Virus record (IMG/VR): IMGVR_UViG_3300042975_000096
DNA length: 64,000 nucleotides
Strand: one strand, 5' to 3'
Source: a virus
Lineage: Duplodnaviria > Caudoviricetes
In this document: positions 1 to 64,000 of the stretch, piece by piece
Layout: each line of letters opens with the position of its first letter
How positions within the stretch are numbered: the first letter of the stretch is position 1
Position numbers and translations under genes: made by a program
Notes under the pieces: generated by a model
What the model saw: only the letters and a program-made list of their open reading frames with translations
The model's database searches: none
What the model was told of the DNA's origin: nothing

Positions 1-293
1 TCGATATAATACACACCATTTTCCACGGCATAAGCAGGAGAACCATCAAGTTTGCAAAGGTGCAAATCACAAAGCTCTTTATATTTAGGAAATGCTTTTA
101 CGAACCTGTCTGCAATAGCACCACTGTAAATCGAACCACGTCTATCCGGTGTACCCTTTTTTGTTAAACGGCGCACATTTCCTGTAATAGAGAAATAACG
201 ATGTTTATTTTCATTACCATGGATTGTAACATTCACATTATAAGCCAATTTGTTTTTATAGTCAATTTCTTCAATCCTTGCAATCTTACTCAT
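1..293 (-). CDS. Hypothetical phage protein, runs off window start (MSKIARIEEIDYKNK...)
   Basis: ATG at 293 after RBS AAAGAGGT and a sigmaA promoter at ~337-365; frame open to position 1. Confidence 0.8.
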   Translation of the reverse strand, partial: MSKIARIEEIDYKNKLAYNVNVTIHGNENKHRYFSITGNVRRLTKKGTPDRRGSIYSGAIADRFVKAFPKYKELCDLHLCKLDGSPAYAVENGVYYI

Positions 294-433
294 TTTAATT
301 ACCTCTTTCGCTTAACTCTCTCTTAACTCTATACATATAATACCATAATATTATGTATTTGTCAATGAGTTTTTTAAATTATTTTATGATGGGAATTTAT
401 ACTCAAAATATTCTGAAACATTTTAAGGACAAT

Positions 434-471
434 AAAAAAGACTAAGGGAAAGACTCCCTTAGTCTTTTTTT
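434..471. terminator. Bidirectional intrinsic terminator (representative of ~60 in the window)
   Basis: AAAAAAGACTAAGGGA-AAGAC-TCCCTTAGTCTTTTTT. Confidence 0.85.
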
Positions 472-507
472 AACGTCTTATATTCTGCCAATATAGTTGA
501 CTTGATT

Positions 508-732
508 CTATCTGATAACCATATTAGGCGTTTCGTTTTCATTCACCGCGAAAGAACCTGTAAAAGTAACTGCGTGTTCGTCCTTATATAATTCGCTATA
601 TAAATCGTCCTCACAAAATTCATTTTTAATAATCTTATCGTTAATGGAGGTCGAGAGTTCTTTAATCTTACCATTTGCTAATGAAGCATACACATGTAGA
701 CGATTCACTTTATCGTTTACATGTTCATCCAC
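508..732 (-). pseudogene. Probable 5'-truncated gene fragment
   Basis: Protein-like frame, no RBS or promoter; abuts an opposite-strand fragment near 750. Confidence 0.4.
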
Positions 733-921
733 TTTTATTTCTTCAAATCGGTGATATGCTTTGAAGCAGATTCTAAAAAAGTTTGTGAAAAAATGAAAGG
801 CTATGGCAAACTTAAGATTGCTAATATGCTAGCTGAAAAAGTAGTCGATGAATTATTTCCAGACTCTCCAGAAAGAGATGAACTAATTGACACCGCAGTT
901 GATATGTACCTTAATAACTAA
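721..921 (+). pseudogene. Probable 5'-truncated plus-strand gene fragment
   Basis: Protein-like C-terminal part followed by terminator 931-967; no RBS. Confidence 0.4.
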
Positions 922-930
922 TGAATGAAT

Positions 931-967
931 AAAAAAAAGAGATATACTTAAATGTATATCTCTTTTT
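931..967. terminator. Bidirectional intrinsic terminator
   Basis: A8-GAGATATAC-TTAAAT-GTATATCTC-T5 between convergent ORFs. Confidence 0.8.
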
Positions 968-986
968 AACAAACAATTATTGTTAA

Positions 987-1316
987 TTATTTATTAAAAA
1001 TATCTTCCTCAATCTTATTCATAAGAGTACCATTGTCGTCTGTATATTCTGGAATTCCATTCTGGTCACAAAACTGTTTAATAGTCTTATATAAATTTGC
1101 TGACATACATGCTTTTATTGCTTCGTCAATCATCTGGGATAAGTCCATATTACTTGCTTCGGCTAGACTTGAGTTATTAATTCTAGTTGCTACTTTATCA
1201 GCGACAGTTTTCTTAATTTCATCATAATAAGTATCACAGAACATTTCGCTACATCCATTAATAATCTGGTCTTCGCTCATATCAGCGGCAATTCTTCTAA
1301 GTAATCTATTCGTCAT
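987..1316 (-). CDS. Hypothetical protein
   Basis: 109 aa, RBS AGGAG, no TTGACA promoter. Confidence 0.75.
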   Translation of the reverse strand: MTNRLLRRIAADMSEDQIINGCSEMFCDTYYDEIKKTVADKVATRINNSSLAEASNMDLSQMIDEAIKACMSANLYKTIKQFCDQNGIPEYTDDNGTLMNKIEEDIFNK

Positions 1317-1483
1317 TTTTTTTCTCCTATAACTTTAATTTATTCTTTTTAAAAACTATGTCCTATATTAGGTATCTATACATAATATAGAACAGTTATT
1401 CATTTTATATAACATATAAATAAATTATTTTTATTTTTAATAGTGTTTAATTTATATTACAAATATAAAAAATATTTAGTTGT

Positions 1484-1759
1484 TTATTTATTAAATGTAA
1501 TGTGTTCTAAAGGAGACATTCCGTACTGTTTACGCATTTCATTTATTTGTTTCCAAATATCTTTATCTTTTTTCTTGTCGTTTGCTAATGAAGATATAAG
1601 ATTACGATATTTCTTCGTTTTAATCATTTCTTTATATCGTTTTTGTGTTACATTAATCAAAGAATTGTATATTTTTCTTCCGATTTCAAATCGTTTGTCT
1701 AACATATCTTCTTGATATTTTTCAGTTTTTAAAAGAAATTGAACCACAAAATTTGCCAT
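1484..1759 (-). pseudogene. tnpB: Truncated TnpB (N-terminal ~82 aa only)
   Basis: MANFVVQFLLKTEKYQEDMLDKRFEIGRKIYN typical TnpB start directly after tnpA; no RuvC or Zn finger. Confidence 0.8.
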
Positions 1760-2316
1760 AAATATTCACCTCACTTTGCTATAATATTATTCACTTTTTA
1801 ATATCTCTTTTTCTGATTTTCAACATATTGTTTAATCGTTTCACTACAAACATTTCCAGCAGTTGAAACAAAATAACTTCTAGTCCATAGACTGGGCATC
1901 TTTGATAATTGCTTAAATTCTTCTCTAAGAATTTTGCTTGTATATCCTTTAATCTGTTGCATAATATTCGATGGACTTTGAGTAGGCAAACAATTTAAGA
2001 ACATATGAGAGTGGTCTTTATCACATTCTATTGCTATGATTTCAATTCCTAACTCCTGACATTTTAATTTGACCAGTTCTTTAAATCGTTGTTCTACTTT
2101 AGGTATCAGAAAAATTTTCCTTCTGTATCTTGGACAAAACACAAAATGATAATTTATCAAAGATACAGTTGTATTGGTATGTCTATAATTATTTTCCATA
2201 CTTATAGTATATCATATCGTGTGTATGTTGTCAATATGTTTATACATATATTCATCTAATTTTCTATGTATTGTGTGCTATCCATCCCACACCTAAAGGA
2301 GTGGGCTTTTCGCACT
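1514..2316 (-). mobile_element. IS200/IS605-family element, right part deleted
   Basis: End hairpin GCCCACTCCTTTAGGTGTGGGATGGATAGC (~2277-2310), intact tnpA, truncated tnpB. Confidence 0.85.
1798..2199 (-). CDS. tnpA: IS200/IS605 Y1 HUH transposase
   Basis: YHFVFCPRYRR, DHSHMF (HUH), LWTRSYFVSTAG, YVENQK motifs. Confidence 0.95.
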   Translation of the reverse strand: MENNYRHTNTTVSLINYHFVFCPRYRRKIFLIPKVEQRFKELVKLKCQELGIEIIAIECDKDHSHMFLNCLPTQSPSNIMQQIKGYTSKILREEFKQLSKMPSLWTRSYFVSTAGNVCSETIKQYVENQKKRY

Positions 2317-2354
2317 TAAATTGTAAACTTTAATTTAATATATTCTGAAAACAT

Positions 2355-2558
2355 TTAAGCTGTTATGAAAATGATTTTCAACGCACTTTGAATTATCATC
2401 CATGCTGAACCTGAAAACCCTGCAATAATCATAATCGCAAGCAACGGGTTTATGTCTTGTTTATCTTTGCATTTATGATATTTGTAACAACAATATATAA
2501 GCAAAAATACGCCACTAATTAAGACTGCGAATAATTCATTAATGTTATATTCGTCCAT
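2355..2558 (-). CDS. Small 2-TM membrane protein, paralog of 2582..2779
   Basis: Two hydrophobic segments; shared KDK..P.LAIMI motif. Confidence 0.75.
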   Translation of the reverse strand: MDEYNINELFAVLISGVFLLIYCCYKYHKCKDKQDINPLLAIMIIAGFSGSAWMIIQSALKIIFITA

Positions 2559-2581
2559 ATTTTGTTCCTTTCATTCGTGTG

Positions 2582-2779
2582 TTATATTTGGATAATATGT
2601 ACCACACAAGAAATCAATAAAATTGCCGAGCCAAACATCCCCACACATATCATAATTGCTAATTGTGGGTCTGTACCGTCTTTGTCTTTATATTTGATGA
2701 AGTTGCAAAAGCAATACAAAAACATTACCACGCCAATAGTAAGCATAATTAACCATTGATTCATTTCTGAAATATTCAT
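2582..2779 (-). CDS. Small 2-TM membrane protein, paralog of 2355..2558
   Basis: Two hydrophobic segments; shared KDK..P.LAIMI motif. Confidence 0.75.
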   Translation of the reverse strand: MNISEMNQWLIMLTIGVVMFLYCFCNFIKYKDKDGTDPQLAIMICVGMFGSAILLISCVVHIIQI

Positions 2780-2794
2780 ACTTTATACCTTTCA

Positions 2795-3067
2795 TTAATA
2801 CATTTTATACCAACATGATTCTATTCTGAATATCTTTTTTGATTTCATCATAGTTGTATAACTACAATGAATATATCCTTCTTTCAATACTTCTTTTGGT
2901 GGATTGTTAAATATATTCATTTCATTGACAATATACCATTCTAGTTTTGCAAGTGCATCCGCTTTCGTAGCAAACTGTTCAATAAATGGTTCATCATCCT
3001 CATAGACTTGATGGGTTGTGTAAATGTAATATTTCGTTGTTTGTGCTACATTGTTATTCCGTTGCAT
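2795..3067 (-). CDS. Hypothetical protein
   Basis: RBS AAGGTGAG, operon context. Confidence 0.7.
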   Translation of the reverse strand: MQRNNNVAQTTKYYIYTTHQVYEDDEPFIEQFATKADALAKLEWYIVNEMNIFNNPPKEVLKEGYIHCSYTTMMKSKKIFRIESCWYKMY

Positions 3068-3082
3068 AATGAACTCACCTTT

Positions 3083-3310
3083 TTATTTATCTTTATTGTC
3101 AAGAATAACTATTGCATTTTTAATTGCGTTTTTAATTAGCTCATTGAATGGACTATTTGATTCCTTTGAATCGGCATTTACATTAACTGTAATATTTACT
3201 GTTTTCTGTACAGATTGGTTTTCTGTTGGCTGATTGTTACCATACCGATTAATGTTATGTGACTTACAATATCTAATGTAGCTTGCGTTTGGCGGTTCAT
3301 TACGAATCAT
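3083..3310 (-). CDS. Hypothetical protein
   Basis: Promoter and RBS GAGGGAG upstream. Confidence 0.7.
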   Translation of the reverse strand: MIRNEPPNASYIRYCKSHNINRYGNNQPTENQSVQKTVNITVNVNADSKESNSPFNELIKNAIKNAIVILDNKDK

Positions 3311-3638
3311 TTTTATTCAACTCCCTCTATTTATCTTATGCTATTATTATATCATTGTTTTTTATTTTGTCAATGATTTCTTACTCATAATTCCGCACCA
3401 TAATAAACAATATGCTTTGCTGATGTTCTTTTTTCTAAAGTGCTCAAATGGATAAACGTTTGTGTATTCCTCACAACTATAGTACCATGTGTCCCAGAAC
3501 AACTCCATATCAATTTGTAATTTCGTTCGTTTGTTTAGAGATTTATATCGAATCATCTTATCACCATTTTTCAGAATATTATAAAATATTATTTATTCAA
3601 TGAAATTCGGCAATATTTAGTTATTGCCGAATTTTGAT

Positions 3639-3836
3639 TTAGTGCTCATTGTTACATTCACATTCATATTCACGTTCAGATTGATTACACGCTCTTGACG
3701 TTGGGTCTTTAACTGGGGCTACATTATATATGCAACGACCATTATCTTGATACAAGCAACCACCATATTCAGTACAAGCAAACGTATCTTTTCCAAATCT
3801 ATCTACATTCTTAAAATAAGATTCATTTAATATCAT
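3639..3836 (-). CDS. Cys-rich hypothetical protein
   Basis: Overlaps upstream gene; terminator follows. Confidence 0.65.
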   Translation of the reverse strand: MILNESYFKNVDRFGKDTFACTEYGGCLYQDNGRCIYNVAPVKDPTSRACNQSEREYECECNNEH

Positions 3837-4032
3837 ATTTTAGCACTTCCATTTCTCTTTCGTCACGGTCTGCAACATTAATTACAACGTCGTTATTATC
3901 AAATCCGTTTTCAATCAAAAACTCATGGATTGCATTTTCCAATCTGGATTCTCCCAAACTACTTCTCATGAAGTGACCGAGTTTCAAATACTGAATGTCA
4001 TTATCATTAAAAATATCAAGTTCGATTTTCAT
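3823..4032 (-). CDS. Hypothetical protein
   Basis: RBS GAAGGA. Confidence 0.7.
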   Translation of the reverse strand: MKIELDIFNDNDIQYLKLGHFMRSSLGESRLENAIHEFLIENGFDNNDVVINVADRDEREMEVLKYDIK

Positions 4033-4050
4033 TTTATTGTCCTTCTTTCA

Positions 4051-4377
4051 TTACAACAAATTATAAAACTGTGAATTAAACATTTTAGGATAACCGTTTC
4101 GTTCTCCTGCTCGATATGCTTCATTCTGCAAATAAAAAGCCATGTCCATTCCACAACCATGAACGATTACACAACCGTTCGTAGTTTTTGCCGTAGAGTG
4201 CTTCATGTGAACAAAATCAGCTACCATTTGAGAAATATCATTGCCATTAATAAAACAACGAAAATAACGGCTGTCATTACCATTGCCATATCTATCTTTT
4301 ACAATTCGTTCTAAGGAAAGTGTTAACCGTGTTTCTTTATCCAAAAGGTCATGCTCTTTCATCCAATCAATCAACAT
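4051..4377 (-). CDS. Hypothetical phage protein (GCGMDM motif)
   Basis: Standard promoter/leader/RBS unit; start refined to the ATG after GAGGT. Confidence 0.8.
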   Translation of the reverse strand: MLIDWMKEHDLLDKETRLTLSLERIVKDRYGNGNDSRYFRCFINGNDISQMVADFVHMKHSTAKTTNGCVIVHGCGMDMAFYLQNEAYRAGERNGYPKMFNSQFYNLL

Positions 4378-4457
4378 TCTAATTACCTCTTTCATTTAAC
4401 TCTCTCTTAACTCTGTATATATAATACCATATTTTTATTTATTTGTCAATAGTTTTT

Positions 4458-4700
4458 TTAGCTTCTTTTTAACTTCATGTATTCCTTCTTCAATTCGTTA
4501 AAATCGTCTTTATCGTCAACATCAATCATATATAATAAATCTTCACCACTATTAAATCCTGCGGTATTATAGCCAAGCTGTTCAAGTCCTTTAATAACAT
4601 TGTTTAGCTTTTTTACTTCTGATTCCTTCTTGATAGTAATAATTGCAACAGGTGTAGGATATTCATTTTTACCCTCATACGATATTTTCATTTCAACCAC
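4458..4700 (-). CDS. Hypothetical protein
   Basis: Standard unit. Confidence 0.75.
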   Translation of the reverse strand: MVEMKISYEGKNEYPTPVAIITIKKESEVKKLNNVIKGLEQLGYNTAGFNSGEDLLYMIDVDDKDDFNELKKEYMKLKRS

Positions 4701-4863
4701 TCCTTCTCTTAACTCTATAATTATAATATCATATAATTAAAAAAATGTCAAGTATTTTTTTGCACAATCATTCAATTTTAGAATAATCTGAAAACATATA
4801 AGACAATAAAAAAGCAAGTCTATTAAATAGACTTGCTTTCTAAAATCATCAACTCATAGCTTT

Positions 4864-5631
4864 TTAAATTACATCTTTCATATCCGAACAATGATGCTTT
4901 TTCAAAAAGGCTACAAGTTCTGCTGGTAATGAAAGGAAAAGTTTCTTTTTCCTTTCTTCCCAACTTTCGTCATTAGAATGTTGCGTGTAATTCAAATACG
5001 AAAAATCAGTTTCATAACCATCGCCGTATTTATTCTGTTTCAAAATTGGAATCATTTCATGCAAAAACTCTTTGCATTTTGCATGTTCGGTATCAACAGC
5101 AACATTGAGTCCTGAATATGCAAAAACACCAAAATAATCGCGCTGTTCCTCTTTGAATGATTCGAAATCAAAAAATACAGGCATGGTAATATCAAACGTG
5201 TTGAATCTTGTTTTTTCGTTGATTGTATCTGCCGACACCAACATACCTGTTTCTTCATGCCATGCAACCAGCTTACATTCATTGTGTGAAGTCTTATCCC
5301 ACTTATAATTTGGCGTATGAATAAAGTCAAACGTTGTCATTTTGAAGCCAAACTTCTTCAAAACTGCCATTGCTTCATTTAAATCAATTCCTGCATATAA
5401 ATCATATGCAAAAACCCGTTCAACGTCAGCAACTAAACAGTTTTTCTTGGGATTCATAGTGGCGTTTTTAATTCGATAAAATCCGCTATGAGTAACAGAA
5501 TTTGAAGATACCGCCGTTCCGTCAGGCAAATGTCCTAAGAAAATGGTATCACCTGTACGAAAACATGATTGCACAAAATCAATATAGCTTTCCTGAAATA
5601 AAACAATGTTGTCAGCATAATTCTTTGTCAT
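4864..5631 (-). CDS. Hypothetical protein, paralog of 7402..8148
   Basis: Shared GFY.I, AYDLY, AW.EETG.L.SADT, KTRFN motifs. Confidence 0.85.
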   Translation of the reverse strand: MTKNYADNIVLFQESYIDFVQSCFRTGDTIFLGHLPDGTAVSSNSVTHSGFYRIKNATMNPKKNCLVADVERVFAYDLYAGIDLNEAMAVLKKFGFKMTTFDFIHTPNYKWDKTSHNECKLVAWHEETGMLVSADTINEKTRFNTFDITMPVFFDFESFKEEQRDYFGVFAYSGLNVAVDTEHAKCKEFLHEMIPILKQNKYGDGYETDFSYLNYTQHSNDESWEERKKKLFLSLPAELVAFLKKHHCSDMKDVI

Positions 5632-5791
5632 GATAGGCTCTCCTTTAACTCTTAATTAACTCTGTATATATAATATCACAATTAAATAAAAATGTCAATA
5701 TATTTTTAAAAAGTATATTGATGAATCATTTTAGAATAATCTGAAAACTTTTAACGATGAAAATAAAAAAGGGGGAGTTGCCCCCATACAA

Positions 5792-6400
5792 TCAATCAAT
5801 CGTGCTAAGATAACCATTAGAATCGGCATAAACCAATTTTGTTCCTTTGTTAAAAAGTTTGTGCGCATTGTCGATTTCATACATAGAAACCACATGCCCT
5901 TTTAATTCAATCGTATAGCTGAATTTATTATTAAACTCTGAATATGTGACGGGAACAACAAACGCAAGTTTTTTCGTTCTATCCTCTACTCTATCCAATG
6001 CCATAATCTGTTCTTTTGTTCTTGCTTTTTTGCGTTCCACATTGATTTCAGAAAAAGTTTTCTTCTGACAATTCTTCAAACATTTCACAAGTTCGTCAGT
6101 TTTTCCGATATGATAAATATATTCTTCTTTTACGTCCAAAAGTGCCATTTTGTTATTGGAGTGTGGAGTACGAAAACCGATTTTTTTCAAATCAGCTTCC
6201 ATTGCCCTTTCTACTTCTTTCCTAACGTCTGCATTTGAAAAATGAAACATTGTTTCGCCACCCCATGAATCGGAAATAAATGAACCAACCTTTTTATTGT
6301 TCAGATAGATATTACCTTGCGGAATCATATATCCTTCATGGTCTGGGAAATATTTCAACGATTTAATGGAAACGTTGGACTGATATGTAATCTGATACAT
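5792..6400 (-). CDS. Hypothetical protein (DSWGG motif)
   Basis: Standard unit, long ORF. Confidence 0.8.
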   Translation of the reverse strand: MYQITYQSNVSIKSLKYFPDHEGYMIPQGNIYLNNKKVGSFISDSWGGETMFHFSNADVRKEVERAMEADLKKIGFRTPHSNNKMALLDVKEEYIYHIGKTDELVKCLKNCQKKTFSEINVERKKARTKEQIMALDRVEDRTKKLAFVVPVTYSEFNNKFSYTIELKGHVVSMYEIDNAHKLFNKGTKLVYADSNGYLSTID

Positions 6401-6580
6401 GATAATCACCTCTCTCTTTAACTTGCTTAACCTATCTCTTAACCATGCTTAAATAATACCACAAATCAACGTAAATGTCAATAGGTTTTTTATTTTTTTG
6501 TAACATTAGTAACCATTTTTATAATAATCTGAAAATAATTTTGATATAAAAAAGAGAGGGAATATATCCCCCCCCTTTTT

Positions 6581-6991
6581 TCACTTCTGTGCTATCTGCT
6601 TAATAGCAAGCTCAACAAGCATATTAAAAATATATTCGTCGGTAATCCCCATAGCCAATACTATTTTCTTAACGGTTTCTTTACGCAAATTGTTCAAAGA
6701 ACCACGTGCTTTATCTGAATCATGACATGCATGACGAACATCTTCCGACCTAGCTCCATATGCGCTAACCAGTTCACGATATGCAGGAGATTCCGTACTA
6801 ATATGAGCCATTTCAAGAAGTTCAAGACATTTCATATAGGTTTTTCTTTTTTCATCATACCGCTTAATATTAAACTCAATATTATTTATACGCTTATGAA
6901 TAGCCAAAGCGTTCTTATCCGTATTTTCAAAATCTAAAACAGTATCAACAATAGTGGAAACGACTGCGAAAACATTATTCTGAATATCCAT
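6581..6991 (-). CDS. Hypothetical helical protein
   Basis: Standard unit. Confidence 0.8.
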   Translation of the reverse strand: MDIQNNVFAVVSTIVDTVLDFENTDKNALAIHKRINNIEFNIKRYDEKRKTYMKCLELLEMAHISTESPAYRELVSAYGARSEDVRHACHDSDKARGSLNNLRKETVKKIVLAMGITDEYIFNMLVELAIKQIAQK

Positions 6992-7401
6992 GATTAATTA
7001 CCTCTCTTTTTAACTTGCTTAACTATCTCTTAACCATGCTTAAATAATACCACAAATTAATGTAAATGTCAATAGTTTTTAAAAACATTTTTCAGTTTTC
7101 AGAATATTATAAAATAATTTGCGATGAAAAAAGAAGGAGGGAAGTTAATCCCTCCTATGATTAAAGTTTCTCCAACACAAGGCTGGTAAGGAACGAAATT
7201 GATTCTTAATCAATGATTCCCATATCTGGAATGATTTTTTCAGCTAAAATCATTTTTCTATTTTTTGGAAATCTTTTTTGTCCAATTATTAATTTCCTCT
7301 GTTTTCCCCTCAATATATGTTTTTCTTGTTTGTGTGTTCTTTGCCAATTTGTAGCGCAAAAAAAAGAGAAGGTGTTATTTCCCTTCTCTCTAAATTAAAC
7401 C

Positions 7402-8148
7402 TTACGGTTCAAACCTATACTTATTTAAGAATGACTGCAACGAAACCGGAAAATCGTTGAAACTAACGGTTACGTCTGTATAACGTTGCGTATAATTTTT
7501 ATATGTAAAATCCGTTTTATAATTCTTCATATCGCCACTTGACTTTACAACTTTAATCATACATTTTAACCATTCGTCACATTGTGCATGAACGGCATCA
7601 AACTGAATGTTTGAATCACCATTAATAGAGGATAAACCCCAACAATCTACAAAACTTTCCTCAAATGAAGTTTGCATATCACAAAAAATAGGAGTAGTAA
7701 CGTCAATGTTATTGAAACGTGTTTTATTATCAAAAGTATCTGCTGAAATTAATATTCCGGTTTCATCATTCCACGCAAACACCTTTTTTTCTTGTGAAGT
7801 TTTCTTGTCGAATGTATGTCCAAAAAAGTCATACGTAACAAACTCAAAGTTAAATTTTTTCATTACTTCAAGGAACTCTTTCAAACCAATAGAATTATAT
7901 AAATCATACGCATATACATTGCTTAATTTTGCATATATATTTCTTTTGTTTTCATTTACATATAAAACCTTATCAATTTTATAAAATCCCTCTTTAGTAA
8001 TTTTGTTTTCGTCTTTAGCTGAATATACACGACTTCCATCTTGCGTATATCCAACATAACCAGAAAAATCAATTACTTTCCAATCCATTTTATCAGCAGG
8101 AATATAATATCCTTTCATATGTACAATTTCGCCAATATAATCATTCAT
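7402..8148 (-). CDS. Hypothetical protein, paralog of 4864..5631
   Basis: Shared motifs; start refined to MNDYIG after RBS. Confidence 0.85.
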   Translation of the reverse strand: MNDYIGEIVHMKGYYIPADKMDWKVIDFSGYVGYTQDGSRVYSAKDENKITKEGFYKIDKVLYVNENKRNIYAKLSNVYAYDLYNSIGLKEFLEVMKKFNFEFVTYDFFGHTFDKKTSQEKKVFAWNDETGILISADTFDNKTRFNNIDVTTPIFCDMQTSFEESFVDCWGLSSINGDSNIQFDAVHAQCDEWLKCMIKVVKSSGDMKNYKTDFTYKNYTQRYTDVTVSFNDFPVSLQSFLNKYRFEP

Positions 8149-8162
8149 TTCTACACAACCTT

Positions 8163-8522
8163 TCATAATGTATTTAATATCGTAACATAATATCTGCAAG
8201 CACCTAAAATGTTTCTTTTTTTATAGGAATTAAGAATAATTGATTTTATGGAGTATTTTTCTAATTTCTCATCTTTCTCCAATAAGAATTTATATTTATG
8301 CCATTTACACAAAAAGAACTTATTCGTAACCCATTCGTTTTGAATCAAATGTAACATATCAATAAGAGAACTATCTTCAACCAGATAAAGATAAACAACC
8401 AAAGAATCATTTTCAGTTACTACCTTGACTGAATCAACTTCCATAGAAACGGAATCTATCATATTAACACGAATAAATCTTTCTAAATAATCAAGTTGCT
8501 TTTCCTTTAACACTTTTTTCAT
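8163..8522 (-). CDS. Hypothetical protein, paralog of 13129..13458
   Basis: Shared ENDSLVVYLY.VE.SSLI...NEWV...FLLEKDE. Confidence 0.8.
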   Translation of the reverse strand: MKKVLKEKQLDYLERFIRVNMIDSVSMEVDSVKVVTENDSLVVYLYLVEDSSLIDMLHLIQNEWVTNKFFLCKWHKYKFLLEKDEKLEKYSIKSIILNSYKKRNILGACRYYVTILNTL

Positions 8523-8646
8523 CCCCTTTAATTTATATAATACCATATATTATTCAATTTGTCAACACTTTTTTAAAATATATTATTTCTAAATATTCTG
8601 AAACATTATTAATAAAAAAATAAATGGGATATATAATATATCCCAT

Positions 8647-9006
8647 TTAATAACTAACCCAATAGTAGATAGAATAATCATCGTCTATGGCTTTAATAGC
8701 CTTGCTAATACCTTCTGTATCTGCAACATCGTGACCAAATTTATGATAATTCGGTTCAATATCATAATCTAATGCTAATAAAGATTTTGCCATTTTTAAC
8801 TGTTCTTTATTAAGCAACGTGTATCCCAAATTCGGTATAGATTTTGCAACTCCCATAATAGCAATATGCAATGGTTTACTCGACGTGCTATATATAGATT
8901 TTGTTTCAAAAATGGCGTGTCTTATATTTTTTGGGCGAATCAAGTAATCATGTTCGTCAATTACCGCTTCAACAGGAACGGCAATAAATTTATTATCTAT
9001 TCCCAT
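8647..9006 (-). CDS. Hypothetical protein
   Basis: Operon context, terminator follows. Confidence 0.75.
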   Translation of the reverse strand: MGIDNKFIAVPVEAVIDEHDYLIRPKNIRHAIFETKSIYSTSSKPLHIAIMGVAKSIPNLGYTLLNKEQLKMAKSLLALDYDIEPNYHKFGHDVADTEGISKAIKAIDDDYSIYYWVSY

Positions 9007-9018
9007 TTTCTATACCAC

Positions 9019-9405
9019 TCATTTCATTACCTTCATAAGGTCATTAACAAACTCGAACAAATCCTCTGCTTCAATAATCACTTCTTCGTAACCGCCACTA
9101 TGCCCTTTTTCGTAAGCCCTCTGCCAAACAATATCGAACACTTTTTTGTCCATGCCAAAATCATTGCGAACAGATTCTTTCAGAACTTCTTCAAGCTCAT
9201 TCGTTTTATCATAATATGCTTTCCTTGCCTGTTTATAATATTCGTCAATATTGCTTTTGATTTCTTTCTGTTTTGCTTCCAGCTCTTTCATTGTGCCGAC
9301 GAACGTTTTTTCAAATTTATCCATTTCTTTTTTTTCAATTTTTCTTTTATCAGGATATGACACAGATTCAATTTCTTTAATGATTTTTACTGCTTCGTCT
9401 GTCAT
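9019..9405 (-). CDS. Hypothetical protein, paralog of 55791..56165
   Basis: Shared IIKEI..YP...FE.TFVGT.KEL...F.IVW. Confidence 0.8.
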   Translation of the reverse strand: MTDEAVKIIKEIESVSYPDKRKIEKKEMDKFEKTFVGTMKELEAKQKEIKSNIDEYYKQARKAYYDKTNELEEVLKESVRNDFGMDKKVFDIVWQRAYEKGHSGGYEEVIIEAEDLFEFVNDLMKVMK

Positions 9406-9479
9406 TTTTTATTCCTTCTTTCTTCAATTCAATCTCTACTATTATAGTATCACATTTTTTATTTTTTGTCAATAGTTTT

Positions 9480-9683
9480 TTAAATTTCTTCCATTACTCC
9501 ATATTTTTTCATTTCATATATCATGTGGTTAAATCCTTCATGTGTAACTTCTCGCGTTTTCCGATTAATAAATACACTCTCGCCAAAAACTTCGTCATTC
9601 ATAAAAAACCCAATTTCGTTCTTTTCCCAACGACCACCGCTAAATTCCATATCCATATCAACATCTTTTTTTACAACCAACAT
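9480..9683 (-). CDS. Hypothetical protein downstream of a solitary CRISPR repeat
   Basis: RBS AAGGGGG before MLVVKK. Confidence 0.7.
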   Translation of the reverse strand: MLVVKKDVDMDMEFSGGRWEKNEIGFFMNDEVFGESVFINRKTREVTHEGFNHMIYEMKKYGVMEEI

Positions 9684-9758
9684 TGTCAATTCCCCCTTAA
9701 TCATTCACTGACATAACAATTTTTCTTTTTTCAATAAGAGAAACCAAATCCTCAACAT

Positions 9759-9789
9759 ATTTCAATTCACGCACCCGTATGGGTGCGAC
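9759..9789 (-). CRISPR. Solitary type I-C-like repeat, no leader, intergenic within an operon
   Basis: GTCGCACCCATACGGGTGCGTGAATTGAAAT, identical to array repeats. Confidence 0.9.
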
Positions 9790-9809
9790 ATAAAGCGTGT
9801 AATGGGAAA

Positions 9810-9959
9810 TTATTTCAATTCAGTTTCAACGATTTTGAAATCCAGTTTCATTTCTTCATCCTGCAAAAGCATTTTCTTTGTTACATTCATTGTAAACAAA
9901 ACATTATCTTTTCCTTTTGCTTTAATTACATTTTTAATTTCACTCCAAGTAATAAACAT
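9810..9959 (-). CDS. 49-aa hypothetical protein (MFITWSEIKNVIK...)
   Basis: Promoter and RBS GGGGGGAG; below ORF-track cutoff. Confidence 0.65.
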   Translation of the reverse strand: MFITWSEIKNVIKAKGKDNVLFTMNVTKKMLLQDEEMKLDFKIVETELK

Positions 9960-10121
9960 TTATAACTCCCCCCTTTCTTTAACTCATACTTAACTCTTAT
10001 ACTATAATACCACAGTATTAAATAATTGTCAACACATTTTTTATTTTATATATTTCTAAATATTCTGAAAACAATACGATGGATAAAAAATACAGGTCTA
10101 TCGTATAGACCTGTATCGATA

Positions 10122-10700
10122 TTATTCTTCTTCCAACTTATTGAGTTCTTCAAGCATAGCTTCTTCTGTCAATTTTTTAATTTCATTGAATGTATAAACT
10201 TTAATCAAGGTGCAACCGTAATACTCGTGATTTTCATCTTTTGATACACTCGCATAACGACCTTGATTGCTTTCCTTAGTGTTGAACCCTGTATATACTT
10301 CAAGGGTATTATCGTCAAGATTGATAATGTATCCCCATTCACAAAATAACGAATCATAAATGAAATTGTTACTGTTAATGTAATACGGCAATTTGTTTAC
10401 AATGTATGCAACAAGATTTCCCTGTGCTTCTCTTAATGCAACGTACCATGATTCTGAATCACATTTAGACATTTCATGACGATAATTATAAGCAAGCTCT
10501 TTAAGCTCATTTTTTGTCGGCTTTTTATCTTCGTCAACAGCCGTCATCCTATCAAATGCGCTTTTCATATCTTCCACTTTATACTCTTTGATTGCTTCAA
10601 AAACCTCTTTGCCTAAATAAGTTGGGTAGGAATCACCATGATTATACATAAGTTTATCTTCGTTATTTTTTCTAAAACCCCATACGCCACGTGTACTCAT
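10122..10700 (-). CDS. Hypothetical phage protein, paralog of 21507..22085
   Basis: Shared WGFRK..DKL.YN and DS..C.W.YIINLD.N.LE.Y.GF. Confidence 0.85.
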   Translation of the reverse strand: MSTRGVWGFRKNNEDKLMYNHGDSYPTYLGKEVFEAIKEYKVEDMKSAFDRMTAVDEDKKPTKNELKELAYNYRHEMSKCDSESWYVALREAQGNLVAYIVNKLPYYINSNNFIYDSLFCEWGYIINLDDNTLEVYTGFNTKESNQGRYASVSKDENHEYYGCTLIKVYTFNEIKKLTEEAMLEELNKLEEE

Positions 10701-10902
10701 TTCAAAAGCCCCTTTTCTTTAACTCTTTTATTAACTCTATACATATAATAACACAACTTTAGTTCTTTGTCAATAGTTTTTTAAAAATATTTTATCTATA
10801 TTTTTCAGACTATTATGAAACTATTTATAGGCAAAATAAAAAGGGGTTTCCCCCTATTTATTAAAGCCCGAAAACCTTTCCCCAATCAAGTGTAGCCACA
10901 GC

Positions 10903-10998
10903 ATTTCAATTCACGCACCCGTATGGGTGCGACTAATGCCTGAAATTAGATTGACTCTATATCAGGTATTTCAATTCACGCACCCGTATGGGTGCGAC
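10903..10998 (-). CRISPR. Type I-C mini-array 1: two 31-nt repeats, one 34-nt spacer, then a ~40-nt tail and terminator
   Basis: Repeats 10903-10933 and 10968-10998; spacer 10934-10967. Confidence 0.92.
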
Positions 10999-11198
10999 AG
11001 CACACATGCCAAAGCCTTGCTACGCAAGGGTTGAAATGGCACTTTGTGCGAACCCCTTAATATTTTACGAATTTCGTTGACACGCCCACATGAAAATGCG
11101 TATGAACCCTGTAAAACAAAGGGGTGCGAAGCACCTAGCGTTTTTCTGTTCACTTATGCTTCGCACTTATTATAACATTATGTTTGTTATTTTGTCAA
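10999..11198 (-). promoter_or_regulatory. CRISPR leader plus sigmaA promoter (copy 1 of 4)
   Basis: GTGCGAAGCA..TGCTTCGCAC and GGGGTTCGCAC motifs; -10 11169-11174, -35 11193-11198. Confidence 0.85.
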
Positions 11199-11457
11199 GT
11201 GCTTTTTTTACATTCATTTTCAGACAATTATGAAATACTATAATAAGAATGTATTTTTTTCAAAGATAATTTTTTCTACCTTCAATAACACTTTTTTGTG
11301 TTCCCATGTATATTTAATATGCTCTTTATTTTTAATCATATATACCTCCATTCCTTCTTGTAATTACCCACATTGGTTTTTATATCAATGTGGGTAAAAC
11401 TTATATATATTATATTATAAATGCCCTCACAATTGATTTACCGGCTTTTGACAGATA

Positions 11458-11733
11458 TTAATCCCAATCAATATCTGTCAAATCTCCAAAATTAACACTC
11501 TGTATATACTTGTTTGCTTCTTCGTCAGAATTAGCTTCAACAGTAACATATCCATTTACCTCTAATGTAAGAACGCCATCCTCCAAACTGATAGGAGTTC
11601 CTTCAATATTATACATTTCTGAACCGCAATCAATTTCAGATATTACATCGCACATATCATTCATAACAGTTGCGATATTTTTATATTCTGTATTAAGCTC
11701 AATGAATCCCGTTACGGTTTTTGTAATTTCCAT
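11458..11733 (-). CDS. Acidic hypothetical protein
   Basis: RBS AAGGGGT. Confidence 0.75.
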   Translation of the reverse strand: MEITKTVTGFIELNTEYKNIATVMNDMCDVISEIDCGSEMYNIEGTPISLEDGVLTLEVNGYVTVEANSDEEANKYIQSVNFGDLTDIDWD

Positions 11734-11748
11734 TTTAGTTACCCCTTT

Positions 11749-11961
11749 TCATTTCTTTGTATAATCATGTGCACCTTCACAAGTACACCATTTCTCATGA
11801 CATTTAGTGCGTTTACCAGACCTCAACAATGTACTCGCAACCGTTACTTTATTGCCACAATCGCATTCACAATCATACTTCACCACCATATTTGTTGAAG
11901 CCTTTTCATTTTTACAAATAACTCGCAAATGTCCGTACCGTTTGTTAATCAGATTCAGCAT
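11749..11961 (-). CDS. Stand-alone CxCxCG Zn-binding domain protein
   Basis: KRYGHLRVI...YDCECDCGN...LRSG, resembling N-terminal modules of HNH/AP2 homing endonucleases. Confidence 0.65.
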   Translation of the reverse strand: MLNLINKRYGHLRVICKNEKASTNMVVKYDCECDCGNKVTVASTLLRSGKRTKCHEKWCTCEGAHDYTKK

Positions 11962-11989
11962 TTTTTTACCTTTATTATCGCTTGTGGAT

Positions 11990-12196
11990 TTACGTCCTAT
12001 CCTCACAACCACATGAATGACAACCATTATTTAACTGTCCTGTTGTTCTATACACCATATTACCACATTTGCACTTACAAAGCCATAGTGCGTGTTTACC
12101 TCTATTCCCTGCACGTTGAATAACTTTCAGACTGCCAAATTCACGTCCTTTTAAATGTGCAACATTATGGTCATACATTATAACTTTCGCACTCAT
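11990..12196 (-). CDS. Stand-alone CxCxCG Zn-binding domain protein
   Basis: GREFGSLKVI...WLCKCKCGN...SCGC. Confidence 0.7.
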   Translation of the reverse strand: MSAKVIMYDHNVAHLKGREFGSLKVIQRAGNRGKHALWLCKCKCGNMVYRTTGQLNNGCHSCGCEDRT

Positions 12197-12343
12197 TTCA
12201 AATCACCCTCTCTATTATTATAATACCATATATATCTTTATTTGTCAACTATTTTTTAATGTTTTGTTTTGGGATGATATTTAGAATAGTTTGAAAACTT
12301 ATAGCAGACAATAATAAAAGAGGGGATTTCTCCCCCCTTAATG

Positions 12344-12922
12344 TTAATCATCCAAATCCAAAATTTCCTGCAATTCGTCTGGTACGTCAATCGAACCGCT
12401 CAAATCAATTACCCTATCTGCAATATCGTCAATCGCTTCAACCAGCTCATGCTCAATATCATACGAACTTACAGAATGGAGATTCCCATAAGCATTGAAG
12501 TGGAAATATTCATCCGTAGTGGCATTGAATCCGTCACCATAATTAATCATATTTGCAATATCTGTTGGCGTTTTCCCTTCCATAATCGAATCAAATTCAC
12601 TCATATCAATATAATCATAATCATCCATAGAACCGTCGTAGCTATTGATTTCACAAACAATTCCCTGCAAAGAATCGTGATTATCGTTCAGCCATTCAAT
12701 TACCGCCTCACGAATATCTGGCGTTGCTACAATATCATTATTGTGCTCTTCATCGCTGAACTCATGATATTCAATAGCTTCATCCAACGTATAACCGTTA
12801 TCGTCGCAATCCTCATCCATAACCTCAAAGAATTTCTTAAACTGTTCTTTAAGCTCATCCTCATTCATACGTACTTCTTTAGCTTCACCATTCGTAGTAA
12901 CCTTTACATTGTAATTCATCAT
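12344..12922 (-). CDS. Very acidic protein, related to 63602..64000
   Basis: D/E-rich; M.EFD..M.G...F...DEYF.FN.YG.L.S motif. Confidence 0.85.
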   Translation of the reverse strand: MMNYNVKVTTNGEAKEVRMNEDELKEQFKKFFEVMDEDCDDNGYTLDEAIEYHEFSDEEHNNDIVATPDIREAVIEWLNDNHDSLQGIVCEINSYDGSMDDYDYIDMSEFDSIMEGKTPTDIANMINYGDGFNATTDEYFHFNAYGNLHSVSSYDIEHELVEAIDDIADRVIDLSGSIDVPDELQEILDLDD

Positions 12923-13128
12923 TTCAAAAACCCCTTTTCTTTGTTTAACTCTCTCTTAACTCTGTTTATATAATACCACACAATATTATAAATGTCAACA
13001 ACTTTTTAAACTTTTTTATTGGATTTTTTAATGCATATACCTTCCCATTGTTTTATAATATTCTGAAATATTTTACCTCTAAAAAAACAGGACTTGTATG
13101 TTGGCAACAAGTCCTGTTTCCTATCGTT

Positions 13129-13458
13129 TTACTGCACCGTTTCATTCAGCATTTTAATGAAATCAACACATGCATTAACGCTACCTTCGCCTTTATATGA
13201 ATCAATAAGAATTGATTCAATTGAACATCCTGCTGGTAAAAAGCTCTCATCTTTTTCAAGTAAAAAGCCATATCCTACCCATTCATTTTCAACCAAATTC
13301 AGTGTATTGATAAGTGAACTGTTTTCAACAGGATAAAGGTATACAACCAAAGAATCATTTTCCACTCTCACTTCAATAGAAGCAAGTTCTTTAGAGATGG
13401 ATTTGTTTATATTGATACGAATAAGTTTTGCTAACAGTTCAAATTGTACGTTCGTCAT
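13129..13458 (-). CDS. Hypothetical protein, paralog of 8163..8522
   Basis: Shared motifs. Confidence 0.8.
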   Translation of the reverse strand: MTNVQFELLAKLIRININKSISKELASIEVRVENDSLVVYLYPVENSSLINTLNLVENEWVGYGFLLEKDESFLPAGCSIESILIDSYKGEGSVNACVDFIKMLNETVQ

Positions 13459-13637
13459 TTTAGATTACCCCTTCCGCAACTCTCTCTTAACTCTGATATA
13501 ATAATACCACAGTTCTTGTTATTTGTCAAGATATTTTTTAATAAATTGGTTAGCTAATTATTGCTAAATATTCTGAAATATTTTAGGGATAAAAATTAAG
13601 AGGTCTATATATAGACCTCTTAATTACACTTGTTTAG

Positions 13638-14000
13638 TTATTCCCACTCTCGACCAATTTCAACAACAGTTTCTTTGCCATCGCCGTTCTTACTCTCGAT
13701 TCTATACTCAATACCGTTTGGTATTTCAACAACCTTCAAACGACTTGATTTCATACTTGCTTTTTCTCCTAGTTTTTCAACAACTGAAACCATTTTTTTG
13801 TCAGTACGATAATATTCTGTAATATACGGAATATGATTCTTGTCTGCCATTTCATAGAATCCTTGAAAATCGTCTGGTACTTCCTGTCGATTATGAAAAA
13901 ATTTAACATCCTCAATTCCCTTTAGTTTCAGAATTTCTTTCATAGCCAAAACACTAAGACAAAAACATCCACCCGGTTTTGAATTAATAACAAGTTTCAT
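13638..14000 (-). CDS. Hypothetical phage protein
   Basis: KLVIN..GG.F.LS...VVEKLG..AS...LKVVEIP pattern. Confidence 0.8.
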   Translation of the reverse strand: MKLVINSKPGGCFCLSVLAMKEILKLKGIEDVKFFHNRQEVPDDFQGFYEMADKNHIPYITEYYRTDKKMVSVVEKLGEKASMKSSRLKVVEIPNGIEYRIESKNGDGKETVVEIGREWE

Positions 14001-14015
14001 TTGTATAACCCTCTC

Positions 14016-14258
14016 TCATTTCTGTATCATAGGATAGATTTTTGCAAACCTATCTGCCATTTCTTGATTCCAAATATATAGCATTACATGTGGGGAAATA
14101 TGTTCTTCCCTAAAATCTGGGAAAAACAGCTCAAAATATTCTCTACAAATACCTGCTAACTGTCCTGTCTTGTTATATTCTTCTAATTCATAATAACCCT
14201 TCATAATATCTTCAATCGGAAGTTTTCCTAAAATTTCTTTCATGTTCTCATTTTTCAT
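14016..14258 (-). CDS. Hypothetical protein
   Basis: Promoter and RBS. Confidence 0.75.
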   Translation of the reverse strand: MKNENMKEILGKLPIEDIMKGYYELEEYNKTGQLAGICREYFELFFPDFREEHISPHVMLYIWNQEMADRFAKIYPMIQK

Positions 14259-14318
14259 GCTATTTCCCTCTTTCAGTTATTATAATATCATGAATTAATG
14301 TTTTTGTCAATATGTTTT

Positions 14319-14732
14319 TTAATAATTTAATTCTTCTTTTGCAAACCCTTCATCCGTGGAATAATAAATGGTTTTTATTCCTACTTGCTTAATCATTGTC
14401 AAACAAGCCTTACAAGGTCTTGCAAGTGAAGGTTTACCGTGCTTGTACCGATATACATATATTTCTGCTTTTGTTAAATCATAGTCCATAGCTTTAATAA
14501 TACATGCCATTTCTGCATGAGTTGAATTTCGACACCTGTCTACGAATCTATTTTCGCCCCATCGAACCAAATTATATTTTGCTTGTAATGGGTGTGATTT
14601 TTTCAAATTCGGACTAACAGCAACAATATCTTTATTCAGTACAAGGATTGCCCCTATTTTTACTCTATCAAATTCAGACGTAAGACTTACTTCTTTTGCT
14701 ATGTTAAAATATCGCGCTTCTCTATTATTCAT
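14319..14732 (-). CDS. Cytidine/deoxycytidylate deaminase-family protein
   Basis: HAE and PCxxC Zn motifs. Confidence 0.9.
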   Translation of the reverse strand: MNNREARYFNIAKEVSLTSEFDRVKIGAILVLNKDIVAVSPNLKKSHPLQAKYNLVRWGENRFVDRCRNSTHAEMACIIKAMDYDLTKAEIYVYRYKHGKPSLARPCKACLTMIKQVGIKTIYYSTDEGFAKEELNY

Positions 14733-15083
14733 TGTTTTCCCTCTTTACTATCTATACTATAATTATATAGAATAAATAATAATTTGTCAACCATATTTTA
14801 ACACAATTATATTTCAGAATATTTTGAAATATGAACATATACAATAAAAAAGCAAGGGATTTTCCTTGCTTTTTGTATGACAAAAAATCATTTTTCTTTA
14901 TTGTAAATCGAACGAATAATTGTTTTCATGATTCCATTATCATGGTCATGGTTACAACTATATTGCATATATGGTTTACCCTCTTTATATACAATGTATC
15001 TACAACTAGAGCCATTTGTTTCATGAATAACTAAATATCCATTATGCACACATTTACCATATCTTATCATTATTTTTTCTCCA

Positions 15084-15284
15084 TTATCGATACAACTCAT
15101 TCAGTTCGTCAATTTTCAAAAGGCTTACACGCAAAAGGTGATTGTAATTCTTTGCTTTTGCATTTTCATAATATTCATCAATTTCTTCTTCGGATTTTCC
15201 TTCTTTTTTCATGGCATTTGCAACGTAGCCCATAACACAAAATGCATTACCGTCAACCCCTACCAAACTGTACTTTTCGTCCAT
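15084..15284 (-). CDS. Hypothetical protein, paralog of 15845..16066
   Basis: KYSLVGVDGNAF.VMGYV.NAM..EGK.EEE. Confidence 0.8.
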   Translation of the reverse strand: MDEKYSLVGVDGNAFCVMGYVANAMKKEGKSEEEIDEYYENAKAKNYNHLLRVSLLKIDELNELYR

Positions 15285-15500
15285 TGTTATTGCCCCTTTT
15301 CTTTAATAAACTATTTTTTCTCTATGGTTATATAATACCACTTTATTAGCTTTATGTCAATAGTTTTTGAAAAAAATTTCTGTTTTTTTAAGATTAAATA
15401 TTATAGAAATCAATAAACCGAAACAATTTCAGAATATTATAAAATAATATGATTTGATAAAAAACATGAAAGGTATATATACCTTTCATGTTTTTATTAT

Positions 15501-15812
15501 TCAGAAACCATCTTTTAAAACTTCGTTCATAGCTTGTGTAGGAGTTCCACTATATAAATTGTTATTCGCAATACTTTCTAAATTAATTTCTACATCACGA
15601 TTTACTTTTTTCCCATCAATTTCAATCCAACTATTTCCACAACCAATGTTGCCAAAACTTTTTATCATTTCAGTTCTATGCTCCATAAGCTTTTTTGTAG
15701 CAAGCAAAAGATTTCTTCCGCTAGTCTTATTCCAGCAATATTTTTCTTTAATCTCTCCACCGCCTTGGCTTGCATAGATACCACTATCAAGTCTGGTCAT
15801 AATTTTAATCAT
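15501..15812 (-). CDS. Hypothetical protein
   Basis: RBS GAGGGG. Confidence 0.75.
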   Translation of the reverse strand: MIKIMTRLDSGIYASQGGGEIKEKYCWNKTSGRNLLLATKKLMEHRTEMIKSFGNIGCGNSWIEIDGKKVNRDVEINLESIANNNLYSGTPTQAMNEVLKDGF

Positions 15813-15844
15813 TTCTTTTCCCCCTCATTACTCTCACATATTAT

Positions 15845-16066
15845 TTATTTTGTCAATAAGTTTTTATCTTTAATTTCCTCATTTAATGTGTTAATTTCAC
15901 TAAAACAAGAAGCTATAAAATTATCACGGCTTGTTGCCATTGCACATTCATAAAAATAATGTACTTCTTCTTCTGTTTTTCCTTCCGCTCTCATAGCATT
16001 TTGAACATAACATACCATTTTTGCAACATCGCCATACACACTATCTAAATTATATTTCCCTTTCAT
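15845..16066 (-). CDS. Hypothetical protein, paralog of 15084..15284
   Basis: Shared motif. Confidence 0.75.
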   Translation of the reverse strand: MKGKYNLDSVYGDVAKMVCYVQNAMRAEGKTEEEVHYFYECAMATSRDNFIASCFSEINTLNEEIKDKNLLTK

Positions 16067-16214
16067 AATATACTCCTTTTTGCTCTTTTTCTCTATGGTT
16101 ATATAATATCATAAATAATTTATTTTGTCAACATGTTTTTTAAATTTATATTTTAGAATATTCTGAAACATTATATAAAAAAGAAGTGATAAAACATACC
16201 ACTTCTCTCAACAA

Positions 16215-16574
16215 TCAATCTCCATCCCAAACCCCATCTGGGCGCATTTTAGCCATAGCTAGTAGTTGAATCAATGGTCTTTTGGCATTTCCTTCAGTTG
16301 CGTGCCAATAATCGTCATCGTCAACATCGTCTTTCAATTTTGCAATGGCTGATTCTAAAATAGGAATGGAATCTGCACCGGTTTTCCCATAAATAGAACG
16401 AATACCATCCTCGCCCATAACGTCATAATAATACTTGCTATAATTCCATGTAATATTCAACGTTAATTCTTTTGTGCCACCTATAGCATAAGTGCCACCT
16501 CTCATAAAATGATTTTCTTCTAGTTCCAATGTTTTTTTTGAAACTGGGTCAATTAAATCAATGCTATAACTCAT
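16215..16574 (-). CDS. Hypothetical phage protein
   Basis: NITWNY...YWHATEGNAK..RPDGVW; RBS GAGGTG. Confidence 0.85.
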   Translation of the reverse strand: MSYSIDLIDPVSKKTLELEENHFMRGGTYAIGGTKELTLNITWNYSKYYYDVMGEDGIRSIYGKTGADSIPILESAIAKLKDDVDDDDYWHATEGNAKRPLIQLLAMAKMRPDGVWDGD

Positions 16575-16735
16575 ATTAAATCACCTCATATATTATTTTG
16601 ATGTATATTTTTTTGGTTTTCCATTTTCGTCTAATACATTGCCGCCAATAATATAACCTGCGCCATTTCCTGTAGCTATGGAAGTTATATAATATTCATA
16701 TTTTGTGTCTTTATCAGCAACAATATAATGGTTCT

Positions 16736-18235
16736 CTGCTTTCCAAAACATAGACAAACATGGACATGTAAAATTTATCCATATTTATATTAATGTCTAA
16801 ATTTTTTAATTACTTTCGTCACCATTTGTATTCTGATATCAATTATTTAATACCACATTGACAAACTCTTAAAGTTTAAGGCGTAAGCCACGCCCTTTAC
16901 TAATAAATGAATTAATTAATTAATTCATTTATTAGTTAGCTAAAGCTAATAGATTCATTACTGCGTTATAATCTCTATCTGCGGTGAACCCACACTTATA
17001 ACATATATATTCATTATGTTTTGTTTTATGTCTTTTATTGCCTGACAAAGTGATTTTATCTTCACCTGTTTTTACATGTCCACAACAAGAACATCTTTGA
17101 GTTGATGGGTAAAATCTATCAGCTATAATTAACTTTTTTCCATACCAATTACATTTATATGTAAGCAGTTGTCTAAATAAACCAAAACACGACCTTTGCA
17201 AGCCTTTTGATGCTACATGTGTCATTTGCATATGTTTCACATCTAAATCTTCTATTACTATTGTATCATATTTATCTGTTAGCATAGTTGTGAATTTATG
17301 TAAAATATCATGGGTTAAGTTGCTTGCTTTTTCATAATCACGTTGAAGTTTGGTTCTCACTTTTAAGTAATTATTACTCTTGCAAGCGTTTTTCCCTTTT
17401 ATTATATGCTTTTTCGCTAACATTTTTTGATAATGTTTGATACGATTATAATAAAAGTTTAATTTCTTGGGTAAAACATTCAAATTACCATCAGTGTAAT
17501 TAAAATGACCTACATTTACATCTATTGCTGTTTTTTTATTTGTTAAAACTTTTGTTTCAACACTGGTTTTATAAGGTAATGAAGCATAATATTTATTATT
17601 GACTTTAGTCACACTAACTACTGTTAAATCGGCATCAAAATTTTTTGGTAAACCTTTGATTTTAATATTTTGCCATTTTTCTTGAATTTCTCTAGGCTTA
17701 TCTAATTTTAATTTACCATTTTTAATTGTAATTCTATCTGATTTGAAACCTTGTTTTGTATCTTTTTTGGTTTTGAATTTAGGTTTTCCCCAATCAAGCT
17801 GAGATTTGCTTAAAAAATGATTCCAAGCATTTCCCAAATCTAAAATTGCTTGTTGTAAAATTCTTGAAGAATATTTATATTGCCAATCTTGTTTATTTTC
17901 AACAAGTTCATTTCTTACAACACGTTCGTTAGGTGCTTTGTAAGATTTATCGATACAATGTAAATCATACATTTGATTCCATGTTTCTAAACCTTGATTC
18001 CAACAATATCTGCGATAGTCGCAAAGATTATCTAAAACCTGTTTCATATGTTTGCTTGGATAAAGTTTTACTTTGATGGTCTTTATTGTTTTCAATTATT
18101 TATTTTCCCCCCTTTTTTAAGTATATTTGAGTACACTTGCTTCTATAAATTAAATTAAATTATTTGTGGATAAATGTGTTTATGAGTATATTTTTATATG
18201 TTTGAACACATTTGTCTATATTTTTAGTTACTTAA
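16736..18235 (-). mobile_element. Non-autonomous tnpB-only IS607-like element
   Basis: AG dinucleotide at both junctions, subterminal ATAGACAAA/TTTGTCTAT motifs, no transposase. Confidence 0.75.
16932..18095 (-). CDS. tnpB: TnpB RNA-guided endonuclease
   Basis: RuvC AIDVN, IEDL, DRDYNA and CSCCG/CYKCG Zn finger. Confidence 0.93.
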   Translation of the reverse strand: MKTIKTIKVKLYPSKHMKQVLDNLCDYRRYCWNQGLETWNQMYDLHCIDKSYKAPNERVVRNELVENKQDWQYKYSSRILQQAILDLGNAWNHFLSKSQLDWGKPKFKTKKDTKQGFKSDRITIKNGKLKLDKPREIQEKWQNIKIKGLPKNFDADLTVVSVTKVNNKYYASLPYKTSVETKVLTNKKTAIDVNVGHFNYTDGNLNVLPKKLNFYYNRIKHYQKMLAKKHIIKGKNACKSNNYLKVRTKLQRDYEKASNLTHDILHKFTTMLTDKYDTIVIEDLDVKHMQMTHVASKGLQRSCFGLFRQLLTYKCNWYGKKLIIADRFYPSTQRCSCCGHVKTGEDKITLSGNKRHKTKHNEYICYKCGFTADRDYNAVMNLLALAN

Positions 18236-18446
18236 CTTGTCCTCCATCGCATCCTGCTAATAAAAAAACAAATATAACTAATACAATCGAAATGTATTTT
18301 TTCATAATAACCCCTCACTCCATTTATTAATTATATTATAGCATTTTATTGTCTTACTGTCAAGCATTTTTTACAGATTCATTTTCAGACAATTATGAAA
18401 TGCTATAGGATAAAAAATTTGGAAGGGGATTTCTCCCCCACCACTA

Positions 18447-19304
18447 TTAACGATTTTTCAATTTTTCAATTGCTTCCAGATTCGGTTTCCATTCCGAAAT
18501 GGATTTTTGACAGCTTTCAATCTGGTGTTCAACATATTTAATATCGTATGTTAATTTTTCAATCTCCCTATTATATTGGAACTGGGTGCTTTTATAAACG
18601 ACAGTTTTACCGTAAATGTTTTTAGAATCAATCTCGCCTATTTTCAGTGCTAAGTTTTTGCGTTCAGTTAATGCCAACAAATGAATGTTCAATGCATTCA
18701 GAAGATATTTCAAACCTTCGTCTGATACCTCTAGCGGTTTCTGCCCCACTCCAATACAATTGCCAACAATCCAACCATAACCGGGACGATGAAACCCGTG
18801 ATTAACCATTGTACCGTCCTTGCCTACTGCAATCTCACGACCACAGCACGGGCAAGTCATTGTAATTTTATCTGGATTGATAACAGTCTTATTCGGTTTA
18901 TCGGACGGTTTACGACCTTTTACAATATAGCCTTTAAGTTCTTTCATAATGTCAACTAAGGGCATGAGATTATGCGCATACTCGATAAATTCAGTTGGAA
19001 TATTTTCATTAGTCTTTTTCAATTTATTATTGAACGACCTAACAGAAGCAACCGATTCAACCCTAGAATAATAAAGAAAATCCCAACAATCTGTGCTAAT
19101 ACATGCACGTTTACCTGCTTCGCAAAAAACATCCAACAGTTTTCCATATCCATATTCAATCACACGGCTCAAATCTTGATTCAGATTTTTAAAATCAACG
19201 TTGTAAATCAACTTGTTTTCCAAAGACTGGTTAATAACCCTCATGCAATTTTCCCATTTAACTTCGCGTTTTTCGTCTAAGTTTTTAAGTTTAATATCAA
19301 TCAT
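18447..19304 (-). CDS. Hypothetical protein with CxCCG...HG...C motif
   Basis: Standard unit; start refined. Confidence 0.85.
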   Translation of the reverse strand: MIDIKLKNLDEKREVKWENCMRVINQSLENKLIYNVDFKNLNQDLSRVIEYGYGKLLDVFCEAGKRACISTDCWDFLYYSRVESVASVRSFNNKLKKTNENIPTEFIEYAHNLMPLVDIMKELKGYIVKGRKPSDKPNKTVINPDKITMTCPCCGREIAVGKDGTMVNHGFHRPGYGWIVGNCIGVGQKPLEVSDEGLKYLLNALNIHLLALTERKNLALKIGEIDSKNIYGKTVVYKSTQFQYNREIEKLTYDIKYVEHQIESCQKSISEWKPNLEAIEKLKNR

Positions 19305-19500
19305 TTTGAAAACCCCTTTTCTTTTTCTCTCTATGGTTATATAATACCACACTATTGCATAAATGTCAACATGTTTTTAAAATTTTTTAACCAACTATAT
19401 TTCAGAATATTTTGAAACACATAAACGAAAAAAAATAAAGGGAATATAAGCACTCCCTTTATTTGCAATAACGCATCATGTGGTACTTCGTACTATCAAT

Positions 19501-19532
19501 ATTTCAATTCACGCACCTCTGTGAGGTGCGAC
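19501..19532 (-). CRISPR. Mini-array 2: leader, single 32-nt repeat variant, ~38-nt spacer-like tail, terminator
   Basis: GTCGCACCTCACAGAGGTGCGTGAATTGAAAT with compensatory stem changes; terminator ~19429-19462. Confidence 0.88.
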
Positions 19533-19732
19533 AGCACACATGCCAAAGCCTTGCTATGCAAGGGCTGAAATGGCACTTTGTGCAAACCCCTTAATATTTT
19601 TCAAAATTCATTGACACATTATCGCCCAAATATGTATTAACCCTGTAAAACAAAGGGGTGCGAAGCACCTAGTGTTTTTCTGTTCACTTATGCTTCGCAC
19701 TTATTATAACATTTTACTTATTCATTTGTCAA
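19533..19732 (-). promoter_or_regulatory. CRISPR leader plus promoter (copy 2)
   Basis: Homologous to 10999-11198; -10 19703-19708, -35 19727-19732. Confidence 0.85.
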
Positions 19733-19883
19733 GTATTTTTTATTCAAACGAATTTTCGTTTGAAATTTTACTTATTTCTGCGCTTGCAATATGAAAATCA
19801 TCACAAGAAATATTCAAAGACAATGATTGATTGGAATCATACATATATGTAGAAGAAATCATATCCATTGTTGTCCTCCAATC

Positions 19884-20075
19884 TTAGAAATAAAATTGTT
19901 CTGTTGTATAAAGCATATCCGAATGATTTTCAAAACGGTCTTCGATAATCTTTGTCTTTTCTCTATATCCCTGTTCTGCCAACTCTCTTTTCTTTGCGTA
20001 ATACAACCGCTTCAATTTGTTTTTCTTGTAGTTATCCAGTTCCTCCTTTGTCTTGAATCCTTTTAAAACTTCCAT
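19884..20075 (-). CDS. Basic hypothetical protein
   Basis: RBS AAGGAG. Confidence 0.65.
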   Translation of the reverse strand: MEVLKGFKTKEELDNYKKNKLKRLYYAKKRELAEQGYREKTKIIEDRFENHSDMLYTTEQFYF

Positions 20076-20298
20076 TATATATCATTCTCCTTTTAAATAA
20101 CGCCCATTTTTACCGCTACATATAATACATAAAACCAACCAAATATACCATGAATAAAAGCCATGATTAGCGAATTATGAAAATAAAAAGATAATCCCAT
20201 AGCCATCATGTTTCCTAATGCAATATTTCTTCCCATAATAATTACCTCCCCTTCAACTCTTAACTCTATAATTATAATACCATATTTTTATTTATTTG

Positions 20299-20601
20299 TC
20301 AACAATGTTTTAACTCGCAAATCAAATTTTCTTTTTTGTCTTCAATTGTATATCGAATATAACTCCATGCCAAATCCAATGGTTTCATTTTTGTTCTAGT
20401 TAAATATGTTTTAGGCTGAAAAATCATTTCAGAATGACCAACAGATTTAATGTTTTCGATACACCGTTTACGAGCAATATTTGTCATTTTCTTTTGACCA
20501 ATAGTAATAGCACAAACTTCATATAATGCAACAAATTCAGAACCAGTCAATGCATCATTTTCATATTTCTCAATCAACGTTGTGTAATCAATGTTTTTCA
20601 T
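20299..20601 (-). CDS. Hypothetical protein (TGxEF family with 52811..53077 and 57297..57548)
   Basis: LTGSEFVAL motif. Confidence 0.75.
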   Translation of the reverse strand: MKNIDYTTLIEKYENDALTGSEFVALYEVCAITIGQKKMTNIARKRCIENIKSVGHSEMIFQPKTYLTRTKMKPLDLAWSYIRYTIEDKKENLICELKHC

Positions 20602-20758
20602 TTTGAAAGCCCCTTTTCTTTATTTCTCTCTCTTAACTCTATAATTATAATATCATATATTTTTCATTGTGTCAATAGTTTTTTAAAAAATAAATATTCT
20701 GAAAACTTTTTCAAATAAAAAAATAATCAATGAGTAATCAACCCATTGACTATTTTAA

Positions 20759-20962
20759 TCAAGCCTGTTCGACAAGGTATACCCCAAATTCATGTGCGTT
20801 TTTACTAAGTGATACATAGTCGTTTTGATTGTGTACCCTAAATCCTTTTTTCTGATAACAGCGTAACATGATATTGCGCTCCATAAGTGCTTTATTAAAA
20901 GTCATTCCTTTTTTCATAATTTTCTTTTCTGTTCCATCTACTACTACAATTCCATACTTCAT
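20759..20962 (-). CDS. Hypothetical protein
   Basis: RBS GGGAG. Confidence 0.7.
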   Translation of the reverse strand: MKYGIVVVDGTEKKIMKKGMTFNKALMERNIMLRCYQKKGFRVHNQNDYVSLSKNAHEFGVYLVEQA

Positions 20963-21115
20963 TTTTTTATCTCCCTGTTGTTTTATTTGATAGTATTAGT
21001 TTACTATACATTTGATTATTTGTCAACAACTTTTTTCGTATAAAATTTTTCAGAATATTATGAAATAATATTACTATAAAAATAAGCAGGTCTATAACAT
21101 AGACCTGCCTGTTAA

Positions 21116-21358
21116 TCAATAGACTTTCTTCAACATATATTCAACATACGGGCCAGTTCCTGCAAAACCTTCTTCTACCGTAATCCAACGATTTAACAAT
21201 CCGTTTTCAATCCGATTAGAAATGATTGCACCATAGCGGAGCCAGCTATCAAGCGCATAAAAGGTTTTATCGTTTTCCTTTTCTTTGCCGATAACCCATT
21301 CTCTCTGAACCTCTTTGGTTGAACCGTCAGCATTTTTTCTCATAACTTTGATATACAT
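21116..21358 (-). CDS. Hypothetical protein
   Basis: Standard unit. Confidence 0.75.
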   Translation of the reverse strand: MYIKVMRKNADGSTKEVQREWVIGKEKENDKTFYALDSWLRYGAIISNRIENGLLNRWITVEEGFAGTGPYVEYMLKKVY

Positions 21359-21506
21359 TTTGAAAACCCCTTTCAATGTGTTTATCTCTCAATCTCTATT
21401 ATTATAATAACACATATATGGGATTTTGTCAACATGTTTTCAAAAATAAATTTTAGCTAAATATTTCAGAATATTATAAAATAACATTACGATGATTTAT
21501 AAATCA

Positions 21507-22085
21507 TTAACGATTGTTTTCTATATCATACATGATATTCCATAAATCCTCTATAGGCATTTTCTTTATGAGTTCTAATGGTATGGTTTTTATCAATTCG
21601 CAACCAAAATAAACAATGGTTTTTTTCCGAATAGACCTAATAGCATATCTACCATTTGCCATAGGATTTTCATTAAAGCCTTTATATATTTCGAGCACAT
21701 TAGTATCTAAGTTGATAATATATGCCCAGTCGCAAGTAAATGAATCATTAATTGCTTTATTGTCATTAAAGAAAAAAGGGAAAAAATCTTTTTCTAAATA
21801 TCTATTTTTACTACACCTATATAAATAATCAAAAATTATTCTTTTCCAACTATAAAACTGCGGAAAATTAAGTCCAGTTATTTTATTGACTAATTTTAAT
21901 TGGTTTATTGTTGGATATTCTTCTGTAACCTCTATAAGATTGTCAAATACCTCATTCATATAACTAATATCATTATGTACAATATATTGACATAACGACA
22001 ATCCTAATTCTTGTGGTGAAGCATATTGATTATAAATCAGTTTATCATAAGCCCTTTTTCTAAAACCCCATGACCCAATTTGCAT
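21507..22085 (-). CDS. Paralog of 10122..10700
   Basis: Shared motifs. Confidence 0.8.
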   Translation of the reverse strand: MQIGSWGFRKRAYDKLIYNQYASPQELGLSLCQYIVHNDISYMNEVFDNLIEVTEEYPTINQLKLVNKITGLNFPQFYSWKRIIFDYLYRCSKNRYLEKDFFPFFFNDNKAINDSFTCDWAYIINLDTNVLEIYKGFNENPMANGRYAIRSIRKKTIVYFGCELIKTIPLELIKKMPIEDLWNIMYDIENNR

Positions 22086-22324
22086 TAAAAAGTACCTGCC
22101 TTAATCAATTCACTTCTTACAACAAAATCCAATTTCTCTACAATTTCGTTAGAATTGGTATCGTCTGGGCAAATTGCTTCAATGGCAATTTCTAATCCAC
22201 TCAAAACTCCCTGTGCATAATTAAGTTTCGTATTATAAAATTCATCTTCTTTTTCAAACTCTATGCGATAAAATTTTTTTAGCTGAATTTTATATTTTTC
22301 TTTCAATAATTCTAAGTTTGTCAT
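22085..22324 (-). CDS. Hypothetical protein
   Basis: Standard unit. Confidence 0.75.
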   Translation of the reverse strand: MTNLELLKEKYKIQLKKFYRIEFEKEDEFYNTKLNYAQGVLSGLEIAIEAICPDDTNSNEIVEKLDFVVRSELIKAGTF

Positions 22325-22486
22325 AATTAACTCATCCTCTCTCTATCTCTTTTTGTTATATTAATAATACCACATTCAGCAAAGAATGTCAACACTTTTT
22401 TATTTTAATTTCTTTTATAATATTCTGAAACATTTATCGTCAATAAAAAAGAAGAAGGTATAATCACCTTCTTCCTCGCTTTTATG

Positions 22487-23128
22487 TTACTTATTCTTTT
22501 CTGCAAGCTGTTTAAGTTCGCTCATTTTTTCCATTCCAAGAGAATGAATAGTTGAATTTACATAGGTTTCAATTTCATTCTTTGCTTCTTTTACCGTCTT
22601 GTCCATTTGCTCATTAAATGATTTGTGAACAAATGGCATATCACTGGATACTTTTTGATTCAGCATAGCGATGTTATGCAAAATTTCTTCTTTTTCTTTT
22701 TTTGTTGGGGCTTTTGCGCGTGACAGGATTTCTTCTGTCCTTTTCGTAAGTTCAAGCATTTGGTTAGATACTTCTTTCATTTCCTGCTTGAAATTTTCTT
22801 CAAACTGAATACGTTTGTTGATAAATGGTGGTTCGCTCATGTGTTTACCGTGAACATATTCAAGCGTAACAGGAACACCTTCACCCATATTCAGATTCGT
22901 GATAAGGTCAGCGAACTGTGCACCTGTCATACGTACTCGTGCAATAGTTTCTTTCCCGCGATACCAATCATGATTCAAATTGTGCCAAACTTCACCTGTT
23001 TTCAATGTCATTTCAATTCCACCATCTGGCTTGATTGAAGAACCAAAAAATGCTCCATTACCACCATCAAACCGATTAAATGACATCATGCCGTATGATT
23101 CATGCTGTTCAAGCTCTTTGTTATCCAT
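22487..23128 (-). CDS. Hypothetical phage protein
   Basis: 213 aa, standard unit. Confidence 0.85.
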   Translation of the reverse strand: MDNKELEQHESYGMMSFNRFDGGNGAFFGSSIKPDGGIEMTLKTGEVWHNLNHDWYRGKETIARVRMTGAQFADLITNLNMGEGVPVTLEYVHGKHMSEPPFINKRIQFEENFKQEMKEVSNQMLELTKRTEEILSRAKAPTKKEKEEILHNIAMLNQKVSSDMPFVHKSFNEQMDKTVKEAKNEIETYVNSTIHSLGMEKMSELKQLAEKNK

Positions 23129-23207
23129 GTTTATTACCTCTTTCTTTTAACTCTCTCTTAACTCTGTTTATATAATATCACATATAATTAAACTTGTCAA
23201 TATGTTT

Positions 23208-23468
23208 TTAAAAATTACCAATGCATTTATAATATAAATTTTTATCTCCTAATGAAACCACCAGTTCATAATATTTATGATTAAACGCAATAAATTTAAT
23301 TTGTTCATAATTAATTTTAATATTTTTATCTTGTGATTTATATGCAATTAAAGTCATATAAGGATAATTCGCTTCTACTCGATTAAAAACATTACCTTCA
23401 TTATCAAATATTTTGTTTGGAATACCCTCACCATAATCAACAACATCTTGTACTTTCATAACATTCAC
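23208..23468 (-). CDS. Hypothetical protein
   Basis: ORF with GGGGTG RBS. Confidence 0.6.
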   Translation of the reverse strand: MNVMKVQDVVDYGEGIPNKIFDNEGNVFNRVEANYPYMTLIAYKSQDKNIKINYEQIKFIAFNHKYYELVVSLGDKNLYYKCIGNF

Positions 23469-23570
23469 CCCACTACATTATTGTATGCTAAATGCTGTTT
23501 TTGTTTTATATTATTCTGAAAACATTTAGGTGGATAAAAATAAGGTGGATATTTCTATCCACCTTATTCC

Positions 23571-24287
23571 TTAAAAATTCTTCACAAACTTGTACAGGCT
23601 GAACAATTCAGCCCTAAACTGTTCGTCTTTGGTATAATCTTTTCCCTCACGTTTATCATATTCCATAGCACTAACTACAGGCTGTACATACTGTGGGAGA
23701 AGCTGGCTGAATGAGAAAACACTATCGCACATGTGTTCACGCGAAATTTTATTCATAAATTCCTTAGAAGGACTAAGTATATTCATGCCAATTTCCATAT
23801 ATGCACGACGTACTTTTTCCATAATGCTTTCAAAAGAATACTCATTAAGGGCTTTGTTCTTTTTGTATTTATTCAAACGCTTGTAAAGTGCACTTTTTGG
23901 AGAATCATCTTTCCAATATATGCCCGTTTTCTTATATGCGTTTTCACGACCGTTAATGTAGATTTTCCAAAGGTTCTGCATTTCTACCTCATATACCTTT
24001 GAACACTCAAACAGCACGTTCTCCCAACCTCTTTCGCCACCACAATTCCGAATCACTTTTTTATCCTTGGTAATTTTCAACAGTGAACCGTATTTAGACA
24101 CAAAGAAGAAATACGTCTGTTTTTTTGGTTTGTATCCCTGCAATTCAGCAGGATTGTAAGCCTTGACTGTTACATTCGACAGACGAATACCGGTTTCGTG
24201 TGCAATGCTTCTTGCAGAATCAAAGAAACCGTGACCTTTTTTGCAACCAATCAGTTTTGCTAAATTCGCGTTTTCAATAATTTCCAT
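23571..24287 (-). CDS. Hypothetical protein
   Basis: 238 aa, standard unit. Confidence 0.85.
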   Translation of the reverse strand: MEIIENANLAKLIGCKKGHGFFDSARSIAHETGIRLSNVTVKAYNPAELQGYKPKKQTYFFFVSKYGSLLKITKDKKVIRNCGGERGWENVLFECSKVYEVEMQNLWKIYINGRENAYKKTGIYWKDDSPKSALYKRLNKYKKNKALNEYSFESIMEKVRRAYMEIGMNILSPSKEFMNKISREHMCDSVFSFSQLLPQYVQPVVSAMEYDKREGKDYTKDEQFRAELFSLYKFVKNF

Positions 24288-24466
24288 TTTAATTACCTCT
24301 TTCCTTTTTTGTTTAACTCTCTCTTAACTCTGTTTATATAATATCATAGATTTATAAAAATGTCAACGATTTTTTAAAAAATATTAACATTTTTATTGTG
24401 AATCCATCATGACTTATCTATTTCTAAATATTCTGAAATTTAATTCCATTAAATCAAAAAGCACGA

Positions 24467-24628
24467 CTAGAAGTTAACCACCTTCTTATCGCGCTTTCTG
24501 TTGTATACTTTTTTGGACTGTACGACCGAACCATAGGCTTTCACCTGCCCCCACGTGCCACGCTTTTCAGCGTTAGCACGTTTCTGCTCTTTCTTTGACC
24601 GCTTATTAAATTCTACAAATTTCTTCAA
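24467..24628 (-). CDS. 53-aa basic protein (KKFVEFNKRSKKEQKRANAEKRGTWG...YNRKR)
   Basis: TTG start after GAGGG; ends in TAG. Confidence 0.65.
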   Translation of the reverse strand: MKKFVEFNKRSKKEQKRANAEKRGTWGQVKAYGSVVQSKKVYNRKRDKKVVNF

Positions 24629-24631
24629 GTA

Positions 24632-24913
24632 TTATCCCTCCGCATTTATCCAATAATTAATATTAATGATTTCGCCCGGTTCAACTTCTCTTTGCAAAAG
24701 CTGTGGATTAAGTTCTTTGATTCCTTCTTTGAACTCTTTAATCTCTCTAACCCCATAAGTGTTTTTAATGATATGATTGTTTGCAATGCTGTCAAGTGTA
24801 TCACCCTGCACCACCATATAATGTTCTTGAACCATAGTATAAGGTTTTGGACTTGCAAAACCAACCGTAGAGAATCCAACCAACATAATCATTACAACAA
24901 TCAACTTTTTCAT
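24632..24913 (-). CDS. Secreted LysM-like domain protein
   Basis: Signal peptide; Y.V.QGDTL.SIA...ELNP...EPGE.I.I. Confidence 0.75.
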   Translation of the reverse strand: MKKLIVVMIMLVGFSTVGFASPKPYTMVQEHYMVVQGDTLDSIANNHIIKNTYGVREIKEFKEGIKELNPQLLQREVEPGEIININYWINAEG

Positions 24914-24915
24914 TT

Positions 24916-25128
24916 TTAACACTCCTTTTTTATTTCCTTGTATTTTAAGGAAACATCGCTTTCATTGCACTTATAGTATACTTGAATTGAACCAAATTTT
25001 ATTAACTCTCTTAAAAAACAAACTGCTTCTTTTTCTGATTTTGCACCAACTCTATATCTACCTGCCGTATCATGCTTATATGGATTATGATTATCAACAA
25101 GCAATATATAATTATTAATTGGTTTCAC
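24916..25128 (-). CDS. Hypothetical protein
   Basis: Promoter and RBS. Confidence 0.65.
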   Translation of the reverse strand: MKPINNYILLVDNHNPYKHDTAGRYRVGAKSEKEAVCFLRELIKFGSIQVYYKCNESDVSLKYKEIKKEC

Positions 25129-25229
25129 TCTTTGTTCCTCTCTACTCTTTTATAATAACACATAATAATATTATTGTCAACACTTTTTTACAAATATCAA
25201 TAACAATATACTTTCAGACTATTTTAAAA

Positions 25230-25526
25230 TTATTTAACTCTTTCATGATAATTTAAAACCGCTTTTATTTTCCCCTCCGAACGATATCGGCAATATGCAG
25301 AAAACTTCCTGCTGGTTTGTTTATCAAATTCATTAATTTGTTTTACCGCTTCTGCTCTTGAATCCATCACCCCAAAAAAAGCACTCTTTAATGGTGTGAT
25401 TGGATTAATTTTTTTATCATGTTTTTTGTGAATATCTAGTTTAATACATTCATGTAAATAATCTCTAGTTTCATTATTCAACAATTTAAAATTATGTACA
25501 TCAATTAATCCAAACACCATTCCCAT
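25230..25526 (-). CDS. Hypothetical protein
   Basis: Translationally coupled to the CCA gene. Confidence 0.65.
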   Translation of the reverse strand: MGMVFGLIDVHNFKLLNNETRDYLHECIKLDIHKKHDKKINPITPLKSAFFGVMDSRAEAVKQINEFDKQTSRKFSAYCRYRSEGKIKAVLNYHERVK

Positions 25527-26755
25527 TATTTACAATCCCCATTTCCAATTTTCATTTCAAGCACTTTATTTTGTAATGCTTTAATTTTTAAATTACGAAC
25601 AAACGCTTTAATATCACTTGTTTTTTTCATGTGTGATGGAATTGAAATGTTAACCGAATTAACTAATTTGAAAATCGGTTCTTCCAAAAACCATGCAACA
25701 TTATTTGAATCAGCATTCACAATTTGTCTAAATCCTTCTCTATCAATGTTTTTATGTTTCATTTCAGTCAACATATCCACAATTTTACCAAGGTTCTTCA
25801 TGTTAATCACTCGCATGTGATAATTTGAAGTAAATTTTGCCATTGTTTTCCATTTATTCAAATACGTCTGTGGTAATGATTCAATCAAATCAACTCCTAC
25901 AACGTCATGTCCTCTATATGGTGCTTCAAGCGCACCCTTGCCAATATCATGTGTTAATGCAGAAAACCTCACACAAACGTCATTATTGACCTGCGAAACC
26001 TTATCCAAAATCAACATGGTATGTTCAAATGCATCACCTTCAGGATGCCATTTCCTTGACTGCTCTTTGCCAATCAAATTAAATACAAATGGAAATGTAA
26101 CATCTAATAAATCCGCTTCTTTCAAAATTCTAAAAAAAGTTGAAGGTTTATCTGTACTTAAAGCCTTTATTAATTCCGTAACAAAACGCTCATTAGATTC
26201 CTTTGCCAATTCTTCTTTGCATAATTTCATTTGTTCCATTGTACTTGAATCGACCGAAAATCCAAATTGTGTAGCCTGTCTTGCAACCCTCAACGCTCTT
26301 ACAGGGTCTTCGCTGAAATGATAGGATACATGCCTAATCACCTTGCGTTTAATATCCTCCATACCATTAAACAAGTCCACAATTTCGCCTGTGAGAACGT
26401 TTTTAGCCATTGCATTAATAGTTGTGTCACGTCTGATTAAATCATCCTGCAAGGTAATAGAAGGGTCAAAAAAAATCTTAAACCCTGTGTAGCCAAATCC
26501 TGTTTTGCGTTCTTTTCTTGCGAATGCAACTTCCATTTCTTCGCCGTCAAATTCCATTCTATATACAGGAAAAGAATTTCCCATATATGTTGCATTAGGA
26601 AACCGTTTATTAAAATCAGATTCTTTAACTCCACAAATCATTAAATCATAATCATGTGGAATTCTTTTCATGATTTCATCCCTAACACATCCACCAACAA
26701 AATATGCAGTTCCATGCAATTCTTTAATTATATTTGCAAACTCAATAACATTCAT
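25526..26755 (-). CDS. cca: Class II tRNA nucleotidyltransferase (CCA-adding) with HD domain
   Basis: VGGCVRD, DYD, DLIRRDTTINAMA, EDPVRALR, HPEGD.FEHT, HDIGK. Confidence 0.93.
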   Translation of the reverse strand: MNVIEFANIIKELHGTAYFVGGCVRDEIMKRIPHDYDLMICGVKESDFNKRFPNATYMGNSFPVYRMEFDGEEMEVAFARKERKTGFGYTGFKIFFDPSITLQDDLIRRDTTINAMAKNVLTGEIVDLFNGMEDIKRKVIRHVSYHFSEDPVRALRVARQATQFGFSVDSSTMEQMKLCKEELAKESNERFVTELIKALSTDKPSTFFRILKEADLLDVTFPFVFNLIGKEQSRKWHPEGDAFEHTMLILDKVSQVNNDVCVRFSALTHDIGKGALEAPYRGHDVVGVDLIESLPQTYLNKWKTMAKFTSNYHMRVINMKNLGKIVDMLTEMKHKNIDREGFRQIVNADSNNVAWFLEEPIFKLVNSVNISIPSHMKKTSDIKAFVRNLKIKALQNKVLEMKIGNGDCK

Positions 26756-26893
26756 TTCTCTCACCTCTATTATAAATAATATCATATTTACATTGTTTTG
26801 TCAATGTATTTTTAATAGCACCGTTAAATTTCAGAATATTTAGAAACAAAATCATCGATAAAAAAATAAGAGGGAAATATCCCCCTTACTTTT

Positions 26894-27461
26894 TTATTCA
26901 ACGCTGAATTTAGCTTGATGTGCATTTTCTGGAACAAAAATCACACACTCTTTCCATTGGTCTAAAAACTCATCCTCTAAAAATTTATAGTTTGCTTTTT
27001 TGATTGTTTGCATAACTACAATATTAACATGTGGTGTAACTGTATTATCAAATCTAATGAATGTTTTATTTGCATTATACGACTTTCTAATATATGATTC
27101 TTTACCATCTTTGATATGCTTTTCAAACACAACATATTCTGAAACCTTATTCGCACTTCCAGATATATAGCCAATAAAAAAATCATTAGAACCATTCATT
27201 TTCATTTGATAGTTGGAATCATTTTTAATGCTGATAATATCATAATCGGTTTCACTTAAAACAACATTTTCTTGTTCACTCCAACCATATTTATTACACA
27301 TTAATCCACTAAAAACCAATAACAAAAAAAATGGCAATACCTGTTTTAGCATAACGCGAATATGAACTACTCAGCCATACTGGGTAAAAACAAAACAATA
27401 AACAGAACGCAATAAGACACATTATTGTTAATATCCAAATATCACTTGAACTAAAAACCAT
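26894..27461 (-). pseudogene. Membrane protein with a +1 frameshift in a T8 run (27324-27331)
   Basis: ATG at 27461 after RBS GAGGT; T7 would join MVFSSS...TGIAIF to LLLVFSGLMC... Confidence 0.65.
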
Positions 27462-27464
27462 AGT

Positions 27465-27701
27465 TTACCTCTCATTCATATCTGGACAAAATTCATCTTC
27501 GTCCTCATCATTTCCGAACATTTTTTCCCAACACTCACCACAAGTATGAGATATAAAAAGTTCTCGTTCTTCGGCAGACAAATTCGGAAACACGTTCTGA
27601 ATCAGTTCCCCTTCTTTCCAACGTTCAATGTCTTTAGGGTTAAGGTTGAACTTGAATTCCTTACCACAATCTCTACATTTTACTATATAAATCATTTTCA
27701 T
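27465..27701 (-). CDS. Zn-ribbon hypothetical protein
   Basis: CRDCG...IQNVFP.LSAEERE...CGECW. Confidence 0.8.
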   Translation of the reverse strand: MKMIYIVKCRDCGKEFKFNLNPKDIERWKEGELIQNVFPNLSAEERELFISHTCGECWEKMFGNDEDEDEFCPDMNER

Positions 27702-27710
27702 TTCCCCTTA

Positions 27711-27911
27711 TTAATTCTGCTTATTGAAAAGCTCAATAAATTCTTCGTCATCACTTGTCATTTCAAAACTTCCGTCTACATAATATGAATCGTTTGGAAG
27801 CTTGAAATTATCCGAATTCAAACGGAATTTTTTCATTGCTTCTTTTACAGAATCAGCTTCAATCGTAACAACCCCAGCCATTTCATAAGTTACAGGAATA
27901 TTAATTTTCAT
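27711..27911 (-). CDS. Hypothetical protein
   Basis: Standard unit. Confidence 0.75.
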   Translation of the reverse strand: MKINIPVTYEMAGVVTIEADSVKEAMKKFRLNSDNFKLPNDSYYVDGSFEMTSDDEEFIELFNKQN

Positions 27912-28082
27912 TTCAATTACCTCTTTCTTTTGTTTAACTCTTTCTTAACTCTGTACACATCATATCATGATTCTTGTTATTTGTCAACATGTTTTTTATA
28001 AAATTTATACCCTGTATTTTATAATATTCTGAAAACTTTTTCACGCCTAAAAAATGGAGGGGATTTAATCCCCTCCACTATA

Positions 28083-28514
28083 TTAATTGTGCACTGTATA
28101 GGTCACTGACTGCTTCATATTTTCGTCCAAATCAACCGTAATATCTTTTCTCAAACAATCAAGAAAAACCTGTGATACATATTCAATAAATTCTCGATTA
28201 TAATATTTTCTTACTACGTCGTGACCAATAACCTTTACTTTAAGTTCTCTATACAAACATGGCTTTACAATAACAGTAAAATCACTCCATCCTGCATAAT
28301 ATCCGTTTTCGTCAAGATGGTGATATGAACTATTGATAACAAGCTTTTCACCACTTGATTTTTCTTCTACAATTTTACACCCATTATCAAACCCAGAGCC
28401 ACTTGGAAGAATATCCTCAACGTTCTCCAAACGTGTGTCCACATTAACCAAATATTCATTAGTAACAGTTTTTTTCCACTCACACAATTTAGCGATTTCA
28501 TAATACAGTTTCAT
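28083..28514 (-). CDS. Hypothetical protein, paralog of 42216..42605
   Basis: LPSGSGFD...SSYHH.DENG...F.VIV.P.L. Confidence 0.8.
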   Translation of the reverse strand: MKLYYEIAKLCEWKKTVTNEYLVNVDTRLENVEDILPSGSGFDNGCKIVEEKSSGEKLVINSSYHHLDENGYYAGWSDFTVIVKPCLYRELKVKVIGHDVVRKYYNREFIEYVSQVFLDCLRKDITVDLDENMKQSVTYTVHN

Positions 28515-28639
28515 TTTTAATTCCCTCTTTCATTTAACTTGTTGTTCTCTCAATCTCTATTATTATAATACCACACTCTTATAAATTTGTCAATAAGTTT
28601 TTTATTTTTTTTGATTGAAGTAATTCCTAAATATTCCAT

Positions 28640-28912
28640 TTATTTGATTTTAATAATTTCATAGCAACAATGGTTAAAGTAGTTAATTCCCGAATAGCCA
28701 ATGCCTTTATTATCATTAACCATAATACAAGTATCCTCACCATAATTGTAATGGAACTTAAATTTAGTGGCGTTGATTTTCCCTCCCCAAGTAAAACCCT
28801 GTTCTTCCAAATACAACATAATAGCATTGCAAATACTCTCTTTTGGAGCATGAATAACTGCTTTATGAGAAGCACAATAATCCACAGCATTTTTGATATT
28901 CATAATTTTCAT
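28640..28912 (-). CDS. Hypothetical protein
   Basis: Standard unit. Confidence 0.7.
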   Translation of the reverse strand: MKIMNIKNAVDYCASHKAVIHAPKESICNAIMLYLEEQGFTWGGKINATKFKFHYNYGEDTCIMVNDNKGIGYSGINYFNHCCYEIIKIK

Positions 28913-29069
28913 TTTTAATTCCCTCTCTCGTTCAACTCATTCTTAACTCTATATATAGAATATCACATTTATTTGTATTTGTCAATAAGTTTTTTACATA
29001 CTTATTTTGAAATATTCTGAATTATTATAATAAGATAAATTAAAAGGAGGGGACGTTCCCTCCTTTTAA

Positions 29070-29651
29070 TCAAATAAACTCTTTTCGTGCTTCTCCCCAG
29101 CCTTGATTAGGGTCTTGTGGCGATGGTGTATAATTATTCTTTTCTTCTTCACTTAATGAATCATAACATTTCTTATGCCAAACTGCAATCCCAGAAGCAG
29201 GTTTGGCAACTGCAAGCGGATAGTTTTTAAACAACTCATAACAATATTTGTAGAACTTATCTTTATCATTTTCCCAAAAATCAACCAGCTTTTTATCATA
29301 CTCAGTTTTAACAGCAATAAAACCATGTGACATATCCATGATTTCAAATTGTTTATCGAGTCTATATATCGAAAACGCCATTCGTTTTCCATTAACAATT
29401 CTATCCGGCAAAACCTTCTGTGAATCATCCATATTAAATTCACTCTCGCAAAGTTGTTCATGGCAATTAATCCCTTCTTCACCACGAAACCTATTGTCAT
29501 TTCCTTCTTCTTCTGTTACTCGCCCATAGCCGTCATAATGCCCAACTACTTTTCCTAATGTTTTGCCGTGACGAATATGTTTCATAACGCATAATTCACC
29601 ATCATTGATTGGCGTTCCACAACACTTACATATATAGCTAAAATCTCCCAT
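29070..29651 (-). CDS. Hypothetical protein (CxCC, G.YDGYGRV, DPNQGW)
   Basis: RBS AAGGAG. Confidence 0.8.
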   Translation of the reverse strand: MGDFSYICKCCGTPINDGELCVMKHIRHGKTLGKVVGHYDGYGRVTEEEGNDNRFRGEEGINCHEQLCESEFNMDDSQKVLPDRIVNGKRMAFSIYRLDKQFEIMDMSHGFIAVKTEYDKKLVDFWENDKDKFYKYCYELFKNYPLAVAKPASGIAVWHKKCYDSLSEEEKNNYTPSPQDPNQGWGEARKEFI

Positions 29652-29663
29652 GATAAACACTCC

Positions 29664-29969
29664 TTATTCTACTGTTGCATTCGGAATAAATTTACTTCTC
29701 AAATTTGCAGGAATCTGTTTCAAATCCGCATTAAACCATAATCCCGTATGGATAATTTCTCCATTGCTTTTTGTAACCTTGAACTTGCGATTTTCAAAAC
29801 CACCATTTTCAAAATCCATCGTATAAACCCTGTTTTCAGTTACAATCACATTTTTATCCTTCAGCAAATCCAAGTAAAATTTTTGACTAAAGCATTCCGA
29901 ACCACAAACATGACAAGAAGCATAACAATCATGCTCATACTCTTTTCCGCAAACCTCACATTTTTTCAT
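29664..29969 (-). CDS. Cys-rich hypothetical protein
   Basis: Standard unit. Confidence 0.75.
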   Translation of the reverse strand: MKKCEVCGKEYEHDCYASCHVCGSECFSQKFYLDLLKDKNVIVTENRVYTMDFENGGFENRKFKVTKSNGEIIHTGLWFNADLKQIPANLRSKFIPNATVE

Positions 29970-30090
29970 TGCAATTACCTCTTTCCTTTCAATCTCTATT
30001 ATTATAATAACATATTACAATTTATTTGTCAACAATTTTTTAACAATGTTTTTTAATAATATTTTTTTATAATAATCTGAAAAAGAGAAA

Positions 30091-30612
30091 CTACAAACCG
30101 AATAGTTTTCTGTATGGTGTTCTAGTCCAATCTTCAGTATAAATATTAGCTAACCAATATCGAACAACAAACATTATCAAATAATTTAATTCATCTAATG
30201 AAAAATTTTTCTTTCCATCTCTCATAAAATTTTTCAATAAAAGCTCTACATTTATCTTAGTTGTATTAATAAACTCGTATGTCCATAATCGTTTTGTTCT
30301 TCGCTCTCGACCAATAGGTAATCTAATAATACGCAAATTTATTGTTTTTGTTATTACTTCATTCATTCCAAAATTAGTGTTTTTTCTTGTGATTATATTA
30401 TTATTCTGAAATGAAATTCTAAAACAATATATTGTTTTATCGGTAACATATCTAAAAGTATTAACACATTTAGCAACGGCAATTTTAGGCTGAATAGCAA
30501 CCATTCCATTACTATGTGTCATTTTTTCGGGAATTATTTCTTGCGAATATCTTGTTTTCCTATGCTTTATCGCTGAATCAATTTTATCATAATCAACTGT
30601 TACTCCATACAT
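30091..30612 (-). CDS. Hypothetical protein
   Basis: Operon context. Confidence 0.7.
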   Translation of the reverse strand: MYGVTVDYDKIDSAIKHRKTRYSQEIIPEKMTHSNGMVAIQPKIAVAKCVNTFRYVTDKTIYCFRISFQNNNIITRKNTNFGMNEVITKTINLRIIRLPIGRERRTKRLWTYEFINTTKINVELLLKNFMRDGKKNFSLDELNYLIMFVVRYWLANIYTEDWTRTPYRKLFGL

Positions 30613-30935
30613 GCGTTAGTTCCTTTCCATTTTTCCAACCATACACTTTCAGAACCACCAAACAGGCACGTATGGTCTTTATCAAATCTTATGTACATTG
30701 CACCATCAATAAAATTTGGATTCAATTTAATTGTCGTTGGATAATTAGACTTGTTATTATAATAATCTTTTTCCGTTTCAATCTCCATATAAACAAGATA
30801 TGCTTTTTCAATCTTGCATCCCATAATATTGCGAACCATTTGTGTAATATCCGTACCTAATATAAAGTTGTAACCGGATTTAACATCAAAATTTTTATAC
30901 AACCTTAATTTCTTTTCAACAAGATTTTTATTCAT
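30600..30935 (-). CDS. Hypothetical protein
   Basis: Operon context. Confidence 0.7.
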   Translation of the reverse strand: MNKNLVEKKLRLYKNFDVKSGYNFILGTDITQMVRNIMGCKIEKAYLVYMEIETEKDYYNNKSNYPTTIKLNPNFIDGAMYIRFDKDHTCLFGGSESVWLEKWKGTNACME

Positions 30936-30941
30936 TTATAT

Positions 30942-31706
30942 TCACCCTTTCAATCCACAATTTTCAATTAATCTCTTTTCTGCATAAGGCAAACTGCTTT
31001 TGCATATTTCAATAAAATCAGCTTTAACAGTAATACGACTTCCATCAACAGGAACATCTTTTAATTCAAAAATGTGCCGTGTAGTAAATGGCAATAAATC
31101 ACTTTTGTTTTTATACACCATTTTATTTGTTACAGGATAAACATGTTTCTTTGTATACATTTCCACAACATTTCCATGCTTATTAATCATATATGGAATT
31201 GTTTTGTTTCCAACTTTAATTGGAAACCATGTATATTGCATTTTCGCCCATTCTTCTAATTCTTTATATGTATAGAATCTATCGTGCTTCAAATATTCTT
31301 CAATCATTTTGTTCAGTGCTTTTTCACTAATATTATAATGAGTAAACACAAAACATTTTCTTAAATTCGTTACAGTTGAACAACCAACGCTTACGAATTT
31401 TTCATCATGCAATATGCTTTTGTCATAATGATTGTGTTCTGCGCTACTTGACCACCAATGATTCTTTACACGCTCTGTTGTGCCGTCAACCATACTCAAT
31501 TTAAGCTCACGACCTGCAAAAGCATTAGACATACAATCGTATGCCAATAAATCATAAGAAATAATATTTCCTTCTGAATCTTTTATTAATGCCATATAAT
31601 CACTATTAATTTTTTCATATTTTAATTTTGGCATGTGGTCAAAAATAATAGCATTATATGCATTATATGACGTTGGCTCACCCATTTTTAAAATTTTCAT
31701 TTTCAT
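30942..31706 (-). CDS. Hypothetical protein (AFAGRE motif)
   Basis: Promoter and RBS, 254 aa. Confidence 0.8.
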   Translation of the reverse strand: MKMKILKMGEPTSYNAYNAIIFDHMPKLKYEKINSDYMALIKDSEGNIISYDLLAYDCMSNAFAGRELKLSMVDGTTERVKNHWWSSSAEHNHYDKSILHDEKFVSVGCSTVTNLRKCFVFTHYNISEKALNKMIEEYLKHDRFYTYKELEEWAKMQYTWFPIKVGNKTIPYMINKHGNVVEMYTKKHVYPVTNKMVYKNKSDLLPFTTRHIFELKDVPVDGSRITVKADFIEICKSSLPYAEKRLIENCGLKG

Positions 31707-32146
31707 TACTCCTTCTCTTATAATTATAGTATCACATTTTCGTCATTTTGTCAATTGCTTTTTATTTTAATCATTTTCAAAATAGTCTGAAAAAACATCA
31801 CACTAAATAAAAAGCCGTTACCTCGTATGTGCAGATACGGATAACGGCTCTTCTAGTATGGCATATTTTCTTGTAACGCGCATATATGCTTGCACGATAT
31901 AAAATTTTTTACGAAACAAATTTTAATTAACTAAAAATTTTATAAAATTTTTTTTACGGCTTTGCTCTGATTCTGATAGAAACCATTGTTCCAACCTCCA
32001 TTCTCATTTTATTATCGCCCTAATGCGTTGACATATCATCTAATAATTTTTTCGTGTTACACTTTTGTCGGATGTCCTCTAATCATTTTCTCTCAACTCC
32101 CTTTCTTTATCTTATATGTTAATTATATCATATCGTTTTTATTTTG

Positions 32147-32641
32147 TCAACTGTTTTTTTCAATTTTTTTGATTGTGTCAAAATTATTAACAATGAAATT
32201 AAACACTTCCATTTGCTCTTTTCCTTTATACTCTCTTGAAATGAGCTTGAATATTTCATTGTTAAAATGATTTGCAACGTCGTTTTTAAATGGGAAAAAT
32301 TTAAGTTTCATGTTACAATCATTTGGCGTAAAATATCCACCAAAATATTCAACAATCTGTTCAACGACTTCTTCTGCTTCGCCCCAAACACTAAGATTAA
32401 TAAGTGTATGCATTTCATCAGCACCTATTTCAGAAGAATAATCGTAAGTACCTGCTAATACAAACAGACTTCTTTTATTTCCATGGTATGAAAAGTCAAT
32501 ATACGAAACTCGTTCATCATGAATTTGCGGATTAATTACAGGCTCTAATTTTGCATTTTTATCAACATTAAGTTGCAAAAATTTCAAAATATCCAATGCT
32601 GAATATCTTTTATTAATCAATCCAACGGAATCCTCACTCAT
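32147..32641 (-). CDS. Hypothetical protein
   Basis: Standard unit. Confidence 0.8.
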   Translation of the reverse strand: MSEDSVGLINKRYSALDILKFLQLNVDKNAKLEPVINPQIHDERVSYIDFSYHGNKRSLFVLAGTYDYSSEIGADEMHTLINLSVWGEAEEVVEQIVEYFGGYFTPNDCNMKLKFFPFKNDVANHFNNEIFKLISREYKGKEQMEVFNFIVNNFDTIKKIEKNS

Positions 32642-32810
32642 TATAAACTCCCTCTTTCTTTATCTCACTCTTAACTCTAGTTATATATTATCATATCAAA
32701 CAGCATTTGTCAACACTTTTTAAAAAATATTCCATCATTAATTTTCAAACTATTATGAAACATTTTAAGGATAAAAAATAACAGGTCTATACCATAGACC
32801 TGTATTATCT

Positions 32811-33995
32811 TTATGATTCTTCCACAATTTCTTCCCATGGCTTGCCCATTAATTTACATAGAACGTTTTTGCGTTTGTCATATTCATTTCGTAATTGTTT
32901 GTATATGTCGAACTGTTTCTTTTCAAAAGATGTATTTCTGTCAGTTAATACAACATATCCATATTTTGTTTTATAGAAAAACGTTTTATTGTTGTCAACA
33001 TTCATGGTATTTTTTCTTACAAATACAACACCATTCTTCAATTCAACCTTAAAAAAATTAGAATCGTCGATATAATCCTCTATACTAGTGGAATGAAACA
33101 CTTTTTGTTGCATAATGTTAGCAAATAAGAATTTTTCAAAATCAGTAGCTTTACCCTCGATTGAAAAACTGCCGACCAAATCCCAATAATCAAGATTATA
33201 TGAAATACTCCGTTTCATATATCCTTTTAACCCATTTGATTCAAAAATACAACCAATCATTTTATCTGTTGATTCTCCCAACAATAAACGAATATCAGCT
33301 TTATTTTTATCTGTTAAAAGGTTTGGCTTTTTATATAACAATCTAATCACATGCATAAGTTTTCGTACATGTGGGTTTTTAATATGCGAAAAGAACTGCT
33401 TAATATATACGTTTTCTAAAGGCAATTCAAACAAATCGTCACCAAATCCATATATCTCGTTATCAATAGCAATAGTAATGGAAACACAAAAATTATTGAG
33501 TGCGCCTTTTTTACCAGAATTATACGTTGTTACAATAACAGCATAATTGTCTTGTTTTATAACAACATCGTTATATCCTTTATCATTCGGCAATATATGC
33601 ATTCCATCACCTTTATTTTTAACGCGATTAAGTAACGTTTCTGATAAAGATGCCATATCAAAATCCAACAAGCATATACCGTCATATCCCAATTTGTCCA
33701 AAACGGCTGTATGACTACCCATAAAATTAAAACACTGAATTGAATTACTCCAACCATCTTCAATTACTAGTGCCTTTTTAATACAAATAACTCTATATGA
33801 TTCCTGCGTATCATTTTTATTGTTATTGTTTGTTCTACGTGCTATAAAATCTAAATCGCCAATCCTCATAACGTTATAATCCAATGAGTTTTCAGTAAAA
33901 CTATTTTCTAAAATTGTTTTATTTAACGATTCCAATGCATCTTTTACTTCTGCGTTAACATCTCTACTCATTGATTCATGCCGTAAAAATCTCAT
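32811..33995 (-). CDS. Hypothetical protein (~394 aa)
   Basis: Long ORF; start refined after GGGAG. Confidence 0.85.
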   Translation of the reverse strand: MRFLRHESMSRDVNAEVKDALESLNKTILENSFTENSLDYNVMRIGDLDFIARRTNNNNKNDTQESYRVICIKKALVIEDGWSNSIQCFNFMGSHTAVLDKLGYDGICLLDFDMASLSETLLNRVKNKGDGMHILPNDKGYNDVVIKQDNYAVIVTTYNSGKKGALNNFCVSITIAIDNEIYGFGDDLFELPLENVYIKQFFSHIKNPHVRKLMHVIRLLYKKPNLLTDKNKADIRLLLGESTDKMIGCIFESNGLKGYMKRSISYNLDYWDLVGSFSIEGKATDFEKFLFANIMQQKVFHSTSIEDYIDDSNFFKVELKNGVVFVRKNTMNVDNNKTFFYKTKYGYVVLTDRNTSFEKKQFDIYKQLRNEYDKRKNVLCKLMGKPWEEIVEES

Positions 33996-34136
33996 ATACT
34001 CATCTCCCTCTTTATTGTATTTATTATATAACAATTTACTTATTTTGTCAACACTTTTTTAATATTATAGTTTTCAGAACATTATAAAATAAATATAAGA
34101 CATAAATAAAAAGGGGATGTAATCCCCTTTTAATAC

Positions 34137-34376
34137 TTAAAGATTAATCTGCAAAGCTCTCATAAGGCACACAATACGATTGAACGTTGTATCGCTAAGT
34201 CTACCATTACACTCAATGATATTTTTTGTGGTCAGTTTACCTTCTTTTGCCATATTGATTTTCTGATTGTATTTATCAACATTATCCGTTTTACGCACCA
34301 ATACAGTAAATTCCATTTCCTGCATAGCAAATTCACGATTGATTTTTTCAAGGTCACTAACTTTTAATTTCATCAT
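34137..34376 (-). CDS. Hypothetical protein
   Basis: Standard unit. Confidence 0.75.
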   Translation of the reverse strand: MMKLKVSDLEKINREFAMQEMEFTVLVRKTDNVDKYNQKINMAKEGKLTTKNIIECNGRLSDTTFNRIVCLMRALQINL

Positions 34377-34528
34377 TTTAATTACCTCTTTCGTTTAACT
34401 CGTTGCTCTCTTAATCTCTATAATTATAATACCATACTTTTATATGTTTGTCAATAGTTTTTTACTATATCATTATACAAAAAAATTAGCATGTGAAGGG
34501 GTTTGTTTTCCCTCCACATGCTTTTGTA

Positions 34529-34774
34529 TCACTCACCAAAAATCTCTTTGTAGGAATCGATTGTGGCTTTCATATCGTCGTTGTGAATACCACCGTCGTT
34601 GTATTCAACATGAATCCCACCAAACGAATCTTTTTTAACGGAACACACAACCGTATAGGAATGTGTAAATTTCGTTTCAATATCGGAAATAACCTGTGCC
34701 GAATGACCACCAACCGTAATGCTCTTTGAACCATTGTTGACAAATTTGATTACTTCTTTGATTTCGTTTAACAT
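34529..34774 (-). CDS. Hypothetical protein
   Basis: Standard unit. Confidence 0.75.
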   Translation of the reverse strand: MLNEIKEVIKFVNNGSKSITVGGHSAQVISDIETKFTHSYTVVCSVKKDSFGGIHVEYNDGGIHNDDMKATIDSYKEIFGE

Positions 34775-35372
34775 TTTAATTATCCCCTTTCGCTTGTTTA
34801 GCTCTTATCTCTTTATCTATTATTATAATACCACACTTTATTATTTTTGTCAACACTTTTTTAAAAAAATATAAAAACTTTTTTTTAATTCCTTATATCG
34901 TCAACCATTAGACACTTTCAGAATATTCTAAATTAAAAATGCCTATAAAAATATAGGCAAGTAACGTTACATTATGATGCAATTTGCATGCGAATAGTGT
35001 AAACAATCAATCTGCTGCACGTCCACTATGAGCATACATTGTATTTCTATAGTAGACATCGCCTGACATTAAAAAAGAGGGGATTTTGTTCCCCTCTATA
35101 GTTGTATTGTTCTATTCTGCTGACGTCGTTTCATCTATTTTTTGGATATATTGTTCTACATTACCGCCAAAATTACTAGCTAATGCAAAACAATTTATTG
35201 CTATGTCATTTGCCTGTAGCTTTGTATATCCTTTTGCCATAATAAGATTCATTGCCATTTCAAAATTCTTCAACGTCAATCTTTTCATTTTTCTGCCCCC
35301 ATAGCTATATTCATAGCTTCGCCCATAGATGATACATTACCGATTGCCTTACCATTATAATAAATGGAATAG

Positions 35373-35672
35373 TTAGAATTGGTACACCATTACATTTATC
35401 CGCGTTCCCCATGGGGAGACTATAGCAAAACCGTTGTTGTTCATGAACGCTTCAACGCCTTTTATACAACAGTGTGAAATTTCCCCATCTTCTAACGTTC
35501 TTAACATATCTACTGTATTAAACCTTACTATGCTGTAAGGCATATCCTGTTGCTTCTCGAGAATTTCACTAATCTTGTCAAACGGTACTTGATTGCACAC
35601 GCCGTTTGTTACGAATTTTACGCGTTTACCGTTCACCTGTCGTTTAAGTTCTGCAATTGAAATTTTTTTCAT
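35373..35672 (-). CDS. Hypothetical protein
   Basis: RBS AGGAGG. Confidence 0.75.
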   Translation of the reverse strand: MKKISIAELKRQVNGKRVKFVTNGVCNQVPFDKISEILEKQQDMPYSIVRFNTVDMLRTLEDGEISHCCIKGVEAFMNNNGFAIVSPWGTRINVMVYQF

Positions 35673-35838
35673 TGTTAAAACCTCCTAATGTGTTGTTATC
35701 TCAATCTCTGTAATTATAATATCATATATTAGTTGTTTTGTCAATGTTTTTAAAAGTATTTTAACCATACAATTATCAAATTTTATAATATTCTGAAATA
35801 TTTTAGAGATAAAAAAACAAGAGGGATTATCCCTCTTG

Positions 35839-36324
35839 TTACCTTACATACTCTTTATCTTGCGAACCCTTATGGATAATATATTTGAAATCGTATAAAA
35901 CCGTATGATTGTTTAATCCTGCTTCAACGATTTTATTAAATCCAACCTGCATTGCATAATCTGAAAACTCTGAACAAAACACCATTGTTCCGTTCAAATC
36001 CAATTCGTTAAAAGCATTGATTAATTTACGCGCAACGCCTGTATGCTTAAAGGATTCACGAACAGTAACATAATTTATTCCATAATGTTCGTCTGTTGTT
36101 CCTTTATGATATAAGCCAAACTTCAGCACACCTATTATATTTTGCGCAAAATCAAAATCCCCACTAAAAACAATTAAAAATTCATGTGTGGCTTGTATAT
36201 CAAACGGGCTAAAATATTTCCATCCTTCAAAGTAACGACCATTATATTGTAATGGCAATACAGGGTATCCTTTATCAAACAATAATTGTATCAATTCTTC
36301 GCCGTTCATTTTTTTAATAAACAT
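35839..36324 (-). CDS. GNAT-family acetyltransferase-like protein
   Basis: INYVTVRESFKHTGVARKLI resembles GNAT motif A. Confidence 0.65.
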   Translation of the reverse strand: MFIKKMNGEELIQLLFDKGYPVLPLQYNGRYFEGWKYFSPFDIQATHEFLIVFSGDFDFAQNIIGVLKFGLYHKGTTDEHYGINYVTVRESFKHTGVARKLINAFNELDLNGTMVFCSEFSDYAMQVGFNKIVEAGLNNHTVLYDFKYIIHKGSQDKEYVR

Positions 36325-36482
36325 ATCATTGCACCTCCATATTTTTTATTTCTATAATTATAATAACATACTTTATTGTTTTTGTCAACACTTTTTTAAA
36401 AAACAATTCCTGTAATATTTCAGAATATTTAGAAATGTTTTAGCGCAATAAAAAAGAGGGGCTTACTTACCCCTCTCTCCAA

Positions 36483-36941
36483 TCAATTATAACGGTAAAT
36501 GAACAGTTCTTCGTCCTCCAATTCGTTTTCTTCGCCGTCATAAGAAGAAATGAAATGTCCACGACCGTCTGCATTGATTGCATCATTTATAAATTCTTCA
36601 ATTCCGCAAGTCTTTTCAATCAATGCAAGAAGAATTACATTACAAGAATCATTACATGATTCCTGCATTGACCGAATTCCCTTTACCGCATTATCAAAAT
36701 CGCTCAAATCACATTCTTTTGCGATAAACGTTGCTTCAAATGCCCAAATCGATTCAATAATGTAATTTTTTACATATTCATCTGCTTCTTCGTCCGTAAA
36801 AACATAATAATCCCCTTCATTGCAAGTGAATCCGGGCTTATCATATTTGATTTCTTCCTTATCAATGTTCAAAAAACTTGCCAATGCCCATTTCTTTTCT
36901 TCGATTGCCAACTCTGCTACTTTTTCACTAAATGTTTTCAT
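36483..36941 (-). CDS. Acidic phage protein (DGRGHF.SSYDGEE motif)
   Basis: Standard unit, D/E-rich. Confidence 0.85.
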   Translation of the reverse strand: MKTFSEKVAELAIEEKKWALASFLNIDKEEIKYDKPGFTCNEGDYYVFTDEEADEYVKNYIIESIWAFEATFIAKECDLSDFDNAVKGIRSMQESCNDSCNVILLALIEKTCGIEEFINDAINADGRGHFISSYDGEENELEDEELFIYRYN

Positions 36942-37130
36942 TTCAAAAACCCCTTTTCTTTATTTAACTCTTTCTTAACTCTGTTTAAATAATACCATAT
37001 ATCCTATTAAATGTCAATAAGTTTTTAAAATGTTTTTTAACTGCATTTCTAAATATTCTGAAATATTTTAACAAAAAAAATAAGCAGAGTGTTATATAAT
37101 ACCCTGCTTGCAACTATGCTATTTTCTAAT

Positions 37131-37523
37131 TCAAAACTTGCTAAGAGTGATGAATCTTTTGTTTTCACGCTTAATTACAAGAGTTGCCTTACAATATTCG
37201 CATTTCAAATTTTTATCACAAAACTCTGCTCTTGAAATTTTACGAACTTCATATTTTCTAGCAGGTTTTCCATTAATAAATGTTAACGGAGAACCCCCAC
37301 ATATACTATGACACCAATCCTCAATATAAAGTTTCACAACTTCATCTGACGAATCAATATTCGGCGCATATACACGATAAAACGACTTATCGTCAATGCT
37401 ATTTGCACTACTAGAAATGTAGGCAATTTCCCAATGATAATTCAAATTATCATTTTCATACTGAATACATTCTGCTTCCGTTTTGAATTCTTTGCCATCA
37501 TCTGCTACATACTTCATTTTCAA
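37131..37523 (-). CDS. Hypothetical protein
   Basis: YVADDGKEF.TE.EC..YE N-terminus. Confidence 0.75.
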   Translation of the reverse strand: MKMKYVADDGKEFKTEAECIQYENDNLNYHWEIAYISSSANSIDDKSFYRVYAPNIDSSDEVVKLYIEDWCHSICGGSPLTFINGKPARKYEVRKISRAEFCDKNLKCEYCKATLVIKRENKRFITLSKF

Positions 37524-37667
37524 AACCCTCTTTTTTACAATCTTTAACTCTATACATATATTACCATATTATCGTTTATTTGTCAAGTTGTTTTTTATAT
37601 TAATATTTCAGAATATTATAAAATCTATAACACATAAAAAAAGAGAGGGGAATTAATCCCCTCTTAT

Positions 37668-38486
37668 TCATTTGATTACCTTACCTTTGTTTTCAGCCCA
37701 ATCCTCCAAATCCTTTACAGTGAACCACCCATAATTGTAAATGTCTTGTTCTTCAGGATTTAAGAAAAATACAATTTCCCCATTATCTTCTCTCTTAGGA
37801 GATAAAGCATAATATTCTTTTCCTGCCTTTTTCAGCTTTTCTTCAATCCCTGTATTTCTTGCTTCAACATGCAAATCATAATAGTCTTTATCCTGCTGAT
37901 ATACTTTATCAGCAGATTCTTTATCAAATGCTGATTTTTTCATAATAACAAGTCCACCATTTTTAAATGCCATTGAACCTGCTTGTCCAATAACGATGTC
38001 CAAATTATTAAATGCTTTTGCCAACATTTCCAAATCTTTTTTATGATTTTTATCAACCACAATTCCAAATCCACGTTCATCCCATGCCGTTCCGATTTCT
38101 TCTGCATGAACGTCTTTGGCAAACCAATTCAGATTTAATTCCATGGGTAGATTTTTTTCATAATCATTGAAGTAATCAACAACCAAAACATAATATGTAT
38201 TTTTACTTCTTTTGATTTTTCGAATCTTTAACTCTCGTGGCAATTTCGTGATTGCTCTTTTCTCAATACCAAAAATCGGTTCATAATCCTTCATACCAAA
38301 AAAGTCTTTGATTTTTTTAGTGATTGGATTGCCTGTTGCTTTTTCTTTCACTTCGCAAATGCCAAACATTTCTTTAATATGTGCAATACCAAACTCATGT
38401 TCAGCAACAAAATCTGCACCCAAATCTACGCCAATCATTTCATCATTTTCATCATATAGGAATTTAGCGTTTCTTGCTTTTCTCAT
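37668..38486 (-). CDS. Hypothetical phage protein downstream of a solitary CRISPR repeat
   Basis: 272 aa; FFLNP.EQ..YNYGWF motif. Confidence 0.85.
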   Translation of the reverse strand: MRKARNAKFLYDENDEMIGVDLGADFVAEHEFGIAHIKEMFGICEVKEKATGNPITKKIKDFFGMKDYEPIFGIEKRAITKLPRELKIRKIKRSKNTYYVLVVDYFNDYEKNLPMELNLNWFAKDVHAEEIGTAWDERGFGIVVDKNHKKDLEMLAKAFNNLDIVIGQAGSMAFKNGGLVIMKKSAFDKESADKVYQQDKDYYDLHVEARNTGIEEKLKKAGKEYYALSPKREDNGEIVFFLNPEEQDIYNYGWFTVKDLEDWAENKGKVIK

Positions 38487-38519
38487 TAGTCCAACCCCTT
38501 TTCATTTCATTATCTATTT

Positions 38520-38550
38520 ATTTCAATTCACGCACCCATACGAGTGCGAC
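38520..38550 (-). CRISPR. Solitary type I-C-like repeat variant between the YqeY gene and the 272-aa gene
   Basis: GTCGCACTCGTATGGGTGCGTGAATTGAAAT; stem kept by a G-U pair on the minus-strand RNA. Confidence 0.88.
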
Positions 38551-38586
38551 AAAATCATTAAGAAATTAATCATACAGGATTAAAAA

Positions 38587-39027
38587 TCAATTCAATTTTG
38601 CTTTGAGAATTTCAGAAGCCATTTTGCCGTCATATTGACCTGCATAATTTTCTTTCAGCTTTTTCATGACAATTCCCATTGCTTTTTTTGTTCTATCTGT
38701 TTCACTCAAATAAGATTCAATGATTGAATCCAATTCTTCTTTCGTTTTTTCAACAGGCAGAAATGATTCAATAACCTTTAATTCATGTTCAGACTTGCTC
38801 ACAACGTCTGTACGACCATTTTTCATTGCCGTTTGAATAACTTCCTGCGTTGTATGCTTCGCTTTCTGTAGAGCTTTTAATGCTTCTTCTTTGGTTGTTG
38901 CTCGATTTCCATTATTTTTTCCAATCATAACGATTTCAGAATATAACATCGATAAGAATCCTGCTTCTTCGTGATTTTTTTCTTTTCGTGCCTTATCCAA
39001 CATAGATTTAATTTCTTCTGTAACCAT
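38587..39027 (-). CDS. GatB/YqeY domain protein
   Basis: ARKEK...E.KVIESFLP...MGIVMKKLKE.YAGQYDGK. Confidence 0.85.
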   Translation of the reverse strand: MVTEEIKSMLDKARKEKNHEEAGFLSMLYSEIVMIGKNNGNRATTKEEALKALQKAKHTTQEVIQTAMKNGRTDVVSKSEHELKVIESFLPVEKTKEELDSIIESYLSETDRTKKAMGIVMKKLKENYAGQYDGKMASEILKAKLN

Positions 39028-39098
39028 TTTTACACTTCCCTTTATTTATTGTATTTTTATATTATCATATCTGCTAATATTTGTCAATCTTTTAAAAT

Positions 39099-39238
39099 GA
39101 AAAAAGAACGGGAGATAAAAACCGTTCTTTTCCATAGAGATAGAGTTATCAATTATTAGTAGACTTTTTCGTAAAAAGGGTAGAAATGACGAAAAAGTAC
39201 AATTACAATTTTATGCGAGGTGTTTATCAGCCTCATTA
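39099..39238 (-). ncRNA. Candidate ~140-nt sRNA with C/U-rich anti-SD loops
   Basis: Two tandem sigmaA promoters (39244-39272, 39318-39346), three hairpins, terminator, no credible ORF. Confidence 0.65.
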
Positions 39239-39357
39239 ATTACATTATATCATGCGTTAAGCATTTTGTCAACAACTTTTTTATCGTTATGTGTTTCATG
39301 CAATCTCTATGTTTTACATTATATATCACTTTATATAAAATGTCAACATGTTTTTCT

Positions 39358-40065
39358 TTATTTATTCTTAAAGTATTCTGAAGTATCTATGTTTTTACTT
39401 TTCATATAATCCCTTAATTTATTTTCGTCCAATGGCATTGTGGCTAACAATGGGTCTGTATCAAATAATCGTCTTACCCATATTATATTAACATCAACAT
39501 TAAGATTCTTACAATAATCAACTCTATTTAAATTCTTTCGCTCACAAACAACGTAAATAAACTTATCTAATAGTTTATTATAAAACACTTCAACAAACTC
39601 ATCTCTTGAAATATATAATTCTATATCTCCTTCATGATGTACAATTATTCTTGTTTCTAAATCAGAAACAGATACAACATTTAATGAAGAATCAATATAA
39701 GAATGTGAGTATTTTCTTGGCAAAACTACTCTTACTGACGTTGGCAAATCTTCAGTTCTATATACTTCTAAAGATATATTAAGAGAAGTATCTTCCCCTT
39801 CGTTTTTTAATCCCGTAAACGGATATACAGTAACGGCAATAAGAGGTTTCGCTTTTATAATTGTATTTCGACGAACTGTAGAAGCCATTATCGGTTCTAA
39901 TTTAATGTTCGATTTTTTACGAACACTTGAAGCCATAATTGGCTCTGCATTTATACTTGGTTGTAATTGTACAGTTGAAGAAACAAATGGGTCAAAATAT
40001 ATTTTAGGATTATTTTCTATTGTTGAAACAAGGAAGGGATTTCCAATATTAATTGTTTTATCCAT
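39358..40065 (-). CDS. Hypothetical protein with internal EPIMAS.VR repeats
   Basis: 235 aa, coupled to upstream gene. Confidence 0.8.
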   Translation of the reverse strand: MDKTINIGNPFLVSTIENNPKIYFDPFVSSTVQLQPSINAEPIMASSVRKKSNIKLEPIMASTVRRNTIIKAKPLIAVTVYPFTGLKNEGEDTSLNISLEVYRTEDLPTSVRVVLPRKYSHSYIDSSLNVVSVSDLETRIIVHHEGDIELYISRDEFVEVFYNKLLDKFIYVVCERKNLNRVDYCKNLNVDVNIIWVRRLFDTDPLLATMPLDENKLRDYMKSKNIDTSEYFKNK

Positions 40066-40071
40066 AATATA

Positions 40072-40956
40072 TTACCCCTTCAATGTAGATTCCCATCCAA
40101 TTCTTATATTTGCTAAATCCTCTTTCTTCAAACTTTCTTCCCATGAAACCAATTTAGAGTCATCCGTTAAACTGGTTAAACAATCTTCTTCCATTCTAGA
40201 TACTAAATTGCCATCTTTTTCCTTGAAATGAGAAATAGTAATTCCGTCACCTATTCTATATGCAGGATTAATTATTACGCCCATACCTGTAATTGTAGTA
40301 ACATCATCATTTAACTTCGTGCTATCAATGGACTGTTTTAAATACTGTCCGTTTTTATCAAATGTATATGTTCCATCTGTATTTTTGGTTGCATTTGTTT
40401 CTGTTTCTTTAACAGGTAAAAGTACAACTTCTTCATTCGGTTTTACTTCTGTATCTGATATGATTATATTTGAACAAGCACCACCGTCATAATAATCCAA
40501 ACATACATTTGTACCATTAAAGTCTGCCCCTGCGTTAAAAGCACCTGTATAACGATAATGTTCTTTCCCATCTCTCCATACAACTATTTCTCCGTTTGTC
40601 GCATCGCTAACGAATTTAAAACACCAATGATGGTATTTATACCTCTCGTTTCCTATAGCCACTGTTTCTTTTCTTGATGGTTCGGTTATTTCATATATAA
40701 CTTCTGAATCATTAACACTAGCTTTGAAAATATCAGAAGTTTTAGTTGCTAATCTAATAGCTGCATGATAATATCCTTCTAGTTCTGCACCAAAAGATAC
40801 ATATAATGTTTTTGTTGTAGACGGTACTGTATAATATCCACTATTTGTAATAATATATTCGTTTATAGGATTACGTTTTATATCTTTTTGAATACCTCGT
40901 GTATTCATGTTAAAAGCATTTCCAGCTATACCTGGATTTATATATTTGAAACTCAT
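40072..40956 (-). CDS. Beta-rich, possibly ConA/LamG-like virion-associated protein
   Basis: HHWCFKF...GEIVVWRDG...SNIIISD; no sigmaA promoter upstream. Confidence 0.45.
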   Translation of the reverse strand: MSFKYINPGIAGNAFNMNTRGIQKDIKRNPINEYIITNSGYYTVPSTTKTLYVSFGAELEGYYHAAIRLATKTSDIFKASVNDSEVIYEITEPSRKETVAIGNERYKYHHWCFKFVSDATNGEIVVWRDGKEHYRYTGAFNAGADFNGTNVCLDYYDGGACSNIIISDTEVKPNEEVVLLPVKETETNATKNTDGTYTFDKNGQYLKQSIDSTKLNDDVTTITGMGVIINPAYRIGDGITISHFKEKDGNLVSRMEEDCLTSLTDDSKLVSWEESLKKEDLANIRIGWESTLKG

Positions 40957-41208
40957 TTCTATCACCTTTTTTTATTTATTTATAAACACACTAATAAAAT
41001 ATTAAAATGCGCATACTTCATTATCTTTATTGCACCATGATATATTAACTATATTTTAAAATATTCTGAAAATATTTTTCTTAATTATTATAATAACATA
41101 ACATATCTCATTTGTCAAGTAGTTTTTTATATAATATTTCAGAATATTTAGAAATAAAATCGTTGATAAAAAAAGAAGATGGATATTATATCCACCCTCT
41201 TACATATT

Positions 41209-41466
41209 TTATGATATAGCCACCAATTCGTCCATGTGAGCATATACATCTTCTTTGTTTTCTTTGAGCCACTTTGTAAACCGTTCTGTAGTTTCGTCGG
41301 AATCTTTATCCTCTACAATATTTTCTTCTTCACAAAACATATCAAAAAACATATCCTCAATATCCCAATAGCAGAATTTCTTCCCTTTGTATTTAAGCTC
41401 TGGGTCACTATATGCGCCATTGTAAATCATTTCAATTTTATCAAAAATACCATACCACTTTTTCAT
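41209..41466 (-). CDS. Acidic protein, paralog of 60323..60568
   Basis: YK...YW.....D.F.E...F.KWL......VY..MD.L. Confidence 0.8.
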   Translation of the reverse strand: MKKWYGIFDKIEMIYNGAYSDPELKYKGKKFCYWDIEDMFFDMFCEEENIVEDKDSDETTERFTKWLKENKEDVYAHMDELVAIS

Positions 41467-41486
41467 TTTAATTTCCTTCTTTCACT

Positions 41487-41732
41487 TCAAAAAACATTTA
41501 ACGATTTTGAGAAAATCCGTTTATAGCAATTTATTGCCTGTTTTGTGGAAACCGTACCCCAACCGCCATCGTCATATTTAACCTCTTTTGTGCTCTTATC
41601 AATAACACAAATGGCTGTTGCATGATAATAGAATTTTACTTCTTTATCGTCCTGTTTCATAAAGTGATTGCCAATCTTACGATGTTTCGTTCCATAATGA
41701 TATTCTTTTACAAGTTTATCAATAGCTACCAT
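41487..41732 (-). CDS. Hypothetical protein
   Basis: YHAT.I...GGW.T.STK..IN motif. Confidence 0.75.
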   Translation of the reverse strand: MVAIDKLVKEYHYGTKHRKIGNHFMKQDDKEVKFYYHATAICVIDKSTKEVKYDDGGWGTVSTKQAINCYKRIFSKSLNVF

Positions 41733-41812
41733 TTTTAATTCCCTCTTTCATTTTATCTCTCTCAATCTCTATAATTATAATATCACACTCTTATATATTT
41801 GTCAACACTTTT

Positions 41813-42043
41813 TTATTTGATGTTTCGAATAATGATACAATACTCACTTGAAATCACTTTTCTTACTTCTGCAATTTTAAATGTATCTTCCGTAACGGTT
41901 TTAAGATAGGCATCTAATTTCTCACCGTTAAAGTCACAAGCAACGCCTTTAAGTTCTTCCATAAGACTTTTAATACTAGAACAAACTTCCAACCAAACAA
42001 CTGTACCGTTAACCGTCAAAACAACCACATATACTTTTTTCAT
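41813..42043 (-). CDS. Hypothetical protein
   Basis: Standard unit. Confidence 0.7.
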   Translation of the reverse strand: MKKVYVVVLTVNGTVVWLEVCSSIKSLMEELKGVACDFNGEKLDAYLKTVTEDTFKIAEVRKVISSEYCIIIRNIK

Positions 42044-42215
42044 TTTAATTCTCTCTTTCATTTCTCTCTTAACTCTATATTTATAATACCATACTTATAT
42101 ATATTTGTCAATATGTTTTTAAAATACTTTATTTTATAATATTCTGAAATATTATATCGACAAAAACAACAAAGGGCGATATAACAATACCACTCTTTTT
42201 GTTAATCATTAGCAC

Positions 42216-42605
42216 TTATCCTACAACATCCCTTTTTAACGCCAAATAAAATGTATTAATAACAAACGCCTTGAATTTGTCATTAAAATAATCTTTCATT
42301 ACATTATGTTCGTCAATGGTAATATTCAAATTATACATTAAACTTGGGGTAACAATTACCTTAAATGAACTGCATCCTAAAACTGTTCCGTCTTTATCAA
42401 CATGAATGAATGAACTATAAATTATCAATTCATTAATATCTGCTTTAACAAGATGACTTGTAAACCCATTATCATTAGGCAAAAGGGCTACTAAATCGTC
42501 TAAACACATTGTAAGTTCATTTTCTTCACCGTCTATATAAGTCATCATAGTATTTTCGCTATTATTTTTTGAAGCAAATACAAGTGCTATATAAAGTTCC
42601 ATCAT
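42216..42605 (-). CDS. Paralog of 28083..28514
   Basis: Shared motifs; start refined. Confidence 0.75.
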   Translation of the reverse strand: MMELYIALVFASKNNSENTMMTYIDGEENELTMCLDDLVALLPNDNGFTSHLVKADINELIIYSSFIHVDKDGTVLGCSSFKVIVTPSLMYNLNITIDEHNVMKDYFNDKFKAFVINTFYLALKRDVVG

Positions 42606-42887
42606 TTGAAAAAACCCCTTTTCTTTTTTCACCTTAACTCTATTTATATAATACCATACTTTTATATATTTGTCAATAAATTTAAACAAAAAAGCAAGCA
42701 TACGTCAAAAATGCTTGCTTTTTTTTAGATATATGATTTTTTGGAGGAACAAAAAATGCACATTGTTATTATATGATGTTTTCCATTATTTGTCAATAAT
42801 TATTTTTGTAAAAATAATTTCAGAATATTATAAAATAATTATATCAAACAAATAAAAAGGAAGGTAACATTACCTCCCTTTTTTTAT

Positions 42888-43376
42888 TTACCAACCATAT
42901 ACTTCAGCTACATGCTTCTCAATGGATTTTGTATAGTAATTAATCATAGCACGACTTACAGGTTCATCATTGTACAATTTGTCTAACAGGTTTTGAATGT
43001 TACGATTCGGACGAATCTCACGATATTCAACATAGCTCGTTCCATCGTGTCCATATAACGTTGCTTTAATATTATAGCCGTCTGAATACCATTCAGCACC
43101 TTCACCATCACCATACAGAATATCTTGAATATTACCGCTTTCAATGATTTTATAACCTGTTTTACGACCATTCCAACGACCAATATCAGCAATGGCAAGA
43201 ATGTCATTTTCAAGCTGAATATCCAAATTTAGCCGTTCATCCTCTAATGCCATATCGTTCATATCATTGGCAATTCCATACATTTCACTTTCGTTTGTAA
43301 CGTCTGGATATTCTTCTTCAAAAAACTCTTTGTAATCCTCTAAATCAATATCGCTACTCCATATAACTTTTTTCAT
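42888..43376 (-). CDS. Acidic phage protein (IAD.G.WNGR..GYK, HDGT)
   Basis: Standard unit. Confidence 0.85.
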   Translation of the reverse strand: MKKVIWSSDIDLEDYKEFFEEEYPDVTNESEMYGIANDMNDMALEDERLNLDIQLENDILAIADIGRWNGRKTGYKIIESGNIQDILYGDGEGAEWYSDGYNIKATLYGHDGTSYVEYREIRPNRNIQNLLDKLYNDEPVSRAMINYYTKSIEKHVAEVYGW

Positions 43377-43563
43377 TTTAATTACCTCTTTCTTTTAACT
43401 TGTTTTTCTCTCAATCTCTATAATTATAATACCATACTTTTATATGTTTGTCAACAAGTTTTTAAAATTAATTTTAATCCAGATACATACATCATTTTCA
43501 GATTATTTTGAAATATTATAGGGGATAAATTAAAAAGCAGGTAACAGTTACCTGCTTTTACAA

Positions 43564-43776
43564 TTAATAGCTATAGAAATTATACATGTGTTCTTCAAAA
43601 TCCGCATGTGCTTTTTGTGTATACTGTTCAGCTTCGTCAAACGTAGGAAAAAAACCTTTTCCCCAAAAACTTTTTACCAATCTTATGTTTTCTTTGGTAA
43701 CTATCAGTGATTCCGTATCACCAACTAATCCACCACTCTCATAAATCGTCATGCCAATTTTAATCATATATAACAC
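43564..43776 (-). CDS. Hypothetical protein
   Basis: Operon context. Confidence 0.65.
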   Translation of the reverse strand: MLYMIKIGMTIYESGGLVGDTESLIVTKENIRLVKSFWGKGFFPTFDEAEQYTQKAHADFEEHMYNFYSY

Positions 43777-43806
43777 ATCCTTCTATTAGTTTATTGTAAA
43801 AACGCT

Positions 43807-44025
43807 TTAATACTGTCGTTCAACAGGATAGTATGTGATATTATGCCGTTTATTCAGCAGTTTGCTAATCATTTTTTCACAGGCATTAATATCTCCCAAT
43901 TTCATTCCCGGATATTTATTGAGATAATTGTTATAATCTGCACATCCACCTTTTGACAGTTCTTCAAAATTAATATCAATAAATTTAATCAAACTCTCTT
44001 TTGTAATACTGTTTATTTCGTTCAT
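43807..44025 (-). CDS. Hypothetical protein
   Basis: Coupled to upstream gene. Confidence 0.65.
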   Translation of the reverse strand: MNEINSITKESLIKFIDINFEELSKGGCADYNNYLNKYPGMKLGDINACEKMISKLLNKRHNITYYPVERQY

Positions 44026-44264
44026 TATATAATATCCTTTTCGCTAACCAATTCGCTCTGCTTAAACATTTTAAGCTCTGATACACACGAGTTCGTTACT
44101 TCGCGAGTAAAATATACAATATCACCGCTAATGATTTCTGCATCCGTGATTCGATAACTCTTGCCTGTCAATGCGTGTTCTACAATATCACCTTGTGCAT
44201 ATTGCGAAACACATGTAAAGATATATTTTCCTGCCTTATTTACGCCATTACTTTTTACAATCAT
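44025..44264 (-). CDS. Hypothetical protein
   Basis: Standard unit. Confidence 0.7.
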   Translation of the reverse strand: MIVKSNGVNKAGKYIFTCVSQYAQGDIVEHALTGKSYRITDAEIISGDIVYFTREVTNSCVSELKMFKQSELVSEKDII

Positions 44265-44583
44265 TTTAGTTACCTCTTTCGTTTGTTCTACCTCTTTATC
44301 TCTACTATTATAGTATCATAAATTATAATATTTGTCAACAGTTTTTTAAAATACTTTACTTGCCTGTTTTTAATTATTCTGAAAATAATAATCCCAATAA
44401 AAAAAGCAGGATTTACCTGCCTTTTCGTTCGTGCTTTTCAAAAATCAAATTTGGCTTTATAACCGCCTAGAACGCCGCACATTACATTTTTTCAACTTAT
44501 GTATGTGTTTATACCAATACGCACATTAAACTTAATGTGTGGCTTTATAAACGGTTATAAAGCGTTTTTAGTTAATGCATTGC

Positions 44584-44862
44584 TCACCGTACATTATTAA
44601 AGAAATCATTTCGGATTAATTTATAATCATATTTCGCCCTGTCATGTGTATATTTTGTATCACCATAATTAACCCATTCGTCATTGCTAACCGTCAAACA
44701 ACACGTATATGGATATGTCGTTTCGTTTTCATCCCATTTATCTACAACGAATACGCGATTGTTAATCCGTACATACATGCCATAATCCTTTGACATTAAT
44801 TTCCGATACACAATTTTACCATGTGGCAACATAATTGGGAACTTCTCTTTTGTCATATTCAT
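44584..44862 (-). CDS. Hypothetical protein
   Basis: Standard unit. Confidence 0.7.
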   Translation of the reverse strand: MNMTKEKFPIMLPHGKIVYRKLMSKDYGMYVRINNRVFVVDKWDENETTYPYTCCLTVSNDEWVNYGDTKYTHDRAKYDYKLIRNDFFNNVR

Positions 44863-45347
44863 ATTAACGCCCTCTTTTCTTCTCTCTTAACTCTAATATT
44901 ATAATAACATATTTTATTATATTTGTCAACAGTATTTTTCAAAATATGCAATTGCTTTATATCGCGTTATAACGCCATATAACGTGTCTTTTTCATTTTG
45001 CATATAATCATACCTATTGCGCCATACAATTTAATGTGGGGCTTTTTAAGGGCTTATAAAGGCAATTACCTACATCATGACTTCTACACATAATGGTTTT
45101 TAGACTATTTTGAAAACGTAGTAGCAGTAATAAAAAAATCGCACTCTATATAGAGTGCGATAATGTTATATGATTTTCACGACTTCAGGTCTTGCTGAAA
45201 AGTGCAATAGTAGTTTTACGACTTCCATAAGTGGCATATCCGTAAAACATCCTTCTTGTTTTGCTCTCATTGCTTCGTTAATCATAAACCCATATATGAT
45301 TAACGATAAATCTCTGTCACTGATTTTTTCCATTTTATTAAGTCCTT

Positions 45348-45683
45348 TCATACTTCTTTATTTAATGCCGTTTCCATTTCCAATACTAACAATTCTCTGA
45401 ATCCTTCACCCGTCGTGCTATCACTTTTGCACTGAACAAGGAAATTTCTTCTAAGGCACGGGGTTATTGTAAATCGTACATTACAACGTTCTTTTTTCGG
45501 TTTGGTTATGTCAAAAACAATATCGATAATCAATTCATTTTCTGTTGATTCCTTATCTAATTTTGCGCCTTTGAATGGAAGTTTTGACATAACTTTAACT
45601 ATCTGCTTATTCCACTCTGGTTCATAATCACTGTTCGTTGGTTTGTAATGAATTAACTCTGCAGGCTATTGATACATTTTCAT
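45348..45683 (-). pseudogene. Gene with an in-frame TAG at codon 6 (45666-45668)
   Basis: RBS GAAGGGG-ATG AAA ATG TAT CAA TAG CCT... continues in frame into MSKLPFKG. Confidence 0.6.
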
Positions 45684-45777
45684 AATACTATCGCCCCTTC
45701 AATCAACCTCTCTTTAACTCTTATTATATAATATCATATTTTATCTCATTTGTCAATACTTTTTAAAATTAAACTAA

Positions 45778-46167
45778 TCATAATATTGGAATTAATTTTT
45801 TGAATATTTCATTCCCATTTGAATCAACTGAACTTATAAAGGAACTGTCATGCCGTTGATGCCATCGCTTTATATCTGCTTTTGTTTTTTCACGAGCGAT
45901 TACACAATCGTTATATTTCGTTTTGCAATCACATTGTATTTGTGATAACGGTATTGTTCCATATATGGTTCTGCAACAATGTTGACATAATTCGGTTGGA
46001 TATGTCGGTAATGGATTAAATACTCCGCTTATATTCTGTTCATTAATTTTCATTAATGTATTATCTTTTTGTATCAATAATCCACCATCTTGATATTTGT
46101 GCATGACATAATACCATTCAGATTTTTTTGCCGTATATTCTTTCATGGTTACATACATTTGCTTCAC
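45778..46167 (-). CDS. Cys-rich hypothetical protein
   Basis: 129 aa ORF. Confidence 0.6.
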   Translation of the reverse strand: MKQMYVTMKEYTAKKSEWYYVMHKYQDGGLLIQKDNTLMKINEQNISGVFNPLPTYPTELCQHCCRTIYGTIPLSQIQCDCKTKYNDCVIAREKTKADIKRWHQRHDSSFISSVDSNGNEIFKKLIPIL

Positions 46168-46242
46168 TCTTTTCTTCGTTGATAAATACGCTTATAGAAA
46201 AGTGTATTTGAAAAAGTGGACGATAATTGTAATATATAAATA

Positions 46243-46524
46243 TTATTTCTTATAGACTAAAAAATTATCTTTTGCTTTTTGTGCTAAAGATTCTAAAATT
46301 GATTCGTTAAATTTATATGGAGAATATAATGTAGTAACGTATGCTTGATTAACATTTACATGCTGTCGAATATTATCAAAATGCCTATTCACATACTTCA
46401 TTGGCGTGATTGTATATGTAATCTTGTCATTTTTAATATCCACAAATACATCCATATAATTATTTTGCCATAAATGTTCAGCTTGATTGAGAATTTCTTT
46501 TACACCTTCTATCATATTAATCAC
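46243..46524 (-). CDS. Hypothetical protein
   Basis: RBS AAGGTG, no sigmaA promoter. Confidence 0.7.
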   Translation of the reverse strand: MINMIEGVKEILNQAEHLWQNNYMDVFVDIKNDKITYTITPMKYVNRHFDNIRQHVNVNQAYVTTLYSPYKFNESILESLAQKAKDNFLVYKK

Positions 46525-46650
46525 CTTATTATTTAAGATACTAATATAATATTTTAAATATAGCTCAAAATTGTTATGATGGCAGAGAAAAGAAGTAGGT
46601 ATGTTTTTATTTTGACCGTTTATTTTTTTACAACAAAAAACAGATAGAAA

Positions 46651-46905
46651 TTAATATGCTATCTGCTTCAATAATAAATTTAATGAATTAAACGTTTCCT
46701 GTTCATCAACACCACTTATAGATACAAGAAATAAATCATTTTCTTTTATGCATAAGGAACATAATCCCAAAATGCTATTTGTATCTGCTTTGTTGTCATT
46801 TTGATAGAATGTAATTTTTGATTTAGAATACTTTGTGTTCAATACAATTTTTGCACAATTCCTAAAACAAACATATTCTTTAGCCGTATAAAATTTATTA
46901 ACCAA
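46651..46905 (-). CDS. HPr-like protein lacking His15
   Basis: SKITF...KADTNSILGL.SL.I...D...VSISG.DEQE matches the HPr Ser46 region; no GLHARP. Confidence 0.75.
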   Translation of the reverse strand: MVNKFYTAKEYVCFRNCAKIVLNTKYSKSKITFYQNDNKADTNSILGLCSLCIKENDLFLVSISGVDEQETFNSLNLLLKQIAY

Positions 46906-47033
46906 AATAATCCCTCCATGTTTTATATTATACCATATATATACAAAGTGTCAAGCACATTTATAATGTTTCAGAATATTTAGAAATAACATAGGATGAA
47001 TAAAATAGGTGAGGGATTTCTCCCCCACCTTCT

Positions 47034-47477
47034 TTACTCAATCGTGCCAAACTTGCTTTTGAACGTTACCGTCTTATAGCTTACAAGCTTCTCATACGCT
47101 TCAGCAGGAATCACACCTTCTTTGATATACTTCTTGATTTGCGTATTGTCAATATCGTATACCGTATGACGTTTAATCAGCTTTTTATCCTCCAAACCAC
47201 AAGCTTCAAGCAGGACTTTAAGCTGTTTTACGTCAACTTCTTTATCACGACGAACCGTCACCTTTTCCATGAAATACTCATAGCCTTCAAGCAATTCTTT
47301 AACGTCGGCAGGAAGGACATAACGTGCTTCAAGCTTGACCTTCTTTTCGTCGAGCTTTGCCTTTTCTTCCTTGATTTTTTTATCAAGGGCAAGAAAATCT
47401 TTGATTTCCTTGTCAAGTGCCATTTTCGTCAATTTCTCTACCTGTGCCATTTTTTCCATTTTTGCTGTTGTTGCCAT
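47034..47477 (-). CDS. Hypothetical coiled-coil protein
   Basis: Standard unit. Confidence 0.85.
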   Translation of the reverse strand: MATTAKMEKMAQVEKLTKMALDKEIKDFLALDKKIKEEKAKLDEKKVKLEARYVLPADVKELLEGYEYFMEKVTVRRDKEVDVKQLKVLLEACGLEDKKLIKRHTVYDIDNTQIKKYIKEGVIPAEAYEKLVSYKTVTFKSKFGTIE

Positions 47478-47563
47478 TTTAATTACCCCTTTTCTTTTTG
47501 TTTAACTCATTCTTAACTCTATATATATAATACCATATTCTTTGAAGTTTGTCAACAGTTTTT

Positions 47564-47866
47564 TTAACTAAATTCAAATTTTGTTTTGAGCTGATTATCT
47601 TTATAAAACAATATGCAATCGTCTTTTATCATAAATGAATCGTATGTGTAATCGTAAATCTGAACTTCCTTATATTGTTTGCAATTTCTCAAAAACAACA
47701 TATTCACTTCTTTATACTTTTCAAGTTCATCATTAATATTGTTAATTTCAGAAAAGCTAACGTTGGAAATTCCTAAATAAACCCTGCCGATAAAATTCAC
47801 GTCCTTCTGATTTTTGTATTTATTGTAAACATACTTGACCAGTTCTTTAAGATTTTCTTGATTCAT
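47564..47866 (-). CDS. Hypothetical protein
   Basis: Standard unit. Confidence 0.7.
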   Translation of the reverse strand: MNQENLKELVKYVYNKYKNQKDVNFIGRVYLGISNVSFSEINNINDELEKYKEVNMLFLRNCKQYKEVQIYDYTYDSFMIKDDCILFYKDNQLKTKFEFS

Positions 47867-48032
47867 TTTCTATTCCCACCTTTTTCTTAACTCCCTTAAC
47901 CTATAATTAATTATATATCATAGTATGTAATTTGTCAACAAGTTTTTAAAATTTATTAATCATAGTCTATTTTAGAATAGTCTGAATTATTTTGTGGGAT
48001 AAAAAATAGAGGGAATATATTCCCTCTATTTA

Positions 48033-48713
48033 TCAGCTTGCCTTTGCCATACTAAGTGACAGCAACCTTAATTCGTGCTTTCCTAAATACTTCTTGCACT
48101 TCTCAAAATCATTAGGAAATACTTTTGCGATTGGTTTAATATAATCAAATTCGCTTTTTTCAATTAATTCCCTTACGAATTTAGCAAGTGATGTAATTTT
48201 CATTTTCTTTGTTTTAGTCATGCATTGCTGGCTAATTGCGATAAATAATCCCAATGTATTGATTTGCGGTTTTACACAAAATGTACTTTTGGATGTGTTT
48301 TTGGTTTTTTTCGGCATTTCTACTGGTTCTGAAATCATTTTTCTTATGACAATATGATAACCAAATTCCTTTTTTGAATTGATATACCGCATTACCTTTT
48401 TAAAATTTACGCCATGGTCAAAACAACCAGTAAGCGTATGGATTAACTCATGCATGATTACATTGCGACGTTCACGCTCATTAAAATACAGATATTTTCT
48501 TGAAAAACAAATTTGCATAGTTTTAACAAAAACATCACGATGACATTTACCAACAGCACAACGTGTGTTAATCATATATACATGTTTAATAAGACGGAAA
48601 TCTTTATCACGCATAGCCGAAAAATCTATATTCATTCTCTCAAAATCTTTGATACATTCAAGCATTATTTTTGTTAGTGCTTTATTTTCTTCATAAATTA
48701 CTACCATTTTCAA
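48033..48713 (-). CDS. SprT-like Zn metalloprotease
   Basis: VIMHELIH...CFDHG..F. Confidence 0.75.
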   Translation of the reverse strand: MKMVVIYEENKALTKIMLECIKDFERMNIDFSAMRDKDFRLIKHVYMINTRCAVGKCHRDVFVKTMQICFSRKYLYFNERERRNVIMHELIHTLTGCFDHGVNFKKVMRYINSKKEFGYHIVIRKMISEPVEMPKKTKNTSKSTFCVKPQINTLGLFIAISQQCMTKTKKMKITSLAKFVRELIEKSEFDYIKPIAKVFPNDFEKCKKYLGKHELRLLSLSMAKAS

Positions 48714-48817
48714 AACCCCTTTTCATGTATCTCTCTCAATCTCTACTATTATAATATCATATTATTATATATTTGTCAATATGATTTTAAAAATAAAAAA
48801 GAGTGGATAATCCACTC

Positions 48818-49468
48818 TCATAGCCATGCTAATTCTTGTTTTGTTAAATATTTCAGACTACTCTGAAACTCTATAGGATATTCTTCTTCTAAAAACACTA
48901 TTTTATCTGAATTGTTTTCATTGATAGCTTCTCGAATCAAATTTTTGAATTTTGTTACTTTTACTTTTCCGCTTAGTGTTGAACAAAACAATTTGATGTA
49001 TGCTTTAAGCTCTCCCTCTTTATCTGTAGCTTTAGATAATATATTTATATCTTGATTATGCGCCATTGCTTTTGCATAGATTAATAAATCCTGCTTATTT
49101 GACGGCGTATAATTAACTGCTACATTATAATTCAAGTTATTATTGATATAATCCATGTGTTCTAAAAATGATGCTTCATGATTAAAGCATCCATTAAACG
49201 TATGGATTACCTCATGCATGATAATGTTTTCTTTTGTTGGTGAACTTAAATTCAAAAAACGTTTGGAATAATAGATTCTCATTGTTGAATTTTGTGGTTG
49301 CTTTTTACAACACGCAACAGAATTAACTGTATTGCAAAGATATATCTTTTTTGATAATGAAAAATCCTTATCCACCAGCTCATTGAACTCAAACCTTGAA
49401 TTATTAATGTCATTGATACATTTGTGTAATATCCCTGTTAATTCTTCATTGATAACCAATTGTTTCAT
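48818..49468 (-). CDS. SprT-like Zn metalloprotease, tandem paralog, transcribed behind mini-array 3
   Basis: IIMHEVIH...CFNHE..F. Confidence 0.75.
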   Translation of the reverse strand: MKQLVINEELTGILHKCINDINNSRFEFNELVDKDFSLSKKIYLCNTVNSVACCKKQPQNSTMRIYYSKRFLNLSSPTKENIIMHEVIHTFNGCFNHEASFLEHMDYINNNLNYNVAVNYTPSNKQDLLIYAKAMAHNQDINILSKATDKEGELKAYIKLFCSTLSGKVKVTKFKNLIREAINENNSDKIVFLEEEYPIEFQSSLKYLTKQELAWL

Positions 49469-49496
49469 TTATTAAGGACACCTCATTTTATTTATT

Positions 49497-49591
49497 TGTT
49501 GTACTCACGCACCCGTATGGGTGCGACTACAAAAAACACTTAAAGCACTTAGAAAAACAGATTTCAATTCACGCACCCGTATGGGTGCGAC
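49497..49591 (-). CRISPR. Mini-array 3: repeat 49561-49591, 33-nt spacer, 3'-degenerate terminal repeat 49497-49527
   Basis: Terminal copy ends GTGAGTACAACA instead of GTGAATTGAAAT. Confidence 0.9.
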
Positions 49592-49791
49592 AGCACACAT
49601 GCCAAAGCCTTGCTATGCAAGGGTTGAAATGGCACTTTGTGCGAACCCCTAATCATTTTACAAAATTCGTTGACATTTCCCCATGTAAACCTCAATGAAC
49701 CTTGTAAAACAAAGGGGTGCGAAGCACCTAGTGTTTTTCTGTTCACTTATGCTTCGCACTTATTATAGCATTTTACTTATTCATTTGTCAA
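49592..49791 (-). promoter_or_regulatory. CRISPR leader plus promoter (copy 3)
   Basis: Homologous leader; -10 49762-49767, -35 49786-49791. Confidence 0.85.
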
Positions 49792-49794
49792 GCA

Positions 49795-50037
49795 TTAATG
49801 TACCCACAATTCAACGCTTGCATCCCAATGATAACCAAAATCTGTTGCAAGCATTTCTAATAATGTTGTCGGTACGTCGTTATCAATGATTGGATTATAT
49901 AACGGGAAACCATTTTGATGCAGAAATAACTGCATACCAAAATCCGTTAGAAAATTTGTTCCTGTAAAATTTTTTACCCATTCTTCATATTCAGCCTGTT
50001 TTTTCTTCAATTCTGTTTTCAATGTTGACTGCTTCAT
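49795..50037 (-). CDS. Hypothetical protein
   Basis: Standard unit. Confidence 0.75.
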   Translation of the reverse strand: MKQSTLKTELKKKQAEYEEWVKNFTGTNFLTDFGMQLFLHQNGFPLYNPIIDNDVPTTLLEMLATDFGYHWDASVELWVH

Positions 50038-50174
50038 TTATAATTCCCTCTTTCATTTAATTCTTCTCTCAATCTCTATAATTATAATACCATATTTATA
50101 TATATTTGTCAACACTTTTTTAAAATAATTATTTTGAAATATTCTGAAAACATTTTGAATAAAAAAAGAGGATG

Positions 50175-51125
50175 TTAATCCTCTTTTAAATCCTCTATTG
50201 ATTCCACAGTGCCAATGTTCTTAAATAATAGCTCAATAATCTTATTGCGCACTTCTTCGCTGATTCTGCCACCAGAAGCTTGTTGATGCCCACCACCATT
50301 AAAGGCAATTGCAAAAGGTGTTGTATCAATGCCACTTGAACGTAAAGATACAAAACCATCGTCTAAATTAAACATAATTGCCATATCAGAATCATTATTC
50401 ATATGGCATAATTTATTACCTAAAACAGACTGGTATCTGTCCGCAAAAGATACGGCAATCGATTGATTATTAACAACAATTCGTTTTGCTGATTTTGTTT
50501 TGTTTTCCACGAATTTGTTAATTGTATCTTGCTCATGATTTAACAATTCTCGTTCGGATTGATTAAAAATCGTTAGTTCATTAATATCTGTTTTTTTCAA
50601 TCGGTCTGTAAAAGTATCAACGAAATTTGATATTCCCAAAATATAAACAACATCATTTAAATATTTTGGCAACTGACTATTTTGTTTTGACCAATCCCAT
50701 GTATCATATAATCTAACCTGTTCAACAAAATACGGTCTAGGTGTAATCATACCCTTTTTAATCAAAAAGTCATGCCACAACTCCGTACCACAAGTCAAGT
50801 TTCCCTTTTCATTTTCAACTGAAACTTTTGCCCACGGGAATTCATTTAATCCCACAGCCGTTTTGTGATGGTCAAACAATGAAACATTTTTATGTTTTTC
50901 AATTAACGCAAACAATTCCTTTTTGTCTGAAGGAATAGAACAATCTGTAATATACACTTTGTTATAATTATAGATTTTTTTATATTCATATGCATAAAAC
51001 AATTTTTCTGCAACGTCATTAGGGCTACTGCAATATTCGATTTCAATATCATTTTTAAATGCAAGTTTGGCTAATATTGCGCAACCAAGACCATCTAAAT
51101 CATTATGTGTAATTAATTTATACAT
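50175..51125 (-). CDS. DHH/DHHA1 phosphoesterase (nanoRNase-like), transcribed behind mini-array 4
   Basis: HNDLDG, ITD, FDHH, GGGH..ASG motifs. Confidence 0.9.
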   Translation of the reverse strand: MYKLITHNDLDGLGCAILAKLAFKNDIEIEYCSSPNDVAEKLFYAYEYKKIYNYNKVYITDCSIPSDKKELFALIEKHKNVSLFDHHKTAVGLNEFPWAKVSVENEKGNLTCGTELWHDFLIKKGMITPRPYFVEQVRLYDTWDWSKQNSQLPKYLNDVVYILGISNFVDTFTDRLKKTDINELTIFNQSERELLNHEQDTINKFVENKTKSAKRIVVNNQSIAVSFADRYQSVLGNKLCHMNNDSDMAIMFNLDDGFVSLRSSGIDTTPFAIAFNGGGHQQASGGRISEEVRNKIIELLFKNIGTVESIEDLKED

Positions 51126-51159
51126 TCACATTTCACCTTTTTCTATATTATTTGTTTTT

Positions 51160-51361
51160 TATTGCACTCACGCACCCGTATGGGTGCGACAAAACGCAAA
51201 TTTCAATTCACGCACCCGTATAGGGTGCGACTCACTGTTTTGTTATTTTTCATTCTTACACTAATATTTCAATTCACGCACCCGTATAGGGTGCGACTTC
51301 CGTATCTGTCCATGGTCTCGCCCCACTGTATTTCAATTCACGCACCCGTATAGGGTGCGAC
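51160..51361 (-). CRISPR. Mini-array 4: three 32-nt repeats plus a degenerate terminal repeat; spacers of 32, 34 and 9 nt
   Basis: Repeats 51330-51361, 51266-51297, 51200-51231, 51160-51190. Confidence 0.93.
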
Positions 51362-51561
51362 AGCACACATGCCAAAGCCTTGCTACGCAAGGGATGAAAT
51401 GGCACTTTGTGCGAACCCCTTAATGTTTTACAAAATTCGTTTACATTTTATCGCCTAAATATAGAAGAACCCTGTAAAACAAAGGGGTGCGAAGCACCTA
51501 GTGTTTTTCTGTTCACTTATGCTTCGCACTTATTATAGCATTTTACTTATTCATTTGTCAA
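51362..51561 (-). promoter_or_regulatory. CRISPR leader plus promoter (copy 4)
   Basis: Homologous leader; -10 51532-51537, -35 51556-51561. Confidence 0.85.
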
Positions 51562-51570
51562 GTATTAATT

Positions 51571-51963
51571 TTACCATCCAAACTGATTTTTGCAAGTGCA
51601 AATACGGATTGCATCACGTTCTGTAGCAAGCTTTTTCAATGCTGAATATATTTCCCACACAGCCATTCCATAACGACCTAAACCATACACTTTGCTTGCC
51701 AGCTCATATACCTGTTCCCGTTTCATCCTATACTGTTCTGCCAACTCATAATCGCCGTCTTCTTCTGCTTCATCAGCTCTTACCGCCAACAAGTCTGGCA
51801 TAGAATCAATCGCATTAAACCGAATGAATTCTGAAATAAAATACAACTTCTTCTTTTTACCCGTAGTTGTATTCTTTTCATAAAAATTGCCCTTATTGCG
51901 TACAACGCAAATATCCTCTCCATTATCTCCACTATGCTGAAAAACTCCATAACGCTCTTTCAT
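51571..51963 (-). CDS. Hypothetical protein
   Basis: Standard unit. Confidence 0.8.
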   Translation of the reverse strand: MKERYGVFQHSGDNGEDICVVRNKGNFYEKNTTTGKKKKLYFISEFIRFNAIDSMPDLLAVRADEAEEDGDYELAEQYRMKREQVYELASKVYGLGRYGMAVWEIYSALKKLATERDAIRICTCKNQFGW

Positions 51964-52132
51964 TTTTAATTACCTCTTTCTGCTCATTAACTCTTTTTTA
52001 ACTCTATGTATATAATACCATAGTTCTAGTTATTTGTCAACACTTTTTAAATTACAATTATTCAATTTCTAAATATTCTGAATTATTTATACGGTAAAAA
52101 AATCAAGAGGGGAATTATATCCCCTCTCAATC

Positions 52133-52627
52133 TTACTTGTTATTCATAAACTCATCGAACTTGTTTTTAAGGTCTTTCCATGTACCATCATTATTAAGGT
52201 CACTGGTTACTTCCTCAATGAAGTCCTCAATCTCGCTCTCTGGAACCTTCTGAAAAATTCCCGGTTCAGTACCGTCTGCATTACCATACCGCTCAAAAAA
52301 GTAATCAACCAAAACATTGTGCGCAATAGAATCAAGGTTGCAATAAAGAATGTCCTCATAATGGCATTCAATAGCCTCCCGGATAATTAAACTTAAATCG
52401 GCATTACTGGTGTCACACAGCCCTTCACTCAAAACACGTTCAATATCCTCTTTTGCATCCCATACTTTATCATACAATGTATTTTCATCAATAGGTACGT
52501 TATTTTCTGCAATATCATAGATTAAATCAGCAATACAAACGTCATCGTCTGAATCCTTCAGCATGTCGCACACGTCAACTTCATCGCCCATGTAATCATT
52601 GCACATATTGTAAGAACACTTTTCCAT
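52133..52627 (-). CDS. Very acidic Ocr (T7 gp0.3)-like DNA-mimic candidate
   Basis: DLIYDIAENNVPI...EGL.DT...D...II aligns by eye with Ocr DAIHMAADNAVPH...SGLMPDTKDVIRIL. Confidence 0.55.
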   Translation of the reverse strand: MEKCSYNMCNDYMGDEVDVCDMLKDSDDDVCIADLIYDIAENNVPIDENTLYDKVWDAKEDIERVLSEGLCDTSNADLSLIIREAIECHYEDILYCNLDSIAHNVLVDYFFERYGNADGTEPGIFQKVPESEIEDFIEEVTSDLNNDGTWKDLKNKFDEFMNNK

Positions 52628-52810
52628 TTTAATTTCCCTCTTTCTTTTTGTTTAACTCTTTCTTAACTCTGTATATATAATACCATAGCTATTGTTATTT
52701 GTCAATAGGTTTTTAAAAAATATTAATATTTTTATTATGAATCAATCATGACTTATCTATTTCTAAATATTCTGAATTCTTTTAGACGAATAAAAAAAAC
52801 AGACATGTAA

Positions 52811-53077
52811 TCATGCCTGTATTTTTTGTTTCATTGTGTCAGCCAACTGTAGAACAGAATAACATAGTGCTGAACGGATTGGTTTTATTTTTGCACATGT
52901 ATTACCAATTAATTCCACTTTTTTGTTAAATGTAATCCATAGCGATTTTGGAATCTGCATGTGTTGCATTTCCGCAAGCTTCATAAATTCCCGTCCTGTT
53001 ATTCCTGTTGTTTGAAATCTCACCTCCAACTCATGCTTTTTCGCTTCATATTCTTTAGGGCTGATTGTTATTTTCAT
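52811..53077 (-). CDS. Hypothetical protein (TGxEF family)
   Basis: ITGREFMKL. Confidence 0.65.
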   Translation of the reverse strand: MKITISPKEYEAKKHELEVRFQTTGITGREFMKLAEMQHMQIPKSLWITFNKKVELIGNTCAKIKPIRSALCYSVLQLADTMKQKIQA

Positions 53078-53508
53078 TATTCAGCCCTCTCAACAACATA
53101 CTTAATAGCATGTAGATTACTTTCAATTTTTGAAATTTCTTTCAGCAATTCACTTTGATATTTTCCTGTTTTTTTTGCAAGTGATTTCGGAACAAAAATC
53201 TCTGGGAAATTTCGTTCACACAAAATCTTATCGGCATGAATCAAAGTGCGCACTTTTTCATTGATTGATTCAATATATTCTTTTGATTCTTCAATTGTTT
53301 TGAAATTATTAAGATAACAATACCAAAAACCGCAAGCATCGTCATGAATATATGTGACAATGTAATTAGAATCTTTCAGTTCAATGGGAGCATTAGTTAC
53401 TCCAGAAGGTAGGTATTCGAACACAATCAGCTTTTTGTTGTTACAAATTTTTCTGCCAAATAATCTCTTGAACTGAATCGACGAATCAAACCTATCAATA
53501 TTAAACAT
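53077..53508 (-). CDS. Hypothetical protein
   Basis: RBS AGGAG. Confidence 0.75.
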   Translation of the reverse strand: MFNIDRFDSSIQFKRLFGRKICNNKKLIVFEYLPSGVTNAPIELKDSNYIVTYIHDDACGFWYCYLNNFKTIEESKEYIESINEKVRTLIHADKILCERNFPEIFVPKSLAKKTGKYQSELLKEISKIESNLHAIKYVVERAE

Positions 53509-53522
53509 CTTTATATCTCCTA

Positions 53523-53882
53523 TCAAAAATGTGTATACAGACCTGTCGTTTCAGTAAATACTTCCTGCAAAGTATCGCAAAACACACCGGGGATTATCTT
53601 AATCGTCTTTTTCGAACCAGTTGTAAACGTATAATCCTTGCGCATACGTGGCAATACAACCTTTTCAAATGTGAGCGTGTAATCATCCATGAAGGTCAAT
53701 GTAATGGTAAGCTTATTTGCGCCACTACTATTTCTAGGAAGTTTCATAGTTAGACCATTTTCAATATAACCAAAATCCTTTGCGCCAGTGAAGGTCGCAA
53801 AACGTCTTCCACCCAACTGAATAAGAATCGTCTTTGCAATTTCCTTATTCTTAATATTGTTTTCTGTCATATTTTCAACCAT
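53523..53882 (-). CDS. Hypothetical phage protein (IL.QLGG..F...TGAK...FT..TGLYT)
   Basis: Standard unit. Confidence 0.85.
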   Translation of the reverse strand: MVENMTENNIKNKEIAKTILIQLGGRRFATFTGAKDFGYIENGLTMKLPRNSSGANKLTITLTFMDDYTLTFEKVVLPRMRKDYTFTTGSKKTIKIIPGVFCDTLQEVFTETTGLYTHF

Positions 53883-54065
53883 TTCAAAAACCCCTTTTCT
53901 TTGTTTAACTCTTTCTTAACTCTGTTTATATAATACCACACAATATTATAAATGTCAACATGTTTTTTTAAATTTCGCCATAATCATTACTCTATTTCTA
54001 AATATTCTGAATTCTTTTAAGTGGCAAAAAATAAAGAGGACTAGTTATATAGTCCTCTCATATTA

Positions 54066-54281
54066 TTATGCTTCTACGGCAACATGGAGCTTGTCACATG
54101 CGTTTTGAAATTTCCATGTTGCTGAATTATACGAACCATTTACTACGTGCTCAATATGCGTTTTTGGAGAATGGATAACGATTTTATAACATTCATCATC
54201 CACCACTTCATAAAGGAAAACACGTGCTACATTTACAATACTACCGTCAAAAAATTCACGACTTTGGAACAGCTTTTTCAT
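54066..54281 (-). CDS. Hypothetical protein
   Basis: Standard unit; start refined. Confidence 0.7.
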   Translation of the reverse strand: MKKLFQSREFFDGSIVNVARVFLYEVVDDECYKIVIHSPKTHIEHVVNGSYNSATWKFQNACDKLHVAVEA

Positions 54282-54369
54282 TTTAACTCCCTCTTTCGTA
54301 TCCCTCTTAACTCTATATTTATAATACCACATGTTATTATAAATGTCAATAGGAATATAAAAAAGTTTT

Positions 54370-54861
54370 TCAAATCATACTCAAAATATCATTGATTCGT
54401 TTTTCTTCTCCATTGTGATACATAATCAGATAATTCGTTAATACCGTTTTTTTCATTTTTTTATCATTCGTATCAACTACGATTTCAACCACTTCAACCT
54501 CATTGTTGGTTTGTTTCAACACTTCTTGAATGTCAGTAAAAAAGATTTCTTTGCCGTTTAACTGAATGGAAAATTCCCCATCAACAAATTGCTGAATTGC
54601 TTTTGCGCGATTATTTCCGTCAAGAACAATAAACTTATTATCCTTGTTTCTATAAAAGATAATTCTTCCTGCATAATATCCCATAATAATAGAAATGATA
54701 TATTCTCTTTTACGTTCTAATGACCATTCATTTTCAATCGTACATACAAACTTAAATGAATTATTCCTACGTTTAGACAACTCACCCATAGCGAATTGTT
54801 CAAACATAGAAGAAAAACGATAGATTATTTGCCGTGGATTTTTATTTAAATTGATTTTCAT
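54370..54861 (-). CDS. Stand-alone DUF262 (ParB-like/GmrSD N-terminal) protein
   Basis: WS...K..YI.SII.GY..G.I.F...VLDGNNR..AI..F. Confidence 0.7.
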   Translation of the reverse strand: MKINLNKNPRQIIYRFSSMFEQFAMGELSKRRNNSFKFVCTIENEWSLERKREYIISIIMGYYAGRIIFYRNKDNKFIVLDGNNRAKAIQQFVDGEFSIQLNGKEIFFTDIQEVLKQTNNEVEVVEIVVDTNDKKMKKTVLTNYLIMYHNGEEKRINDILSMI

Positions 54862-55009
54862 TTTATTCCCCTCACTCTCTATCAATAACCTATTATTATA
54901 TTACTACATTTATTACTTTTTGTCAACCATTTTTTAATTTTATATTTCAGAATATTCTAAAATAATTATAAGGTATAAATAAATGGAGGGTATTTCTCCC
55001 TCCACATAT

Positions 55010-55588
55010 TTATTCAACTACACTCCAATTCATGTTTTTCCATCCAGGTAGCTTGCACATGAATCCATAGTTTTTTGATTTAAGGACTTTAGTCGCACGT
55101 TTTGCTTGACCGCCATATTTATTCCAATCCTTTTTTACAACAATAAATTCATCTTCTTTTTTGCCATTACTAAACATAACTGGTTTGGCAAATTTAATCA
55201 CTGAGCCAAAATCAAGTTTGTTACCTTGTTTATGTTTGTTGATTACTTCCCAACACTTTTCGCGCCAATTCTTTGCACAATCATTTTCTGGTTCAGACCG
55301 TTCAATGATGTTCATAATACGCTCTGGACAATTATAAAAATACGGCCCCATAGATTCAGACATTTCCTTATATGCCATATTATATCCATCACTACGTTCT
55401 TTTGTATCAATCAGTGCAACAAATGCACAATATCTTTTTTCTTTTGTATCATACATTGCACGATAATATTCTCTGAAATTTTTTACACACCCTTTGCCAA
55501 CAAAGTGTAGACGTTCCCACTGTACCTCTTTGTCAAAAAAATCATCAATCGTTTCTCCAAAATCTTTTACTGTACAAGTCCAACCCAT
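55010..55588 (-). CDS. DUF6927-like protein
   Basis: MGWT...YKEMSESMGP.FYNCP..I...WRE.C. Confidence 0.65.
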   Translation of the reverse strand: MGWTCTVKDFGETIDDFFDKEVQWERLHFVGKGCVKNFREYYRAMYDTKEKRYCAFVALIDTKERSDGYNMAYKEMSESMGPYFYNCPERIMNIIERSEPENDCAKNWREKCWEVINKHKQGNKLDFGSVIKFAKPVMFSNGKKEDEFIVVKKDWNKYGGQAKRATKVLKSKNYGFMCKLPGWKNMNWSVVE

Positions 55589-55790
55589 GATAATTACCTC
55601 TTTCCTTTTATTTAACTCATTTATCTCTTAACCATGTTTAAATAATACCATATATCATTGTAAATGTCAATAGGTTTTTTACATAATAAATAAAATTTTT
55701 TATAGTTTTATGATATGGAATTCTATTTCATAATAATCTGAAAACTTTTAGGCTAATAAAAATAGGGGCGCAATTGCGCCCCGTCCATTA

Positions 55791-56165
55791 TCAATTACAA
55801 TTGTTAAAACTATCAATAAGCTCCATAAGCTCGTAAAAGTTATCAACTCGTTCATTAAGATTATCTCCACAATCACATGCTTTTGCCCACACAATATTAA
55901 ATTTATCCTATGAAATTCCATATTCTTCTTTTAGCGAATTTTTCAATTCCTGCACTTTATTATCAAACGTTTCCCAATATTCATCTTGCGCCTTTTTCCT
56001 TGCATTTTTTGCGCATTCCTTTGCATTAATCCGTCCTTCTCTCAACTCTTTTGCCGTACCCACAAATGTTTCTTCAAACTCATTAAGAATCGATTCGTAA
56101 ATTTTAGAATCATTCGGATAATCAATTTCACCAATCTCTTTAATAATATCTTCACTGGTTTTCAT
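55791..56165 (-). pseudogene. Paralog of 9019..9405 with an in-frame TAG at 55908-55910
   Basis: Frame continues DKFNIVWAKA..., matching KVFDIVWQRA of the paralog. Confidence 0.7.
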
Positions 56166-56366
56166 TTTAATTACCTCTTTCTTTTTTCTTAACTCATTTA
56201 TCTCTTAACCATGCTTAAATAATACCATATATTATTATAATTGTCAATAGGTTTTTTACATAATCTATAAATAAATTTTTTTAGGATATGGAATTCTATT
56301 TCTAAATATTCTGAAAACTTTTAGGCTAATAAAAATAGAGGTCTATACCATAGACCTCTAAAGTTG

Positions 56367-56561
56367 TTATTCTTCGTCTTGCGCTTTTTCATATCCACTA
56401 CAAGTAGTAATAATTCCATTGCCTTTATCATCGTATCCAGTTCCGACCCTGAAAAACTCTGGCCAGCACCCATATTTATCATGCTCACATTTCAAGCAAA
56501 TGTCCTCACAAAAATATTTATCATTTCCGTTACGTTGCTCTTGCATTATATATCTCTCCAA
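56367..56561 (-). CDS. Cys-rich hypothetical protein
   Basis: Operon context. Confidence 0.6.
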   Translation of the reverse strand: MERYIMQEQRNGNDKYFCEDICLKCEHDKYGCWPEFFRVGTGYDDKGNGIITTCSGYEKAQDEE

Positions 56562-56565
56562 TCAA

Positions 56566-57000
56566 TCAAAAATCTTTCCATGCTACAATCATATTATATT
56601 TAATTTTAGCAACAGGGAAAACCTGCCGAACCATATACAAATAATCTGCTAAATTTTCACCTTCCATGGCTATGAATACACGACCACCAGGTTTAAGCAT
56701 ATAAGAAGAACGTTTTAATGTTTCCATCCGTTCTAATTCACCGAGCGTGTTCAATACATTAATGATTGTAGAGGTATCACAAGCCCCACGATAACGCAAT
56801 GCAATGTGATTAACCTTCTCCGGCAATTCAGAATCAAATCGAACATTCAATACTTCATTTTCTGCAAGATAATTACTTGCATTCATAAATTTTCCGCAAC
56901 GATTATCAAAGTTTGTATTCTCAAACTGATTATGATTCATTAACGTTTTATACCATTCAATATTTTTTACCAAAGAATCTGCTACATTATCCATATTCAA
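56566..57000 (-). CDS. Degenerate class I SAM methyltransferase-like protein
   Basis: D...INVLN.L...R...L.......LKPGG.VFI..EG; motif I eroded. Confidence 0.5.
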   Translation of the reverse strand: MNMDNVADSLVKNIEWYKTLMNHNQFENTNFDNRCGKFMNASNYLAENEVLNVRFDSELPEKVNHIALRYRGACDTSTIINVLNTLGELERMETLKRSSYMLKPGGRVFIAMEGENLADYLYMVRQVFPVAKIKYNMIVAWKDF

Positions 57001-57296
57001 ATCCCTCTTTTCTTAATTACCTCTCAATCTCTACTCTCTTATAATACCACTTTATATACTATTTGTCAACAAATTATTTATATAATATTATTATTTTCAA
57101 ACTAGTTTGAAAATTTAATGATGAAACAGGCAAGAATTAATCAATTCCTGCCTGTCTTTTGCTTCTATGAATGTAAGCTTCAATAATTGGTTCTTTACGC
57201 ATATCACGTCCATAATATTGTACTGTCTGCATATACAATTCATTTGCTAAAATTTCCAATACCTTTTCATATTTAACTTGTAAGTTTTCCATTTAA

Positions 57297-57548
57297 TTAC
57301 CAACTACCTTGAATTTTATGATTTAATTTATCCATATACAATATGATTTTGTTTTTCGTTGTATTTGCCAAATCAGCATAATTAAACGTGATTTCATTAT
57401 AACGTATTGTATTGATTCTATGTGTACATGTATTCTTTAATCTTGGAGCTATTTTCATTCCCATTTGCGTTAACAAAAGCACAAACTCCGACCCTGTTAT
57501 TCCATTATTCAAATATGATTGAATAAGCTGTTCTTTGTTCATAACCAC
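57297..57548 (-). CDS. Hypothetical protein (TGxEF family)
   Basis: ITGSEFVLL. Confidence 0.7.
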   Translation of the reverse strand: MVMNKEQLIQSYLNNGITGSEFVLLLTQMGMKIAPRLKNTCTHRINTIRYNEITFNYADLANTTKNKIILYMDKLNHKIQGSW

Positions 57549-57563
57549 TCACCACTATCATTT

Positions 57564-57893
57564 TTAATAACAAAAATTAGTTACTCTTTCCAAAAAAATC
57601 TGTCTATGGTCTTTATCCATTTTCCAAATTTCACGATATTCAGTTTGTGTGTTTACAATCGATAAGAACTCTTTTTCATTCATTTCATAATCAAACAAAA
57701 ATGGATTTTCAAATTCTTTAATGTATTTATCAACATATCGAACAATAATATTATGAATCTTGTGTGCACGTTTGCTTTGCCTGTTTTTAGCAGATTCATA
57801 TTCCATTATCATTAAATCAGAAATATTATCAAACATTTCCTTATTGCTATTATACACATTTTTTTTATTATAAAATCTCCACATATCTATCAC
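57564..57893 (-). CDS. Hypothetical protein, recent tandem paralog of 58006..58326
   Basis: Near-identical SKRAHKIHNIIVRY.DKYIKE. Confidence 0.8.
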   Translation of the reverse strand: MIDMWRFYNKKNVYNSNKEMFDNISDLMIMEYESAKNRQSKRAHKIHNIIVRYVDKYIKEFENPFLFDYEMNEKEFLSIVNTQTEYREIWKMDKDHRQIFLERVTNFCY

Positions 57894-58005
57894 TCCTATA
57901 CACTTTATCTTTACTATATATTATCACATATTTTAATAATTGTCAACAACAAAAAATAAAAAAGCAATAGACTTATTCTATTGCTTTTTCAGAATATTAT
58001 AAAAT

Positions 58006-58326
58006 TTAATAAATTCTAGTTAGCTCATAAGATAACTTTTTCAATGTATCATTTGTACTTGCATTCCAAACCTTTTTATATTCAGTTTGCGTATTAACAA
58101 TAGACATAAATTCTTTTTCGTTCATTTGATAATCAAATGGAAACGGATTCTCAATTTCTTTAATATATTTATCAATATATCGAACAATAATATTATGAAT
58201 CTTATGTGCTCTTTTTGATTCTCTATTAGCTAATGCACTATCTTCCATAAACATTAAATCAGCAATATTATCAAACATACGCTTATTAGCATTATAAACT
58301 GTTCCTTTGTTATAAAATATATACAT
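58006..58326 (-). CDS. Hypothetical protein, paralog of 57564..57893
   Basis: Near-identical SKRAHKIHNIIVRY.DKYIKE. Confidence 0.8.
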   Translation of the reverse strand: MYIFYNKGTVYNANKRMFDNIADLMFMEDSALANRESKRAHKIHNIIVRYIDKYIKEIENPFPFDYQMNEKEFMSIVNTQTEYKKVWNASTNDTLKKLSYELTRIY

Positions 58327-58344
58327 TCTTATATACCCCCTAAA

Positions 58345-58731
58345 TTACCAAGAAGAACAATAGTAGACTGCACATCCTGAAGTTACAAATCTCATTGCTT
58401 TTTCAACAAATGCTACGTCACTCATTTTGTCTTTTTTATTGTAAATACCCATAGGGATTAAGGAATTGCTCAATTTTGGTAGTGATGTATTAAACGAATT
58501 TGATTGTATATAATCATATAACCCAATCAAATCATTAATATCTAACCTTATAAGCTCACCGCAATAAAAACCTGGACCATTTTTTTCTGTGAATAAGTCA
58601 GACATCCAACGATTTATAAATCTGTGATTATTCCAATAATATATTTCTTCCATTTTTTTCTTGTCAATTACGCTAAAATCATCACGTACATTGCTACGTT
58701 CTGTTGCGTATGCAAACATATCCAATCCCAT
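58345..58731 (-). CDS. Hypothetical phage protein (MGLDM...YW...I..W...Y.SSW)
   Basis: Start refined after AAGGTGG. Confidence 0.8.
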   Translation of the reverse strand: MGLDMFAYATERSNVRDDFSVIDKKKMEEIYYWNNHRFINRWMSDLFTEKNGPGFYCGELIRLDINDLIGLYDYIQSNSFNTSLPKLSNSLIPMGIYNKKDKMSDVAFVEKAMRFVTSGCAVYYCSSW

Positions 58732-58806
58732 TATATCACCACCTTTTTTCAAAAAATTATGAATCATTTCTTACAAAACAATAAGAGGGATTTACCCTCT
58801 CATGTT

Positions 58807-59814
58807 TTACTTTTTCAAGTTACCTAAATATTCTTCGTACACATCACACACAAACGAATTAATTCTTTTTTCGTCAACCTGTTCTGGAAGTTTAGACGTT
58901 TCATACGCTTCTTGTAGTTCACGTTCCAACTTCTTCTGCAAACTAAACACCTTATCAAAATCATATTCGCCATTACGAATACTCATAAGTAAATCGTGTT
59001 CTTTATCTCTATATGTATGGATTTCCATGTTATTGAGAATATCCAATCCCATATAGTAAAGTCTAACCAAATGCATTGCGTGTTTGCGCAAATGTGGAAT
59101 ATCCTTTTTGTGATTGCGCTTATTCAGTTTTCCATAATTTCTAATCATGTTATTCATGGACGAATTAAGGTTTATAAAATCACGCAATGGAACATTAGAA
59201 AATTTACCGTCAATATAAATTTCTGTATCAAAATCATCTTTTTGCGATTCTTCAATATGAAATTTGATATTACTTTCAACGTCAAAATTCTTATACAAAT
59301 CTTTTGATACGCGCATTTCATTTTCAAGCGATTTCATAATATGCTTTTCCTTTTCCGTCTGCGGATAAAAATCTCTTGCCAAAGCATTTTCCAATCGTCT
59401 TAACTGCGCCGTTGCATATCCTGCAAAAGTATAAAATGCTTTTTTTGATAAAAACATATTACTGTTATCAATCATATATTTGCCAATATGATTGCAATAG
59501 ATAACGTCTTTAGTACCTAACAACTCAATTACATTAGGATTGCAACCTTTTAACAATGTAATTAGTTTTTTGAAACCATAAATACACGTATCTGTATCGG
59601 AATCATCAAACTGCTCAAAATGATTAAATGCTAAGATTTCTTCTTGCGTTTCCATACAACCGCCACGCAAATCAAAATCTGACCCCTCAATATTTGTACC
59701 ATAAGAATGTGAACCACCTGGAACCAACAGAAACAAATTGCTCAAATGCTTTTCAGTTCTCAAAAAATCATAGTCCTTTGATTCAAGTAGCTTTTTAACT
59801 TTTGTCATATCCAT
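58807..59814 (-). CDS. Pol-beta-fold nucleotidyltransferase, RlaP/YcgL-like
   Basis: GSHSYGTN...SDFDLRG, CNPN.IELL, F.GYA..QL, KHAMHLVRL. Confidence 0.85.
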   Translation of the reverse strand: MDMTKVKKLLESKDYDFLRTEKHLSNLFLLVPGGSHSYGTNIEGSDFDLRGGCMETQEEILAFNHFEQFDDSDTDTCIYGFKKLITLLKGCNPNVIELLGTKDVIYCNHIGKYMIDNSNMFLSKKAFYTFAGYATAQLRRLENALARDFYPQTEKEKHIMKSLENEMRVSKDLYKNFDVESNIKFHIEESQKDDFDTEIYIDGKFSNVPLRDFINLNSSMNNMIRNYGKLNKRNHKKDIPHLRKHAMHLVRLYYMGLDILNNMEIHTYRDKEHDLLMSIRNGEYDFDKVFSLQKKLERELQEAYETSKLPEQVDEKRINSFVCDVYEEYLGNLKK

Positions 59815-59998
59815 AGTATCTTACCTCATATTATATTTCAAATTCAATTCTTTCGTTGCTTTTTCTGTATAATCTTTTTTATTTGTTATATATAATACCA
59901 TAATATAGTTCATTTGTCAACTGATTTTTCATTTTTTTATTTTCAGAATATTATAAAACATAAATATTAAAAAGGTGCGGTTTTACCGCACCTACTTT

Positions 59999-60313
59999 TT
60001 AGCAATACATTTCTTTTTTAATATTCTTGATTCTTGTTCGCATTTGTTGCTGAACATCGTATTCAATAGCCATATCATTTTTGATTTCAGCTTTTGCCAT
60101 TTCAACATCGTTCTTTGCCGTATGACAATCAAGTAAACTACCTAAAGCCATAGCCACACAAAGTGCCTTATTTGCTTCATTTGCACTTCCTTGAATGTCA
60201 TGAAAAGCAGAAGCATAAATGTATCGAATATAATTTGCATTAATCAACGCCGTCATTTTATCATAATTTAAAGATTTTTCAACAACTCTAATCGCTTCAA
60301 CCGTACTATTCAT
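59999..60313 (-). CDS. Hypothetical protein
   Basis: RBS GAGGTG. Confidence 0.7.
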   Translation of the reverse strand: MNSTVEAIRVVEKSLNYDKMTALINANYIRYIYASAFHDIQGSANEANKALCVAMALGSLLDCHTAKNDVEMAKAEIKNDMAIEYDVQQQMRTRIKNIKKEMYC

Positions 60314-60322
60314 TTTTGCACC

Positions 60323-60568
60323 TCAAATCAATGTATCAAGATATTTATAAACGTCATTAACATGCGAACTCAGCCATTTTTCAAAGTTTTCTTCTCCACC
60401 GAGTTCATCCTCATTTGTTTCATCGATTTTCATATCTTCGGTAAACAAATCCCAAAGTTCACAACGTGTTTCCCAATAATCAAGTACATGATTTTTATAA
60501 ACGAATGTATCCTCGCCATTTTGTTTAACATAGGTCAATTCCTTCAATACATCAAACCAATTTTCCAT
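60323..60568 (-). CDS. Acidic protein, paralog of 41209..41466
   Basis: Shared motifs. Confidence 0.75.
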   Translation of the reverse strand: MENWFDVLKELTYVKQNGEDTFVYKNHVLDYWETRCELWDLFTEDMKIDETNEDELGGEENFEKWLSSHVNDVYKYLDTLI

Positions 60569-60718
60569 TACAATTACCTCTCTCTTTTTTAACTTTAGTT
60601 ATATTATAGCATTATATTATTCATTTGTCAATGATTTTTTATATATTTTATTTCATAATAATCTGAAAACTAAAATGAAACAATAAAAAAGGGGAAGCAA
60701 TAATCTTCCCCTTTTTTA

Positions 60719-61978
60719 TTAATCATCCTCTGACGTGTTCATTAAGTCTGTAATTCGATAATCTTTACCACAAATCTCACTCATTTTTATATACTGTGGC
60801 GTTGAACTTTGAAGTTTGAATTTAATTACATTGTATTCATAATTGTTCATTTTGCTAAACATATAAGATTGATATTGTTTTGGTATGGATTTTCTAATAA
60901 ACAATGCTTGTTCTTTTCTGCCAACATTTTTTGGAACTGATTCCCAATAGGAATTGATTGAATCATTCTCTTTTTTGATATAATCATATACAACATTTGC
61001 AATAGCATTGATACGGTCTTTATATGCCGTTGGCACTTTACTAATCAAATCGTCATAATATTCATCCGCGATTGCACGAATAATAACATTTGCTGACGAA
61101 TAAAAATTAAGCATTTTATGAATATCGACATAATCAGTACATTTCATTTTGTACATATATCCGTCAATGAAAAGTACCCATCCTTCTTTTTCTGTGCTTT
61201 TGTAATCGTCAACTGCTTTTTCAATCTGGTCAAACGTTCTCGTTTCAATCTCCGTCATGCTTACATGATATTTATCTGCAACCTGCTTTACTTCATTATA
61301 TGAAAACTGTTTGCCTGTATTATTGTCACGAATTCCAATCAAATACAATCCCTGTTGTTCTTTCGTATACTCAACAACATGTTTATCTTTTAATGAAATA
61401 TATTCAAAGATGAATGTTTTGCCAACATTTTCCATAATCATTGTTTTATGATTATCCGTTAAAAACAAATATCCTTCTTCTAGTCGAAACGACATAGCAG
61501 GATTCAATGATTGCGAACCACTCATAACAATTTTACCATTGTAATAACTTGCTGACTGCATTGAACCATCAAGTTTGTTTGCAATTTCCACGCATTTTGC
61601 ATGAGCAATTTTATCCAAAACAATATCGACATTAGTTTCTTCAATCTCGTTCACATTAAAGAACTTATGGAATGGACACAATACAATTTCATCCGTTTTC
61701 ATATCAATAACTAATGAGCGCATTTCACGATAAATAGAATTAACATTAGAATACAAATCAATATCTCCACCTTTAACAAGTGAATATTTGAAAAGGTTCA
61801 GTGTTCCATATACAGTGATATTGACACAATCCAAAAAGTTATTGTATTCTTTTGTATTCAACTTTTGACACATATCATCGATAGAATATGTATCAACTTT
61901 CCCAAACTGATTAACATAATCCTGTTTGATTTTCATGATATATTGATATGCATTATTCCACTCATAATTCATTTTCAT
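60719..61978 (-). CDS. T4 Rnl1-like RNA ligase
   Basis: PFHKFFN.NE, KLDGS (motif I), FEYI, EGWV, KMK. Confidence 0.88.
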   Translation of the reverse strand: MKMNYEWNNAYQYIMKIKQDYVNQFGKVDTYSIDDMCQKLNTKEYNNFLDCVNITVYGTLNLFKYSLVKGGDIDLYSNVNSIYREMRSLVIDMKTDEIVLCPFHKFFNVNEIEETNVDIVLDKIAHAKCVEIANKLDGSMQSASYYNGKIVMSGSQSLNPAMSFRLEEGYLFLTDNHKTMIMENVGKTFIFEYISLKDKHVVEYTKEQQGLYLIGIRDNNTGKQFSYNEVKQVADKYHVSMTEIETRTFDQIEKAVDDYKSTEKEGWVLFIDGYMYKMKCTDYVDIHKMLNFYSSANVIIRAIADEYYDDLISKVPTAYKDRINAIANVVYDYIKKENDSINSYWESVPKNVGRKEQALFIRKSIPKQYQSYMFSKMNNYEYNVIKFKLQSSTPQYIKMSEICGKDYRITDLMNTSEDD

Positions 61979-62562
61979 TCATCCTCTTTATGCATTTTCC
62001 TTTTTTCAATTAATTTTCGTTCTTTTGCTAACATGATTTCACGAATAACCAACAACGCAGTAAACACAACAACTAATGCAATTAAAGCAAATACAATGAT
62101 ATTTCTATGGGTACACATTTTGTTCCACGGTTCTTCATTAGGAACAATATTTACAATTTCAAGCCCATAATAGTCGCTATCATATGTATCAATTATTTTT
62201 ACTTCTACAATAACAGGTAATTTTGAATCACCAATCTGTCTAAACAGCTTATCTTGTTTTTGTGTTGGATAAATATATACATAATCGTCTTCGTCATTAA
62301 ATACTAACTTATATTTATATCCCGAATCATTCTGCCCATTCATAACATAACCGATTTTATTATAATTCCTATCGAAACCATTGGTAATATTATCAATTTC
62401 AACATCATTATTATATGACGAATATTGAAAGTTTTTTGGTGGCAATGTAAAATTAGGTCTATTTATCATGCTTGTAAACATCGCAATAAACATGATTAAT
62501 GATATGAAACACGCAAACATTACAAGGGCTATCGCCCATAACCATTCCATAATTTTTTTCAT
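61975..62562 (-). CDS. Membrane protein (2 TM)
   Basis: N- and C-terminal hydrophobic segments. Confidence 0.75.
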   Translation of the reverse strand: MKKIMEWLWAIALVMFACFISLIMFIAMFTSMINRPNFTLPPKNFQYSSYNNDVEIDNITNGFDRNYNKIGYVMNGQNDSGYKYKLVFNDEDDYVYIYPTQKQDKLFRQIGDSKLPVIVEVKIIDTYDSDYYGLEIVNIVPNEEPWNKMCTHRNIIVFALIALVVVFTALLVIREIMLAKERKLIEKRKMHKEDE

Positions 62563-62720
62563 TTTTCTATCTCCCTATATTATTTATATTCATATCATAT
62601 CACATTTTATTATTTTTGTCAAATTCATTTTAACGTTTTTATCAAATTCATTTTAACGTTTTCAGAATATTATAAAACAACATAGTGATGAAAATATGAA
62701 GGGGAATTATCCCCTTCATA

Positions 62721-62912
62721 TTATAGTCCTAATGCCTTACAAACGGCATCTCCCCAATCAATAGACCCTGCAATAACAATCCCAGAAGCAATAGCACAAT
62801 TTTTAATTTCTTCTTTGATTCGTGCATTTCGATTACGTTTTGCAATCATTTTTTTCCATGCAATCGTATGTGAACCAACAAAATCAATTTTCATTTTTTC
62901 CGCACTAGTCAT
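62721..62912 (-). CDS. Hypothetical protein
   Basis: RBS AAGGGGG. Confidence 0.7.
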   Translation of the reverse strand: MTSAEKMKIDFVGSHTIAWKKMIAKRNRNARIKEEIKNCAIASGIVIAGSIDWGDAVCKALGL

Positions 62913-62925
62913 TTTTCGTTCCCCC

Positions 62926-63129
62926 TTATTTGGTTTCTTCCATATATTTCAGATTAACATTGGGCATCCATGCAATGACGGAATCAAAACGTTTTGTATC
63001 CATATTGAAGAATTCTCCCATATACGTTCCCTGGTGAACAACCCCTTTACAATCCCAAAAGATAACCTCCTGTGTCATATCCGGTTCCTTCTCGTTCAGC
63101 ATGTATACAACGTTCGTATAATTTTTCAT
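62926..63129 (-). CDS. Hypothetical protein (DUF551-like V.AWMP end)
   Basis: Standard unit. Confidence 0.65.
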   Translation of the reverse strand: MKNYTNVVYMLNEKEPDMTQEVIFWDCKGVVHQGTYMGEFFNMDTKRFDSVIAWMPNVNLKYMEETK

Positions 63130-63204
63130 TTTGAAAATCCCCTTTCATTTGGTCTGTTTCCTTATCTCTATTATTATAATATCATATCTTAATGTTTTTG
63201 TCAA

Positions 63205-63444
63205 CTACTTTTTACAAATATTATCAATTTTAATGTTAGCACTGTCAACAAATTCAAAAAGCTTATCCAATTTGCTTATCATTTCGTCCTCATTGTTTGA
63301 TTCAATTAGCGTATCAATTTCTCTCGATATACGCTTATTTAGTGCATCAAATTCGCACTTGATAATTTCTGCCCTTGCATTTGGTTTAGAATCAAAATAG
63401 GTTTTAATTCTAACAACCCAATCATCATATCGTTCACTTTTCAT
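63205..63444 (-). CDS. Hypothetical protein
   Basis: Standard unit. Confidence 0.7.
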   Translation of the reverse strand: MKSERYDDWVVRIKTYFDSKPNARAEIIKCEFDALNKRISREIDTLIESNNEDEMISKLDKLFEFVDSANIKIDNICKK

Positions 63445-63601
63445 TTCAATTCCCTCTTTCGTTCAACTCTTTTTTAACTCTGTTTATATAATATCACAAA
63501 TCAATATAAATGTCAATAGTTTTTTAAAAAATTATATTTCAAAATTATCTGAAAACAATTTGATAATAAAAAAGAAGGTCTAACATAGACCTTCTAATGA
63601 T

Positions 63602-64000
63602 TCAATGATTCTCGTATACGTCGATAATTTTAAGCAACATTGGAGGATAATCATTTGTCTTATTGTCAATAACCGCCATAACGATTTCGTCAATCATTGT
63701 AACCAGGAACTCATAATAGTCCTTTTTGTTACAAGAATGAAAACATCCATATTCGTCAACATTAAACAAGTCCTCTTTTTTGTTGAAGAATTTGTTTGTG
63801 ACTTCTTTAAGTTCTTCTTTCGACATTCCCATGGTGTAATCGTCAAATTCACCCATAGGATAACAAATTTCTTCTTCAAAATAAGTGCTGTTGTGGTTAT
63901 TAATAACAGACACAATACCTGCCAATTCTTCTCGACTAATATCTTTCAAAAGATATTTTTTGATTGTATTCTGCATACTAATAAAATCTTTGGCAACCAT
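63602..64000 (-). CDS. Acidic protein related to 12344..12922
   Basis: M.EFDD...GM...F....D.F..D.YG..HS. Confidence 0.75.
   Translation of the reverse strand: MVAKDFISMQNTIKKYLLKDISREELAGIVSVINNHNSTYFEEEICYPMGEFDDYTMGMSKEELKEVTNKFFNKKEDLFNVDEYGCFHSCNKKDYYEFLVTMIDEIVMAVIDNKTNDYPPMLLKIIDVYENH

Follow-up and report, generated by a model that had tools for sequence, protein, structure and literature searches.

Introduction

In the promoter-early stem-loop cassettes of the T4 type, the repeated regulatory junctions are modules made of a promoter and a hairpin. The stoperators of the Cluster A mycobacteriophages, at which repressors of the L5 gp71 type halt elongation (PMC9283540), are 13-bp asymmetric sites that are bound by a monomer, work in one orientation and serve temperate immunity (PMC9283540, PMC6550527). 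In the lytic Bacillus phages phi29 and Nf, Spo0A boxes link early transcription to host physiology (PMC2731898); they are few and overlap promoters and origins. For CodY of the Bacillota, the overlapping operator is the 24-nt site AATTTTCWGAAWWTTCWGAAAATT (PMC10415144, crediting Wray and Fisher 2011), in which the protein contacts T6, T15', T15 and T6' via Ser215 and Met237 and from which, in real sites, the C and G are often missing; the mismatches per box in natural operators are 2 and 4 for hutP and 5, 2 and 3 for ureA (PMC10415144).

In the present study, we analysed a 64-kb stretch (the window) of a 431-kb contig, and all site counts below cover this window. The source is a giant (jumbo) uncultured phage from wastewater, and the array of sites described here lies in its early region. 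Like stoperators, the phage array repeats one short site many times over in short spaces between genes, a stop of elongating RNA polymerase is proposed for it, and its consensus varies among related phages; unlike stoperators, the sites are 18-bp pseudo-dyads that occur in both orientations and are tied to intrinsic terminators. The Spo0A boxes provide the parallel of a lytic phage with sites for a host global regulator, but they form no terminator-locked array. As in the T4-type cassettes, the junctions flank small early genes and mark variable gene content, whereas the conserved unit is a dyad of the protein-binding type without selection for a hairpin. With the CodY operators, the phage array, compared by sequence only, shares the 18-bp core consensus, the 9-bp register of TTCWGAA, the identical invariant T and A, the dispensable C:G pairs and the two unequal boxes per site; it differs from them in its unconserved outer arms, its strict one-core rule, its roughly 60 copies within 64 kb, the fixed distance at which each of them follows a terminator, and the replacement of the motif in related phages.

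Results

The 18-bp palindrome that the original prediction had described at about 55-60 sites proved to be real. At no more than 3 mismatches, 55 matches to TTTCAGAATATTCTGAAA were found, against 0.18 expected (100 shuffles, the largest shuffle count being 2); at no more than 4 mismatches there were 62, among which the match at 15164, located inside a gene, was dropped as a chance hit, leaving 61 credible sites (Table 1). The letters of the two copies quoted earlier, at 16151 and 54945, were likewise confirmed. All genes in the window are on the minus strand, and non-coding DNA, defined as the 25% of the window without cover by a minus-strand ORF, harbors 59 of the 62 matches (binomial p = 1e-31), which are thereby dispersed and intergenic in the manner of stoperators, with a median site-to-site spacing of 917 bp. 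The array extends past both ends of the window; L195 adds 4 copies located upstream of where the window ends, and the 6 kb of larger genes that precede the array contain no copy.

Table 1. Coordinates of the array and of selected features within the window
Feature	Coordinates	Strand	Remark
Array of 61 copies of the 18-bp pseudo-dyad	401..63554		Mismatch scan
Typical site, 1 mismatch	16151..16168		Gene-strand order: terminator, site, A-tract, promoter
Intrinsic terminator (stem and T-run) just upstream of site 16151	16176..16206 (approximate)	-	Sequence reading and terminator scan
Sigma-A-type promoter TTGACA-17-TGnTATTAT, 19 nt downstream of site 16151	16103..16131	-
Site whose CTG core faces the promoter, with the -35 at 18 nt	54945..54962
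Upstream member of the pair of sites on either side of promoter 41118	41137..41154
Leader site of promoter 41118, in transcribed DNA about 18 nt past the -10	41054..41071
Terminator and site, followed by the promoterless gene 23208-23459	23504..23521
Site directly before the ribosome-binding site of gene 3362-3556, no intervening promoter	3569..3586
Site in the gap upstream of the DUF6927 gene	55726..55743
Exceptional order (site, terminator, promoter); likewise site 48851	57987..58004
Only perfectly self-complementary copy, TTTCAAACTAGTTTGAAA, 4 symmetric changes	57095..57112

The information content is high at motif positions 1-18 and near zero beyond, the flanks being A/T-rich (about 0.1-0.4 bits) with a weak preference for ATA/TAT; because the edges are so sharp and the flanks unconserved, selection acts on the 18 bp itself. 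None of the 61 sites is a perfect copy of the consensus. T3 and A7 (61/61 each), T12 and A16 (60/61 each) are invariant or nearly so, and the least conserved letters are the C and G, namely C4 (48/61), G6 (34/61), C13 (31/61) and G15 (42/61). A single CAG/CTG core, which may lie on one side or the other, is present in almost every site (p = 8e-11); it faces the terminator in 31 sites and the promoter in 24, and only 1 of the 61 has both cores; the orientation therefore does not follow transcription, as it does for the asymmetric stoperators. For GAATATTC, 2.4 copies are expected, too few to judge restriction-site avoidance.

A palindrome might also work as an RNA or DNA hairpin, and the consensus is indeed foldable as RNA at -7.2 kcal/mol. 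We consider this reading almost certainly wrong, being contradicted by a median folding energy of 0 for the real copies and by 136 one-sided, dyad-breaking changes against 2 compensatory ones, so that pairing is not kept; the sites are, moreover, positioned downstream of the terminators, and Rfam returned no family at them. The same covariation count and folding energy argue for an operator that is read as double-stranded DNA.

A further claim, that there is roughly one site per transcription unit, had to be corrected: among 82 strong promoters (TTGACA-17-TGnTATNAT), 55 have a site upstream and 27 have none. At 22 of these 27 site-less promoters the upstream terminator is absent as well. A site follows 47 of the 65 predicted terminators, and in 42 of the 47 the gap between stem and site measures 16-22 nt, equally for both orientations. 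It is the whole 18-bp frame, irrespective of which half has the single CAG/CTG core, that follows the terminator stem at a median distance of 19 nt, or about 10-12 nt when counted from the U-tract, while the distance from the site to the -35 varies between 14 and 98 nt. The site keeps to terminators rather than to promoters. About 14 sites lack a terminator by the detector used, some of these terminators being merely imperfect, and in lineage 3 of the relatives the distance between site and terminator is looser. Since the sites lie upstream of the promoters and are locked to terminators, nutrient coupling by promoter repression is not the obvious mechanism.

It is also improbable, in our judgement, that the motif serves the adjacent promoter as a site of the class I type for activation from upstream or for DNA bending, with its proximity to terminators being incidental. 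The spacings to the -35 cluster at 19-21, 28-32, 40-41 and 51-55 nt, near whole helical turns, and at the array's first promoter, which lacks a terminator, a site lies 19 nt from the -35; a second set of spacings (24-25 and 35-37), however, is half a turn off, and one mode and paralogous spacers account for most of the Rayleigh signal, the phasing being suggestive rather than clean. Furthermore, the 27 site-less promoters are equally strong, and positioning is far tighter to the terminator than to the promoter.

The site at 41054 is the only clear case downstream of a promoter; the gene behind it (40072-40965) has a ConA/LamG-like (lectin-like) fold and is for this reason not regarded as a DNA binder. 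Gene 23208-23459 would depend on read-through past the site at 23504.

The relatives L201 and L203 keep the motif and the same architecture despite diverged flanks. In L204, with the same architecture, a half-site has changed in concert, TCAGTGTA-TTGCGGAAT replacing one half in all copies while one box is retained, and in L209 and L210 an unrelated dyad occupies the same gaps, one orthologous gap included. This gap, upstream of the DUF6927 gene, holds the flipped motif in L201, a TTGCGG variant in L204 and the unrelated dyad in L209 and L210. The motifs are thus lineage-specific within the same niche. L206-L208 are without the motif, the parts seen there not being early arrays. Phage G and Bacillus phage KLEB27-3 gave no match at no more than 3 mismatches, and over 49 kb of phage G nothing resembles the promoter array or the repeat. 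The matches listed when viral contigs were scanned for the exact pattern were all single chance matches, and a search for relatives through the CCA-adding enzyme and the radical-SAM gene yielded nothing useful.

The variable gene content raises the thought that the repeats are cassette boundaries for recombination without any regulatory binder, comparable to the T4-type cassettes or to integron attC. Between conserved junctions, the window and L201 differ in the genes that they carry, and contigs from other samples have loose ends or joints at or beside sites and promoters (e.g., 59943, 59952, 60654, 62658 and 63540), but the sequence on the sides of these joints is short, and assembly at repeats may have produced them. 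An exchange function is, to our mind, very improbable: 18 bp is short for homologous exchange, the position-specific, symmetric conservation with free flanks indicates readout by a protein, there is no hairpin covariation, and the window contains no recombinase apart from an IS200/IS605 element. The TnpB is only about 62% identical to Lactobacillaceae copies. No sign of lysogeny was seen in the window.

The original prediction had matched the palindrome to the core of the double CodY box, and the consensus agrees with the core of AATTTTCWGAAWWTTCWGAAAATT at 18 of 18 positions. Its register is that of a pair of 15-nt boxes at a 9-bp offset, with TTTCWGAAWWTTCWGAAA as their core and two TTCWGAA cores spaced accordingly, and the phage T3, A7, T12 and A16 correspond to the CodY-contacted T6, T15', T15 and T6'; T15/T15' are near-invariant, T6/T6' conserved and the C7:G18' pair dispensable, as in real CodY sites. 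Within each site, mismatches number 2-4 in the better 15-mer and 4-7 in the other, a pattern that resembles the hutP and ureA operators (PMC10415144). By our own estimate, the full core match would be a coincidence of about one in a hundred if the binder were unrelated to CodY. The confinement of the sites to untranscribed gaps would suit a decoy, and an HPr/Crh-like protein is also encoded by the phage. From these likenesses, host CodY may bind the sites as two cooperating dimers, a possibility that we take seriously yet place clearly below an even chance. What did not hold of the CodY reading, beyond core identity and contact positions, is the outer part of the operator: the AAT/ATT arms (positions 1-3 and 22-24) are unconserved, with the weak ATA/TAT consensus instead, and whole 24-mers differ from the overlapping CodY site by 5-9 mismatches. 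The rarity of sites with both cores also speaks against it, whereas a sponge should favour maximal affinity, as do the absence of such a site from phage G and KLEB27-3 and the altered or replaced sites of the relatives. Lineage-swapped sites of the latter kind are not predicted by a universally conserved CodY specificity and are predicted by a phage-encoded binder, which the original prediction had listed as its alternative.

Slightly less likely again is the extended scenario, in which host CodY would occupy terminator-locked sites on the order of a hundred and the replicating genome would act as a sponge that derepresses host biosynthesis; this scale rests on the 61 sites in the window and the further ones beyond both ends. 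No description of a phage CodY regulon was found in the literature searched.

Pfam searches of 115 window ORFs and of selected ORFs detected no known DNA-binding family. With respect to the host, the phage has a type I-C CRISPR repeat, which is absent from 401 sampled Bacilli genomes and has no exact match in metagenome contigs; the nearest CRISPR arrays, at 2 mismatches, are on contigs of 47-59% G+C.

Discussion

The reading that we tentatively favour, at a little short of even chances, is that of a selected, double-stranded DNA operator for a symmetric protein, which insulates early units and probably does so by blocking read-through. The binder would be a dimer or two overlapping dimers, and the site itself lies in the untranscribed DNA that separates the terminator of an early unit from the promoter that follows. 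There, an RNA polymerase that reads through would be halted by the bound protein while its active site is still within or close to the U-tract, and such a roadblock would reinforce termination and shield the next promoter, that is, function as an insulator. The geometry proposed here uses distances known from work on E. coli, and roadblock repression by CodY reportedly offers a precedent. The few promoterless genes behind a terminator and a site may be switched by site occupancy. As for the binder, a putative phage-encoded protein that co-evolves with its sites, just under an even chance in our estimation, is slightly likelier than host CodY; a phage protein with CodY-like specificity fits too.

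A large lytic phage has dozens of strong, head-to-tail promoters of the host type to operate and later to shut off, and to our knowledge little is understood of how interference between neighbouring phage units is prevented. New here are the tracking of terminators, the one-core rule, the lack of hairpin covariation and the lineage-specific replacement of the site. Together they describe a design, in which one predicted protein site stands at a fixed distance behind terminators, that is kept across related uncultured jumbo phages and persists even where lineages have exchanged one site sequence for another. If host CodY has indeed been recruited, the array would place the regulon of a host global regulator on a phage genome, at a scale undescribed before, and would be the largest known wiring of a virus to a host nutrient sensor. 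If, on the other hand, the binder is phage-encoded, it would represent a new form of elongation-blocking operator outside the temperate mycobacteriophages and would supply a set of orthogonal protein-operator pairs.

Results

The recurrent 18-bp palindrome of the original prediction was not only borne out but also sharpened: with up to three mismatches the 18-mer occurs 55 times in the window against 0.18 copies expected, up to four mismatches give 61 credible copies, and 59 of 62 matches lie in the non-coding 25% of the window. Information content is high over positions 1-18 and collapses right outside them; T2, T3, A7, T9, T12, A16 and A17 are near-invariant, and conservation is lowest at the four G/C positions.

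Read along the gene strand, a terminator stem and its T-run usually come first, then the site, an A/T-rich spacer of variable length that ends in an A-tract, a promoter (TTGACA-17-TGnTATTAT), and finally leader and gene. The site tracks terminators, not promoters, because the gap from stem end to site is nearly fixed (median 19 nt, interquartile range 18-20; 16-22 nt in 42 of 47) and that from site to -35 varies between 14 and 98 nt, because 47 of 65 predicted terminators are followed by a site and 22 of the 27 strong promoters that have no site also have no upstream terminator, and because three terminator-plus-site modules (3569, 23504 and 45098) show no promoter in the next 160 nt, the next gene beginning directly after the site at the first two. 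Roughly one site per transcription unit had been proposed, which describes 55 of the 82 strong promoters and fails for the remaining 27, the site following terminators instead. The array opens without a terminator, but its first promoter has two sites upstream, one lying 19 nt from the -35.

Selection of the site as a hairpin was rejected, since dyad-breaking changes outnumber compensatory ones by 136 to 2 among the copies and the median predicted RNA folding energy of real copies is 0. The CAG/CTG core lies in the left half (CAG) at 32 sites, in the right half (CTG) at 25, in both at 1 and in neither at 5, against 13 both-core sites expected under independent halves (Fisher p = 8e-11); the one-core rule is obeyed in 9/9 sites of L201, a related phage contig. 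Two versions of the weak half, TTTTATAAT and TTTCTAAAT, recur in each orientation, the distance between the 18-bp frame and the terminator is unchanged by which side carries the core, and in one orthologous gap a switch of the core to the other half separates the window from L201. We read this as a symmetric binder requiring a fixed amount of binding energy, for which one core would be just sufficient, surplus G/C probably decaying in a 30% G+C genome.

Relatives were reached as syntenic contigs through RNA-ligase homologues. L201 (69% ligase identity; 9 copies in 10.7 kb) and L203 (85%; 3 copies) keep the motif and layout of the window with diverged flanks. In L204 and L205 (52% identity, 39% G+C) the site reads TCAGTGTA-TTGCGGAAT-n-TTCTGAAAA and is present in about 10 copies, likewise behind terminators and in either orientation; one half of the motif is retained and the other has been swapped in concert and extended. 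L209 and L210 (lineage 3; 49% identity, 30% G+C) share early genes with the window, including the HPr-like and DUF6927 genes, and have in the same gaps an unrelated dyad, ATAAAACATTTTACA (23-25 copies per 21 kb), often as inverted pairs some 17-21 bp apart between terminators and promoters; the first motif occurs in each as a single chance-level copy. In the orthologous gap upstream of the DUF6927 gene, every lineage shows its own motif.

The window (G+C about 30%, every gene on the minus strand) encodes RNA ligase 1, RlaP nucleotidyltransferase, a CCA-adding enzyme, a DHH phosphoesterase and an IS200/IS605 element, whose Y1 transposase was found among the scanned ORFs. It aligns at 99.98% identity with one end of a JGI metagenome contig of 430,772 bp and at up to 100% with contigs of other samples, and its DNA is present in wastewater and bioreactor sludge runs of 15 studies. 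Protein comparison found no close cultured phage, the best matches being Bacillus phage KLEB27-3 (about 40%) and phage G (28%). Other wastewater contigs leave the window, or jump inside it, at or beside palindromes and promoters (59943-59961, 60654, 62658 and 63540), which could reflect strain mosaics with breakpoints at repeats or an assembly effect.

Of the 82 strong promoters, 33 have a leader in which a second conserved motif, RGTTAA, starts exactly 8 nt past the -10 hexamer; this motif is often doubled at the transcript start (AGAGTTAAG-N3-5-AGTTAA), and is found with and without the palindrome. There is also a module of about 240 bp, repeated at 84-92% identity, with its own TTGACA-18-TATAAT promoter; one copy runs into CRISPR repeats, beside which the window holds no cas genes. 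Four single type I-C-like repeats are scattered over 6 kb of another metagenome contig (L219, PDYJ01002307.1, 460,937 bp), which may be another jumbo phage with dispersed mini-arrays.

Features of the window and of related contigs
Feature	Sequence	Coordinates	Remark
IS200/IS605 element	window	16819-18095
TnpB	window	16932-18095	part of IS200/IS605 element
Transposase-1 RNA	window	16819-16874	Rfam match; part of IS200/IS605 element
TnpB gene	L201	2141-3253	different place than in window
HPr-family gene	L209	15394-15642	lineage-3 relative
HPr-family gene	L210	15693-15941	lineage-3 relative
RGTTAA leader motif	window	300-336; 12930-12969	examples
Repeated module, ~240 bp	window	10903-11200; 19500-19737; 49561-49799; ~51330-51569
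Module running into CRISPR	window	10935-11000	two type I-C repeats, one spacer
Gene-free A/T-rich stretch, 1.4 kb	L195 (beyond window end)	4560-5960	ahead of first early promoter
C-rich tract	L195	near 5420-5475	within gene-free stretch
Non-coding, higher G+C	L195	7650-7990	many short inverted repeats; after third gene; beyond window end

Discussion

The sites had been attributed to CodY, the host nutrient sensor. A 15-nt CodY box, a 24-nt arrangement of two boxes overlapping by 6 nt, and crystal DNA bearing it have been described; the only base-specific contacts reported are those of Ser215 with T6 or G18' and of Met237 with T24' or T15, and in the sequence logos T15 and T15' are nearly invariant and the C7:G18' pair is frequently missing (PMC10415144). 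All 18 core positions of this 24-nt site are matched by the phage consensus, whose invariant T3, A7, T12 and A16 correspond to T6, T15', T15 and T6' and in which C and G are likewise the weakest. By our own estimate, a random dyad of the same base composition would match at about 6e-5 per register, or roughly 1 in 100 once the large number of known motifs open to such a match is taken into account. No preference for AAT/ATT is seen in the outer arms, so that whole 24-mers carry 5-9 mismatches and the two 15-mers 2-4 and 4-7, inside the range of natural CodY operators (PMC10415144) and not better. At the level of sequence, the CodY reading is partly supported: the core and its invariant T/A positions agree, but the outer arms do not, and the motif is replaced between lineages.

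That replacement is strong counter-evidence to host CodY as the binder, just as the core match is strong evidence for it, and we hold host CodY to be a tentative candidate. A binder encoded by the phage, which includes a protein of CodY-like specificity, seems a somewhat likelier candidate, and other readings take the remainder. No DNA-binding family was found among the 115 window ORFs. By analogy, lineage-specific motifs are what co-evolving protein-operator pairs give, and they would also fit a use of distinct host factors in different lineages. The stoperators of Cluster A mycobacteriophages likewise form lineage-varying protein-operator pairs (PMC9283540; see also PMC6550527), at which phage repressors are proposed to act as roadblocks (PMC9283540).

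Spacing behind terminators is fixed, the sites are restricted to untranscribed gaps and used independently of orientation, and the layout is conserved across lineages. Compared with the roadblock reading given next, an activator element is less likely, and a role in recombination less likely still. In E. coli, RNA polymerase stops roughly 14 bp short of a protein roadblock; from this distance, and a site starting 19 nt past the stem, we infer that a bound protein would hold polymerase in the U-tract, which would favour release and protect the next promoter. CodY itself reportedly acts as a roadblock, according to the title of a study cited in PMC10415144.

A PTS-HPr match was obtained for 1 of the 115 scanned window ORFs (5e-9), and the HPr-family gene of this phage and its lineage-3 relatives suggests, from sequence, interference with host carbon-catabolite signalling. 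The array itself is best filed as a phage operator array of a new form.

Follow-up and report, generated by a model that had tools for sequence, protein, structure and literature searches.

How can a phage make use of CRISPR repeats that lie scattered along its genome with no cas genes beside them? The question is raised by a jumbo phage with a genome of ~430 kb, whose host is apparently Gram-positive, and of which we analysed a 64-kb stretch of DNA (hereafter "the window"). A regular expression over the whole repeat recovered 11 copies of a type I-C repeat of 31-32 nt in the window, all on the minus strand, as are the cassettes and solitary repeats described below. The copies are distributed over loci A (two copies), B (one), C (one plus a degenerate terminal copy) and D (three plus a degenerate terminal copy), with two further copies that stand alone. 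This bears out the sequence-only reading, which had recognized one shared repeat at six loci, four of them with a leader and two solitary; the positions by which it named the loci are the low-coordinate ends of these minus-strand arrays. The 16-nt 3' part of the repeat has 10 exact matches in the window, exclusively on the minus strand, and 14 matches when up to three mismatches are allowed, compared to 1.4 expected from shuffled sequences.

The repeats display the hallmarks of type I-C: a length of ~32 nt, a GTCGCxC start, a stem-loop and an ATTGAAA(T/C) 3' end. The same repeat type occurs in the CRISPR arrays of 45 bacterial loci, with many Bacillota arrays, and in Ruminococcus turbiniformis a repeat and leader of this type immediately follow cas5d-csd1-cas7. 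Judged by this shared sequence, the phage repeat units are type I-C, as had been assigned earlier. The closest repeats of bacterial arrays differ from that of the phage by 1-3 nt, and no identical one was found. A scan of JGI metagenome contigs for the exact repeat returned as its sole match a bacterial array of 54% GC with a repeat that is 1-2 nt different, and thus revealed no host. The repeat stems covary (CCC/GGG versus CTC/GAG), and the hairpin is kept in the terminal repeats of every strain. Rfam contains no family that matches the leader or the repeats.

Four of the loci (A-D) are built on a leader-bearing cassette, with promoter and leader together spanning ~230 bp. The four cassettes form a single direct-repeat family of 253 nt with 78-89% identity, which supports the earlier proposal that a promoter-leader-repeat cassette has been multiplied. 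A promoter scan identified a perfect promoter in each of them (12/12; TTGACA and TATAAT separated by 18 nt, with a TG before the -10 box), and ~165 nt of leader separate the likely start site from the first repeat. The claim that each of the four loci has its own promoter and a homologous leader of this length is therefore confirmed by the scan and by the identity within the family.

Cassette A (11198-10841) consists of a promoter (11198-11169), a 43-nt leader motif (11166-11124), a leader that extends to 10999, and two repeats (10998-10968 and 10933-10903) that enclose a 34-nt spacer (10967-10934), followed by a tail (10902-10861) and a terminator (10855-10841). Cassette B (19732-19433) contains a promoter (19732-19703), the leader and a repeat (19532-19501) with a CCTC/GAGG stem in place of CCC/GGG. 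Its repeat had been taken to be bare; instead, it is followed by a 32-nt spacer-like segment (19500-19469) and a decayed repeat that now makes up the terminator (19464-19433). In cassette C (49791-49497), the promoter (49791-49762) and leader precede a repeat (49591-49561), a 33-nt spacer (49560-49528) and a terminal repeat (49527-49497) whose hairpin is intact but whose 3' end has changed. Cassette D (51561-51160) has its promoter at 51561-51532, followed by the leader, three repeats (51361-51330, 51297-51266 and 51231-51200) separated by spacers of 32 nt (51329-51298) and 34 nt (51265-51232), a 9-nt mini-spacer (51199-51191), and a terminal repeat (51190-51160) that has likewise kept its hairpin and changed its 3' end. 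The sequence-only reading had counted three different downstream architectures, but these are not designs. The tail of A is what remains, at the 3' end, of a 59-aa gene found intact elsewhere among the strains, the tail of B is the spacer and decayed repeat described above, and C and D simply continue into the next gene, with no terminator before a 216-aa gene (49468-48818) or a DHH phosphoesterase gene (51125-50175), respectively.

The leader of these cassettes is homologous to those of bacterial type I-C loci, and its upstream motifs are conserved in position. The 43-nt motif is formed by GTGCGAA...TTCGCAC around AAGTGAACAGAAA; in the phage, 125-128 nt separate it from the first repeat, compared to 116-129 nt in five bacterial type I-C loci. 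A TTCGCA(A/C)AA box near -70 and a GCT junction ahead of the repeat are likewise common to phage and bacterial leaders. For type I-C leaders, motifs specific to the subtype have been reported 100-200 bp upstream (bioRxiv 10.1101/2023.05.26.542337). Leader, hairpin and promoter are conserved across the four cassettes and across strains; the leader copies are too alike for covariation in the leader hairpin to be informative. Neither a search for the leader-plus-array cassette in GenBank phages nor one for the 25-nt leader-repeat junction pattern in IMG/VR produced a match.

Among strains whose flanks are 98-100% identical, the spacers differ at each of the loci A-D. At locus A, the cassette is absent in some alleles, consists of the leader and one repeat in others, or contains one of two different spacers, that of the window or another of 36 nt found in other strains. 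Locus B of a 430-kb relative contains one extra leader-proximal spacer and repeat, and this allele co-occurs with that of the window in one sample. Several spacer alleles of locus C are found in strains that encode an identical 216-aa protein, and two of these alleles have the trailer-end spacer in common and differ at the leader end. At locus D, the co-occurring strain L064 has a different set of three spacers, a mini-spacer of 18 nt and covariation in the stem of its repeats. Several of these alleles come from short contigs with low coverage, of which one, L061, is probably chimeric. The full-length spacers of the window and its relatives number 17, all distinct, and measure 32-34 nt in the window and 32-36 nt in relatives; their mean GC content is 39% compared to 30.6% for the phage, 13 of the 17 start with A, and short exceptions of 9, 18 and 22 nt occur. 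Comparison of these segments between repeats confirmed that all spacers are different, as had been claimed from the window, and the coordinates given earlier for spacers there (10934-10967, 49528-49560, 51232-51265 and 51298-51329) are correct.

The two solitary repeats are leaderless, full copies with intact hairpins that lie within operons, and in sequence and predicted structure both would qualify as Racr candidates. The repeat at 9789-9759 is preceded by a 22-nt segment (9811-9790) and by an 11-nt copy of the repeat 3' end (9822-9812) that ends a truncated 49-aa ORF (9959-9810); this 11-mer occurs only in nine full repeats and at this site. A promoter (10032-10004) was found in the scan ~240 nt upstream of the repeat. 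Six other strains have an intact 94-aa gene at this site; in the window, 55 nt take the place of 77 nt of that gene, and the left junction shows an 8-nt microhomology (TGAATTGA). We rejected a scenario in which a 53-bp deletion restores an original 69-aa gene, since the ancestor is the 94-aa gene with its 77-for-55-nt replacement. We also rejected contig L061 as evidence that an array is developing from the 9759 repeat: the partial spacer at its end equals the beginning of a locus C spacer, and the contig is probably a chimeric, low-coverage assembly. The second solitary repeat (38550-38520) lies between a YqeY-like gene (39027-38587) and a 272-aa gene (38486-37668). All 10 strains compared carry it unchanged and without expansion, and only the sequence just downstream varies. 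The leaderless repeats are most likely RacrIC1-like Cas5c-binding decoys, RNA processing sites or neutral recombination scars, and the 9759 copy, a polymorphic replacement inside a gene, could be such a scar.

Pfam and PADLOC searches of the 78 ORFs of at least 85 aa in the window yielded no type I Cas families, in agreement with the earlier statement that the window lacks cas genes; only a TnpB matches Cas12f-type models. Within the 64-kb window no cas operon adjoins the arrays, and ~47 kb of relatives' gene tables, much of which overlaps the window, contain no cas genes either. Protospacers and a PAM, for which the sequence-only reading had suggested a BLAST of the spacers, were not found. 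The spacers have no match in the phage itself (window and all further loci compared), only chance matches in GenBank phages (blastn, E of at least 0.1), and none in IMG/VR, which was scanned with seven spacer patterns that left every sixth position unconstrained. The five candidate host genomes gave matches to the repeats only. A 25-nt match of the window to L011 was considered as a host spacer and rejected, as it is inside a coding region.

The lack of cas genes in the window, together with the different spacers in near-identical strains, makes the use of host Cas proteins probable, and the homology of the leader strengthens this argument. We favor, with a probability of roughly 60%, that the loci are genuine type I-C arrays in a ~430-kb jumbo phage that are competent for adaptation and use the type I-C Cas proteins of the host; the phage probably relies on these proteins both to update its arrays and to use them. 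In each cassette, a complete type I-C leader carries a perfect sigma-70-type promoter at its upstream edge and 1-3 repeats behind it. Host RNA polymerase would transcribe the cassette, host Cas5c would cleave the base of each repeat hairpin, and the resulting crRNAs would load host Cascade and steer Cas3 to other genetic elements in the same cell. New spacers would enter at the leader end through host Cas1-Cas2-Cas4, as suggested by the upstream motif that is kept at the bacterial distance and by the matching strain differences, and the arrays are apparently updated in nature. More tentatively, and at somewhat less than even odds, we propose that the cassettes form a distributed, self-updating CRISPR memory without cas genes, filled by host Cas1-Cas2-Cas4, read by Cascade-Cas3 and multiplied across the genome, and that the same repeats seed gene disruptions and deletions in the accessory region of the phage.

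The spacer differences could also originate from homologous recombination, with host arrays or between the phage's own cassettes, which would make the arrays passengers or scars with little function. Recombination was suggested as the spacer source when bacteriophage mini-arrays were described as leaderless (PMC6858448), and the repeats studied here are hot spots of recombination and deletion, with the breakpoints of the A tail and of the 9759 site at a repeat end, one of them with the 8-nt microhomology. The conservation of leader, hairpin and promoter across cassettes and strains, the polarity of the alleles, the existence of a leader-plus-single-repeat ground state, and the initial A of most spacers, which suggests a selection rule, all argue against this origin, and we consider it very improbable. 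The Cas proteins could instead be the phage's own, if a type I-C-like effector, perhaps with adaptation genes, were encoded elsewhere in the genome and the window contained its satellite arrays. Huge phages with variant type I-C systems have been described (PMC7162821), and the window covers only 64 kb of ~430 kb. This possibility is nevertheless quite unlikely, given a window and relatives' gene tables without cas genes and a leader and repeat of the ordinary bacterial type.

Anti-CRISPR RNAs would give the cassettes a different role, in which strongly transcribed repeat units titrate Cas5c and Cas7 (Racr-like) or direct Cascade to the promoters of cas or toxin genes to silence them (Cracr-like); the phage would be shielded from host type I-C immunity and the content of its spacers would be secondary. 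The perfect promoter on every cassette is consistent with such a role, as are spacers of 9, 18 and 22 nt, which would give undersized complexes. The solitary repeats 3' of small genes in operons recall the validated RacrIC1 after acrIC5, and in the same study a non-targeting crRNA alone reduced interference (PMC10651486). The repeat, guide and terminator of cassette B resemble a V-A Cracr, and nine viral type I-C Cracr arrays with two spacers have been reported (bioRxiv 10.1101/2024.10.29.618823). However, a decoy needs no adaptation leader, yet every cassette keeps a full leader with its phased motif, and regulatory guides should stay conserved, whereas these spacers change between near-identical strains. 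A Cracr-type seed match (TTC plus 10 nt) is absent from 381 kb of type I-C-bearing loci, a set that does not include the true host locus. We regard an anti-CRISPR role as rather unlikely.

Read as adaptation-competent arrays served by host enzymes, the cassettes resemble the mini-arrays of the archaeal viruses SPV1 and SPV2 (Medvedeva et al. 2019, PMC6858448), which have 1-2 spacers, a host-like leader that contains a promoter, no viral cas genes, spacers that differ at the same locus in close relatives, and leaderless stand-alone repeats as well. Here, the carrier is a bacterial jumbo phage, the arrays are type I-C, four cassettes occur in 64 kb, the leader edge has acquired a consensus bacterial promoter, and two of the arrays would supply the 5' portion of mRNAs. 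SPV1 and SPV2 were shown to target each other's relatives mutually (PMC6858448), whereas our searches found no spacer target for the phage cassettes. The phage mini-arrays and solitary repeats of Faure et al. 2019 (as reviewed in PMC11656645 and cited in PMC6858448) are likewise host-type units in phage genomes without cas genes; those mini-arrays are described there as leaderless (PMC6858448), in contrast to the complete type I-C leader and upstream motif found here. RacrIC1 (Camara-Wilpert et al. 2023, PMC10651486) is a solitary type I-C repeat co-transcribed with an upstream gene, an arrangement to which 9759 and 38520 appear analogous, although no known acr gene adjoins either of them and the 9759 copy is polymorphic. 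The Cracr elements (Liu et al., bioRxiv 10.1101/2024.10.29.618823) include multiplexed viral mini-arrays, type I-C among them, and the V-A layout of repeat, guide and terminator. Their guides mimic host CreR or CreA and match cas or creT promoters, while the guides described here vary by strain and have no match in loci that lack the true host. Huge phages also contain compact, cas-poor arrays with host-like repeats, for which use of host Cas proteins was proposed (Al-Shayeb et al. 2020, PMC7162821). Our cassettes are dispersed units with a single promoter rather than arrays beside cas genes, and they add leader homology and strain-level turnover to that proposal.

Every cassette of this phage, then, keeps a complete type I-C adaptation leader, and its natural alleles fit acquisition at the leader end. 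The phage is present in many public assemblies (JGI, ENA and Logan), and existing read sets can test the predictions. Assays of type I-C adaptation could also make use of its leader-repeat, which is a compact natural unit. If our reading is true, these cassettes are the bacterial counterpart of SPV1 and SPV2, multiplied across a genome. If it is confirmed, a virus owns a heritable and updatable immune memory that runs wholly on host enzymes, and models of phage-phage competition and of host "ownership" of CRISPR would change.

The repeat recurs at six loci in the window, as the sequence-only reading had claimed; a whole-repeat search finds 11 copies of 31-32 nt each, and four of the loci carry a leader while the other two are leaderless solitary repeats. 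The 16-nt 3' portion of the repeat matches exactly at 10 sites, all on the minus strand, and at 14 sites when up to three mismatches are allowed, compared with 1.4 expected from shuffles. The four leader-bearing cassettes (A, 11198-10841; B, 19732-19433; C, 49791-49497; D, 51561-51160) form one 253-nt direct-repeat family of 78-89% identity that spans the -35 box to the first repeat. A promoter scan places a perfect TTGACA-18-TATAAT promoter, with TG preceding the -10 box, on each of them (minus strand, from 11198, 19732, 49791 and 51561). Downstream of the leader, and likewise on the minus strand, A consists of a repeat, a 34-nt spacer, a repeat, a 42-nt tail and a terminator; B of a single repeat, 32 nt and a decayed repeat that forms a terminator; C of a repeat, a 33-nt spacer and a terminal repeat; and D of three repeats separated by a 32-nt and a 34-nt spacer, then a mini-spacer of 9 nt and a terminal repeat. 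In both C and D the terminal repeat has a changed 3' end but an intact hairpin, and a sequence scan found no terminator between it and the next gene, which encodes a 216-aa protein 3' of C and a DHH phosphoesterase 3' of D.

Repeats of this type are present in arrays of many Bacillota. The earlier assignment to type I-C holds because in Ruminococcus turbiniformis (L024) the same repeat type directly follows cas5d-csd1-cas7. The phage leader is also homologous to bacterial type I-C leaders, with which it shares a 43-nt element, a TTCGCA(A/C)AA box near -70 and a GCT junction preceding the repeat. The 43-nt element consists of inverted GTGCGAA and TTCGCAC arms around a conserved AAGTGAACAGAAA core, with partly compensating variation in the arm-flanking bases. 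It lies 125-128 nt from the first repeat in the phage (minus strand, 11166-11124, 19700-19658, 49759-49717 and 51529-51487) and 116-129 nt from it in five bacterial loci (L024 761-803, L032 1656-1698, L008 1798-1839, L048 5603-5645 and L038 3592-3633). Type I-C leaders reportedly have subtype-specific motifs, located 100-200 bp upstream, that influence the integration complex (bioRxiv 10.1101/2023.05.26.542337), and the 43-nt element may be a previously described motif of type I-C leaders. The promoter directly adjoins this element and marks the precise start of the homology shared by the cassettes, so that each copy comprises a promoter together with a single complete leader. Structure prediction gives the leader RNA a very stable fold (z = -7.1) with three hairpins; the copies resemble each other too closely for covariation to be informative. 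Each leader also contains a terminator-like hairpin, GGTGC-TTC-GCACC followed by a T-rich run (minus strand, 11135-11123, 19669-19657, 49728-49716 and 51498-51486); competition between this structure and the long 5' hairpin makes an attenuator-like switch conceivable.

The window has a GC content of 30.6%, and all its genes lie on one strand, each with its own promoter and terminator; their products include a CCA-adding enzyme, an RNA ligase, an RlaP nucleotidyltransferase and TnpB (PHROG support). We found no close relative among GenBank phages. A strain about 98% identical to the window sits on a 430,772-bp metagenomic contig (JGI 3300051660, Ga0527070_013), and many assemblies from JGI (samples 3300045594-6 among them), ENA and Logan contain the same phage. 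None of the 78 window ORFs of at least 85 aa matches a type I Cas family, which bears out the earlier statement that the window has no cas gene; one ORF gives a PADLOC hit to the model Csx1 (“found elsewhere”; E = 2e-19). The TnpB gene (16932-18095) is followed immediately by a match to the Rfam Transposase-1 RNA (16819-16874), the two making up an IS200/IS605-type element (16819-18095). Elsewhere in the window there is an ORF for an IS200-like Y1 transposase, whose position, inferred from the gene table of another strain (L056), is about 1798-2199. Two further features recur window-wide. The palindrome TTTCAGAATATTCTGAAA, which looks like overlapping CodY boxes, has about 27 copies, each between a terminator and the next -35 box (families D10 and D13, e.g., 35780-35825 and 42131-42176), and a conserved 5' untranslated stretch of the AGAGTTAAGAGAGAGTTAAA type (family D1, e.g., 42613-42691) follows more than 30 promoters, before the ribosome-binding site.

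The comparison between strains is the new evidence of this analysis. Among contigs encoding an identical 216-aa protein downstream of locus C, the window and L069 each have their own single spacer, L070 and L071 have two, and L064 has two others. The trailer-end spacer is common to L070 and L071, whereas the leader-end spacer differs, and further contigs keep just one or the other of L064's two spacers. Compared with the window, the 430-kb relative carries an additional leader-proximal spacer and repeat at locus B, and the window's allele is found alongside it in the same sample. Locus A occurs in four states. In the first, the cassette is absent. L090 has a leader with one repeat, followed downstream by an intact promoter and an intact 59-aa gene; L091 and L095 likewise have a leader with one repeat, but with a deletion that extends into the gene. 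The window and L056 have leader-repeat-spacer-repeat, each with a spacer of its own. At locus D, L064 has three spacers that differ from those of the window. The repeat stems covary (CCC/GGG versus CTC/GAG), and the hairpin of the terminal repeats is kept in all strains compared. Across the window, L056, L061, L064 and L069-L071, some of them short contigs and one probably chimeric, there are 17 distinct full-length spacers with a mean GC content of 39%. Their first base is A in 13 of 17 cases, a bias that may reflect a protospacer selection rule or a repeat one base longer than assumed.

The two leaderless repeats lie on the minus strand at 9789-9759 and 38550-38520. Unlike the leader-bearing loci, the repeat at 38520 is identical in all 10 strains. 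The gene containing the 9759 repeat encodes 94 aa in six other strains and is truncated to 49 aa in the window, where 55 nt stand in place of 77 nt. These 55 nt consist of 3 nt from the end of a repeat, a segment of 22 nt and one full repeat; the replacement is no clean insertion. With an 8-nt microhomology (TGAATTGA) at its left junction, the unit looks like the product of illegitimate recombination with a repeat-short spacer-repeat donor. At A, the breakpoint coincides with the repeat end, and the tail is what remains of the 59-aa gene found intact in other strains, namely its final 13 codons. The three downstream architectures proposed earlier thus reduce in part to a gene remnant at A and a partial gene replacement at 9759. 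Just left of the 10903/10902 and 9759/9758 junctions, native sequence ends in TTTT(C) (native alleles L057/L090 and L092), approximately the complement of the repeat's GAAAT end, which with two cases may be chance. L058 carries an extra 33-nt repeat variant (997-1029) just after a gene, at a site that is empty in the window (~9019), so gain or loss of repeat units extends to additional sites. Two unrelated IMG/VR viral contigs of 46-48% GC each have a type I-C-like repeat ending in GTGCGTGAATTGAAAT, in the same conserved sequence context (L003 2149-2181; L005 ~9241-9273, where it starts with GTTGCAC rather than GTCGCAC); another phage lineage also carries solitary repeat units of this kind.

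We found no protospacers in GenBank phages (blastn), in pattern scans of IMG/VR, in the window, in the compared loci or in five candidate host genomes, and no PAM was derivable from these searches; spacer and repeat searches, including those five genomes, did not find the phage host. A decoy or regulatory role, as an RNA anti-CRISPR (Racr; PMC10651486) or a Cas-repressing crRNA-like RNA (Cracr; bioRxiv 10.1101/2024.10.29.618823), is compatible with the strong promoters on the cassettes, the solitary repeats and the very short spacers, but leaves both the conservation of the leader and the turnover of spacers unexplained. Retention of the leader with its phasing, polarity among the alleles and a ground state of leader plus one repeat fit arrays that would acquire spacers through host Cas1-Cas2-Cas4, and a decoy or regulatory role may coexist with such a host-Cas-dependent one. 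If the arrays do depend on the host, its Cas1-Cas2-Cas4 would add spacers to the phage cassettes, and its Cas5c, Cascade and Cas3 would put them to use, much as use of host Cas machinery has been proposed for the archaeal viruses SPV1 and SPV2 (PMC6858448) and use of host Cas proteins for some huge phages (PMC7162821).

Follow-up and report, generated by a model that had tools for sequence, protein, structure and literature searches.

A lone type I-C CRISPR repeat in a predicted bicistronic mRNA of a 430-kb phage: a Racr candidate of probable array-fragment origin

The locus was analysed within a window of 64,000 nt (the whole stretch of DNA under study), which is part of a 430,772-bp phage-like JGI metagenome contig located by the sequence of the 272-aa protein described below. 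Wastewater and bioreactor sludge were the source of the 20 public runs, belonging to 13 studies, in which the stretch was present. The window had a G+C content of 30.6%, all its genes were on the minus strand, and the usual order of a gene cassette was promoter (TTGACA-17-TATAAT), UTR, gene, terminator and 18-bp palindrome. No DNA relative of the window was found in the phage collection searched, and no Cas protein was detected among the approximately 20 ORFs of at least 180 aa scanned in the window.

The repeat under study is located between two genes. The first encodes a YqeY-domain protein of 146 aa (39027..38587, minus; Pfam PF09424, E 6e-23) and the second a protein of 272 aa (38486..37668, minus), of a family essentially restricted to huge-phage contigs. 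The YqeY-unit promoter (TTGACA-17-TAATAT with TG; 39087..39059, minus) is preceded by a terminator at ~39130..39100, and an intrinsic terminator at 37664..37644 (minus) closes the bicistronic unit. The gap between the YqeY stop codon and the ATG of the 272-aa gene was 100 nt, with 36 nt (38586..38551) before and 33 nt after an intact type I-C CRISPR repeat of 31 nt, GTCGCACTCGTATGGGTGCGTGAATTGAAAT (38550..38520, minus). Both spacings had been reported in an earlier sequence-only reading of this DNA and proved exact when the coordinates were checked. The 33-nt 5' UTR of the 272-aa gene (38519..38487, minus) holds the Shine–Dalgarno (SD) motif AAAGGGGT at 38501..38494, 8 nt ahead of the ATG; the ribosome-binding site is thus inside these 33 nt, where that reading had placed it. 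This UTR resembles the start-site-proximal part of the standard promoter/UTR module of the phage, and the promoter itself is missing.

The repeat had also been described as solitary, which is correct in that only one complete repeat is present, but a handle-like remnant, TGAATTGATTT (38594..38584, minus), identical at 9 of 11 positions to the 3' handle of the repeat (TGAATTGAAAT), lies exactly 33 nt upstream. The remnant overlaps the YqeY stop codon, and the last two YqeY codons (AAT TGA) are outside the stretch homologous to sister phages. Between the remnant and the repeat there is a 33-nt segment of spacer length (38583..38551, minus), with no match anywhere. A CRISPR array or mini-array at the locus itself was rejected, given the single complete repeat, the lack of a hairpin in the 11-nt upstream remnant (9/11) and the absence of a leader.

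The repeat (GUCGCACUCGUAUGGGUGCGUGAAUUGAAAU) folded as ..(((((((....)))))))........... with -10.3 kcal/mol, that is, a stem of 7 bp (38548..38542 / 38537..38531, minus) with a GUAU tetraloop, a 2-nt 5' overhang and an 11-nt 3' overhang, the handle (38530..38520), ending in ATTGAAAT. This architecture is that of type I-C repeats, taken here as a length of 31–32 nt, a 2-nt 5' overhang, a G+C-rich stem of 7 bp, a loop of 4–5 nt and an 11-nt 3' overhang, the form given for substrates of Cas5c in PMC8524198. The 31-mer matched four other sites of the window with 3 mismatches (28/31), against 0 expected from 100 shuffles, and at least 11 repeats, all on the minus strand, were present in the window once loop variants were allowed. 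The degenerate pattern GTCGCACYC-loop-GGGTGCGTGAATTGAAAT was found in regular arrays at 17 genome loci and 25 metagenome loci, and arrays of the same repeat class occurred in Clostridia, Lactobacillales (Loigolactobacillus) and other genomes and metagenomes. The exact 31-mer had 0 matches in IMG/VR and in the metagenome collection and no exact match in genomes, the array-consensus 31-mer had 0 matches in IMG/VR, and no Rfam family was found at the repeat.

Three differences, all of them transitions, separated the repeat from the array consensus: one C>U in the stem, which keeps a G.U pair, and two in the loop, with the handle untouched. The probability of such a structure-sparing pattern is ~0.05 if the changes were random. 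The nearest natural array repeat, from a Clostridia MAG (L017), showed 2 mismatches and the same GTAT loop. Additionally, a 95-nt wastewater metatranscriptome contig (run X16) contained two repeats and a 34-nt spacer without match to the window; one of them agreed with the 38520 variant at all of 29 nt, and 3 differences were seen in the other. An array mixing these variants therefore exists in the habitat and is present in an RNA library, and it could belong to the host or be another array of the phage. The GTAT loop of the Clostridia array, together with the exact variant in the RNA contig, indicates that the repeat is a genuine variant and not a decayed copy.

Two other identities were considered for the repeat. 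An intrinsic terminator or attenuator was rejected, as the hairpin is followed by UGAAUUGAAAUAAAUAG and the terminator scan found none in 38487..38586. A promoter starting from the TTGAAA of the repeat was also rejected, with no -10 box at a usable spacing. The 3' end of the repeat, ATTGAAAT (38527..38520), agrees at 7 of 8 positions with the consensus -35 context ATTGACAT (e.g., L080:1645-1652), a microhomology that could favour recombination between repeats and promoters.

With respect to transcription, the 100-nt gap had been said to contain neither a separate promoter nor a terminator, and the promoter scan (at least 10 of 12 positions) and the terminator scan were in agreement with this. 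Since transcription would start at the one promoter upstream of YqeY and meet its first terminator only beyond the 272-aa gene, both genes are predicted to form a single transcription unit with the repeat, which is in sense orientation. The nearest promoter is ~510 nt upstream of the repeat, with YqeY in between, and is thus outside the 250 bp upstream in which a promoter is expected for the selection of Racr candidates (PMC10651486). Promoters were missing from 11 of the 80 gaps of at least 60 nt in the window, two of these 11 being the lone-repeat sites. Just before the YqeY promoter, the stretch 39099-39346 (minus) shows two perfect 12/12 promoters (39346 and 39272), then ~140 nt without ORF and then a terminator; it is probably a small RNA unit. 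Owing to this terminator, the two strong promoters do not drive the unit of YqeY, repeat and 272-aa gene. Metatranscriptome contigs (X15, X16) covered both genes in pieces, none of them spanning 38352..38517; contigs cannot show RNA ends or cleavage.

The 272-aa protein gave no match in Pfam, PHROGs, NCBIfam, PADLOC or the PDB sequence profile search and had no relative in IMG/VR, and its only INPHARED match was a protein of a 595-kb uncultured phage with 28% identity. The AF2 model was confident (pLDDT 85, pTM 0.79); no neighbour was found for it by Foldseek (PDB, BFVD), the best VIA-align Z was 5.1, and the ESM Atlas returned nothing usable. The family, found almost only on huge-phage contigs, has 14 invariant residues, including E29-H30 and W135. 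On contigs L034 and L035 a family member is within a few kb of tRNA_bind, RtcB and DUF3228/SET genes, and on L034 of an RNA ligase gene too. According to the model and these neighbours, the protein may represent a new fold with an RNA-repair context.

Traces of transposable elements were observed around this gene. In the L026 haplotype of the locus, the SD (…AAAAGGGGT) of a 274-aa gene and its start region (TTATGGTAATG) have an insertion of ~1.8 kb (L026:3553-5365) exactly between them. The insertion contains an ORF of 485 aa, in which a TnpB-related domain was weakly matched (TIGR01766, E 4e-5), and then ~240 nt of non-coding sequence; it looks like an IS605/TnpB-type element separating the gene from its ribosome-binding site. 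On the sibling contig L082 (10-1153 and 2547-4389) a fragment of TnpB (OrfB_IS605/Cas12f1-like_TNB) and a long stretch of non-coding sequence are located just upstream of a ~86% identical 272-aa gene, and a Y1 transposase downstream of it. A TnpB gene is also present in the window, at 16932-18095. The neighbourhood of the 272-aa gene appears to be an IS200/IS605 hot spot.

The window contained four mini-arrays (11200>10903, 19740>19501, 49800>49497 and 51570>51160, minus), and each of them has a promoter to itself and a conserved ~170-nt leader. The spacers of the arrays of this phage are 32–36 nt long, and the mini-arrays and the lone repeat at 38520 share handle and stem. Two of the mini-arrays run directly into protein genes with no terminator between, a SprT-like gene (ATG 49468) and a DHH gene (ATG 51125); their terminal repeats (49497-49527 and 51160-51190, minus) keep the hairpin and have degenerate handles (GTGAGTACAACA and GTGAGTGCAATA), in contrast to the intact handle before the 272-aa gene. 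A second lone repeat (9789..9759, minus) precedes its ATG by 54 nt. At 9822..9812 (minus), 22 nt before this repeat, an exact 11/11 handle TGAATTGAAAT ends a 49-aa ORF and is the sole exact copy in the window outside full repeats. With handle copies upstream of both, the two lone repeats have a common shape, namely handle, short segment and full repeat, and at both of them the upstream junction coincides with the Cas5c cleavage position. This shared shape and junction could reflect an unusual hairpin-directed or RNA-templated entry of array pieces into phage genes.

The repeat was retained unchanged in all 15 contigs with an identical YqeY or 272-aa protein, which correspond to 9 very similar haplotypes. 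Among these haplotypes the variable columns were 1.4% in YqeY, 2.1% in the 272-aa gene, 0 of 31 in the repeat and 8 of 69 in the flanks; as the flank changes amount to two clustered events and the coding background is ~2%, a test of selection has no power. The L026 haplotype contains ~20 extra nt, plus the 1.8-kb insertion, 3' of the repeat. It retains an extended -10 box (TGGTATTAT) directly 3' of the repeat; the window haplotype is without those ~20 nt and resumes near the ATAGAT motif, which follows the -10 box in the promoters of this phage.

In all sister phages, with YqeY 80–88% identical, the repeat was absent downstream of YqeY. Behind the 88% identical YqeY of L080/L081 come a terminator, a palindrome (operator), a promoter and an unrelated gene, and behind the 82% identical one of L064-L079 a hairpin and then a 180-aa gene. 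The alignment with the sister phages holds firmly as far as ...AA(A/G)TTG and is lost beyond it, the homology ending 6 nt before the YqeY stop. This breakpoint is the start of the 9/11 handle motif TGAATTGATTT, which supplies the YqeY stop codon. Outside real repeats, the minus strand has ~61 handle matches with at most 2 mismatches per 64 kb, and the chance of such a match at a spacing of 32–36 nt from the repeat is ~0.005. On the other side, 272-aa relatives whose proteins are 57%, 67% and ~86% identical are preceded by an upstream region of their own, in which no repeat is present, and the 57% relative (L037) by a clear terminator and promoter. The distant homologues on L035 (208-kb contig) and L034 (471-kb) abut or overlap the preceding gene, and that on L033 starts 64 nt after it, also without repeat. 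The repeat was absent upstream in all five 272-aa relatives with a readable upstream region.

Since homology breaks at these points and the relatives have no repeat, the repeat is most likely a mini-array fragment fusing two gene cassettes, and the four mini-arrays of the phage, which have the same handle, make repeats available as recombination donors. The comparison points to a recombination origin rather than to a designed regulatory element. The explanation that we favour, tentatively and with slightly less than even confidence, is that an array fragment replaced a cassette module and left a Racr-like sponge and processing site embedded in an mRNA. A fragment consisting of a repeat 3' end, a 33-nt spacer and one complete repeat would derive from the phage's own cas-less type I-C mini-array, and recombination would have inserted it between the YqeY and 272-aa cassettes in place of the terminator, operator and promoter module. 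With this module replaced, the 272-aa gene would now be transcribed only from the YqeY promoter and its mRNA would carry a complete sense repeat. Against this explanation, no host with the exact repeat and no cas genes were found in the collections searched, the 9/11 handle remnant could be due to chance, the 33-nt "spacer" matches nothing, with no donor array seen to carry 38583..38551 as a spacer, and the invariance of the repeat spans 9 haplotypes that are too close to show selection.

The same evidence of origin also fits a neutral recombination scar, which we regard as rather unlikely: the repeat would be a passenger of an array-mediated rearrangement, with no relevant Cas interaction, and would be tolerated since transcripts from the YqeY promoter still read through into the 272-aa gene and ensure its expression. 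The confinement of the repeat to one very shallow lineage, with no conservation above background, agrees with this, as does the fact that one copy adds little to the RNA of four promoter-driven arrays. However, the three structure-sparing transitions and the intact handle (~0.05 if random), with no visible decay, speak against it, the GTAT loop occurs in the Clostridia array and the exact variant in a repeat-spacer-repeat contig of a metatranscriptome, and the flanks vary while the repeat is invariant, although this last point is weak evidence.

Under the favoured explanation, the fate of the transcript would depend on Cas5c. This enzyme recognises the stem and the 3' overhang, its cut falls behind the last nucleotide of the stem, and an 11-nt 5' handle is left, with 5'-OH and 2',3'-cyclic phosphate ends at the stem base (PMC8524198). 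By this rule, the predicted cut in the repeat is between 38531 and 38530. Every feature that Cas5c needs is kept, so processing and a Racr-like loading of Cas proteins on the mRNA are plausible. In a host with type I-C Cas proteins, Cas5c would cut after G20 of the repeat; the YqeY mRNA would end in a hairpin and the 272-aa mRNA would start with a genuine 11-nt 5' handle, which would nucleate the loading of Cas5c/Cas7 over the SD and the AUG. On the cut RNA the SD is at +19..+26 and the AUG at +34..+36, inside the 42-nt span past the handle covered by seven Cas7 subunits of 6 nt each, as given in the literature that PMC8524198 cites. It can fairly be inferred from this geometry that the 272-aa mRNA would be tagged with the handle and have its SD and AUG under the Cas7 footprint, in line with the sequence-only reading, in which Cas7 could cover the ribosome-binding site. 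If the 272-aa gene were affected in its translation, this would be a side effect and not the action of a designed switch.

The repeat is a lone one on a phage-like contig with no cas genes among the scanned ORFs of the window, which is the setting sought for Racr and SRU elements. Racr elements are also sought by the presence of acr genes within 1 kb; here the neighbours are the YqeY-domain protein and the 272-aa protein, the latter without family, structure or defence-library match. In the Racr model the RNA of a lone repeat forms aberrant Cas subcomplexes, and RacrIC1, co-transcribed 11 nt behind acrIC5, inhibits type I-C interference (PMC10651486). A Racr-like decoy made from mRNA, which the sequence-only reading had offered as its second option and for which RacrIC1 is a direct precedent, is plausible on these grounds. 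The promoter being ~510 nt off, behind a protein gene, far less repeat RNA would be produced than by the four strongly promoted arrays, and the share of the decoy may be negligible.

The cleavage products bear on another reading, in which the repeat would be a Cas5c-dependent mRNA processing site, or natural insulator, uncoupling the stability and translation of the two cistrons; the YqeY mRNA would gain a protective 3' hairpin and the 272-aa mRNA a 5'-OH end. The ends left by Cas5c at the stem base, 5'-OH and 2',3'-cyclic phosphate (PMC8524198), are in accordance with it. So is the loss of the YqeY terminator, which leaves the repeat hairpin as the only remaining 3' structure, and the two mini-arrays that run into the SprT-like and DHH genes make a repeat followed by a gene a recurring layout in this phage. 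Qi et al. (2012) reportedly used engineered Csy4/Cas6 sites as mRNA insulators. Those sites, like the repeat at 38520, place a CRISPR repeat between cistrons; there the arrangement is synthetic, whereas here a natural use is hypothetical. The insulator is nevertheless improbable, as the handles are degenerate before the SprT-like and DHH genes and the benefit would hinge on the host having the system. Since the handle before the 272-aa gene is intact, these layouts differ in the feature that decides Cas loading. That the intact handle is functional and the 272-aa mRNA is a natural Cas-sensing transcript, with translation and stability set by Cas5c cleavage and Cas7 loading of the host, is a conjecture to which we give a low probability.

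The sequence-only reading had proposed a switch sensing the Cascade of the host, that is, a purpose-built sensor in which Cascade subunits on the handle-tagged mRNA would shut off or tune the translation of the 272-aa gene according to Cas abundance. Its support is the geometry, with SD and AUG within 42 nt after the handle. This proposal was not supported: the repeat is not tied to the 272-aa gene elsewhere, being absent in the five relatives with a readable upstream region, and the spacing is variable. The distance of one spacer length to the ATG, which that reading had stressed, is altered in L026 and is 54 nt at the second lone repeat. In the minimum-free-energy fold the SD is base-paired with UUUAAUCCU (38584..38576), with the repeat in between; this fold is, however, no better than those of shuffled sequences (z -0.45). 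The accessibility of the SD in the uncut RNA was 0.53, ordinary beside a median of 0.48 for 77 genes, and it was lower and not higher (0.19) in the cut fragment; for these reasons a switch based on RNA structure was rejected. In addition, the 272-aa protein has no detectable CRISPR link. We consider a purpose-built sensor quite improbable.

A guide unit, crRNA-like or of the Cracr type, was also considered, and the target of the host Cascade would then be a toxin gene, a cas promoter or a rival phage. The guide would be formed either by the degenerate handle, the 33-nt segment and the repeat or by the repeat and the downstream 33 nt. In its succession of a degenerate repeat, a spacer and a repeat the locus is similar to crlRNA/Cracr genes, of which type I-C examples are known (bioRxiv 10.1101/2024.10.29.618823). 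However, the upstream remnant has no hairpin, so that Cas5c cannot make the 5' end of the first guide, and the downstream 33-mer disagrees with the L026-type sibling in its first 5 nt, so that the seed of the second would mismatch. Neither flanking 33-mer nor any mini-array spacer matched the window or the fetched loci with up to 6 mismatches. The upstream 33-mer and the 22-nt core of the downstream one had 0 matches in IMG/VR, and two spacers from RNA contigs had no match in the window. In 243 kb of host-type loci, searched for a Cracr target, the sole match with a PAM and at least 9 nt (TTT + 10 nt, L042) was at chance level and outside cas genes. A guide unit is therefore regarded as highly improbable.

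Among the closest known systems is RacrIC1/acrIC5, from a prophage of Bifidobacterium pseudocatenulatum (Camara-Wilpert et al. 2023, PMC10651486), which, like the locus at 38520, has a single type I-C repeat without adjacent cas genes, placed just behind a protein gene and transcribed with that gene as one RNA. On the other hand, RacrIC1 ends its operon, 11 nt after the Acr gene, whereas the 38520 repeat is between two genes of unrelated or unrecognised function, 33 nt before a start codon; and RacrIC1 is a shown anti-CRISPR, while the 38520 repeat is a candidate. Viral SRUs (Faure et al. 2019), as they are presented in the papers that cite them (PMC10651486, PMC11656645), are likewise isolated viral repeats copying a repeat of host type. 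They are typically described there as immediately 3' of their own promoter; the 38520 repeat is ~510 nt away from its promoter and has, in addition, a handle-only partial repeat upstream. Cracr (bioRxiv 10.1101/2024.10.29.618823) shares with the locus the succession of a degenerate repeat, a spacer-length segment and a good repeat, but at this locus no target was found for the segment and the degenerate repeat has no processing hairpin. Cas-less mini-arrays are known from SPV1/SPV2, according to the review in PMC11656645, and this phage likewise has four such units. In comparison with these mini-arrays, the 38520 repeat has no leader, no promoter of its own and no second complete repeat, and no normal crRNA would be released from it. 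Cas-less arrays in huge phages are said to have been described by Al-Shayeb et al. (2020).

The repeat at 38520 is thus a candidate viral SRU, or Racr, of type I-C, with a probable origin as an array fragment; it can probably still attract Cas proteins of the host, an already known ploy of phages rather than a novel principle. It adds a case in which a solitary type I-C repeat is embedded in a predicted phage mRNA, the phage (430 kb) having several cas-less arrays besides. What is most useful is the result on origin: the comparison with sister phages indicates that lone repeats can arise as fragments of a phage's own arrays that fuse neighbouring cassettes. If this is general, some bioinformatic "Racr" candidates may be by-products of recombination and not dedicated anti-CRISPR genes, and CRISPR repeats would be a source of mosaicism in huge-phage genomes. 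If the Cas-sensing reading were true, CRISPR repeats would be general control elements of mRNA in this phage, together with the arrays that form the 5' UTRs of the SprT-like and DHH genes.
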